The notes under the pieces are model-generated. The model saw nothing but the letters and a program-made list of their open reading frames with translations, was not told where the DNA came from and made no database searches. A stretch of DNA of 63,566 bases, filler included, from Platydemus manokwari (lineage: Eukaryota): assembly GCA_037951405.1 (NCBI GenBank). It is 6 parts of 6 records of this genome, joined end to end, with 100 filler letters (N's around TTAATTAATTAA, not from the genome) between each part and the next. Parts side by side here need not be neighbours in the genome. Positions count along the whole stretch, not along the records: positions 1 to 10,536 come from JBBMOY011126219.1; positions 10,637 to 24,247 come from JBBMOY011670291.1; positions 24,348 to 34,574 come from JBBMOY011156438.1; positions 34,675 to 44,194 come from JBBMOY011237653.1; 2 more parts are not named here. The stretch is one strand, 5' to 3'. The position numbers and the translations under genes are program-made. Below, piece by piece: positions 1 to 63,566 of this stretch (positions within the stretch are counted from its first letter, which is position 1; every line of letters begins with the position of its first letter).

Positions 1-1989
1 TTATTAAATAAATGTCAATTTGTATTTCATGTTTTAATTCAATATAAATATTGTTGAGTTTACCAAATTTCTTGATATATTGTAACTTAGGTCTAAACAA
101 ATTGAAAGTTATGTGCGAATTAGCTGAATATTAAAACCCTATCAATTATGAGTTATCAACTCTAAGTTATTTTCACTAATCAAGTCTCCCACATGAAACT
201 TCGAAATATTTGAAGCCACTGGGATTGCGTAATTTTACTATATAAAAATAAAAGGCTAATGATTTTGCACTTGCTCAACTTTATGTTAGACTCTTATCAA
301 GCACTTAAAAAAGGGTATGCTCGGCGAGATGACGGGATTAATTATGCTCCCAGTTTCACGAGACATTCAGATAAACGATTTTCTGAAAAACCAAAATTTT
401 ATTCTGGTGGAAAATCTAAACTTTACCGGGCAGGCGAGGCAATCGCGAAGGTTGTACAGAAAAAGAGTTTTGCGAAACGGATGCCAGATTCTATACATCC
501 AGTCACCAGGAATACTCATATAAAAACGATCCAAGGTCTGAAAGACGAAGTCCGAGAGGCCAAAAAGATCAAAATTTTGAAAATCTCAGAAATGTCCAAA
601 AAATTGAAGATCAATTATTAGTAGGCTTGGCAAAGATCATAAATGAGTACGCACAGAGGCAGCGAAAGTCAAAATCAAGGACCAAATATGACAAATCCAG
701 GTCGGTATCCAGAAAAAACTCCAAGCCCAGATCATATGCTGACGCAACGAAATTCAATAAAAAATCGAATGAATATGATCAAAGAAATGATAAACAGAAC
801 ATTAGACACATTCGTTTTGGTGATGATGGCTTTCAAGAAGTAAAATACAAGAAAGGTAAACATCAAAAGAATTATCAAAAAGTGGAAAAAATAAAGATAA
901 TCATCAATAATGCTAAAAGACAGATTGAGCGCAAACAAAAGCAGATCCCAAATAAATACCCATCAATGAATTCGGACAAAAATAGCAATACAATTAATAT
1001 CCAAATCAAATGTGATAATTTTGAATATCCGAGACAAACATGTGGCAAGTTATTGGTCCAAGAGCTTCAAAAGAAACGATGGTGAAAAAGCAACGAACAT
1101 TGAACCTTCTAAATAATCTGAGGAAAAGATTTTATTTTATAACAGCATTATCAGGGTTGTACTCAGTCTAATTATTTTTCACTTGAAATTAAGGTTAGAC
1201 CTTTAGGTATCTAGTTTTCTCCAATAGTGAAGTCTTCATACTTACTATTGAAGAACTTGCGAGACTTAAGAGTTAGAACTAGCAAATAATGAATATAAAC
1301 CACATAAATACAACATGCAAGTGTAGCTGAAGATAAATGTTAAAAAACATGTGGAGATTATTGGTAAAATACGAAACATGGGAAAATAAAGACAATGGAC
1401 ATAGAATACTAATAATGCGGATAAAAGCTAACAAAAGGTATAAGACGTTGGAAAATAATAAATAATAATCTCTGAACCTTCATCACTTTTAAATAATGTT
1501 GGGCACAACCCTTTAATAAATAATAATAATTACTAAATAAAAATTTTTCCAAATATCTGTACTGCCCCAATCTGTTCTGAAATTATTTTTTTTACTAAAA
1601 ATAGAATCATAATGAATTAAAAAATTAAAAATAGAAAATAAGTATATATAGATTATAATCCAGTTATAATAATAGCAAAACTAAATAGATAAATTTTAAT
1701 AAATAATATCCATAAATATAATTAATACATTAAGCAAAATATAAAAGAGAACTACTAATATAAATAAGAGAAGCAATTCATAAAATTCATGACAAATTTC
1801 ATCGATTGAATTGGATTTTTCGATTTTAGCAAGCATCGTGACAAGTCAATCTGTTTTTGAAGGATTGTATCGATATCCTTGTTGAAGATTTTACTGAACA
1901 CATCCTGTGGGATGAGTTTCTCCACAACAAACGTAGTTACACTTGCAGATCCGGAGGGATTAAGCCAGCTGCTGAAATCGAGTCAGTAA

Positions 1990-2430
1990 GTGACTAAGAC
2001 CGATGAAGAGGACCCCGATTTGAATGTTAAATGGTCTGATCTTAATAAAATATTAACACAATTTCAGAACAGTCAAAAGTGGAACACAAACAATGAGTAC
2101 GCGCGCAGCCGAGAAAATGGCGCACACAATTATAATTATAATTATTATAATTATTATCGATATAATAATGATAGGAAATATAATGATAATAGATTTGGTA
2201 ATAGAAGGCAAAATATCGGACGACAGAATTTTCCAAATACACATAATCGCAGAAGTCCTAGAAATAATCGAATATTCACAGGTAACAAAAGAAATTATAA
2301 TAATCAGAGTAAAAATAATTATACTTATGATTATAGGCACAGAAATAATAATTTCCAGTGAGATAATAAGCCAAGAAGCCAGTCCGCTGACGGATATGAG
2401 AGACAATCGTGGAGGAATAATAATAATAAT
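1990..2430 (+). pseudogene. Probable gag C-terminal remnant (Asn/Arg/Tyr-rich) of the Gypsy element in contig 1
   Basis: Low-complexity N/R/Y-rich ORF 1990-2361 directly upstream of, and on the same strand as, an RT fragment; no diagnostic motif. Confidence 0.35.
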
Positions 2431-2444
2431 TTAAACAATACAAG

Positions 2445-3170
2445 ATGGTACCAGTAAAGAAGAAAGATGGTGAAGTACGACTATGTGTTGATTACAGAGA
2501 ATTAGATAAAAAGACGAAACAAGATGTTTTTCCTTCACCAAACACAGGGGAAATATTCGACAAGCTAAACTGAGTGAAATATTATAGGAAATTAGATGTT
2601 AATAAAAGATATCATCAAGAAAGTGAGAAATATGAAAGATAAAGAAGAAGGTATTGAGTTAGAAAAGGAAAACGCAGTAAAAGCAGGAAGTGTAATGAAG
2701 ATAAAATGGGAAGAAGCACAACGACAAGCATTTGAGACATTAAAAAAGAACTTGACACAAGCACCAATATTGAGATATCCGGATATGGAGAAATCATTTA
2801 TTATCATAACCGACGCAATTGGAGGAGCGTTAGAAGTTGTACTAAGACAACATGATGAAGGAGAATCAGTTCACGCTTTTGCATATACCAGCAAATCATT
2901 AAACGGAGCTGAAAAGAATTATTCAACAATAGAAATAGAAAGTTTAGCAATCATGTTCACATTAAATGAATTCAGTCGATATGTTTATGAAACAGAGATA
3001 ATATTGAAAACCGATCACAAACTCTTGGAAAGCTTAATGAAACATAGAAACACATCAAGCAGATAAATCAAATGGGCATTAAAATTAGAAGATCACAATA
3101 TGAAAATAGCTTACATAACGTGAAAATCCAACGCAAACGCAGATTCATTATCAAGAATACCAGACAATGA
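2445..3170 (+). mobile_element. Degenerate Ty3/Gypsy pol: RT N-terminal fragment plus RT-connection/RNase H
   Basis: 2445-2573 reads MVPVKKKDGEVRLCVDYRELDKKTKQDVFPSP (Gypsy RT start); ORF 2596-3066 WEEAQRQAFETLKKNLTQAPILRYPD...IITDA...AEKNYSTIEIESLAI...KTDHK, continuing through a frameshift and stop to KSNANADSLSRIP; central RT (YxDD) deleted. Confidence 0.93.
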
Positions 3171-4436
3171 AGAAAAATCAGTACTAAAAATAAATGCAAT
3201 AGATGCATTAAACAGTAATATCCATAAACCAAGAAGTGAGCAGAATATAAAAGAAATGAGGATGAAAGTAGTCAATTAAAGAGAATAAGAAGAAATATGT
3301 TAAGGAAACAAGCAGAAAATACTGCCAATGAATATTCATGTTACGTTTGGGGATTGCTAATTTTATTTCTATTAACCTTATCAGTCTCGAAAAATTATTT
3401 TATTGTTGTGAATCACTGTTGTCTCAATCAGTCCTTTGTAGTTCTGATCAAGCCCTACGTACGAACTATTGAAACTATTTATTTCTTTCATCGCCTTGCG
3501 TTTATTATTGTACGATGACAATGTCAAATGGCAACAATGATCAATGGTTATTTTGTGAACTACAATGATTTACCGAAAAATTATCAGTCTCAAAACAAAT
3601 TAACAAAGCAAATCAATAACAACGCTTGGGTTTTATAAAATGTTTATTGATACTGAAATTACACTAACACCAACTATAAATTACTAGGATATTCAAATGG
3701 CTAAATAAAATATACAATTATACGAAAATCCCTATCAAGCTTCAGGGTAAGTTACACAATTAATAAACCACACGCTCCTGCAGCAAAACCACCTTTCAAG
3801 GTTATGAGACAAAGCTCTATAATTGGAAATTTACACGAGTTTTATAATACCGATCAGTTGGTTAAATAACGATCGAACTTACTTTAACGGGCATATAATT
3901 GAATAAAGGCTTGGTACAATTCTTCTGACAAATATGGGTAGGATCGAATACGAGAAATATGTTTTTGTTATAGACGACGCACTTTACACAATCTTCCTAG
4001 TGGTTTCAAATCGGACGAAAGTTATGAAATTTTATCTCCTATTTATACGATTCGGGAAGAGAATTTAATCGTCACGGATTGTTGGCAAAATTGGATACAT
4101 CTAAATCTATTCCCCCGAGAATTACCATTTATTTTATAAGATAAAAATTCGCTGGTTGTTTTAGAAATATAAGTAATATAATATATTTAGATTTAATATC
4201 CCAAATTCTTTGAAAGTATTAAAATGGTTACTATTATTTTAACCGTGTAAAAATTATTATTGTTATAATAATAATTATTATTCTTTTTAACCAAATTATC
4301 ATGAAGATTTATAAAAAATTTAATTGAAAAATAAAACAAAAGATAACACTTGATTTATCAAGCTTGGCAAAAAAAATTACTGCTTGAATAATCAAGCCAA
4401 ATTGATACATTTTGATACAAATTGATACATTGAAAC

Positions 4437-4862
4437 CTATTAACAGTTATAACAGCAGCAACGAAACAACAATTATTATTAGTTTATTACTATGGAGCAT
4501 TAGGAGGACATTTATCAAAAAGGAAAACTTATGGGAAATGACGATAAAAGTTTTATTTGGATAATATGTTAAAGAATGTAGAGCAATTATGCAAGCAATG
4601 CACATTATGCGCAACAAGACGAAACACAGGAAGGAATAAGAAGATTTCACTTAAGCCAATACCACCAGCTACAAGATCAATGGAATTACGTGAAATGGAC
4701 CTCAGGGATTCGTTGCCAACAACTTTAAGAGAGAATAAATATATTATACTTTTTTGTGATTATTTCACCAGAATGAATGGAGCGTTTGACACTGAAAATC
4801 TTCAAGCTGAAACCATAACCAAGTTACTAATAGAAGAAATAATATTAAAATATAATAAATAA
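4437..4862 (+). mobile_element. Degenerate Gypsy integrase (HHCC zinc finger plus start of catalytic core), truncated
   Basis: YYYGALGGHLSKRKT...CKQCTLCATRRNT...LKPIPP...NKYIILFCDYFTR...QAETITKLLIEEIILKY, with stops. Confidence 0.9.
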
Positions 4863-4899
4863 CGAGAAGAATGGTTACCAACAAAAATATCAATACAGT

Positions 4900-5110
4900 G
4901 AAAAAGTCATAAAGGCAACAAAATCAATAATAGCATCAACAATGCTAATAATAGTAATGTTAATAGTAATAATATATTGCAAATGTGTATTAATTCACAG
5001 AAGAAAAAGGAGAATACGACTACACACAATACGGACAGCAGTAGCAGCACCTACTAATATAACTAGAGCAGTTGCAACAATACCTAAATTAGCAGTAGTA
5101 GCTTCAGCGC
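4900..5110 (+). pseudogene. Possible env C-terminal transmembrane anchor remnant
   Basis: STMLIIVMLIVIIYCKCVLIHRRKRR: hydrophobic span, then Cys, then a basic stop-transfer cluster, immediately 3' of the truncated integrase. Confidence 0.4.
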
Positions 5111-5519
5111 TATTAATATTAGTACCATCCGGTGAACGAAATTGCCATCAGTCACAGTTAAATTATTTACTAGAGGACGAGAAATTTGCCAAATTCATTA
5201 TAAAAGGCTATCCCGGAATGGTTCCTGTAATGGTTCCAGAATTTACCAAGAAGAATCTTCAAAATCAAAGTAACACAACATGTCAGCTTATTAGGAGACA
5301 GATGTTGGAAATAAATTTGGAAAGAAATGGTAACACATCAAATATGAGGAGGAAAAACGAACGGTTACAATGTTCTTGTAAAGAAAGTCAAAGCCAATAA
5401 AATGTATCGAGCACAAATAGCGATGGAAACATCAGCCAAGGAAATAGTAGTGCAAACCCTATATATAGAAGAAAGGGTTTATATCATGAGGGAAAGCCAA
5501 GGAATACAATTATGTAAAT

Positions 5520-5980
5520 AAAAATACAATGCCTTTTTTTGAACACAAAGTTTGCAACCGATTACAATGAAAACATCATCCCACATGGATGGGAATAATG
5601 GACTATAAGGGCAACATGCTCTTTAGTTCATATTTATGCTCTAGAGCGCGTTAAGCGATTAAGAATTGAGAGGCAAGTGAAAATGCATGAGCTGAAGAAG
5701 ACTTCAGCCATACTGGAGTGCGTTGATCGAAACCCAATAGTTCCAACAACATTATTCAGAGCACAAATTAATCAAAGAATTTGAAAGCTAATTCCACTAG
5801 ATGAAGAAATGAAGAAGACAATGGCTCCAAAAGGACATATGATCATATGATCCGGAAGCACCTGCGAGAGGAATACTACCCTACAGAGAAATTCAAAGAT
5901 GGTCAACTAAAGTCCACAAAAACCACAGAATCAGAAAGAAAGAAAAGGAAAAGGATAAGAAAAGAGGTCGAAGTAGAAAA
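5520..5980 (+). pseudogene. Degenerate DEDDh (REX4/ISG20-like) 3'-5' exonuclease domain, copy 1, in the retroelement 3' region
   Basis: Reading across frameshifts: FLNTKFATDYNE/KHHPTWMGIMDYKGNMLFSSYL. LNTKF is LDTEF (ExoI) after two G>A changes, and the KHHPxxxGxxDYKG block is shared with copy 2. Confidence 0.6.
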
Positions 5981-7403
5981 AGATCGTATAAAAAACTGCG
6001 GAGGAAAAAACGAGGAACTCATATCAGAAAGAAACAGAAAAAGACGAGGAAATTCTGGAGGATGTCTTAAGAATCGAGGAATCCCTTGACGAATGTGAGG
6101 AATGGATAAAGGGAGAGGAAAACTCACCAATGAATTTTTTCCGTTGCCAACGGCAAACGAAGATTCGCAGGCATATTAATTTGAAGAGAAAAGAAAATAT
6201 CAATATCCTGAAGTGAATCCAGACGTCGATCTGAATAGTCAAATCTGAATAGTCAATTTATACCCCTACAGCATATTAAAATAACTATGCGAAGCCCGGG
6301 AAAGTAACAATGAAGGGACAAGCCATCAATGAGTAAACAATAGCTACCATTGTAGAGGGGAAAATATTAACCATTACGTTAACAATAGCAATGGTACTGA
6401 CAGGTACCAACACCCACACACGTTGCGTATAGTGGGTTCCAGTCGAAAGTCTAAAGGTATAAGAAAAGATATGAAAATAGTTATTATTAAAATATTTTGT
6501 TATTTATAAGCAATAAATTGTTATTTACAAATCAATATACAAACAGTATAATGATGTGACTCATGATAAAGTATGAGTATAGTAAGCAAACTAAATTGGG
6601 GAAAATTAGAGAACGAGAACACAGAACTTAAAAATTTAATTATTAGGAATTTAGAAATGATGCAACTAAATGTAATAATAATAAAGTAGTGAAAATGCTG
6701 AATGTAAAGGTGATCTCGGCAATCAATGAGGACTGGAATCGCTCACAGAGATCATATCTTAAACCCAAAGTAAGAATCATGTCATATATCACTGGCACCA
6801 AAGTAAAAATTAATAAACCCGAATTTAATGCTTTTTATTTCAGGCACGGATATTAAACAAACCCAAAAGGCAACATACTCCAGCAGATTTTACAGAGGCC
6901 TGCAATAGTCCATAGCCAAGGAGACAACACATACAATAGGACTATGACAGTATACAAGGATAGAAAAGATACCCAATAAGCTAAAAGCCCCAACCAAGAA
7001 TAATAGAACCTTTATAATAGTACACATCCTAATTCAGGGAAGATTAAGACTTGGAGATTTACTACTAAATATCCCATTTGGGACACATAGAATTGGGATT
7101 CACGTCATATCACCTAGAATAACTTTAAAGTTACGGACGGAGGAACACGATGTAGAGTTCTTCTCCACATTAAAAGTCCGTCTGAAATTAGCCCAGAGAC
7201 CGACGTGGAAGGCCAGCACTCTAAAAATCCATCAGAGCTCAATAATTAGAGTCTTTGATTTGGCAGCAACATTTGCTGTGGAGCGGCAAATGGTGGCAGA
7301 AGAAGCATGGCTTGTAGATATCTCATAAACATCATAGAAACGGAAAAGCAATTGCCGTTACAGGCACTAAATAGAGGATTAAGTTTTTAAGGAGTTGATT
7401 GCA

Positions 7404-7945
7404 ATGTCAGAGGTGCGAAAGGTGATCATCTTTGTAGACTTGAAAACAGCAGAGGATTTCTTTGGAAAACATCACCCGGCTTGCGTAGGAGTGATAGATT
7501 ATAAAGGAAAGACCTTAATCGAATTTCGTATCTAACCGAAAGCCGAGATTAAGGAGTATAATACTAGGCAAAACGAATTGGCAGAAAGTAACTTAAGAGG
7601 ATAGGTTGATGAAGAATGGGCGTAAGTGAGGCTCGTGGAAGTATAGCGAGGGAAAATAATAGTGAGGCAGAGATTGAAGGAAACATTGGCAACCATAGGA
7701 GTACGGCTAAAAAGGATAATGGGAAAACTGGATTTAAATGACGCTTCCATCATAAATGAAAAATTAACCAACGAAAGATGGACATGGGTCCTTAAAAAGC
7801 AAGAATATCTGTATCAAGCAAGATATAGGGTATTTATTATAGAGTAATACGACAAGTGATGAAGAAAGAAGAAATACAAGACACCTTAGATAGTGCTAGA
7901 GAGATATATAAAAATGTGAAAGAAGAATGAAAGGACCACGAGAAG
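7404..7945 (+). pseudogene. Degenerate DEDDh (REX4/ISG20-like) 3'-5' exonuclease domain, copy 2
   Basis: One frame from 7404: VIIFVDLKTAEDFFGKHHPACVGVIDYKGKTLIEFRI*PKAEIKEYNTRQNELAESNLRG*...V*RGKIIVRQRLKETLATIGV; after a frameshift, EIQ...AREIYKNVKEE* (TGA where REX4 has W). Colinear with REX4 motifs (LDCEM; ARVSIVDY.G; KP...I.DYRT..SGI; GKILVGH.L..DL; LY..V..EW). Confidence 0.72.
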
Positions 7946-8749
7946 AATACGCAACAAAGAAGATGGCAAGAAAAGGTGTCGACATATGAAATACAAGAAA
8001 AAAGCAAAGCAAAAACCAACACCCATCATGGAATGGGCAGACCCACAGCCAGAACGCTGCTCATTGAAAAAGACGTGCAAAGAATCTGCAGACTCATACT
8101 GTTAGACGAAGGGGTGAAAGAGAAAGAAACAATGGAATCCAATAGATCATATAAGCATTTGATCAGATAGCATCTGGAGAAATACTTTCCTCTGGAGAAA
8201 TACCCTAGTAAAAGGAAGAGAGCAGAAGAAAAACAGACTATGAAGCAGCAGGTGGAGTGCATAACATGGATTTAAAAACTGATATCACAGATGGGTAAGA
8301 AGACCAGGACGATGACTTACAGGACTTGCTGAAATGGAGCTGTGAATATGTGGTAGCCGTTGCGATTAAAAAGGAGAGAATGGACGAAATAAAAGAAAAA
8401 TGGGATAACAAAGGAATACGGGAAAGATAAAAATAATTGATAAAAGATAAGGAATCCAAAAGCCAAAAGTGGATAGAGATGTTGGAGATAGAGGCAGCTG
8501 TAAAGGAATATAATAAATAGCTGCAAGAGTAATTATAAAAGAAGAAGAATCAAAAGTTGCAAGCCCGAAAGGAGAAGCAGCGTCCTTACTAGGAGAAGGG
8601 CAAGAGAGTGCCGGAATAAAAGAAACCAAAGCCTCGGGTTTAAAAATCAGAAAGGTATATGGGATATATCCCATCGTCAATACTCAGAAGAAATAAGGAA
8701 AAAGCAGAGAAAATCGAAGAAATTATTTAAAATCCACGTGGACGAGGCT

Positions 8750-9178
8750 TGTTACACCCCGAAATACTGTTGGGAACACCCACCCAGCGCTTACCAGTAT
8801 CCTTCCATTTTATACAATTTAGCCTTACCATCCCAGTTTATACAATTCATCCTCACATTGTTGATAAATAACACACATGTACCCTTTTACTGTAATACCC
8901 ATGTATAGCACACACCATGTATTATACGCATAACAATAGCGTATATAACCGTGTTTAATATATAGCCATGCATCACATACTCTAGCAAAATGGAAAGAAG
9001 AGCGCAAAGCAAAAGACAACATGATTACTGTGAACATAATGATTATTGCGTTAATAATAAACAATGAATTATGTGTTTTAAAGAGAATTGACAATACATG
9101 TGTTCTAAAGACAATTTATTATACGAAATAATTATATTTTATTATATTAATTATTTTTATATTGTGACAGTTGTAACG
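8750..9178 (+). repeat. Candidate 3' LTR of the contig-1 Gypsy element
   Basis: Begins TGTTAC where the purine-rich coding-like sequence ends, with a possible GTAAC(G) end at 9173-9178; no clear PPT or partner LTR in the window. Confidence 0.25.
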
Positions 9179-9779
9179 ATAAGAGTATTAATATGTGAAG
9201 TAATCATATCTGTGCTTGATTTTCATAATTTTTATATTTTTATATAAAAATCGGATGGACAAGAATTTCGGCAGATATAAAGAATAATAATATAACTTAA
9301 CAAAATAATAATATAGTAAAACAATATTATAAAATAATGAGATAAAGTAATAGTACAATAAAATAAAATAAAAACACTGCGATCAGTCAAAAAGGCGAAC
9401 CAGGAATATTACATAGAAAAATCATCACAGGCAAAAATCATCAGAAAAACATTACTCCAATAGAAAACGAGATAAATCATTTATTCAAAATAATTACAGT
9501 CGGATAAATGAAATATTGATCAATCAGTAGGTGTGGATATTTTTGTCAAATCACTTTGATCGGAGTAAGAGTCATTTATTTGGATTTGAATTAATCTTCA
9601 TCATATTCATTTTAAACATTTAAAAAATTAATTACACTTCGGCATCACTTACATTTGCAACAAGTGGTGTTCAACGCAGTTATAAGATCGCTTATATTTA
9701 ACAAGCTATATTCAACATCATTATAGTACTATTATTTTAATCTGCAGAAAGTTTTTGATTTATGCAATTTAAAATAAGG

Positions 9780-9978
9780 ACTTTTTCGTGTAATTTTTGT
9801 GTACAATAAGGACATTTATCATCTATCTATTTTTATTACAATCCTCACACATGTGATGTTTACAAAAAGTAAGCATAAATGTTTCCCCGTAACATATTAT
9901 ACATTTTTCAGAATTTTCTGATTTTTCAGTTTATCGTTTTCCATTTCCCTCAATAAATTTTAAATTATTTATCCTCAT
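9780..9978 (-). pseudogene. C3HC4 RING-finger gene remnant (stop plus frameshift), probably Polinton/virus-derived
   Basis: Minus strand from ATG 9978: MRINNLKFIEGNGKR*TEKSENSEKCIICYGETFMLTFCKHHMCEDCNKN/DDKCPYCTQKL = CxxC...CxH..CxxC...CPxC. Confidence 0.7.
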
Positions 9979-10006
9979 TTTTTATGGATTATTTTAAATT
10001 TAAAAA

Positions 10007-10536
10007 ATGAGTACAAATTATTTTTGTCAGATTTGTAAAAAAGAAATTTCTAAAAAGGCAAAACATGAAAAAACCAAATCTCATATGAATGGTACGAACA
10101 AAAGTAAGAATAATACGGGTATGAATTGTAAAAATAAAAGTAAGAAATTAAGAAATTTTGAATTTATTGGAGGTGACTCAACTAAGCTACCAACCGGAGG
10201 TGATATACGAGAAAAAATTACAAATAATCAGTTTTTAAATAAATTTAGTACTGGTTGTCATCCTGGAAAATTTCATTAAAAAAGTATGAATCCATTTAAT
10301 AAAACTAATCCTGTACATAATTATACAGTACCTGGAATGAATCTTCAAGAACATTTACAAAATTATAATCAGATTTTAAATAGTTATAATGAAACAGGAG
10401 ATTTGAATATTGTACCTATTCCAAAAGAAAATCATCAACCAGTAAATAGAATAGATGCCATAGCAATGCAACATGATGTTGATTATTTATCAAAAGATTT
10501 ACAAGATAGACATTTAGCCGATGTTAAAATGATACA
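10007..10536 (+). pseudogene. Parvovirus-VP1-type phospholipase A2 (Polinton/Maverick/adintovirus PLA2X-like) with an N-terminal C2H2-like finger; one in-frame stop; cut by contig end
   Basis: ORFs 10007-10279 and 10286-10536 are in the same frame; CQIC...H.....H finger; HNYTVPG resembles the YxGPG Ca-binding loop; PVNRIDAIAMQHDVDY...DLQDRHLAD matches the P.N.LD..A..HD..Y...R..AD catalytic motif. Confidence 0.82.
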
Positions 10537-10636
10537 NNNNNNNNNNNNNNNNNNNNNNNNNNNNNNNNNNNNNNNNNNNNTTAATTAATTAANNNNNNNN
10601 NNNNNNNNNNNNNNNNNNNNNNNNNNNNNNNNNNNN
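10537..10636. other. Artificial contig linker
   Basis: 44 N + TTAATTAATTAA (stops in all six frames) + 44 N. Confidence 0.97.
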
Positions 10637-10879
10637 ATATATAATCAATAGTTAATAATGTATTATTATTTATAGTATGCTATTAATATATTATCATAAT
10701 ATATTATTAATTATAATATATTGTTGCTTAAAAAGCTTTAATAGAAGATATATAATGCGGATAGTTAATCAATTACTGGGCCCTGGCATTTATTAAAATT
10801 ATAGAAAACTAAATTTGCTACTCTTGACAAAATAATCGATATCGTTTAGATAAATCTAAGGATGAGTTTTATCAAATAC

Positions 10880-12058
10880 CTTGATCACAAATTGTGCCAG
10901 TCCAACGGGCATAGCATTGGCAGTAAAATCCATCTTTTGATTTCAAGCATGTACCTTTTTTGCATGGATTAGGTACACACGGATCTGAAAACATATCCAA
11001 TGAAACTCGAACAACAAAGTATATATAATAAAGATACCTATCTCACAGTTCTCTCCACTGAATCCTGAAGGACAAATGCATTTGTATGGGTGAGTCTGAG
11101 ATGGAAGATTTTCACAAATTCCTCCATTCATACAAGGATTATTTCCAGCGCAATGATTGAGACCTGTCATTGGAAGACATTGTAAATTTTCACATCATTT
11201 TTAAATTTGATAATACTTTGATCACAGAAATGTCCACCCCAGTTACTTTCGCAATAACAAGTCCATGGGGAGTCCACACAAGATCCATGTTTGCAACCCG
11301 GATACTTAATACATTCATCACAATATGGACCTTTCCAACCTTCGCGGCAACTAAAGGAGAAGAATAACCACAAATATTACAATTCTAATGGATTTTGTTT
11401 TGTAACTTACACACATTCTCCAGGTTGCGGACAATATCCATGAACTCGGTGACATCCAGCTTTGCAGACAGCTACAGAATACAAATTAATTTTGTCTTAA
11501 AATACCTCAATCTAATATATTTCTTGTGTGTTGATACCTAATCAAAATTATCATAGACACCAAGACGTTTATGTTCTCAAAATCATGATTTACGAAAAAT
11601 CAATAATAGAAACTATATTAAGATGATAACCCTTTAAAAAATATAATATTCTTTGAAAAATAGCACGAAATAAAGTCGTCAGAAATATGATATCGTGATA
11701 TATGGCAGTTATGAAATATCTTATTAAATTGAAATATCTTACTGGTATTACAATCCAGGCCCATCCAGCCATGATCACAGATCTTGTCACCATTTTTATC
11801 ACATTTATAATGACCGGAATTAGGTTTGCAATATCTATCACAAGCTCCACCATAGTAATCTGCTTTACATACCAAATTGATACTGAATTGATAAACTGAT
11901 GGTCCATTCGGAATTAAAACGTCATGCCATTCAGGAGCATGTTTTCTTTCTATGGACGGTTTGAGAACGCTTTTGTAAACTACTCTATCAATTATTGCTC
12001 TGGAATATGGTCGTCTGTCTGCTGCATCGTATGCTTCAATGATCAATGTAATGTATCC
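10880..12058 (-). CDS. Ser: Serrate/Jagged-type Notch ligand, partial (MNNL C-terminus, DSL, EGF repeats); 5' exons unresolved, 3' end cut by contig end
   Basis: Phase-consistent GT-AG exons 12058-11743, 11471-11411, 11350-11217, 11163-11038, 10984-10880 give [11 protein letters not shown]...[113 protein letters not shown]...; [13 protein letters not shown] and NWGG favour Serrate/Jagged over Delta. Confidence 0.9.
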
Positions 12059-24347: not shown

Positions 24348-27210
24348 GGTGGTTTGAGTATTTGTACATTAATAGTCGTATATTTCTATCTTAGAATAAT
24401 AATTCTTGTCAATTCAATGTTTCCTGGAAAATATATATTCTTTAATCAACGACATTATCATTTTTATCCATTAACAGTTCTTCATTATTATTGTTTTAAA
24501 TATCCTAGTTTTTGGTATATATATAATATATTAAAAGAATTTCTGTATAAAAAATTTTTATGTATATAAAAAATTATCTATATGAAAAAATTAGCTATTT
24601 GTGATAGCTTATTTATAATGTGTATTATATGAAAAAGAAAATATTAATGAATTAATATTAAGAATAAAATTTTATAGAAAATATGATAGTTTCCAACTCT
24701 AAAATAGAAATAACTCAAATAGCGTACTTTGAGATTGAGATAACGTACTTTTATTAACATGATTTACACAAATTATCTTTGGCAAGTATTGATCGGTCAG
24801 TTATAATAAAATAGGAAATTAGATGTAATAGAGATAATAGAATAACTTAAAATAACATTGGAAATTGATTTAGAAATTCTCCATCTTCTGCAGAAAGATA
24901 CTATCTTGAATGAACGATTCGAACAACAAACAAACTTCATCATATTAGACTGATTAGATGTAGAAGAGAGAAGAGTTTGTTTTCATCTCAATTAGTCAAT
25001 TTTCTGGACTTTTGTTCAATTATGGTTGTTTTCATCCGTAGTAGTTTGTTTGAAAAAATATTCAGCAATGCTTATTTAATTAGATACATATTTTATTTGA
25101 TTTATCGATATTTTTGAATTTTATTTGTTCTGTTCGAAAATTTTGATGCAACCTTTTATTTTCATGTTGCTGATATTTTCATTATTATATAATAAACAAA
25201 AAACTAACAGATTATATTTTCATTCCATCGATATTTTCATCCAACCATCTACTGGTACTGGTAAATACTTGTGTTGAATTATCGAACCATGGGAAATAAA
25301 TCATGCAGTCCGTCTAAAACATATTGGTGCTTTATTATTATTAAAACTTAAATCATTTATGACTTTAGTTTGTCATAATTTTAACGATAGTTTATTTTTA
25401 ATTCTTCTGATTATTTTAAATTTATTTCTTTCCTGGCTTTGTTATTTACCTAATTATCTTCCAGTCAATCTTTTATGTCACGATGTTTGTAAATAATAAT
25501 TTTTTGACTTACTAACCGTCATTATTGAATGATATATAAATTAATCGAGAGTTTTAATGTTAAAAAATATAAGTACAACTTTACTTAACAGATATTCTTT
25601 TTCTTAGGTTCAATAAATAGAATAAAAATTTATTCAAATTATTTAAAAATTTTAAAAATAATAACTTTAATTTAATGAAAGAATAATACCGGATTCACGA
25701 CTGACACTCTATCAACGCTTAAAGTATGCTCCAACGATTATCAATAAATTTAAATTATCGTTTCAATATTAAAATTTCTACTTGATTTTAGTTTCAATTT
25801 TCTACTTAAGTTCTGAAAATGCTTGAATATAAATTTTTATCTTAAAATTTGAAACATATTAATCAAAAAGAAAATTGGAAGAGAAAAAGTTTGTTTGATG
25901 TAAAAAGTATTCCGATCTGTTTGAATTATAAACAAAATATGTCAACGATTAAAAATTATAAGTCTAAATATAGTTAATAAACAAAATCTAAAAAGTTTGA
26001 AAAACTTACGGAAGCATTTCCAAACATGAATTTGAATTTTACGATGCATTGTTTTTGGATAGCTATGAAACCATTTGTGCTGCTGTTTGGTGCAGCTGCG
26101 CCACAAGTTAGAGAATTGCTCGAGTTCGAAATCGTTTATAAATGGTTAGTAAAATAAAAATTTGTGATATTAAGTAATTTCTGTTTTTAAATATCAATTA
26201 TGTATTTGGAGAGAAAAGAAACAATTTCAAAATACATATGCCCTTCTAAAATTTGCTTATATTGTGAATTTGGAAAAGTCTCAAAAGTGATCAAATGAAC
26301 TGATGAAAATGACCAAAGGTCTAAACGGAAGCCATTCCTTCTATGTTTATAGTTAATGTTGAATATGCTTCAGAATTGCCCTTTGAATTTTTTTCTCAAA
26401 ATATAATATGCAGCCCGCCATGAGTGTAGCTGAAAAGGTACAAACTACATATATTCCTCGACACATTGAATAATCGACATTAACCTCAAAATACATGGGT
26501 CTAATCATTTATAAATTCGTTGGTCAGGACATAATGTTAGTTAATTTTAGTAGTGACATATTTTAATAATTTTAATGATTTGAAAAAAATTTTATATGAT
26601 TTATTAATATAATTTGATAGAATGTGACCCCAATTGATATCTTACCAGGTACTGCATTTCAATTAGCGATTGCCGCAATACTTTGGTGGATTGTGATGAA
26701 ACCCCATTTTATAAATAACATTGTGAGATATTTTATATGAATTAAATTTCTATTTAATTATAAACAATTTCAATTCACACTTTTTGCAAATTTAATTCAT
26801 ATTTTATTCAGATTTTATTTAATTTTATAAAAAATTAAATTAATGTAATATTGTTGATTGTGATTACACAATAGTTGTGAAATCATTATTTATCTTTGTT
26901 CCAACCAAACCAAGGACAAAGATCAACACAGCACTCTTGCTTCAAAAGGGATCACAATCTATAAAATTATATAAACAAACTATTCGTATTTTTATAGATA
27001 TTTAAAATTAATAAATGTACAAAAGCCACAAATAAAATTTTCACTACGACTTCTAGGTCAACTAATTTATAAATGACACGAGACCTGTATGTTGTGAATG
27101 TAATTGAGGAATAATTCAATGTGAAACGAACTACTTTCATATATTACTGTATTTTTGGTGATAAATTTTAAATTAATTTTAAAATAAACCTTAACTTAAA
27201 GTTAGTTTAT

Positions 27211-27505
27211 ATCTAATTTGGGCTAAAGTTAAAAAAGGGTCCTAAAATGATATTTTAAATTTGTTGAGTGTATTGCAAAATTATATATAGTTAGTTTTAA
27301 TTATATTCTTTAAAAACATTTTGGATTTTTATATTTAAGTAATTAAGAAGAATTTTAGTTGTTTGAAATCAAATATCAAAAAGACTAGAGCTTAAAAATC
27401 TCCTAAAATTTGATTATTTGAAAAAATTAAAAATATAGGTAGAATTGCAATTTATTGAAAATTTTCGAGGACCACTTTTTTAACATTAGAAGCAAATTGA
27501 GAGAT
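27211..27505 (+). mobile_element. MITE-like dispersed repeat, family B (~290 bp, ~30-bp imperfect TIRs)
   Basis: Left end AATTTGGGCTAAAGTTAAAAAAGGGTCCT vs right-end reverse complement AATTTGCTTCTAATGTTAAAAAAGTGGTCCT; body aligns with 63305-63520. Confidence 0.7.
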
Positions 27506-29579
27506 ATTCTCGATTTTTAAAATTATTTTATAAAAATAACCAATGATATTATTAAAAATATCTGTAATTAACTAACTCGATTAATAATTATAAAAATTTA
27601 AATTTAAAAACTCAAATAATAATATAGAAGTGCTGTGAATAGTATGGGAACATGGTTTTAAAACTGTTTTGTCACTATAAGACATTTTATAAAATGAGAT
27701 ATTAACTGATTTGTACGAATAAATCAAACATAGCAGTTATATAAAAAATAAAGTAGTTCAAAGGATCCTTTCTTCTTAACTTAAAACCTAATTTGAAATA
27801 CCTGTAGTTTTCTTTGTGATTGTAAAAAATATTGTAAAAAGTACATTAAAGACTCGTAATTCAAAATCAACTGCTGTTCAAAAATAAAATTCAGTTTAGC
27901 TTTGGAAATTATATCAAACGATAATTTTTCTATTACTAATAAACTTACATGTAAACAATAACATTGTATGATTGCAGTCATAACTGATAATATAATATTT
28001 ATAAATTTAAACAATGCTTGATATCAATTGATATTTCAGAAAAAAACAACCTCGTTCTGATTATTTATTTAAAATTTTAAATAATTATATAACAATTTTT
28101 TATTTCTAAGTTGATTTGCGAATCATTTTGATTGAAGAATAAATCGATTAATTACTATAATTATTTATTGTGAATAATTTATTTCGGTTTCACCAGAAGA
28201 TTTATAGCAAAAATTTTAGAAATTATAATCTGTTAAACCTAATAAAAAAAATTTGATTGACAAAATGAAGTATCTTTCGATACAAAACAAATATAAATTA
28301 TGTCATAGTGGCGATTATAGATGAATAATCTCTACTATACAAACTGTGTGGTAAGTTCATAACTCATCAATAGCATGCCACTCATTAAAATACTACAATT
28401 GAAATTTAAAATGCCGTAATCTGTAGGTTTGTTTGTCGGTAATGATAGAAAATATTTCATATAAAATGAAACACACAATCGCTTTAATATTTGCAATCTT
28501 TTTACATTCAAAACATGAAATGAGGATACCACAAAAATGAATCAAGTCACCGAAGATGTAAAGAAAACCTCTTAAAAAGTACAAGTCATTTCTTTGTGAT
28601 CATGTAGGTACTGCAACTAATTTCATCATCGAAGGCGTTGGAGAGGTTTGTGAAGGTATTGAAATAACCCTTGATTCAGTAGCGCTTAAAAAATTGAAAC
28701 AATATTAATGAGAATCCGAATTATTTTATGACTTAAATTCAGCTTTTAAACTTGCGATTTTTTATTATATAAATAAATTTTTTTCATTTCTGTTTTATTT
28801 ATATTATTAAAAAAATAAAAACTCAAACTTTAAAAAAAAATATTATAATTATCAATGTATTAATCAATATCGTGTTCTGTTAACTTTGATTATTTATCTA
28901 ATTATTATTTAAATCTTCCTAATGAGAGACATCCATTAATTTAATGCTTGCAATATCAATACACCACATAGTCCCATTTTAGTAAAATTAATTTACAAAT
29001 TTTTTTAAGGAAATTTCAGAACCATTTCAGCAAGATTAACGCATATAAAAGTATTTTTATAATTACGCACTAAAGCGAAATTGATTTTGTTTTGAAACTT
29101 AAGCCAAAGAAGCCTGTGTAAAAAAATGAATTATTTGAGGAAACATTGATAAATATATAGCTTCCCCAACTAAAAAATTTTCAACCTATTTTACGATTTC
29201 AATATAAAACCCCTAAATTTAAATATTAAACAAAATTTGGTATAACCTAACTATTACAAATTGAAAAATGTTTGAAATCAATGGGTGTATCTTTTGGTAA
29301 TAAGCAACTATCCGAATAGTCTACAGCTGAATTAGTGCTTCAATTTTCATGCCACAATGCCTTACATTTAATCAAAAGCATTTAGCCTAAAATCTTAAAT
29401 CTCTGTGTAATAAATGGTTACTAAATGTCCGATCAATCATTGATGATTCATTTAAAAATTTAGTTGTAATGGAAAATTCCCTTCAGTCATTATAGCACAA
29501 TGAAGTTTTTTCGGTTTAAATTTTAATTTATCGTGTATTATTAAATTTCAAAATATATTTTTATCGTATTTTGAATTAA

Positions 29580-29650
29580 CACATTGACGGATAGTAGGAA
29601 CAAATGAAGTTCGAAATTGACGGTTATAGACGCAAGTGTCCGTCAACGTC
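29580..29650. mobile_element. Tiny piggyBac-like MITE (TTAA flanks)
   Basis: TTAA|CACATTGACGGATA...TGTCCGTCAACGTC|TTAA; 11/14 inverted-repeat match. Confidence 0.5.
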
Positions 29651-30049
29651 TTAAAATTCAATTTTGGATGAAAAAGAATAAAAACACCTAAATTCAATCA
29701 GAAAATCATCTAATACAATTCAATATTCATTCAATGTTTTGCTTATAAATATCTCGGTTATCTGGATTTACAAAGCACATAGAATGAATCACGGTACCTT
29801 ATTGATAACCAAAGTCTTGAAAGCATATATACGATATCCAATCAAACTTCAAAGTTATTAATCCGGTATAAGCTATCATCAATTAAATATAAAGTAATAC
29901 CTTAATTGCTAATTTTTATATTTATAATTAAAACATTGCCTGTGAGCATTAAAATTTATTGTTTCAAAAGTTACACACGTTCTTATGAATATTTAAACAA
30001 ATCAAAGATTTATCTAATTTAAATCTTGTAGTGCATTCATTCTAAGATT

Positions 30050-32280
30050 GTCATACAGAACTATGAGGTATAAGGCCACACTTACAAAAATCTAAACAAT
30101 TGAACTGGGACATAAAGGCCATGTTTTAAAAAAAAACACTTCGAAGCTCAGTACTTTCCTAACAATGTTCATTACAAATGGTACAGATTGCAAATGGAAC
30201 AGGTTCAGAAAGCTTATCTAACAAAATAGTTAGAAGAGATTACCATCACATTCGAAGCTAATCCAATCACTTTCACTCTAGTGGATGCGACTATTATAAG
30301 TCAGAACCAATTGAGAATATCCTAACGAAATTATATGGTCAATAATTCAAATGAACCAAAGCTAATGAATATTCGGCTAAATCGACATTAAGTATATCCG
30401 ATTGTCAACCCTTGAAATGATTCAAGAATCATAAATTCCCCAATATTAAATCAAAAAGAAATTTAACATATTATACCAATCAATGTAGATATTATAGGAA
30501 TAAACTGAAATAAATTATCAATTTTAAGAAAAATCAACTTGTATTTCAGTCATCTTAAAAGCTGCAGTAAAAGTAGCTGAATCTGCACCCTTCACCATCA
30601 CAAGACAAGACGGAAATGAAAATGAAGAAATCCTTTCTGAACCTAATTGAAACTTCAAGGATATGACAAACATTCCAATTAGCGCAATGCTTTGCGATAA
30701 TCATTAATAGTCAAATACCAATACTGGTTATTAATCACATCAATGAACCCATTAAAATAAAAGAACGTTCAAGCATGTGTCAATGAGCTTACAGAACCCT
30801 TGTTACATCAGAAGATAAAGTAGAAAGACAATTACATGAATTACTCTATCAGAGAAGTGTAGTATTAATCCAATACCTCTGACGCTCAAATATAATCACG
30901 TTGAAGAAAAATAAGTAAGAAGAAGACCATGCAATGACTATCAAAAAGTAAACGAAATAACAAAATTTATTAACTTTTCATTGTTAAATACATATCAAGC
31001 CAGGTACCAGGGGCTCTAATTTTCTCGACTCTTGATTTAATCAATGCCAATCACTGCATTTACAACTGGAAAAAATTGTTATAATGGACACTAATGCCAC
31101 GTATCTAAATTTCATTGAATTACCAAATACCATAGTATACTGAGATGATATTATTATTTTCTCAACCAATTATAACACATTTCTTGAAGACTTAGCACAA
31201 GTATTTGAATGAATAGGACAAATAAAGAAGTAAAATACCTGTCGAAAAAACCAGATAAAACATATATAGAAAACGTGGCAAATTTTCCGTCATCAAAAAG
31301 TAAGAATCAAGTTCAATAATTTTTAAGTTTAACAATATACTTTAGGAAGTTTACACAAAATTGGGCAAGAATCTCCACATAGCTAACTACGTTACTACAA
31401 AAGTTAAACCATTATTTGGTAGGCGGGACGAGAAAAGGTGTGCCAGATCATTTAAAAAATTCAAGTCAAGAACCAATGTTTAGACATCTAATCCTTAAAA
31501 TATCATGTTTAATAACGACAGATGGCAGTAGCTACACCATTGGAGTAGTACTACTACAAAGGTGCTGGCTATCGATGCGGAAAATAAGAAATATTATTGG
31601 AGAACATTAAAGGAGAAGTAAGAAAATGGGGCGAATCGTGTCAAGCATGTCAACCAATGAAAAATACGGGAAGTATATATGGAATACCACTTAAACCAAT
31701 GATAACATCTTCCACATCAATGCAAATGATATCCGTGGACATTGTAGGACCTTTGTCTTTCATAAACAATGGAATAATAGTCATTTGCGATCGTCTTACA
31801 ACATAGCTTGAACCTAATCCAATAGCCAGTACAATTTTTAAAGTCTATATTGATTAAATAATATTCAGACATAGAGTACCAAAGTGTTTTATCACAGATA
31901 GAGGAATCGATTTCCTTAGTAACGAGGTATCGAGAATAGATAATAATTTGCAAATAACTAAATTGAACACCTTTTCATACTAGCCGCAAACTGGTGGACT
32001 AGTAAAACTAACGAAAAACTACTTAATATACTTTCATCATACACCAATAAGGCATACAACTATTCGTTCTTACATTCCATCATACTTGTTGACATATCAG
32101 AACTTCAAAATGTACTTCTTTCTGTCTAATGAATCTACGAGATAACAACTTGCCAATATATCTCAATATATGGATATCGAATATTATGCATTATGAATGA
32201 AAGAAAGATTAGCCAACGCATTTTAAATAGCCAAACACAATGTCAAATACAAACAGGAACAATTTACGAAATATTATGAT
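30050..32280 (+). mobile_element. Highly degenerate Ty3/Gypsy pol (PR-RT-RH-IN)
   Basis: VQIANG (protease-like); RPCNDYQKVNEIT and FSTLDL; IVY*DDIIIFS at 31132-31164; ITTDGSSYTIGVVLLQ; SCQACQ...PLKPM...ISVDIVGPL; TDRG and PQTGGLV. Confidence 0.88.
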
Positions 32281-33080
32281 AAATATCCAAATAATCAATT
32301 TATTAGAAACAATTTTATAATAACTTTCCTTTGGGTCATAATTTTTCATAATTTTCATTACTGTTATCAGTGAGTAATAAACCTTGTATTTGTAAATTAA
32401 TTCATTTTATTTCACTGAAAATCCTGATAATATACCTAAAATGTAGCATGTACTACCAGGTCGTTAAAAATTACAACAATTTCAAATCATTTCTTTTGAT
32501 TAAAGTTTTATTATCTTTTCCATGGATATTATTACACATATTACATATAATAACTATCATAACATTTTAAGAAATTGTTTAAATATTGTGTAAAAACGTG
32601 AATTAAATTTAAAATACATTAATTTGATTTCCATTTAATATTACTCATAAAATTGAAAGTAAAAAGCAAAATTTCATTAAAAACCTTCTATTAACAACAA
32701 ACAAATTCTTGTAGTCAACGGTGATTTGTACTTTTTTTCAAAAAAAAGCAAATTATAAAAGAAAAGATTTTAATCTAATAAAATTATGTGGTATTATAGC
32801 TGTCTAAATCTACAATCACAACCAGAGAAAGTGAGACTGTTTTTGATCACAACCGCGTAATGAGCAAGGATGTAATAACATATCATTTACTGAAGAGACC
32901 CCTCTAAATTACCGTCTTTTGCTAATAAAAAATTAGTAATATGTAAAAAGCCTATTGGTATATCAATTACTTCTAGACACTGAATTAAATGCACTATTGT
33001 GGTTGAAGCATCAACAACCCTATTTCAAATTGCTTTGGCACATGTATTTGCATAATTTCACCTGAGCCGATTATCCAGTT

Positions 33081-33875
33081 TCATGGTTTAACGATTCGAG
33101 TTCTATTTTTGCTAAAAGTTGTATTTGGTGAATTCTGTTTGATAATTTCATCGATGGTGTTGCTGGGACTTTTTGGCAATATTAATAACAGACCGGCAAC
33201 GATGATAGTACTTAGAAACATCCAGAAAAATATTCGATCTAAAACTAGTGCAACAGTTCGCCATTCCCCTGCTCGTTTGTTTGCATTGTCGATATCGGCC
33301 ATTCGACTCATTAGGGTTCTGATGCTTTTCCGTATTTCTGCAACATCGGTTTCTAATGTTTGAGAAAACTTTAGAATCGTTCTTTCCAATTGTGGTGTGA
33401 CATTTGACGAAGAATTCCCATTTTCGACATGATTAGAGAAATTGAAATCATTCTCATCATCTTGAGTGATGATTATTCTGTTATTTTCTAGACAGTACTT
33501 GATGCTACCTGTTTTATTGTTGCTATAAAATGGATACGGATCGGGATTGTTTTCATTAATTGATGAGTAGTTGATTGGATTTCTTGTCTTAATGGTTTCC
33601 TGTTTTGGAGAATTGAGAAATTGAGAATTGATTTCGCCAGAACTCGAAGCAAAATTAATCGAATGATGATCAACATTCTTATTCAACATACGATGATTGA
33701 TATCGGAATATTGATCAAATCTGTTGATGTTTTGATCAGATCCGAATTTGAATCCGACTTTCTTGCAGAATTTTCTATTGTATTTGATCTCCGATTTTAT
33801 GATTTTGATTTTTTCATTTTTTTCAATGATATTCGATGTATCCATGAAGAGTATAAACCCGATTTTTACGATTAT
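33081..33875 (-). CDS. Nicotinic acetylcholine receptor (Cys-loop LGIC) subunit, terminal exon: M3-M4 loop, M4 and C-tail
   Basis: Acceptor ttatttacag at 33885-33876; MA helix and GEWRTVALVLDRIFFWMFLSTIIVAGLLLIL (EW..VA.VLDR..F M4 signature); upstream exons not found before the contig end. Confidence 0.9.
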   Translation of the reverse strand: MIVKIGFILFMDTSNIIEKNEKIKIIKSEIKYNRKFCKKVGFKFGSDQNINRFDQYSDINHRMLNKNVDHHSINFASSSGEINSQFLNSPKQETIKTRNPINYSSINENNPDPYPFYSNNKTGSIKYCLENNRIIITQDDENDFNFSNHVENGNSSSNVTPQLERTILKFSQTLETDVAEIRKSIRTLMSRMADIDNANKRAGEWRTVALVLDRIFFWMFLSTIIVAGLLLILPKSPSNTIDEIIKQNSPNTTFSKNRTRIVKP

Positions 33876-34574
33876 CTGTAAATAAGTCATTTTATTTGAC
33901 CTATTTCTAATTTTAGTTTCAAGAAATCGAATAATTTCACAAACTTCGCTTAATTCTTAAATTTAAAAATATCGATAAATTATTTTTGTGCATGACCCTT
34001 CTTGATAATGTATAACAGTAATTTATGTCGATGAAATATTTAATTAAATTAGTAATAAAATAAAAGAACAAATATATTTTGTGCGAGATAAAGACACTTC
34101 ATGTGAGATACTTTTAAATCAATGAAAATATGATGCCTTTTTTACAGCATTATTAATATATTTATTATTAATATATAAAGTATTATCAAGTCCACAAAAT
34201 TACAAAGAAGCTCAATCGAGATGAATTTGAATTACAAAGCAAAGAATCGGTCATTCACATTTTAATATTAAAGATTTTATTCAATCCAATTTATCAGTAA
34301 AAACATCAAAATAAAAATAAAATTTTTAAAGATTTACAGATTCTCCATTTCAATAAATATTTTAAAAATCATCGAAAAATAACATGATGTGATAAACGTG
34401 AACGAAAAGAAAAGATGCGAATTTTGATCATTCATTTTACTACTAATTATTTTACTAATCAATTTATTTTACTACTGATTTTAAATGAAATTTTAACCAA
34501 TAAAATCTATGCCAAGACAATTGATTTTGAAGAAAACTATTAATCGATGTTTCTGTAATAAAATAATATGTAAT

Positions 34575-34674
34575 NNNNNNNNNNNNNNNNNNNNNNNNNN
34601 NNNNNNNNNNNNNNNNNNTTAATTAATTAANNNNNNNNNNNNNNNNNNNNNNNNNNNNNNNNNNNNNNNNNNNN
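34575..34674. other. Artificial contig linker
   Basis: 44N-TTAATTAATTAA-44N. Confidence 0.97.
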
Positions 34675-34679
34675 TATTG

Positions 34680-34717
<38 letters not shown>

Positions 34718-34780
34718 ATTATTATTATTATTATTATTACTATTGTTATTACTATTATTATTGGCATTATTATTATTACT
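34675..34780. repeat. (TAT)n microsatellite at contig start
   Basis: Long TTA run. Confidence 0.9.
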
Positions 34781-37700
34781 AAAGATATCATAACCATGAA
34801 TGACAATATTATTATTAATTAAAAAAGACATATTTTGATATCGTAAAAAATATTTTAAATTTTTTCTCCAAAAAATGCTTAATAATTAATATTCTCAATT
34901 AATTGTGACAAATATGTTTTATATGATAATGAAGAACATGTTAATATATTCCTCAAGTCCATTGCAACTACATGTTTTGCACATCACAATAAAATTAAAG
35001 CGAAAATAGATAAAATAAACATTTTTCGGGAAAAGACGTAAGCAATTGTGGATTGAGTATTATATATGAATCCACGAAAACCGTGAATAGATGCGACTAT
35101 TATTTGCGATTGGCAATGTTTATTTAATAAAAACACTTCATTGAAAAATATAGCAATTATCAAACAAATCAAAGAAAACCTACTTCTGTTGTTCCTAAAA
35201 TTCCAGTAATAAGAACCAGAAAATAACCCATTTTCAGTTCGAAAACAAACATTGAAACACGACAGATTATCGCTTAATAAAATTCAAATCTAATAATGTT
35301 TATATTAATAGTAATTCAAATAAACATTTATTTACATTAATAACAATTATTTCTAAATCAATTGATTTCTGTTCGGTTATTTTGAATTATTTATTTATTT
35401 ATTTTCATTAATTATTAATTTATTTTATTATAATTTAAGTTGCTTCAAGCTGAAAATTAAAAACATTAAGTTTTATTTGTATTTAACCAATATGTTGGCA
35501 TGTGTGTATGAAAACTGTTCAGGCCTTATAATCACATTCATCAGTGCACGCGTTGGATTACCAAATCATCAAGTACATATTGAGTACAATTTATTGTACA
35601 GGAGTAATTGGAAATTTATGTCAATTCAATTTTTTGTTTTAATTATTTTTTTATCTGGGCTTAATTATTTATAGACTTTGCAAAGAATTACCAATGACTC
35701 GCGAAACAATAACCAATATGTTTTTAGTTGTATCGATCGAATTTTTATGAATTTGGTTGTATAATGTTGTAATATTTCGTGTTTTATTCTTGTCTTCACC
35801 GATTTTATGGGCCTCTGTTAACAATTATAACAATAATAATAATAACATTATTAAATCCAAAAATCAATTTTGTGTTACCTTTATTAGGTCTGTCTTAGTT
35901 CCACTAAAATACTAGGTATCCTTAAACATTGATCACCTTAGGAATCCAAATAATTTGACCAACATCACTTGTCATTTTCTAAAAATTTTCTATTTCTTTT
36001 AATAACAGAAAAAATAGCTTAAATTCACTTCCTAGAAACCCATCGATCTTCGATATATTAAACTTACAGGGAACTGAATCAAGATGAATGAATTTTTAAG
36101 GTCATAATTGGCCATGGAATTCTGAAGAATTTAGTTTAGTGATGAATGCAAATGCTTAGAACTCTTTATAGTCTTGTTCTTCAATTTTATATTTAATATT
36201 TTTGATAAACCATTTTATAATATCAGGTATGTGGTGGTGGCACCAGTTTAGAGTTTAAAAAGATTTTCTATTATTAAACTTTGAGAAGTAATTGAAAATT
36301 ATTTTGTCGTTTGGTTACACTTGGTCTTCCAGTAAGATAGTGGATGACCTTCTTCTGTACACTGATAGAAATTGTGGAATATTGACTTCGCCCTTATACG
36401 TTAATTGGTTGATGTAACAGCGACAATCGTGATAGTGAAATAATGGCAGCGAAACTCTGTCAGAGAAAATAATATCAGTAAAATTGTGGCGTGTTGATTA
36501 TGATTACTACTTTATATAGGCAGCAGTGAATCACTCACAGATAATTTCTGCGATTAAATCTAGTGCCAGTGAATTTATTATTTTATCGATAGAATTTATT
36601 CACTAATGAGAGAAATTCTCTCTGAATATATTTATTAGACAGCGAAAATATCTATCAATTAAATTTAATCGAGTGATTATTTTATTTTGTGATAGAATTT
36701 AAATGCGCGAAAATATATGACAATTTATTAATGCGCGATATCTTATTGTATATTAATATTTTATTAATTAATTTATTATTTTAGGGAATTTCAACCGTTT
36801 TGCTTTAAGTGGGTTTATTGATATTATTATTTCACGTATATATATATTGATGAGTAAACTTTTTATTTTAACTTTAATAATTCACAGACATAGGGTACTT
36901 CTAGACGTGTGGTCTTTTAAAATCACACAAGAGTCTCCGTATTTTGTTCCTCACGGTCATTTTTTGTTGAAAAGCTTGTCCGGTCACAATTATTGTTAGA
37001 TTTCTTAAATTGGTGAAGAATGTCATGGCCCAAATCCAAACCTATGGCTGAAGTTATCCCACCAATATCTGATCTTTGACATTGTTTAACTCTTATATTT
37101 AGTGCTTCTATATACAAATATAAATGTGATGATAAAAATAACTTAAGGGCTTACGTATATATTATAATCACGACAATACATTAAGTATAGATAGTAGGGA
37201 ATGTGTGGCGCGACTCTTTTTTGTTTTGTAAGGAATTGTGCTCTTCGGACAATTGACAAACAGTGGTGATAACTATTGCCACCAAAATCTGAAAGAAAAT
37301 GAAGATCATAAAAATTGAATCTTATGGAGTATGTCAAATTTTCAACAAGAATTTTAAGTTTTTAATTTAAACGAAAAAATTCCCATGTGAACATGGTACT
37401 AAGTTGTCTATTAAAAGTTTATTCAATATTTCTTTAAGTTGGTTTAATTAGATTGCTTAGAATTGAGTTTTGCTTCTGCTTTTTGATTAATTGAATCCCT
37501 CTGCCTAGAATTAAGTATAAGGGTCTGTCTGTGATCGAATTGAATGATTCATTACCTCAGAAAGACTCTGTTACTTCTAATTTTTGTGCATGTCGGAATC
37601 CCAATCCCAATGTTATGTAAAAGATCGCATGAATTTTGAATGTATTTATTTCTAAAAGTTTCCATACTAAATTTTCATTTAACTTTTCCGTTTCTAGCTG

Positions 37701-38616
37701 CTGATTATATATAGCTTGTTCTTGCAATGTGATTGATGGATGTCTACATTGAGGTTTACCGACAATGCTGAGTGTATAAGACATTGATATTTTGTACATA
37801 ATAACCAATTCAATGACAGCAGCTATATTTCCAACGGTGTTAATATTTTTAATATTTATATCGAGTTAAATATCAAGATTAATTGACAAAAGAAGTAAAA
37901 ACAAAATATTAGCGAATAAATCACGGTATAGAAATGGAAAAATTATAATTAATCTTAGAAAAAAGCTTGACGTGCAATAATGACATCCATAACAATCTTT
38001 TAATTATAAGACTAAATTGTTTAGAATCAAATCTGAGACCAACCAATTCACAGTAACGCAAATAAATATTTGTCAACGAAATATTAATTTCATAATGATC
38101 ACAAATTGAAAATGATAGACCACGACTAATAATCATCAATGTTCGATATGGATTTCAATATATTCCAGAAGATTAAAACGAAACGATTTTCCTTTCAGAA
38201 ACGCATTGCAAACAGAAAACTTCTAACTGAATAGTTGATAATGCCGACAAATCACTTGTAAACGACTGATTTTCAAAAAGACGATAAACAATAATTAGCC
38301 AATCAAAATTCATTCATCGGGTAAGTCGATTATAATATGAAATTTGATCATTGAAGCATATTTTTCATGAATAATCTAATAAAATTATAAACGATAATGT
38401 CATAAATAAAAATAATAATTATAATATTAATATATTTATTAAATAAATAATAATAATTTATTATAATAAATTATTGTTAATTAATTAATATAATAATAAA
38501 TATTGATTAATCTTAGTAATTATAATATTAATAATTATAATATTAATAAATCAGCATCATTCAACCAAAAACAAAGAAAAAAGACAAACAAAACAATAAA
38601 ACAACGAAAAAATTTA

Positions 38617-39470
38617 TCAGCATTGCATAACCGGTGCAGAAATCTGCGAAACCAGCTCATCACCGCCGATTTTCGCGAAAGACGAAGCACCTCGTTTCAA
38701 GAAAACCACATCTTTCTCTGACAATTTCTTCCCATTAATCGGATCGATCATTGTTTGTTTGACCAGATTGTTGTATGCTGCTTCTGTGATGATTGAACTG
38801 CTCGATCGCAAAGCAACGAGAGCAGTGGCATTGGTGAGAATATCACCGGTGACGGCGCATTTATATTTGGCTTGATCATCGGGATTGGAAAATTTTGTGA
38901 ATTGAATGGAGAAAAGATCTTTGTAACGCAATGGTTCTTTCGTTACTGGACATCGAACCAGTGTATCGGGTTTGGTGACTTTGTCCTTTTTCGATGATGG
39001 GGCACCGGAATTCGACCAGAAACAACGATCTTCTATGATTTTCTCTTCAACACTCAATTTGCCCACTGAGTTTGTTTCGATAAATTTCCTATAATAAAAA
39101 AAAATAATACATTGATTGTGAGAATAAAACGGCACTTTAATTTAATTTCATTTTTTTCTTTTAAAAATTTCTCTGCATCTTCAACTTCTTTCAATTTTTG
39201 ATTATCGTATTCCTTCATTTTCATATCGATGATATTTCTTTGTTCAAGAATGTATTCCAACACAGCCGTTCTATCAAATAAAACGCCGCGTTTGGATACA
39301 AGAAGATCATCGCTTGGTTGTAAAGTAATGCAACAACAATCAAATTGATAGCCTGATTCAGCACCTAATCTTCGTTTACGAGATCCATATCCTGATTTTT
39401 CACTATCCTTCTTTTTTTCATGATAGGTATATGTAGAGTGAGCCGTAGCATTTTTTGAATGTCTTGTCAT
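38617..39470 (-). CDS. NOSIP: Nitric oxide synthase-interacting protein (U-box/RING-like E3, spliceosome factor), 268 aa, 2 exons
   Basis: MTRHSKNATAHSTYTYHEKKKD...GYG...FDCCCITLQP...LFDRTAVLEYI; exons 39470-39136 and 39088-38617 with a 47-bp GT-AG intron (807 nt, in frame); C-terminal CPVT..PL..KDL, CAVTGDILTN, LKRGASSFA. Confidence 0.95.
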
Positions 39471-39987
39471 TGGTATATTTAAGATGTGAGCTTACGTTTT
39501 GCTTGATACAAGAAATTAAATTTAAATAACTTTAGATAAATTTGAAATAACCCAATTATCAAAAGATATTATTTAAACAATTATTTTCATCAATCAATTA
39601 CGTTAAATGAAATGACATAAAATGAAAATAAGGAAATTAATGTAGAGTTTTAATAAAAATATTAAAATGTTGTTTTTTTTATTATAAATAAGTCAACAAA
39701 AATGCACTAAAATAAATTATTATATATTAGAGTACTGTAAAAATTTACATAGATTAAATAATTAAATTTCATTTACTTCTTTTAATATATGGTATTTTTT
39801 AAAAAATTAAAGTTTTCCTGATTTATACATTGAATTAGGATCCAATGATCTATTTCTGTTTTTATCTATCGTGGTAAATATTTTTCAGAGTCGAAAGTTA
39901 TCTTAAATTGTAGATTAATATAAATAAAAGAAAGATAAGACATTATTATAAAAGCAATTACAATTATGTTTATACTTGTTGATATTT

Positions 39988-40514
39988 TGAGGGTCCACAA
40001 CTTCGATCTATTTCATCAAATAAAGATAAATACCAATAAATTAAATAAACACTTTACTGGGTTATGTATGAATAAATTGGTTTCATGATTTTGCTGTGTT
40101 GAGTGCGATGAAATTCCGCAAAAAGAAAAACGAATTTGCACCTTGGAACCCTTGTTTTGGCACTCTGAACATTTGCATGCCTGCACGAGCATACAGGCAT
40201 GATAATCGGCCAATCACAGCGAAGTTAGATAGTAAATTGCAATCAGGAAAAAGGACATAATTACTCAAAACACATATCTAGGGATTAACCAATCCCATTC
40301 ATGTAGAAACCTAAAAACTCAAAAAGAACACAGAAAGACAAACAACCAAATCAAATTGTAGTAGAACATGACACAGAGAAATACACACAGACCACAAGTA
40401 TAAAAACCAATGTAAAGACGGACAACTGCAAGTTAGAAGCCAGATTTTTGTGAAAATATTTTGATTATCGTGATTGCACATCAGTTATTTTAGTTGTATA
40501 TTGATTAATGTACA
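39988..40514 (+). repeat. Candidate 5' LTR of the contig-4 Gypsy element
   Basis: Ends ...TGTACA at 40514, followed by PBS-like TGGTGAGCCC (40520-40529) and then gag; TATAAAAA near 40399; left boundary uncertain. Confidence 0.45.
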
Positions 40515-40551
40515 TTATTTGGTGAGCCCTTATTCGAACATTTTTACGATT

Positions 40552-41110
40552 ATGCATTCAGAGAACCAATCTTCTTCAGGCCAACAGCCAATTCAACACC
40601 AGATACGACTGGTTCCCCAAGCTGATTTTGCTAGTTGCCTAAAGCTTCCTATCGAACAGCATGGTGGAGACCCAGTTGACTTCGTGGATTTTATGACAGA
40701 CTATTTTATGTACTCATCTGTATAAGGTTGGACTGAAAGGACAATGATCCAAAGACCTCCTCTTTATTTGAAAGGCGCAGCAAGAGAAGCCTACAACCAA
40801 ATCGATAGACGAAACATTGGCCAATGGACAGCAATGAAAAAAGCCTTATCACAGAAGCTAATCAGCGGAGACGCTGGCCGCATTATTCGTCAAAAATCCT
40901 TCTCCAAATCGCAGAAAACTAGTGAAACAGTAAGCGATTTTGCGTATACTTTGCAGAAACAGCATTAGGACCAAAATCGCAGTGGCCAACACAAACGCGA
41001 AATGTGATTGAAGATCAATTTTCGAAAGGAATGCATCAACACATCAGCACAGTGCTCAGCTCGTTGACTATACCACCTACGATGAACTCATCGAAAAAGT
41101 TATGAGGGTG
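40552..41110 (+). mobile_element. Degenerate Gypsy gag (capsid)
   Basis: GGDPVDFVDFMTDY...*GWT...LYLKGAAREAY...W..MKKAL...QKTSETVSDFAYTL (retrotransposon gag with an MHR-like QxxxE.V..F motif). Confidence 0.85.
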
Positions 41111-41406
41111 TAAATAAATTCCACATCGATAATTCGTTAGCCTGCCACATATGCCACAGAAACAGATCTCTCTTTTATGGGTAAAATTGATGATCAATTC
41201 AAAGTTAATTTAACAGAATCTGAATCACAAAATCAATGGGAATCAGAAATATCGATGATGAAAAATAAACTGGAACGATGGATCGAGAGGCTAGGAGGTG
41301 AAGAAGGGCTTAATTTAATGATCAAATCAAATAGATTGTTGAGATGGAGAAATGAAGATTATGTTAGTAGTAGTGAGAATATTGATGACGATGAGAGTAT
41401 TAAAAA

Positions 41407-42564
41407 ATGAGGAGTTGGAAAATAAAACTGGAGACTTGTATGATACGTTTTGACGAAATTTCGAGAATAGTTTGGAATACTTTGACGGACAGCCGTAAAC
41501 TTTCTAATTTAGAAAATGAATTATGTTTGGTTATGTCATCGCAGCTTTTGAGGAGTAAACCTATTAATTCAGAATTTATGAAGGTAATGACAGAAATGTA
41601 AGATTTTATGGCAGTTACTTGTAAAGGAAAAGATTTTGAGATTTTTGTTGAAAAGTGGTTAGGAGATTTGATTAAAGTAAAGCTAAATTCTTTTTCGAGA
41701 GTTCGAGATATTAGAAGCCAGATTGTCGGAGGAGATGCCCCGCTTAGGGGTTTGAATCAAATTCTATGTGATGATGATTATGTTATGATTTATGGCATCG
41801 TGCCAGAAAACGATATTGTTGTGAAAATGGAAAAAGGATGTATAGGAGAATGGAGAAACTCTGCTGATATGTTAACACAGGTGAGTATACTTTTAAAAGA
41901 AGAGGCTTTGAATTTTAGCGAAATAGTGAAAAATTTGGAAATTATCAAGTAAAACATATAAATGTTTCATAATTTGAGTGAGTTAATATATTTGTAAGTA
42001 CCGTATATAGAACAATATTTACGTATTAATTCTACTTTCAGAAGTATTTTCACGTTGTGTGGAAAAATGTGGAAAAAAAAAGGCTTAAGTCTACCTCCTT
42101 TTGAGATCAGTTTAATGAAATTAGGAGTTGAAATAGAAAATTTCAAAGAGCATTGGTTTACAAAAGTAAAGAGAATCAGAAGAAGGATTTCAGAAAAGTT
42201 GATAAACGATGCAGTTATTATCTTATCATATTGTGGTCAAAATTTTGATGACGATGAATATTTGTTGAATTATGGATGTGTTACTGGAAAAGCGAATAAA
42301 ATTAACGTTGAAGTTCATTACGAGCAAGGCATTATAAATGAAAATGTAGAATATGAACGAGCCAATTTGCATAAAAATGATGTTACGTACGACATTCAAG
42401 AGGCAACATTTAACTTACCATTTTATCAAGATTTGGATTCTTATAATAATAATTATATTAATAATGATGCATACGTTGTTATTAAAATAGAAAATATGGA
42501 ATTTAATGAAATTGAATTAATAAATTATAAAAGTCGAATATATTTCATGAAATCAAAAAAATAA
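41407..42564 (+). pseudogene. Accessory ORF with two ubiquitin-like domains (~41635-41829, ~42100-42315), interrupted by in-frame stops
   Basis: ORFs 41407, 41608 and 42055 share one frame. FEIFVEKWLGDLIKVKLNSFSRVRDIRSQI...LRGLNQILCDDDYVMIYGIVPENDIVV and FEISLMKLG...FTKVKRIRRRISEKL...LSYCGQNFDDDEYLLNYGCVTG...INVEV follow the ubiquitin pattern IFV..L.G..I...V..IK.KI...L.F.G..L.D...L.DY.I. Confidence 0.62.
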
Positions 42565-42603
42565 GAAAAGTAAAATATTAAGAAGTGGAATGTTATCCTT
42601 TAA

Positions 42604-42796
42604 CATTTAACAATTTTTATGATGATGATAATTATATTTGGCTTCGGTAACGAAGTTAGAAACTTAATTGCATACGATAGCTCTAAAACAGAGATGGGAA
42701 AAATTTATTAATTAATGGATATAACGGAATGCCCAGAAGCATATCCGATGAAAATCTCTAGTGGCAAAAATGAGCATTATTTTCTACATCAGGAAG
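42604..42796 (+). pseudogene. Env-like glycoprotein N-terminal remnant (signal peptide plus AYD[C] motif)
   Basis: IFMMMIIIFGFGNEVRNLIAYDSSKTEMGKIY*LMDITECPEAYP...LHQE, in the same frame as the UBL ORF; resembles the LxAYDC...YSL.DV.EC...Q start of chuvirus-like/class III retroelement glycoproteins. Confidence 0.5.
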
Positions 42797-44194
42797 CTAT
42801 AGGAAATTTATACAAAATTTCTTGCATATTGCTCATCCTATTAACACACTACTTAAAAAATGCAACATTTCAATGGTTAGAACAGAAACAAAAAGCTTTT
42901 AAATTACACAAACAAAAATTAACTACTAATTCCATAATACGACATCCAGATATGAAGAAACCCTTTACTGTAAGGACATATGCTAGCGGGTTTGCTATTG
43001 GTGCTGTATTGGGACAGCATGATGATGGCGTTAAGGATCACGTTATTGAATACTCTAGCAGGGCTTTGAAAAAATACAAAAAAATTATTCAACTATAGAA
43101 AAAGAAGCATTAGCAATTATTTTCTCAGTAGTACACTTTCGACAATATTTACTAGGACATAAAATTATATTATATACAAATCATAACCACATAAAATGGC
43201 TTATGAATCACAGAGATGTTGCTAGTAGACTAATTAGATGGCTCATGACACTCCAACAGTATGATATTGAAATTAGATATAGATCTGGAAAATCAAATGC
43301 AAACGCAGATACACTATCGAGAATTAAGGAAGATGAAATTGCCTATAGAAAAACCTCTTTTACTATTTTAATGGCAGCAAGAGACGCTACGTACATGAAT
43401 AAATTTAAAGATGATCAAGAAAATGATAGTGAAATTAAACGAATTAAAACATCATTGGAAAAACGAGTTTGTAGTGTAGACCCAAAGCAATTAATACAGC
43501 TTGGATACTTTATACATAAGAGTTTATTAAAATATTATACTGGTAAGGGCATATTATTAGTAGTACCTGAAAAACATAAACATATTTTACTCATGCAGTA
43601 CCACGACGGCGCATTAGGAGGTCATTTGTCCCCTAGAAAGACATTATCTAATCTAAAATCAAAAAAATATTATTGGATTACAATGGAACAGAATGTTAGG
43701 TCCTGGTGTAGATCTTTCAAAATATGCACAATCAGACGAAATACTTGAGTACGGCCTAAAGCAATATTGACACCCATGCCAGTATCTTCTGCACCAAAGG
43801 TAATGGCAGCCATGGAGATAGTTGGACCATTTCCGGAAACTATAAATGGCAATAAATATATTTTTGTATTTTGCGATTACTTGACAAAATGGCCTGAGAC
43901 CTCCGCAATTAAAAATCAAAAGGCAGAAACAGTCGCTAATGTGTTTATAGAAAATATTGTTTTTCGATTAGAGACCCTTAAGAAAATATTAACTGACTGT
44001 GGTACTTACTTTCTTAGCGTACTATTCAAATCCATAATGGATCTTTTTGGAATTTTGAAACTAAACACATCACCGTATCATCCACGAATAGATAGACTGG
44101 TGGAGAGATTCAATGGTACTTAAATAAATATGCTGTCATCATATACTGGAAGAACTCAGTGAGATTTGGACCTGTATATCAACCCTTGCTTAAA
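42797..44194 (+). mobile_element. Degenerate Ty3/Gypsy pol: RT thumb, RNase H, integrase; cut by contig end
   Basis: YRKFIQNF at 42798; FQW...QKAF; ASGFAIGAVLGQ; NYSTIEKEALA; SRLIRW...GKSNANADTLSR; YHDGALGGH; IVGPFPET.NGNKYIFVFCDYLTKWPE; ILTDCGT; TSPYHPRIDRLVERFNGT. Confidence 0.95.
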
Positions 44195-44294
44195 NNNNNN
44201 NNNNNNNNNNNNNNNNNNNNNNNNNNNNNNNNNNNNNNTTAATTAATTAANNNNNNNNNNNNNNNNNNNNNNNNNNNNNNNNNNNNNNNNNNNN
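44195..44294. other. Artificial contig linker
   Basis: 44N-TTAATTAATTAA-44N. Confidence 0.97.
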
Positions 44295-45004
44295 TATGAA
44301 TTCTAAATATTTATTTTAAATATATATATATATATATGTACTGAACAAGTATTAATCACCACTGTATTAAAGGTATTTTCCTAGAATGTAATTTCTAATA
44401 AGTCTTTTACGAATCATTATTAAAATATCATTATAATTACAATGATGTTAATTAATCAGCATTATTATATATCCTGTGTGTTGAAGATAATCTAATAACT
44501 TTGAAGGCATTGTTGTTTGTTTAACTCAGTGAGTCACTAAAATGTGTAAGGTGTCTGTTAAAAGCTCCTTAAGAATTGTTGAGTCTGATTAATATTCAAA
44601 CCCATATAATGATCAAAGATAAACAAAATAAAATAGTTTTCTTTCACAAATTAATTTACTAAACTCTTCTTAATAATTAACCTACAATGTTAACCGCTGC
44701 TACCTAAATTAATACAAATCGACAGAGAATTTACAAAGTTTAATCCGATATTATAAATTAACAAAAAATATAAGGTATATTTGATAACGTATATTATTCG
44801 AATTTAATTTATGAAAAAAAATTATCGACATGTTGCATCTGGATTACATTTAAAAAACCAATAAAATGCCTTGAAATCCTTGATTAGTGTTTTCACAAAT
44901 GGTATTTTTATTGAAATGCTTCTAAATAATATTTCATTGATTTTGTGTATCTGGCTTATTCAGAATTATAATGAGCCATTTTTGAAAATATTTCATAAAC
45001 ATAA

Positions 45005-45048
45005 AATAATAATTATTATTATCATAATAATAATAATTATTATTATTA

Positions 45049-45100
<52 letters not shown>

Positions 45101-45480
45101 CGTTATTATTACTATNNNNNNNNNNNNNNNNNNNNNNNNNNNNNNNNNNNNNNNNNNNNNNNNNNNNNNNNNNNNNNNNNNNNNNNNNNNNNNNNNNNNN
45201 NNNNNNNNNNNNNNNNNNNNNNNNNNNNNNNNNNNNNNNNNNNNNNNNNNNNNNNNNNNNNNNNNNNNNNNNNNNAAAGTAGTTATTATTATTATTATTT
45301 CTAGATCATGAAATTTAAATTTTATTTCGTTAATTCTTTCTACAAATGAATTGAAATATTTGGAAACTGTAATGGTCAATTAGTGATTTTTAATGTTTAT
45401 ATTATTATTATTATTAATATTATGATTATGATTATGATTATGATTACGATTATTATTGTTACTATTATTATTTTATTATT
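45005..45480. repeat. (TAT)n microsatellite region spanning a scaffold gap (N 45116-45275)
   Basis: TTA runs on both sides of 160 N. Confidence 0.9.
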
Positions 45481-45779
45481 ATTAATTTATATGTGTGTAA
45501 TTTAAACATTTCTAGCTTTTTATGAATTGTGAAGCGAATTTATGATTTATGAAGTCGAGAGATGATTAGAAATGGATTTTTTCAAAAGAAGGGCGTAAGA
45601 AATATTATTTTCGATTCTAGATTATATTAAGACAAAATTTCGATCGAATTTTCAAGGTTTGGAATCAGTACTGAGACTAGCCATCACTAAAATTGAGCGA
45701 AAATGTGATGATTTATGACAGAATATGGAAAATTGTTTTTATTATTAAATATTTAATTTTGTTGCCAATTCTTAACACT

Positions 45780-46760
45780 CGGACAATGAAACCATGATGG
45801 AACAAAGTCCGTGAGGTGGTCAAATATGCTGCGAATAAACTGCACATAATTGTTCGCTTTGAAACAATTAATGGTGCCCTCATGCTCAAAATCTATCAAA
45901 ATATTAAAACTCCAATGGTCTCAGTTATACGAATGCAGTGACATTGGAACCAAAGAATATTAAACAAGCTCCGAAACTCGATGGTGTTTCATTCAATCAA
46001 ACAAAATCCAAAGGAATGAACAAATCAGAAGTGGGAGATACGATATTTTATGTGGTAAGATTAGCTCTATGTGGAGCAAGACGATATTCCATGAGCACTT
46101 AACCATTGGAAAGTTTGAAATTATCAACAAAGCCTAAACTGTTACCTTACTGAATTTGAACAAAAAATACATGAAGAGCATGGCGTGCCATAAATATCTG
46201 TACCCAATGGAATCACAGACATAATATCAAAATGTGTAAACCATCTAAGTCGTTTGTAACTTTTAGACACAATGAAGTTATGGAGATTGTAGCAAAGTGT
46301 ATGGAATATCATATGGATTATAGAATCTTTACAGATAAGAAATGTCAATTTGCCAACTCTAACTTCCCAGTCGAGTTACAAATAGTGAATGACAGTAAAT
46401 CTACCATCATATTAATTGATATCAAATGCCTCATTGATGAGCCAAAGCTAATTGATGAGACAAATCAGAAAAATTCACCAAGTACGACAGTCGCAAAAAC
46501 GAAGTCAAAAAGAACAAGTCAAAATTCAAGGTCCAACTTCACACTTTTAATCTAAAATTATGGAATTCTACGAAAATTGAGACTTAGCCAGTAAATGATC
46601 CCCAAACTAATGATGAAATACATAAATTCAAATATCAATGCGTCTTACCTTCAATGGCAGTTGTACACTGGTAAAATAATCGCATATTGCCTTAAATCAA
46701 CGAGAACTAAAGATGAATACTATTCACAGTTGGACTTCGACTCTGAGTATTATAGCTGAG
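45780..46760 (+). mobile_element. 3' fragment of an RLE-type non-LTR retrotransposon (R2/NeSL/R4-like), degenerate
   Basis: DIISKC...TFRHNEVMEIV (end of CCHC plus RHN motif), ELQIVN...IILIDIKC..D (decayed PD..D endonuclease) and K...KY. Confidence 0.7.
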
Positions 46761-47469
46761 CAATCAATCAATAAATAAACGGACTTAGCCTAGAAAAATG
46801 TGAAAATAGGTTCAATAGCAAGAGAGGATCTATGTTATAAATCGTGATTTATCACGGCTAACATACTAATCATTATCTTAAATAAATATTTATTTTTTTA
46901 TTGTGCTTGCACCCTGAAATTCATTTTCAAGAAGTATATCGATAACTACATATCGTGCTCAAATTTATAACAAATCAGAATATATTCTAATATCAGAGAA
47001 AATCGACAGAACTACAACGACATAAACATTAATCATGAAAGGCTTGGAAAATAAATTAGTCTAGAATCTTTCAAAACCAATCTCAAATAAAACTAAAAGA
47101 CAAATATGGTATGCGCGTATTGGATAGAACAATATCAGTGATATTATGCCACCAAGAGACTACAAGGCGTATTGATCGAAATCTATACACAATGGATTTC
47201 GTCAAGTTGAAAGTAAAAAGATAACTATGAACGAAAATCAGATGAACACATTATATCGTCTGTGAAAAGACCAGGAAATGAGACTAGAAAATCAAAAATA
47301 TAATTATAATAAAAATAAATGAAAATGAGCTTAACATGTCACTTTAATCGTGAAAATACAAATTAATAATAAACTATTAATAATTATTTTTATAATAATA
47401 AATAAATAAATTTAATAATCAATAAAATAAATGGTATTATTTTTATGGAATTAAGGGCCAAATACCAAT

Positions 47470-47810
47470 TTAATCAGCTTTGGTAAGCCCTTTGAAGTAA
47501 AATACTAATTTAATAAAATTGGTGAGAAAAATAACATTTATAGATGGTGATAATCAATAAATGAAAATTTATTGCACAGTAGTGAAAATAAATCGGTATA
47601 AGCACCAAGACAATCCTAATAAGAATGTCATTATCAGACTTTTGTGACAATCGATAATAAAGAAGTGAAGGAATTTGATCAAGTTATCAGACCCTTACAT
47701 CTGAAGAAACATATTAAACGGCTTATAATTTATTTCAAACCCTCAAGAAACTAATGAAAAGGTCAGAACCGCACAAGGGATAATTTTAATTCTTCTACAT
47801 TTCGGTAAAA
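47470..47810 (+). mobile_element. Possible piggyBac transposase relic
   Basis: GQNRTRDNFNSS at 47761 resembles the piggyBac GRNIT.DNFFTS motif; weak NPNK upstream. Confidence 0.3.
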
Positions 47811-48390
47811 GTAGAATTGTTTACACGCTCGAAGAGCCGTAAACTATTGCATTATGGTAAAGCTATTTACGATAGTGTTTGGGTGATCATTAGTTGACAA
47901 AATTGGTGCGCGGACTAAATCTGTTTTTGTTAACTGAAATTTATGAGAGATTTATCTATTGTTTTATCGGTTGTAATACATATTTGGTTATTTTGAGTAG
48001 AATAATTAAACGAGAATTTGCATTCCATACTGGTTAGAATCAACATCTACGTTAAAAGAGAGGTATGTCAGGATCATACAGAAAATCGAAACAATGGCAG
48101 ATATCAAAGATTTGGATACTACTTGATAGAGTAAAAGAACTTGTTTGTTGCCAATGATGTATTGAATTTGACGTAACTTTTAAGATAACACAAAAGCCAA
48201 TTTGGAACTGTTGCGTATATTGTATTAGAAAGCCAAAAATAGTTTTAACCAGTTTTGAGATAAAATTTACATGAAAAATGCCTGACCAAAAAATACTATC
48301 AAAATTTGAAACTATAAAAATGACTTTACCATGACTTTTAGAAATGTAATTCTGATAACTGTTACAATGATAATAATATTCATAATATTA

Positions 48391-48543
48391 NNNNNNNNNN
48401 NNNNNNNNNNNNNNNNNNNNNNNNNNNNNNNNNNNNNNNNNNNNNNNNNNNNNNNNNNNNNNNNNNNNNNNNNNNNNNNNNNNNNNNNNNNNNNNNNNNN
48501 NNNNNNNNNNNNNNNNNNNNNNNNNNNNNNNNNNNNNNNNNNN
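48391..48543. other. Scaffold gap
   Basis: 153 N. Confidence 0.97.
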
Positions 48544-49450
48544 GAGTTTTGTATGCCATTTGATAGACATATTTGCTGCAGAAATAAAATGTACATATTA
48601 AATGTTATCTTACGATGATTGACTGGTAAAGGTAGGCAGGACATTCATTATTTAGTTTTTTATTTCATTGAACCAACCGAGTGATATCTCAACGAGATAA
48701 ACCGAATCGGGTTGAATAAAAATATTATCAAGAAATCAAATAATTTTTTTCTAATAATTTTATTTTATATTAATAAAGCTTATGGGATTCTTGTGTCAGC
48801 GTTTGTTGTGTCTCAGCACTTTTCTGTTGGTATTGGTCATATAAAACCGGTTCATTTGATAATATGATGTAATAACTAGTGGCATTATTATCATGTTATC
48901 ACTATTATATTATCATTCTTAACATCAATAAATTAACTCTTATAAAATCAGGGTGTGCTATTGATTACATTGCTTAATTTTCTTGTAATGGATACCTCTT
49001 CGATTCCTTCAAATAATTCAAATCCAATTCTAATATATTGTCAGATAATCATGAAAATTAGCTTATATTAACTTGTCAACACTTAGTATCTATCAGGTGT
49101 ACCGGTATGAAATGAGCACTTGACTCTCATGTCAAATTTATCGCTTTAGTGAAAATATTTTTAACACCATTTATTCAAATTTACGAATAAGATTTTGAAA
49201 ACTATATTTAGTTACACTACAGCGATGAAAACCGATGTTACTACTTTATGCTTTCTTCACTCAACCCACTGTTTTGATTTTGAAGAATTTGTCTTTTGGA
49301 TACCCAACAGGACTTTCATTCTGCGATTCATTGGATTCATTTTGAATGCCCAATGTGTTAGAGTCTGTATTAATCACCATCATAACTTAATATCTATACA
49401 TGTATTGCTTCTTGATTTTGTAATGATAATTTATTCGCACCTTTGAGTAT

Positions 49451-49712
49451 TGTAAGCCGCTACTGTTTTATAAAAAATGCATCGAAAACGAACTGAAAAC
49501 GACTCGACATTCAATTCTATTTTAAAGACAATTAGTTAAACAAATAAAGGAAATTTAATACCAAATTAAATTCGATATAAAATTAAATTAAAAAAAAAAT
49601 AAAATTCAATAAAAAATCAATTCAATACAACATTAAATTCAATATAAAACTCAATTTAATATAAATTAAATTCTATACTAATTCAAATTGAATTCAATTT
49701 GATATTCTCACA
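49451..49712 (-). mobile_element. Solo LTR, family A, with perfect 5-bp TSD
   Basis: AGTAT|TGTAAGCCGCTACTG...GATATTCTCACA|AGTAT. Confidence 0.9.
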
Positions 49713-52371
49713 AGTATGATGACTATTAATTGACCAAATATCTGTGTTGCATACAACCTCTGGGGTGACATAAATTTCATTTGCTAATGTTTCGAATATT
49801 TACTCGATACGTCCGATTTCTTATCAAATGCATAACATGCCATAATTTTTCAATTTTTTTTCAAAATTTCTGTTCACTGAAATAATAAACAAATCCTGCT
49901 TTATCTTGTGTGTGATTTGCCTCTAGTATTATAATTGATTTTGTTATTGTTAATCACATTATCTGACTTTATAATGTTGTCACTCTCCCATTTTATTTTC
50001 GAACTTCATATCAATATTTCACCTCGATTTTATCTCCAATAATTGTCCCGTCATTATATCTTCAATTAATCCTGAATCTTACCATGGGCTACAAAAATTC
50101 CGTTAAATGTTCATTAGTGGATCTATGCCACATAATTTCTACACCAAACTGAACAATAGCGGTTTTTTTTATCAAATTTCCGTCAGTATTTTGAAAACCT
50201 TTAAGTAGGTTTATTCTTCCTAAAAGATTAAATACCTTCGTATCAATTCGAGTCTTATTCTTAAATCAATTTCTGGTTAAAAAGACCGATTATAGTTATC
50301 TTCCAGATTTGTATTTCAATGTTTTAAATATAGTGCCCAATTTATTACGAATTCCTTCATCTCTTCTCCCCTCTACATCTCCATCAGGCATTAATCTTCT
50401 AAAAACTAATTTCGGTTTTATTGTCACCGTTGTAGTGGTTACTGCTTCTTTCTCCCTCTATATATTCATATTGCTAACATTTTCTCAATAAAATATTCGA
50501 TCGATTCCCAACTATTATCTTGTTCGATTTCATATTCCTACCATCGTTGCAAATCTAATTATCATCACAAAACTCATATTTTTTCCATTGCGTCAGTGAT
50601 CAATGAACCGTTAAACAGGATAATTGTAAGAAGGCAATTTGTAGTTATGACAACATAATTTCTGAATAATGAGCAAGCGTAATTTCTGTGTGGAAAACCA
50701 AAAAATAATTCTCTCAATAATTTTAAATATTTTTCAACTTATTTTACTTTTTGAAAAGAATTACTTCCTGATCTCTCCAACTGAATGTTTAAAAAATATT
50801 TTCAAGCCTTCATATTATGTATTTTTGTACAAGAATTTTGGAAATTATTGATTGTGACTTTATAAATAAATTTCTTTTAAATTTATTGGTCTAGTTTGCA
50901 TCATTTAAGTAATCCTATAATTAATTATGTTTCCTTATCTGGATGCATCTTGTAGTTTACTCCTATTAGTGTCAATCTACTTCAATTAACTTTTCAGTAA
51001 ATACGATAGCTATTAATAATCAATAAACATCACTACTTTTTCTGGAACGAATATGAAGATATTAAGAGACTTCCAATGTGGAAACTCATATATTATAAAT
51101 GATCTTATTGAATTACAACTGAAATATTTTGAAATTCACTTTAAAGAGCTTTGAATAAGTCAGTAAAATACAAATCTTAACCTTTGAACAAAGTTCTGGG
51201 AATTTATGAAAATAAGATAACAGATTATTTGAACTATTAACATAGATAAGGAGAGAGGGGGGTATAATACACCCATTATTAAATAACCAGATCAATCATT
51301 TGCAAAACTGATAAATCTGAGATAGAATAGATCTTACTCACTGCATTAATATTGATTATAAAAAACATTAGTAAAAGTTAAAAGAACAAGAATATGTAGA
51401 GTTTAATGTGCCTAGTACGAGCGATATAGAATTGACCAAATTTTTGCTAAACTGATGGCACCATGACAAATGTTGGGGTATGTTGATTTGCACAAGATGT
51501 ACAAACATGTGCTAAAAAATAATATATAAAAGAATAGAGAATCTCAGTAACTGGTCATTTAATCTTGATGAAATTCAATTGGGATACAATCTTTGATTCG
51601 AATACATTGTACATTGGTTCTCAAGTAGCTGCAAGATAAGATAACAAGATGAGATAGCGAGATGAGATAGCGGCAGTATAAGTCATATTGTTGTAATGGA
51701 TAAAAAGAGTATCTGATGTGGTGTCTTCAACAGAAGTATTATGAGTGAACCCTTTACAAACGAATAAAACGTACCGAATTGTGATTAGTTAATAGTATGA
51801 ATGGTAATATTAGTTATATTTTTATAAATAAAGATCTTTTTAGATTAATTCCGTGCGGAACTAAAGAGTTGAAATGATTCTGATATAATATTAGATATCG
51901 TTTATTTAGAGTATTCCCAAATATAAGTTTTCATATCTCAAATAATAATAACAATTATTACTATTATTAAAATATCGATTTGAATACAAGATTAATGATG
52001 TACTTTTTCCAAAATCACTGATTTGGAGAAATAGAAACGAAATAGAAAAGTTGCGGTTATAATTATGTCATCAATGCAAAACTCATGCTTTTCAAATCTA
52101 AAAATAAAAACCAATAAAGGTACAGAAATCATTTAAAAACGGTGTATTGTTTCAAAAGCAATACAACATTGAAATACAACGCACATAAATTCAAAAATAT
52201 AAATTATAAAAATAATAATAGAATGAAATCTGGAAAAATAATTCGAACTGATTCTAATAAATAATATTTATTTATGGACATCTCAATTGGACACCAAGTA
52301 GTACACATAATCCTGGATGAAGAGTCCGGTACTCAGAAGTATTTATACTTAGAAAAATTACTAAACAGTTT

Positions 52372-53053
52372 TGTAAGCCGCTACTATTTTACAAAAAACG
52401 CATTGAAAACGAACTGAAAAAACTCGACATTCAATTCTTTTCAAAGACAATTATTTAAACAAAATACATAAAATTTAATATCAAATAAAATTTAACATCA
52501 AATAAAACTAATATCAAACTAAATTCATTATAAATTCAAATTCAATTTGATATTCTCACATCCCTCTTTTTAAAATCTTTGATTTTCATTGTATTCTTGA
52601 TTGACATTGTATTGAATATTCGTAATATTCATCTACGAAAAGCTCTCTTATTCTTCTATCTTTTATGGCTTCTATATATTTTCTCTATATCTTATCTATC
52701 TCTTCTCAATATTATCTCTATATCTTCTTTATATCTAATCTACATCTTTTTATATTTTTTACATATTTTCTATATAGTATCACATCTTTCTACTTCTTTT
52801 CCTGAATTTACAGTCATCAGTCTTCTCAGAATCCAGATGCGTGGTCGCCATGTAAGCCGCTACTATTTTATAAAAAACGCATCGAAAACGAACTGAAAAG
52901 ACTCGACATTCAATTCCATTCAAAGACAATTATTTAAACTAAATAAATAAAATTTAATATCAAATAAAATCTAATATAAATTCAAATACAATACAACTTC
53001 AATTCAATATAAATTCAAATTCAATTATTATTATCATTATTATTATTATTTTC
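52372..53053 (-). mobile_element. TRIM-like non-autonomous LTR retrotransposon (family A)
   Basis: Two direct LTR copies (52372-52560 and 52851-~53026), 290-bp non-coding interior, minus-strand PBS TGGCGACCACG (52850-52840), PPT AAAAAGAGGGA (52571-52561), putative TSD AGTTT (52367-52371 / 53054-53058). Confidence 0.85.
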
Positions 53054-53947
53054 AGTTTTATTTCCAATCTTTTCTTCAATGTGATCCTTTTTTCTATATG
53101 CAATAATTTACACGTGCAGAAAATAAGTAACTTTGGGTTGCGTATAAAATATGCTTGCTTTATATACATATTTCTTAATAGAAACCTATTGAAAATTATT
53201 GAGTATATTTTTCAGATGTTTAAACATTTTATCTACTCTTCATGATTAATTTCTGATATGATGATATTGTAATATCCGGTGTCAAGATATTGTATTTCTA
53301 AATTTTTCTAATTTGACCTTAGTTTTCCTTTTAGAAAATGTTGGTATGGAGAAATTTAGTTTATCCATTGTTATATTTCTTACATTTTATTTACTCTTCA
53401 ATAAAACAATTAAATTATTTTTACAAATTATAAACGTTTTTATATGAAGATTAGTTTCAATACTAAACGTTAACCTTTCAGCAATCGTTTAAATTTTATC
53501 ACTACATTTGGATTTATTGTAATTAATGTTCCTCATTGTCTAGAGAAGTTTAGAAAACATTTGATTAGATCAATACATATCTTTTTGCGATTTAACAAGT
53601 TTAAAATGCCCTGATATCTGTGATAATCATTTAATATTCATAAATGTATACAAAATAATGTAATTCACGAAAAGTCATTGATGTTTACAATCTCTCCTTG
53701 ATCTTTACTTAATCATACGAATACAGTTAATTTATTTTCATTAATATGTTTTCAATTAAAGCTATAACAAGCTTATTATTTATTTCGATATAAGTAATTA
53801 ATAGCCTGATAAGAGGAAGCTTAGTAAATCTTTCTTGATATCTTTTGTTTTATCATTTGGTCATAGAAAAATGTAATTATATCGCATATTCATCTCATTA
53901 CAATCAACACGAATTTTTTACTTATTGATAAAATTTTGTTATTTGCA

Positions 53948-54047
53948 NNNNNNNNNNNNNNNNNNNNNNNNNNNNNNNNNNNNNNNNNNNNTTAATTAAT
54001 TAANNNNNNNNNNNNNNNNNNNNNNNNNNNNNNNNNNNNNNNNNNNN
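53948..54047. other. Artificial contig linker
   Basis: 44N-TTAATTAATTAA-44N. Confidence 0.97.
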
Positions 54048-54062
54048 AATTTTAGAAAATTT

Positions 54063-54124
54063 GGTCATACTATTCGGGTAGTCATACTATTCGAGGTAGT
54101 CATACTATTCAGCGATATCCGTTA
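54063..54124. repeat. Three GTCATACTATTC units at 17-18 bp spacing; probable subterminal repeats of a Tc2/pogo-like DNA transposon end
   Basis: Units at 54064, 54081 and 54099, followed by ...ATATCCGTTA, a decayed ...AATACGGTA-type terminus. Confidence 0.5.
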
Positions 54125-57100
54125 ATTATTGATAAAATTAAGATATTAATTTTTATATTGAAATTAAATAACTAATGATAATCAAATTGAGATATTATTT
54201 TTTATAATGAAATTAAATAATTATTGATAATGAAATTGATAAATCAATGATAGATAAGTGAAAATTAAATATTAGCAATATCATCTTTAATACTGAAATA
54301 TTGCAACTAATTTTTTCATTTTCTATAATAAAAGAAACAATTTAAAACTGAGAAAATTAAATCTTTTTATTGTGTTAATTTTGTCGATTGCAAATTATTG
54401 GTCGATAAAATAGTCTGATAAAAATGGTATAAGAATTATGACATTGATTATTTAAGCTGATCTATTTTTGCGAAAAGATTTGTTGAGAAGTAAGTGGTTG
54501 AAACATTTAAAGGATTTAGATAATTAGAAATCGGTTAAAAATCAATATCAAGTAATATCAATAAACACATTTTCAAATTTTATTTGAATATTGATTTTAT
54601 TATTGGTTGAGAAACGAAAATTCTTGGAATTATTAAATATTTAAATTAAATGAGACTTTTTATATGTTTTTATTTAGTTTCGCATACTTCACACTTTAAT
54701 TTATCATATTTATTCAAGTGTAATATGGAAAAATCGCTTATGTTCATAAGGCAAACTAAATAAAATTTAATATTCGTGAAAGCACTCTTCCATCGTAGTA
54801 AAATACAATTGCTGTTCAAATTGTTATTAATAGCTTAACAACCCATTAATTTCTAAGGTGTTTATAAATAATTATATTAAATCACTAAATGTATGTTATG
54901 TATTTAAAAGTATGAATCGAAATTTTTATAAAGCATAACAATTTGAAGAAAAATATAAACCTTTGTGAGAGATGAGTCGAATGCTTTCCTAAGAAGTTAA
55001 CTTTCAGGATAACACTATAACAATAATAATGATATCGCATTAATAATACAACTTGGAGGTTCTCTACAACTTCCTGTCTAATAACTCATTTCCTACCAAA
55101 TAAGAATATTGCATACCTTTTGAATATATTTTTGTTCTCAAGCATTTAGAATATGTTCTTTTACAAAGTGATCCAAGCCTTGATTTCTTCACTGTTTAAT
55201 ATAGTTTCTTGGGATGATCATGGCATTTATAATAATTGCCCAATTATTATCAAGTATGACTGTTGCACATAAAGTTTTCATTGTGTGTTTGTTGACGGTC
55301 TATCGTTACTATTATTTCAGCAAAAAGAATCCGTATAGATCCTTGTATTTCATTTTTTGTTAATGCCCTTGAACACAGGATTAGCGAATTAGGAAATTTT
55401 TGTAGAATATCGATATGGGTAGTCCTTATGTAAATATTGGTATTTTCATCGGCTAATGTGCAATTGCGACCTGATTCTAATGATTTTTTCATTACAGTAT
55501 GTGATTTCCAAAGAGTGATATTTCGGAAATAATAAGATTTCTTTGAGTCCCGATAAGACAAAAGATATTGGAGTCACTGAGATATGAATGTTTATAATTT
55601 CGGTTAGTGGTATGTTGTGTTAGATTATTTAAATTATTGTGCGTCAAGTAATAAATCGATGTAGTTAAAAGTCTTTGTCTTGGAAATTCAACATTGTTAG
55701 GTAGTCGAATTGATTTTTAAGAGTTGTATTTAGATCAAAAGGAGATTTAAAACGATAGGCCCATAAAGGCATTGTATTTCGCGGCTAAATGCTAGTCTTT
55801 CTTGGTCGCTAACTTTTGTGTGATTTTTCTGACAGCCAGTCTTCTTTGTTGGTTTCTGTTCTGTATTCAATTTTCTGGTACAGCTAGAGCGTAGGGCGAT
55901 TAATTATTTATTGTTGTACCACCGTTCTTGATTACGAGCTGAGTCTGTAATTCCTTGTAATTAAAATTTTCAACCTTCAGTGTTAGTTAATAATCTAACA
56001 GATAGATTAAATCAACTCTTGCTGACTGATTATTTTTATTATAAACTGTTCTATTATTGATATTTAGCGATCTTGAATGTAATTTGTAATTAATTTGACT
56101 TTATTTAAAATGCTATTCAATACTGAGTCGGCACAATTATAATTTATAAATTTTATTTATAAACTAATGAAAATAAGACGAATACTTTACAAAAAATAAA
56201 TCAAAATAATAAAATTGTAATCAATACTCGACTCACTATGGAAGTAGGTGGTCGAAAAACTGGCTCCAAACGAGGAATTGATGATAAAAAAAAATTAAGA
56301 TGAATGAAATTATAAGTTTACAAAATTAAAGTTATTAATTATCATTCAAATTTTAATCTTATCAAAATTATAAAAACTCATCAAGCAAAAAATGGCAATG
56401 AATTTCAAATGAATATAATCGATTACCTAGATGAATACAAGAAACGAGAGACATGAACATGCTTCTTTTGTTTAGGATCTGAGAAACAGGAAAATTCCGG
56501 AATACTTTTTAATTAACCCCTTTTATGCGTTGTATCATCATCCGCATGACCCACACTCTAACGTGATTTCGAGTAGCAGAAGTTACAGAGCGCAAGACAA
56601 TCACTAACTTAATAATAGATTCGCTATATGAAAGATGGTATGCATTGGCCAGTTAAAGCAAAAGCTATTTAAATTCAAATTATACCAAACTGAGACGAAA
56701 GCTACAAGAAATACTACCAGAAATAACCGCTAAACTTCAGGAGATGCATTTGAAGTATTGAAAAAACTGAGTCACAGGTTTTGATAACTAAAAAATGCAA
56801 TTTAATTCAATTTACAACAAATCGACACCTCAAAAATAATAAAATGTACATACGATATTAATACAATGATACTTTAAAATCCCTGCCTTAGACTCTCAAT
56901 ATTCTATATATCTTAGCACATTTTCGTGTTCTTTGTGTTTAGTTATAATAAAAAGGTTTACCAAATCATGAAAGGTGATATAATATATAATAGCATATGA
57001 TAACAATACTAAATATTTGTAGGCTAAGACATAGTGACATATAACTAGAATATGATAATAATCAAGTATAATAAATGATAGACTGCAATAAAGAAAAAAT

Positions 57101-60100
57101 TTAGTTTATAATTATCATACTAAATATAATTATTAATTATCCTTCAATGGTGAGTAATCACGAAAATAATAACTGACAAAATAATTCACATTAAAATTTC
57201 TATTCGAAATAATAAATAATACCCAGATATATCGAAGAAAGACAATCAATCATATTTAGTTGGCTGAATAAAGTTCATTCAAATAATAAAAATGCGTGTA
57301 ATTAAATTAATTATCGTTATTCACTACTGATTTCATAATAATTATAAAAGATAATTTACGAAATATGGTAAAATAAAACAAAAAACCCCATACCTTGATT
57401 CGGAAGTATCTCACAACAAAGTTAATTCGAGAGATGAGGGTTTCATACATAAGAAAAAGCAGATTTGATGTTATCAGACATACATTTATATTGTCAATAA
57501 TTCAATCATTTGAATAAAAATACTAAACATAACCCTAACAAATAGGAGACTAAAAAGTATAAAATATTCGTTAAAATTAATCTGAAAAATTAACTAAACA
57601 TTTAGTCATTTTAGATATAAAATTCAACAACGTTACAGAACATAAATGTATGAAAAACAATAATAATTAATTAGATAATCAAAATAAATCAATCAACAAT
57701 TAAAAGTAAATACAAGTTAATACATAAATAAATAAAATCAAGAAATCGTTTACAATTAATATAGAAACTATTTGTCAAAAATAAATTTATTACAATTTAA
57801 GCATCATTTTTAGTGAAACCATTTAGACAAAATAAAAAGAACACTGTTTATTTTTGAATGTTGTTTTCCGAACTTTTATTTATATTAGAACTCGAAATTT
57901 TTATTCTCCAAATTTTCCAATCCAGACTTTGAAATATATTCCCATGAGAACAGAAAATAACATTTCCCGTTATAACTTAATCATAATATAAGAACAAAAT
58001 TGTTAATCTTATTGAGAAAATGAATAAAATTCAACACATTATTTACAAAGATTATAAATGGATTTAATTTAAATAGCATATAATCACATTCATTTAGTAT
58101 ATTCATGATATAATGTTCAATTTAAAATATTGCATGAATTAAGCTGTTTGACTTAATGAAATAAGTAACACGATAGCTTCCAACGTAATCAAGGTGTCCA
58201 ATATTCCACAAAATTGATGTTTAGAAATTACAAGTTTCGACGCAGAAAATGATAATCTTTGAAAATAATATATAAAATACTAATATCGATATCATTCATA
58301 TTAATTAAAGTTAACAGCATTAAAAATTATAAACAATGGGAATATTTAAACAAGTTAAATTAAATTTTAACCTAAGTAATTTATAAATGATAAAGAAGTT
58401 ATTTCATTTTTCAATCATCATGAATTATTTATATCATAATAAATTTTAAAAAATCTCAATTAAGCAAATAAATAGAATAATTAGGTTAAGAATTTGCATA
58501 AATAATTAAGTCATTTCTGTACAAGTTATCGTTTGAAGTTAATCAGAGCCAATTTTGTGTTCAACGGAATACCTATCAATCTAAGAAAACATTTTGCGAT
58601 CTCCGTTTGGAATTAAGCTGACTTAACTCTTGCAGTAGATAGGATATTCGTGAATAGCTCAGAGCAACCTCAGTTCCTCTGCGCCCCGACATTTAACTTC
58701 AAATTTATACAATTGCCAGTAATTCGGTCTTCACCCCAGCTACCGAAGCTCCCAGGAACCAGTAATATTTAAAATCAATCGCCAACTTCAACATTTTGTC
58801 TAATATAACTATTTCCATCAGTTTATAAAGTAGCTGGAGGATATAGAGGCAATGACATTCAAAAAGTACTGAAATTCTAAAAATAAAACTATTTATGCAA
58901 AAAAATGTGATCATTGTTACAGTAGTTTCCTTTGGGAAAATAGTACAATTGTAAGGGGTTAAAGTACAATAAAATATTAACTCACAGTAACTGATTCTAT
59001 GTTTCATATCGTTAGTGTTCATAAATGTTACAAAGAGTTTGTTAAAGTACCAGAACGAGTTTTTAAATCGCTATTTTTCGATAGTGTCGAGGCATAGTCT
59101 TTGTTTAAACCTTATTAATAACAATTTTTAAAGTGTTTATAAGAAATTAGTGATATAAATATATTTTTAACCGAGGAGTTTGTTGTCTTTAATGATATGA
59201 ATCTGATAAGTAGATAGGAATAAGATACAGAAGTAGACACCTTTAAGTTTGACTTATTCTAAAATTAAATCTCAGGCACACGCATACATATAGTAGAGTA
59301 TGTGACAGATCGACTAAAATAAATCTCCAAAGATAGTCGTGAAGCTATTTTAAAAGAAATACACATGCTAGTAAGACATATCGGTGTTAGCGGACGACCA
59401 AAAATATAGAAATCAGGAAAATTTATTAATTTGCTAAATACATTTGTCGTTACACAAAACTATGATTTATGAATCTAGGGCGCAATAGCAATTAATTGTA
59501 ATTTGAAATAACTTAGCAAAATTTTCATTCACCACATTCGAAACATCAAGAGCTGATATCAAGATAATCTATCTAATCAAACATTGAGCGTAGAAACAAA
59601 TATAGATTTAAGTAACGCTTTTGTTTTTGAAAAAAATTTTCATGAAAAATTATTTTAAATATTAGTATTACATTAAATATTTTTCTCTGATTTTTAGGAT
59701 TAAATAAAAAAAATGAAAATAAAATGTTACTGCATTATTTGTTTAATAAGTGCTCATCAAAGATAGCATTTATTAAATGATTTTGGAAAATATTCTGATT
59801 GGTTAAAAATTTCATTGATAACATCGTTACAGGGTATTTTTTATTATAAAAGTAACACCGGTAAGTAGTTATGTACTCATTGATACTCTTGATATTTTTT
59901 TTAGAATTTTTGTCGATTATATTAATGATTTGTGAATGGTCATTTACACAAAAGTATCGATTGAGTTTTGGAAGTTTATTAATTTAAATCATTGAGTGTC
60001 AAATGAATTTATTTGACATCATTTCAAGAATATATATATTTCAAGGATATTGATTTTTTTACTTTCCACATTTCCCAATTTCCATGGAATAAAAATGAAT

Positions 60101-60180
60101 GAAAATAATAAAATTCATATTAACATTCCTAGTCCAAAGAAATTTATCTATAATAAGATATTTCTTATTTATAAAGATTT

Positions 60181-60181
<1 letters not shown>

Positions 60182-60223
<42 letters not shown>
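60182..60223. repeat. (TAA)n microsatellite
   Basis: Perfect TAA run. Confidence 0.95.
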
Positions 60224-60224
<1 letters not shown>

Positions 60225-61528
60225 CAGTTCGTATTTCTTCGAGTTTTTAAACATACAAAAATACGTGTTTAATTGGTTCTACTTACAAGCTCGACGATGC
60301 TCAATTTATTTCAATTTATTCCATATATAATTTATGTCCCTGTTAATTTAAGCTTGTGTAGAAATCAAAATTTGAATAAAATCCAGAAAAATCATCTTTA
60401 GGTACAATCTTGAAAGTCATTGCAAAATCCACCATAACCTATATATGTAATTTGTATCCTTATGTACTTGGTAACGTTTTCTCAAAAATCCGATTTATTA
60501 GTAGATTTTAGAATATGATTTATTTTAAATTTAATCATTTTGTTTTAAAATTACACACACACAATTGAATGATTAAATTAATCGTAATTAAAAACTACTG
60601 GTATAATTAATTATATCACGATATAATTATATCAACATCTCATTGAAATCTTCAAAGCCATAGTCATCATCTTAATGGTTTCGGAATCATGAAAAATAGA
60701 CTTATTGCTCAGTGTGAACCGGACAAGATGATTGGGCAACAGATTGAGGTTTACATACGTCAGACTAAACACACACATGCACATAGTACTGTAATCAATT
60801 ATGTCCATGCATATTAAATGTAAAATTCAAGGGCTTATCAAATCATACAAATATTTTTTAGGAAATTAGTGTTGCCTGTGACACAAGTGTAACTTTTCAT
60901 GTAGACATCTTCACTTGTTGTAAAGTTACTCGAGTCATTATCAAAACAAAGTGTTATTTTAGATATTTACAATGTTTGATTTGGTTGAAAGAAAAAGATG
61001 TATTAAATTTTGTTCAGAGAAACATGAAGATGGTGTAGACAAAATCAAAAATTTGGTGCTGAAAAATTCACAATTCACCATTAGCAAATTTGGTGATGTA
61101 AATATTTCATTTAGATCACTCTAATAGAATTTTAATAATATATTTTGTATCTAATAAAATTTAAGCCTCATTTGTTACCAAAATCAATGATTTCTGACTA
61201 CCGGGACGTCATGAAACCCATCACTACTCGAGGTGAGACTCGGATATTTGCATCTGGAGAATAAATATGTGCTTGTTATTTTTGTATATCATAGAATTTA
61301 AATGCGCCAAGATTATAAAATCATAAAGCTTATCAGGTAGCAGAAATCTAGAAATGACATTCATCTTATCAAATAAAATGTAAACTGATCTGAAGTCCAA
61401 TATTGAAGATAAAAATATTTACGTTAAGTGTACATGTTTAAGTCATTTCATGAAGGTGAGCGATGACATTTGTTAATCAAAAGTACTTCAACTTTCGAAT
61501 AACGAGATTCATTGATTTATATCGAATA

Positions 61529-61617
61529 GGTAACGCACTACTACTTAATGAAGTATATATTGAAAACGAACTGAAATGTCCCCACACAAAAATGATATTT
61601 TCATTACAATTGCTTGA

Positions 61618-61664
<47 letters not shown>

Positions 61665-61707
61665 ATGGAATAATAAAATAATAAAAATTCATTTTAAAAT
61701 CTTCACA
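61529..61707 (-). mobile_element. Diverged solo LTR of family A containing a (CA)n(TA)n microsatellite
   Basis: GGTAACGCACTACTAC...ATTGAAAACGAACTGAAA...CTTCACA; flanks GAATA/GACTA. Confidence 0.55.
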
Positions 61708-61941
61708 GACTAAATTTCAATGTGTTGTATGAAATCTGTGAAACTAATTACGTCAAATTTCTATTTAAACCTTTATTATTCACAAAGCAACTTAAAATAT
61801 CAACATATTCTTTTGTCTGGCACAGGATAGATTTTAATAAGTCTATACTCGTCTATTAAATTGCACTTTGATTTCATTAAGAAGTTCTTTTCTTTGAATA
61901 TCTCACAAGGACACTCTCATTTATTTGAATTCATTTTAGAT

Positions 61942-62913
61942 CTATTTCAAGTCTTTGTAAAACTTCACAAATACACTGGAAACACACAGTGGCTTTAAAA
62001 ATTCAATAGCAAACTTGCGAAACTTTTTAAAGATTATTAAATAAACCATTGGATTGATTATCGATAAAACACTGGTAAAAAATTCATCATAGTAGAGGTA
62101 AAATTGCGATATCTTCATTTCAAAATAATTTAAGAGATACATCACAAAGATTGAAGAATCTATGAGAAGGAAAAAAGCGTATATAGAATTTGATGTAAAA
62201 TTTGCAATGGTGAATCTTGTCATCAGCTTCTTTCGTTTGTTGTTGATCTCTTTATTATTTATCAAAGCTTTGCTTTTTGAACTAAGATAAAGAAAATAAG
62301 CTGATATGGCATTGAGAATTAAAACCACAATTAGTGGGCCACACGAATAGGTTGTGGGGTACATGATAGCGTAAAGAATAGATTTATCAGCCATGCAAGA
62401 GTATTGATTTATACTTGTCATATTCGTTGAATTTATAAGCGTAACTTGTATGTCTATTGCCATTGTTGAAATAAAAATACAAGGACAAACGACTCCAGTT
62501 ATTATGTAGAAATAAACTTCATACTTTTTCCTTCTTCTGTAATACAATGGGAATACAATGCAAATAAATCGATCTATGGTTAAAGATATCATTAAATAAA
62601 TACTAATATTTAATGCCGTCCAATATAATTGTTGCTCCGAGATCACATAACAATAGAATTTGACATATAGCAAACTTTCTGATCGAAACGGCATTTTCTC
62701 TTGAAATACAACGAAAAACTGTAAAACCAGTGCTAAAAGATCAAATATTGTCTCAGTTTTAATGAGAATAGTAGCGGTTCTTGATGCAATTTTGTGTTTC
62801 GATACGAATATTAACAGCATGGAAGTTAAGAAAACGAAAAATACGATTAATATATATCGAATAACTAGAAAATGAAGAGAGTCACCCAAATCTGAATCTA
62901 TTAGAAAAGCCAT
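61942..62913 (-). CDS. Class A (rhodopsin-like) GPCR, intronless, 323 aa
   Basis: Seven hydrophobic segments; TM2 Asp (IFDLL), TM3 Cys (FYC), TIDRFICIVFPLYY (DRY-like), TM5 Pro, TM7 NPMVY, helix-8 FRK. Confidence 0.92.
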   Translation of the reverse strand: MAFLIDSDLGDSLHFLVIRYILIVFFVFLTSMLLIFVSKHKIASRTATILIKTETIFDLLALVLQFFVVFQEKMPFRSESLLYVKFYCYVISEQQLYWTALNISIYLMISLTIDRFICIVFPLYYRRRKKYEVYFYIITGVVCPCIFISTMAIDIQVTLINSTNMTSINQYSCMADKSILYAIMYPTTYSCGPLIVVLILNAISAYFLYLSSKSKALINNKEINNKRKKLMTRFTIANFTSNSIYAFFLLIDSSIFVMYLLNYFEMKISQFYLYYDEFFTSVLSIINPMVYLIIFKKFRKFAIEFLKPLCVSSVFVKFYKDLK

Positions 62914-63304
62914 TGATTTCTACAAAAATCACCGTTTTTCATCAATAAATTATTTATTTTGGGATGATTTTTTCAATAACCAATGATATTTTAAATACAA
63001 AAATCTGTTTCCCCAGTGAGTAGAAATTTAAATTTTGATTAAAAATATGTAAAAATTTGATATTTGTTTAAATCTTTTATGTCTGACGATAAATTAAGTG
63101 AAAAAAATCTCATACTTCGAAATGATAATTTTTCAATGAAAAAAATTTAATACTATCTTTAATACTTAATGCATAATTTTATCTTGGGGTTTCTGTATTT
63201 TCTTTTAAGTTACCACTTTAAATAAACACATAAAATATTAATAATTAATTCTCGTGCATTTATTTTAAAATTTTATTTTAATTAATTTATACATTTAGAT
63301 CTTC

Positions 63305-63520
63305 TTTTGGCTAAAGTTTAAAAAATGGTCCTAAAATGAAATTTTAAATTTTTTGAGTGTATTGCAAAATTCTATACAGTGTATTTAATTATACTCTTTA
63401 AAAACATTATGAATTTTTTATTTAAGTACTTTCTAAATTTTAGTTGTTTAAAATCAAATATTGAATAGACTGGAGCTTCAAAATCTCCTTGTGAGGATTT
63501 ATTAAAATAATTAAAAATAT
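63305..63520 (+). mobile_element. Second copy of MITE family B
   Basis: TTTGGCTAAAGTTTAAAAAATGGTCCTAAAATG...GAGTGTATTGCAAAATT...AGACTGGAGCTTCAAAATCTCC aligns with 27218-27440. Confidence 0.75.
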
Positions 63521-63566
63521 TTTTATAATGTTATTAAAAAAAATGTTATAATTAAAATTTTAATAT

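Follow-up and report, generated by a model that had tools for sequence, protein, structure and literature searches.

We identified, on two of the six contigs of a Platydemus manokwari window (the whole stretch of DNA analyzed here, 63,566 nucleotides), what are probably dead, internally deleted Ty3/Gypsy copies from a Burro-like clade of enveloped retroelements. The window consists of six joined contigs from an AT-rich animal assembly, set apart by N44-12 bp-N44 spacers. Because the spacers lie between contigs, the copies on contigs 1, 3, and 4 are unlinked, as the sequence-only reading of this DNA had stated. That reading had proposed a single clade of large, env-bearing Gypsy elements with variable accessory genes. 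Our analysis leaves us highly confident of the clade and of the layout shared by its intact members. A NOSIP exon was also observed in the window; a homologue search of longer proteins only gave no match for it, and its best matches were at 52% in mixed taxa.

In FastTree bootstraps (32 of 58 rows), the pol fragments of contigs 1 and 4 formed one clade with 15 relatives in 97/100 replicates and so do not fall in distant clades, while contig 3 joined this clade in only 64/100. All three window copies and 16 relatives grouped at an SH value of 0.998. The tree rows represented 55 of 79 eligible references, with P0003 and L011 left out as duplicates and P0005 and P0012 as too short; Burro, GyDB, and Repbase Pol sequences were absent from the tree. 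Among the homologue matches listed, the top 12 had bit scores of 117 to 326 and the rest scored 106 or less. The contig 1 and contig 4 copies were 42.1% identical over 278 aligned columns, and their nucleotides matched at 66% over 249 bp. Contig 3 was 30 to 34% identical to these two copies and 29 to 40% identical to the clade, versus 20 to 33% for outside sequences. The proposal of one clade thus holds firmly for contigs 1 and 4 but weakly for contig 3. Clade members were absent from an IMG/VR search (best matches, 24 to 30%), and a GTDB search returned a single locus, the P0002 contig, which is probably animal DNA inside a bacterial metagenome-assembled genome.

The sequence-only reading had linked the copies through six shared amino acid strings. 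Five of these were present unaltered in both the contig 1 and the contig 4 copies, but LM.HR..SR needed three wildcards to match them, and RRNT also occurred at three unrelated places. When loosened, LM.HR, KSNANAD, LGGHLS, and RRNT were found in 10 to 15 of the 16 clade members and in none of the 39 outside sequences. P..K.F was less specific (10/16 clade members versus 5/39 outside), and QHD.G was found in neither the 16 clade members nor the 39 outside sequences. The shared strings are diagnostic of the clade by a test that is partly circular, because the patterns were loosened after the clade was seen. The region at 30050 to 32280 had been described as similar; it does hold a Gypsy pol remnant (Table 1), but none of the loosened strings occurs in that remnant.

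Three relatives define the layout. P0121 (3,735 amino acids [aa]) and L016 (3,703 aa) are complete polyproteins, and L014 is at least 3,426 aa. Each encodes in one frame, and in this order, Gag, ubiquitin-like (UBL) domains, a chuvirus/gB-type Env, PR-RT-RH-IN, and a membrane protein. Env matched PF24664 in all three (E values of 1e-83 to 1e-94), upstream of PR and in the same frame, which bears out the description of the elements as large and env bearing. Pol is complete as PR-RT-RH-IN in the relatives and is represented by RT-RH-IN in the window. ORFs for ISG20/REXO4-type DEDDh exonucleases, one or two per element, lie downstream of the polyprotein, so that a domain scan of full-length relatives recovered env, UBL, and exonuclease alike. 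The relatives vary around this plan. Ankyrin repeats and an extra protease follow IN in L013 (ankyrin E value, 1e-10) and L015 (by alignment), L013 has a separate UBL ORF, and L014 and P0009 have a second membrane module before PR. Since env is absent from the Pol ORF of P0009 and P0010 and P0006 has no C-terminal anchor, we claim the one-ORF layout for part of the members. The longest relative locus spans 16.6 kb, and no LTR pair was found in L012 to L017, which are possibly truncated loci.

Table 1. Features of the retroelement copies in the window
Feature	Contig	Coordinates	Strand	Evidence
RT N-terminal fragment	1	2433..2618	+	43% to P0121 residues 2471-2528, E 3e-9
RNase H region with stops	1	2701..3171	+	PF17919 E 9e-29; 52% to P0121
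Nested insertion between RH and IN, foreign to the element	1	3184..4466		70% nucleotide matches to contig 2 16397-16790
Integrase zinc finger and N-terminal core; deletion after	1	4440..4856	+	PF17921 E 4e-10; 43-49% to clade members
Transmembrane anchor	1	4927..5019	+	Post-integrase anchor profile iE 0.002; collinear position
Candidate first exonuclease remnant, frameshifted, weak	1	5494..5651	+	Collinear profile pieces iE 0.13 and 0.17
Decayed exonuclease ORF, N-terminal extension and DEDDh domain	1	6951..7796	+	Profile iE 1e-24
RT/RH/IN remnant, heavily decayed	3	31105..32283	+	29-40% to clade; 64/100 bootstraps
Inferred 5' LTR, starts TG; PBS-like TGG site at 40520	4	40096..40530	+	Depth jump, sequence
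Gag capsid remnant	4	40645..40959	+	PF03732 E 6e-4; 28% to P0121, E 7e-11; profile iE 3e-17
Possible additional ubiquitin-like domain, suggestive only	4	41638..41820	+	Profile pieces iE 0.17 and 0.19; aligned
Ubiquitin-like (beta-grasp) domain without terminal di-glycine	4	42097..42330	+	39% to P0121; alignment
Chuvirus/gB-type Env, signal peptide and ~60 N-terminal residues	4	42604..42798	+	PF24664 E 0.017, profile positions 4-76
RT thumb, RNase H, integrase, broken, ended by contig end	4	42787..44194	+	PF17917, PF17921, PF00665; 68% to P0001

Contig 1 holds a copy from which most of RT was deleted internally after the N-terminal fragment. A contig from run X1 joined position 3183 directly to 4467, without the nested insertion. 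The transmembrane segment after integrase had been read as env type. It scored an iE of 1.2 against the env anchor profile, compared with 0.002 for the post-integrase profile; these anchor scores come from a search of limited size and may partly reflect hydrophobic composition. The env profile detected nothing on contig 1 (best iE, 0.4). We therefore rejected the env assignment; the segment most likely anchors the membrane protein that follows integrase.

Contig 1 had also been credited with exonucleases, and one of them is clear. The ORF at 6951 to 7796 matched L014, L016, and L013 by tblastn (E values of 2e-10, 6e-9, and 3e-4), contains stops, and lacks catalytic residues that were once present. 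A single contig covering 4604 to 8848 bridged IN to this exonuclease. The other candidate is weak: it shares 10 of 17 residues with the clear copy (tblastx E value, 7e-5) and matched L013 at an E value of 0.006. The exonuclease and UBL domains of the window were identified via the intact relatives, and Pfam run directly on the window copies matched neither. A homologue search with the decayed exonuclease, covering longer proteins only, gave no match, and an Atlas search returned nothing for the exonuclease region and, for the FN3 (fibronectin type III) region, no match that could be used. The FN3 ectodomain is deleted from the window copies. Gag was not detected in contig 1 or 3, nor was a gB/chuvirus-type env in contig 3. 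The 3' region of contig 1 had a depth of 19 to 47, suggesting low copy; such depth values add up contig depths in one run, possibly of the source sample, and are not copy numbers.

The contig 4 copy is collinear with P0121. Its LTR boundaries are inferred, and a second LTR is absent from the contig; at the inferred LTR, depth rose from ~16 to thousands, with 134 loose ends before 40121. An env N terminus had been reported here and is upheld, with 37% identity to P0121 (E value, 9e-8) and a profile iE of 1e-10. A deletion of ~1,330 codons follows it, such that the copy matches P0121 residues 1276 to 1336 and then 2669 onward. The report of several UBL domains stands for one, that at 42097 to 42330, whose structure model (pLDDT, 84.6) matched ubiquitin, NEDD8, ISG15, and SUMO by Foldseek (E value, ~1e-4; TM score, 0.65 to 0.72). 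The domain at 41638 to 41820 remains suggestive, with no PDB match, and a third candidate at 41129 to 41449 was seen by eye only. Depth over the contig 4 family was 511 to 19,638, against 11 to 52 on the flank, and the UBL region shared this family-level depth. These values, sums of the same kind, suggest a multicopy family and give no copy number.

The sequence-only reading had treated the nuclease of one copy and the UBL and env of the other as variable accessory modules. L016 and L014 carry UBL, env, and exonuclease together; we therefore rejected the idea of alternative modules. Contigs 1 and 4 represent one layout and differ by deletion and contig truncation.

Two parts of the layout lie beyond integrase. 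A C-terminal transmembrane segment followed IN in 12 of the 12 relatives examined. The model of the L016 ectodomain (pLDDT, 71) resembled tandem FN3 domains (Foldseek E value, 1e-7), and one of its domains gave a Z score of 9.4 to VIA with a root mean square deviation of 2.5 over 81 residues. The post-integrase membrane protein is thus predicted to have a tandem FN3 fold; the L017 ectodomain is short and shows no resemblance to FN3. Exonuclease ORFs were present in five of seven in-clade loci, and the other two loci end ~1 kb or less from the polyprotein. The exonuclease profile matched 0 of 47 other loci, and its in-clade matches are by construction. PF00929 matched four of the seven exonuclease ORFs (E values of 1.5e-11 to 1e-3), and the best PDB matches were SDN1, ISG20L2, and ISG20. 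The D-x-E, D, and H...D residues are kept in five of these seven ORFs, whereas the other two, like the window copy, lack members of this set. These features mark the relatives' ORFs as DEDDh (ISG20/REXO4-like) exonucleases, likely RNA trimming.

The gag-UBL-env-pol layout is already known from planarian Burro elements and Schmidtea errantiviruses. Burro is described as Gag-CCHC-Ubi/SUMO-BCL2-Env-PR-RT-RH-IN with ankyrins in one ORF, and the accessible part of that review names neither an exonuclease nor an FN3 domain (PMC6431247). As far as the partly available descriptions go, Burro and GYPSM1 resemble our elements in having a giant ORF with Gag, CCHC knuckles, a Ubi/SUMO-like domain before an env that lies in frame between gag and pol, PR-RT-RH-IN, some ankyrins, accessory ORFs, and many copies. 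They differ in polyprotein size (4,873 to 5,140 aa, in elements of >30 kb, versus 3,400 to 3,700 aa here), in BIR and MATH cargo, which varies among Burro elements and had no match in P0121, L014, or L016, and in the FN3 membrane protein and DEDDh ORFs, which that review does not name for Burro; the inferred LTR of ~0.4 kb is a further listed difference. A BCL2-like domain was not detected in contig 4; P0121 and L014 have a helical domain with a GGW string (Bcl-2 E value, 1.8; no Pfam match). Smed_errantivirus 1 to 6 of Schmidtea mediterranea, present in 1 to 215 copies, are GAG-ENV-POL elements with a Ty3/gypsy Pol and a gB/chuvirus-type env upstream of pol (PMC13524379). Six short motifs of their env recurred in order, by eye, in P0121 and L016, and five did so in L014. 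GAG-ENV-POL elements are not monophyletic (PMC13524379), so this order alone gives no membership. The proposed link to Burro agrees with layout and env motifs, and because the tree lacked Burro Pol, it rests on these two. In the bdelloid rotifers, the Gypsy-type elements Vesta and Juno also have a 3'-5' DEDD exonuclease ORF downstream of pol; theirs (ORF3) is DEDDy and RNase D-like, in elements mostly without env, with activity undemonstrated (PMC5408684), whereas here it is DEDDh (ISG20/REXO4/SDN1-like), often paired, and in env-bearing elements. A search that had the original Burro description and Repbase outside its range found neither the FN3 protein nor the DEDDh ORFs described in any paper.

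It is highly improbable that the pieces seen in the window came together by chance as mosaics of unrelated nested repeats, with generic Gypsy motifs as their shared strings. The one true nested insertion in contig 1 and the mere 42% identity of the copies would fit such mosaics, but the loosened motifs are missing from all outside sequences, the UBL region has family-level depth, and collinearity with intact single-ORF relatives and the bridging contig led us to reject the idea for contigs 1 and 4; for contig 3 it is possible. We consider it somewhat unlikely that the elements are plain members of the published Burro or Schmidtea errantivirus families with FN3 and exonuclease ORFs already annotated and nothing new. 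The shared domain order, ankyrins, and matching env motifs favor membership, but the shorter polyproteins, the missing MATH and BIR, and the silence of the accessible review text on exonuclease or FN3 for Burro argue against prior annotation, as does the main text of the eLife paper, the part available, in which ubiquitin, exonuclease, and fibronectin occur 0 times (PMC13524379).

We propose a mechanism whose functional steps are plausible, though somewhat short of probable. Internal signal peptides would thread the polyprotein through the endoplasmic reticulum membrane placing the ectodomains of Env and FN3 on the lumenal side and leaving Gag and PR-RT-RH-IN in the cytosol, and signal peptidase and the element protease would free the parts. 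Env would fuse membranes with the FN3 protein as its attachment partner, and together they could support cell-to-cell spread inside the host. Active DEDDh copies may act by trimming replication by-products, either RNA or single-stranded DNA, degenerate copies may bind RNA, and the UBL domain, without di-glycine, may be an interaction or decoy module rather than a conjugated modifier. It is possible, though doubtful, that Env and FN3 instead form no infectious particles, that replication is intracellular, and that the extra domains serve as cargo, in membrane anchoring, or in RNA processing and not in defense against the host. The two exonucleases with catalytic residues missing would fit this, as would the rotifer DEDDy ORFs, which in the available text have no clear link to copy number (PMC5408684); the five with the catalytic set argue against it, as does an Env that is open and full length in three of the three relatives reaching that far upstream despite Pol divergence to ~68% identity. 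Infectivity and an anti-host-defense toolkit of nuclease and UBL, both put forward in the sequence-only reading, are conjectural. The boldest form of our proposal we consider unlikely: an invertebrate lineage of endogenous retroviruses that enters cells by a gB-type fusogen and its own FN3 attachment protein, both made from Gag-Pol, and that counters host RNA silencing with paired ISG20-like exonucleases, active and inactive. Such a lineage would be an infectious retrovirus of the complex type in hosts other than vertebrates and insects.

The window copies are dead fossils and ordinary in themselves. Accessory parts of this known layout are still poorly annotated. Should the FN3 protein prove to be the attachment partner and the DEDDh enzymes prove active, the family would provide a testable case of a herpes-like division of entry labor in a retrotransposon. 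If true, this would also represent the gain of an RNA-degrading accessory enzyme and would bear on the infectivity of non-insect env-bearing Gypsy elements.

The Ty3/Gypsy pol remnants in the window are real, as judged by domain and homologue matches. The sequence-only reading placed them in one clade, which held for the copies on contigs 1 and 4 (grouped with 15 relatives in 97 of 100 bootstraps of 32 rows) and more weakly for contig 3, whose inclusion gave 64; contig 4 paired with the homologous protein P0001 in all 100. In a FastTree tree computed on 557 columns from the three window copies and 55 references, with no named Burro or GyDB sequence among the rows, all three copies grouped with 16 relatives (SH 0.998). 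Across 278 columns the contig 1 and contig 4 copies share 42.1% identity; their median identities are 47% and 49% to the clade versus 29% and 31% to outside sequences. The distinctive strings reported as common to these two contigs were confirmed as written for five of six. Four strings, whose patterns were loosened only once the clade was known, occurred in 10 to 15 of 16 clade members versus 0 of 39 others; the more decayed contig 3 has none of these. Searching with the RNase H-integrase (RH-IN) frame of contig 4 gave 130 matches among 1,972 candidates, 12 of which stood out (117 to 326 bits versus ≤106), and metagenome contigs L012 to L017 are 49 to 52% identical to one of those 12. The clade member L011 sits in a bacterial MAG record and is probably animal DNA contaminating the bin.

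The proposed large, env-bearing elements were found in two relatives, P0121 (3,735 aa) and L016 (3,703 aa), each a single reading frame with a chuvirus/gB-type Env (PF24664) and Pol. The frame begins with Gag, two zinc knuckles, ubiquitin-like (UBL) domains, a helical domain and a signal peptide ahead of Env, and continues with two protease-like domains, reverse transcriptase (RT), RH and IN; after these come another signal-like segment, an ectodomain and, last, a transmembrane (TM) anchor. L014 agrees from the UBL onward. An env in the Pol frame was not seen in P0009 or P0010, nor a C-terminal anchor in P0006, and the ectodomain of L017 is short and of a different type. L024, a Gypsy element outside the clade, carries an env of baculovirus F type as an ORF of its own behind pol (3993-6125).

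Contig 4 is collinear with P0121 through gag, UBL and the env N-terminus, and then skips some 1,330 codons, resuming at the end of RT; it ends within IN, so any exonuclease would lie beyond the contig. A UBL and the env N-terminus reported there are both supported, the former by a predicted beta-grasp fold (pLDDT 84.6) that matches ubiquitin, NEDD8, ISG15 and SUMO and has no terminal di-glycine. In the sequencing run X1, possibly that of the source sample, depth climbs from 11-52 to between 511 and 19,638 along the full length of the element, including its UBL, as would be expected of a multicopy family. What is left in contig 1 is a fragment of RT, RH, an insertion unrelated to the element, a piece of IN, a TM segment and remnants of exonucleases, and a single X1 contig spans 4604-8848. 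Of the features described there, the TM segment stood, as did one exonuclease clearly and a second weakly, but not the env type: neither env nor gag was detected on this contig, and a post-integrase anchor fits the TM segment better than an env anchor. The two contigs thus preserve different halves of one layout.

The accessory genes do vary in the clade, although the differences within the window reflect these surviving halves. The L013 (3-7106) and L015 (1-6660) polyproteins have ankyrin repeats and extra protease-like domains between integrase and membrane protein, L014 has a second membrane module ahead of the protease, and L013 has a UBL as a separate ORF (iE 7e-5).

Other features of the window, which consists of six contigs with artificial spacers between them and has a GC content of about 27%, are listed below. 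The PLA2-like stretch is a very high-copy repeat (summed depth about 65,000), possibly of parvovirus or Polinton-type origin. For the host gene NOSIP, the top matches come from mixed taxa at 52% identity; the relatives of the element suggest a flatworm host.

Features of the window outside the Gypsy coding remnants
Feature	Position	Strand	Remark
Nested insertion, contig 1	3184-4466		unrelated to element; 70% like contig 2 16397-16790; 3850-4200 Copia-integrase-like by eye, no Pfam match
PLA2-like stretch	10209-10536	+	PF08398, E 1e-3
Delta/Serrate ligand	10946-12058	-	animal host gene
Ligand-gated ion channel	33084-33956	-	animal host gene
NOSIP	38620-39470	-	host gene; about 0.6 kb from inferred start of contig 4 element
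Rhodopsin-type GPCR	61945-62919	-	animal host gene
Dispersed repeat, ~180 bp	15635-15817, 17153-17268, 49446-49626, 52367-52560, 52851-53027	both	72-89% alike
Repeat pair	23955-24247 / 27459-27755		80-83% alike
Repeat pair	27206-27436 / 63294-63520		80-83% alike

The L016 ectodomain was modeled from a four-sequence alignment (pLDDT 71, pTM 0.41) as two beta-sandwiches that match FN3 tandems, with low whole-model TM-scores of about 0.3; a single domain superposed on FN3 with an rmsd of 2.5 over 81 residues. One or two exonuclease ORFs lie downstream of the polyprotein in five of seven in-clade loci, and the exonuclease profile found none in 47 other loci. Four of the seven ORFs matched PF00929, the best PDB matches were SDN1, ISG20L2 and ISG20, and the DEDDh residues are kept in five and not in two. 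In L016, the exonuclease ORF is preceded by a 222-aa ORF (11375-12040), without a Pfam match, that follows the polyprotein.

The Burro section of PMC6431247 gives a frame of 4,873 to 5,140 aa with Gag, CCHC knuckles, a Ubi2/SUMO-like domain, BCL2 and ankyrins, in which env lies between gag and pol; that section names no exonuclease or FN3 domain. The present elements share Gag, knuckles, UBL, the env position and, in some, ankyrins, but neither P0121 nor L016 reaches Burro's size, and the helical domain gave a Bcl-2 match at E 1.8. We therefore call them Burro-like rather than Burro, a likeness suggested by layout and env motifs. PMC13524379 describes gB-type elements of GAG-ENV-POL order from nematodes, bryozoans and flatworms, Schmidtea contributing six. 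From the Schmidtea rows of its supplement, six short env motifs recur in the same order in both P0121 and L016, and five do so in L014, the rest of the env comparison being by eye. Rotifer LTR elements carry exonuclease ORFs that are DEDDy according to PMC5408684, whereas those of this clade are DEDDh. No description of the FN3 protein or the DEDDh ORFs was found in the literature searched, outside which lie the original Burro description (Grohme 2018), Repbase and Sacco 2022.

Gene order, domain identity and common ancestry are demonstrated by this analysis. By analogy with established polyprotein topology, internal signal peptides would direct the ectodomains of Env and the FN3 protein into the ER lumen and leave Gag and Pol on the cytosolic side, and signal peptidase and the element's protease would release the parts. 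For the exonucleases, the most likely role would be to trim by-products of RNA or DNA. A putative function of the UBL is as an interaction or decoy module, and an anti-defence role would be one option among several. Env would most likely fuse membranes and the predicted FN3 protein would attach, which would allow cell-to-cell spread.

Follow-up and report, generated by a model that had tools for sequence, protein, structure and literature searches.

The LTR retrotransposons Juno and Vesta of bdelloid rotifers carry an additional ORF3 for an RNase D-like exonuclease of the DEDDy type, and in the accessible text of that report copy number could not be tied unambiguously to the presence of such ORFs (Rodriguez et al. 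2017, PMC5408684). DnaQ-like exonucleases have since been called a well-known accessory domain of LTR elements, with the rotifer work cited among others (PMC6338049). Burro/GYPSM1, a giant Gypsy element of planarians, encodes its env in frame upstream of the protease as well as RING and MATH/TRAF domains (PMC6431247), and a 2026 survey of env-bearing Gypsy elements described the order GAG-ENV-POL in nematodes, bryozoans and flatworms, its main text being free of the term 'exonuclease' (PMC13524379). Orchid Gypsy elements, in turn, have been reported to harbor an extra ORF for an AlkB m6A demethylase (PMC9289625). Here we describe an accessory gene in which an ISG20/REX4-type exonuclease is joined to a domain with a predicted AlkB-like fold. 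Among giant Burro-like elements, in one clade of which it occurs, the gene likely serves counter-defence at the RNA level; taken together, this is a reading toward which we lean modestly.

The window, i.e. the whole stretch of 63,566 nucleotides from Platydemus manokwari that was analysed, is AT-rich animal DNA, with matches to a Delta/Serrate ligand (E 3e-11) and to a ligand-gated channel (E 1e-7), and contains pol remnants in the Ty3/Gypsy (Metaviridae) order reverse transcriptase, RNase H, integrase on one strand (Table 1). We are highly confident, as to both identity and linkage to the element, that these remnants belong to a decayed, internally deleted Gypsy retrotransposon with one near-complete and one partial copy of the accessory gene. 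Its integrase is 43–48% identical to those of two metagenomic relatives introduced below (L002 and L003), to which a further remnant at 31.6 kb is only 31–36% identical. The frame at 4849–5400 gave no significant sequence match, and its hydropathy peak of 2.84 compares with peaks of 2.94 and 2.57 at the C-termini of the L002 and L003 polyproteins, each followed by a basic run. The repeat DNA that separates RNase H from integrase was likely inserted later, since a related copy on one contig of a public run (X1) joins position 3183 straight to 4467. Integrase and both exonuclease blocks are truly contiguous, because a single, independently assembled X1 contig of low depth spans 4604–8848 with one difference from the window; run X1 is the one public run that contains this DNA and may be the window's own source, such that this contig checks the assembly rather than providing independent biology. 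A search around the window element revealed neither LTR nor primer-binding site nor polypurine tract, the element lacks env and protease, and RING/TRAF sequences had no match in the window. The link between gene and element thus rests on contiguity and on the relatives.

Table 1. Coordinates of the decayed Gypsy element and its two accessory gene copies in the window.
Feature	Position	Strand	Evidence
Likely gag C-terminal remnant	1990..2361	+	Arg/Asn-rich low-complexity frame; composition like L004 gag C-terminus; no Pfam match; inferred
Reverse transcriptase fragment, N-terminal part only	2445..2618	+	tblastn 41–45% to L002/L003 polyproteins, E 5e-9 and 2e-10
Gypsy RNase H, 2 stops	2701..3159	+	Pfam RT_RNaseH_2 E 6e-29 (ORF 2596–3066); 45–50% to L002/L003
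High-copy repeat DNA, likely secondary insertion between RNase H and integrase	3184..4466	.	depth hundreds to thousands
Integrase zinc finger and start of core, truncated	4446..4853	+	Pfam Integrase_H2C2 E 5e-11; 43–48% to L002/L003
Likely C-terminal end of polyprotein: transmembrane stretch, then basic residues	4849..5400	+	hydropathy peak 2.84; inferred
Decayed coding segment upstream of copy 1	5262..5407	+	paralog at 1297–1441, 62% over 146 nt, E 2e-7
Copy 1, partial DEDDh domain: ExoI region and ~40 residues beyond; frameshift, stops	5515..5702	+	family profile iE 1e-4; 0/200 shuffles
Copy 1 tail segment	5773..5892	+	paralog of 8078–8201: 67% over 127 nt, E 1.5e-4; protein score 80, 0/100 shuffles
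Copy 2 N-terminal domain, predicted double-stranded beta-helix (AlkB/2OG-oxygenase-like)	6861..7325	+	family profile iE 7e-11 (match 6861–7148)
Copy 2 ISG20/REX4-type DEDDh domain, ExoI to past ExoII	7389..7799	+	family profile iE 3e-32; ISG20 E 0.008; 4 stops in 7401–7799
Copy 2 ExoIII and C-terminal helix, other frame	7817..7942	+	11 bits, 0/200 shuffles; tblastn with P0025 joins both pieces, E 2.5e-10
Copy 2 tail segment, common to copy 1	8078..8201	+	nucleotide and protein match to 5773–5892

Several other remnants lie in the window. A second decayed element of the giant type (40558–44192, + strand) combines a gag match (Pfam E 0.001), a match to L003 residues 139–199 (E 2e-5), an env fragment (E 4e-5) and RNase H plus integrase at 46–55% identity to L002/L003, and a third, more distant Gypsy pol remnant (31–36% to L002/L003) occupies 31105–32283 (+ strand); an exonuclease gene was not found after either of these two in the window. 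A third decayed fragment of the exonuclease family, without a pol match nearby, is located on the minus strand at 55138–55369 (iE 0.018 for 55138–55290, 9.4 bits, 0/200 shuffles). A decayed coding segment that is 62% identical to 5262–5407 lies upstream of the gag-like remnant (1297–1441, + strand). Short ORFs at 10004–10534 (+ strand) gave a phospholipase A2-like match below the cut-off (PF08398, E 0.001); we presume that they might derive from a Polinton or adintovirus. Positions 10537–10636 and four other gaps are runs of N with a central 12-base palindromic filler, i.e. assembly artefacts.

The preliminary description had read the locus as two exonuclease domains downstream of integrase, centered on the blocks KHHPTWMGIMDYKG (5571) and KHHPACVGVIDYKG (7467). 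Both blocks are present and paralogous (local score 79 versus a shuffle maximum of 52, reached by 0/100 shuffles), and both are element-borne exonuclease remnants, but the two are not equivalent. Matches of profiles built from natural family proteins, with the whole window covered, identify copy 2 as a near-complete two-domain gene (6861–7942; 10 stops in 313 codons) and copy 1 as a fragment. The latter, about 60 residues long, is a partial domain because it spans positions 22–82 only of the 191 profile positions (24–82 in the whole-window match at 5520–5702), and because ExoII and ExoIII, sought with the family profile, were not found in it. A profile search for an N-terminal domain belonging to copy 1 was negative as well, and the segment at 5262–5407 did not match the N-domain profile (at least 65/200 shuffles do as well). 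The motifs LNTKF and VDLKT do stand ahead of the two blocks, the former in a frame that differs from the KHHP frame; copy 2 is indeed colinear with ISG20 through GKIIV (PDB 1wlj, E = 0.008, the best of 5 matches; ISG20L2, E = 0.1), and IYKNVKEE matches the family ExoIII segment at 7817–7942 (0/200 shuffles), in a frame other than that of the rest of copy 2. A Pfam RNase_T match was not obtained: the window read-through, with X at stops, matched 0 families. The stop-free frame noticed ahead of copy 2 exists, but it extends from 6948 to 7328 (126 aa) and represents a distinct N-terminal domain rather than a mere lead-in; it is in frame with the second exonuclease, from which it is separated by four stops at 7326–7380. 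Instead of the exonuclease alone, as originally perceived, the gene thus encodes a two-domain fusion with an AlkB-like fold.

A full phmmer scan with copy 2 yielded 36 matches, 32 of which constitute one family. P0001, P0002 and P0012, three top or long matches, were rejected as fish protocadherin repeats, and the insect protein P0028 was set aside as a protein with several REX4-like domains. Family members stem from ENA, JGI, Logan and MetaClust, and none of the family clusters that were looked up bears an informative name. Full-length members comprise ~350–1100 residues: the N-terminal domain is conserved, an RNase_T domain follows, and the tail varies. Of the 26 members in the alignment, 17 match Pfam RNase_T at an E of 1 or less. 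In word-index protein searches, copy 2 found no match, the family profile found only 4 members that were already known, and P0028 retrieved no host REX4 sequences; scans of viral contigs gave no relative. Apparently, these 32 proteins represent an undescribed, conserved, element-borne accessory gene.

The exonuclease domain of the family is a REX4/ISG20-type DEDDh domain, closest in fold and sequence to ISG20 and ISG20L2. The family profile matches ISG20L2 (3e-28; 7yw5), ISG20 (9e-16) and SDN1 (9e-13), with PolC and Pan2 being weaker, and in the model of the intact member P0003 (pLDDT 82, confident over both domains) the exonuclease domain superimposes on ISG20 (1wlj) with a Z of 19.6 and an rmsd of 2.0 for 159 aligned residues. 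The model of the window read-through adopts the same fold (pLDDT 81; exonuclease versus 1wlj, Z 13.8, rmsd 2.2 over 121 residues), yet the family alignment went into building it, so that it does not count as independent evidence; ESM Atlas feature matches stayed below 0.9 and serve as leads only. A DEDDy/DEED type is excluded for the family by the ExoIII His and the ExoII Asp in 23 rows and by the Z of 9.9 for RNase D versus 19.6 for ISG20.

Catalytic residues were counted in 35 family rows, after 6 near-duplicates or fragments had been dropped. The D-E-D-H-D set is complete in 23 rows, one row is truncated, and 11 are degenerate with the frame kept open. For the active members, a 3'-5' exoribonuclease activity is predicted. 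Catalysis seems to be dispensable in some lineages, because those 11 of the 35 rows are intact and nonetheless devoid of catalytic residues. Copy 2 retains the first ExoI Asp only (one site is gapped in the alignment), and copy 1 is missing both ExoI residues, with no ExoII/III. The preliminary description had ascribed the ExoI changes to G>A-type decay. The codons are compatible with such changes, but decay is not shown to be their cause, since the Lys that replaces the ExoI Glu in both window copies is also found in the intact natural relatives P0008, P0017, P0020, P0035 and P0042. Beyond the active site, copy 2 keeps 30 of 45 conserved non-catalytic residues, full-length natural dead members keeping 30–37 of 44–45, and its ExoIII piece is most like that of the dead member P0025. 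The imbalance in copy 2 between catalytic loss and non-catalytic retention is not significant (p 0.06–0.11), and decay alone, at the level implied by the 10 stops, would remove four of the five catalytic sites with P 0.18–0.35. The tree did not bear out a placement of the window copies among the natural dead members and does not fix their position. On balance, it is only somewhat more probable than not that copy 2 was a dead nuclease already before the element decayed.

For the N-terminal domain, structure comparison points to an AlkB-like fold. Residues 1–132 of P0003 match ALKBH6 with Z 11.8 (rmsd 2.9, 132 aligned), followed by Ofd2 (11.1), ALKBH7 (10.7) and rice ALKBH1 (10.6). Cupins reach Z values of up to 10.4 over ~92 residues, whereas ALKBH6 covers all 132, and the model contains a double-stranded beta-helix with an N-terminal extension, a trait of AlkB/2OG-Fe(II) dioxygenases. 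With residues 1–149 of the window model, 2OG oxygenases, AlkB homologues and cupins score Z 8.3–9.8, and cupins tie; the ESM Atlas provided no usable feature match for this domain, and its structure matches were cupin-type. The predicted fold is AlkB-like, with AlkB and cupin not cleanly resolved. Plant RNA-virus replicases, several of which we take to carry AlkB domains, are among the top viral fold matches. AlkB and other 2OG-Fe(II) dioxygenases are characterized by HxD...H iron ligands and a C-terminal Arg. The family alignment displays no HxD...H set, no conserved Asp column and no late Arg column; conserved are one His column (20/25), an Arg, a Glu and an IPNxLK motif, and among 26 members there was no match to AlkB Pfam families. 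Owing to the missing HxD...H set, the domain is most likely not a working demethylase.

The genomic setting of intact relatives was derived from a metagenome scan with a 7-member sub-alignment, the full alignment being too diverse, which identified seven loci (L001–L007) in one assembly and probably from one host. In L002 and L003, the gene is located just downstream, on the same strand, of an env-PR-RT-RH-IN polyprotein of at least 3212 and at least 2978 aa, respectively, in which a viral fusion glycoprotein is in frame ahead of PR-RT-RH-IN and a membrane-anchored extension follows the integrase. The L002 polyprotein (1–9636) apparently contains more than one aspartic-protease-like repeat (2 Pfam stretches and further motifs), and its extension after the integrase is extracellular-like. 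In L004–L007, the gene closes an array of short ORFs, and an LTR with the same start in these four loci begins ~190 bases after the gene's stop codon. The arrays comprise RING and TRAF-MATH genes in L005 and L007 and coiled-coil-like ORFs in L004–L007, many of the accessory ORFs opening at a shared acceptor-like motif that ends in AG-ATG; such intronless chains of RING, TRAF-MATH and coiled-coil-like ORFs could pass for expansions of host TRAF/RING genes. The LTR of L004 (~3033–4613) is bounded by TG...CA inverted ends; a primer-binding-like site, which we take to be a tRNA-Lys site, and gag come next, a gene-LTR-gag layout as expected of an element that is collapsed or present in tandem. The L007 LTR gives way to unrelated flank, in L003 a purine run followed by TGT at 13720 marks a possible LTR start, and L001 is too short to show its setting. 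Overall, the gene adjoins pol or an LTR in 6 of the 7 loci, with pol and LTR never both surrounding it on one locus. Both of its domains are under purifying selection in the relatives: the six pairs among L004–L007, which are non-independent and in part near saturation, gave dN/dS values of 0.037–0.085 for the N-terminal domain and of 0.030–0.055 for the exonuclease.

The proposal of an LTR-element lineage with an exonuclease between integrase and 3' LTR is thus borne out, the gene following pol in L002/L003 and preceding the LTR in L004–L007, but a tandem module is not a trait of this lineage. One gene copy per locus was seen in 7/7 loci (some contigs are short), and since each relative has a single copy, the tandem in the window is a local feature. 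It would likely have arisen by tandem duplication inside one element: the two window copies pair with one another (97/87) in a tree of 41 rows, of which none is a named REXO4/ISG20 and in which copy 1 fills 23% of the columns, and tandem paralogous accessory genes do exist in relatives, as exemplified by two RING ORFs in L007. That the copies instead reflect two separate, nested or adjacent element insertions appears unlikely, albeit with some appreciable weight. Two insertions would agree with the single copy in each of the seven relatives, with the heavily rearranged region and with the scattered remnants therein, namely the paralog of the pre-copy-1 segment at 1297–1441 and the third family fragment at 55138–55290, but no pol, gag or LTR match was obtained between the copies.

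As to function, we propose the following scenario. The protein may be made from a spliced subgenomic RNA, as hinted at by the acceptor-like AG-ATG motif at the relatives' accessory ORFs. Its beta-helix domain, devoid of iron ligands, would serve to bind RNA, or a modified base therein, without demethylating it. Starting at the 3' end, the DEDDh domain would shorten or destroy RNA; targets could be small guide RNAs or element-derived RNA that triggers silencing, and catalytically dead versions may act as binders or decoys. Such a counter-defence role, which we advance tentatively and somewhat short of an even bet, is favored on two grounds: the gene stands as an accessory ORF of its own in the company of ubiquitin-ligase and TRAF genes, and one third of the members persist without catalysis, as would be expected for binders or decoys. 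RING and TRAF-MATH neighbours would fit host manipulation, and dispensable catalysis would fit defence better than an obligatory replication step.

The latter point bears on the main rival explanation, according to which the exonuclease serves the element's own replication, for example by shortening the 3' end of the genomic RNA or the tRNA primer or, alongside RNase H, by removing the RNA remaining on RNA:DNA hybrids while a very long genome is reverse-transcribed. The elements are giant, human REXO4 is described as acting with RNase H1 to degrade the RNA strand of R-loops (accessible text of PMC12915616), and 3'-end processing has been proposed for the DEDDy ORFs by Rodriguez et al. (PMC5408684). 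We nevertheless regard this explanation as rather unlikely, as the 11 of 35 rows without catalytic residues still have an open frame and the gene is a separate ORF that lies outside the packaged polyprotein and sits with RING/TRAF genes. Distinctly less probable is that the protein attacks other parasites or host RNA in the manner of ISG20 (antiviral action, competitor exclusion or host shut-off) instead of shielding the element from silencing. The closest solved relatives of the domain, ISG20 and ISG20L2, are in line with this idea, as is an antiviral defence proposed for retrotransposon accessory domains (available portion of PMC6338049), but dead versions are common. Least credible, and largely refuted on inspection, is a chance position of processed host REXO4/ISG20L pseudogenes beside a Gypsy fragment: although the best solved-structure matches are host enzymes, the window gene possesses the N-terminal domain peculiar to the element-borne family (iE 7e-11) and is far better matched by that family, which sits beside pol or an LTR at six of the seven loci.

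Taking counter-defence one step further, invertebrates might harbor a clade of giant, env-bearing Gypsy elements that encode a modification-reading nuclease, in which the dead AlkB fold would pick RNA by its base or end modification and the ISG20-like domain would destroy it, thereby suppressing piRNA/siRNA silencing, with dead and duplicated versions, as in the window, evolving as decoys. This is speculation that we consider unlikely to hold in full. The window copy is a fossil; as intact natural versions exist, an animal retrotransposon enzyme against small-RNA silencing would be directly testable, and accessory genes reveal host weapons against retroelements.

How does the gene relate to described systems? 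A DEDDh/ISG20-type ORF or an AlkB-like fusion in an LTR element was not found in the literature searched, which did not extend to the original Burro paper, Repbase reports and supplements, where it could be mentioned. The preliminary description knew of no such standard Gypsy feature; for extra exonuclease ORFs of LTR elements, the DEDDy type sets a precedent (PMC5408684). Judged by the accessible text on Juno and Vesta, their ORF3 shares with the family described here the principle of a DEDD-superfamily 3'-5' exonuclease as an extra ORF of an LTR element, and the same roles have been proposed. The rotifer enzymes, however, are of the DEDDy type with a DEED motif and belong to env-less clades, whereas our family is DEDDh, fused to a beta-helix domain and carried by env-bearing giant elements. 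Burro resembles L002/L003 in its very long single polyprotein with env before the protease, a likeness of architecture only, and L005/L007 in its RING and MATH/TRAF accessory domains and its accessory ORFs; the available part of its description mentions no exonuclease or AlkB-like ORF, and L002/L003 differ by the membrane-anchored extension and the fusion gene after the integrase. With the orchid elements, as far as their report is accessible, the common denominator is a large Gypsy element with an RNA-directed ORF of AlkB-type fold. There, the domain is a close, active homologue of plant demethylases, in contrast to the domain considered here, which has no AlkB sequence match and no iron motif and is fused to an exonuclease. 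The host proteins ISG20, ISG20L2 and REXO4, finally, share fold and motif layout with the exonuclease domain (Z 19.6 to 1wlj, profile E 3e-28 to 7yw5), but identity is ~25%, and the family is set apart by its N-terminal beta-helix, by its element-borne, single-frame gene and by the roughly one third of dead members. LTR elements would thus have captured a DEDD nuclease for a second time and independently, here from the ISG20/REX4 branch that restricts viruses in vertebrates, and the family would join two RNA-directed folds that are otherwise known apart from one another, in rotifer and orchid Gypsy elements and in RNA viruses.
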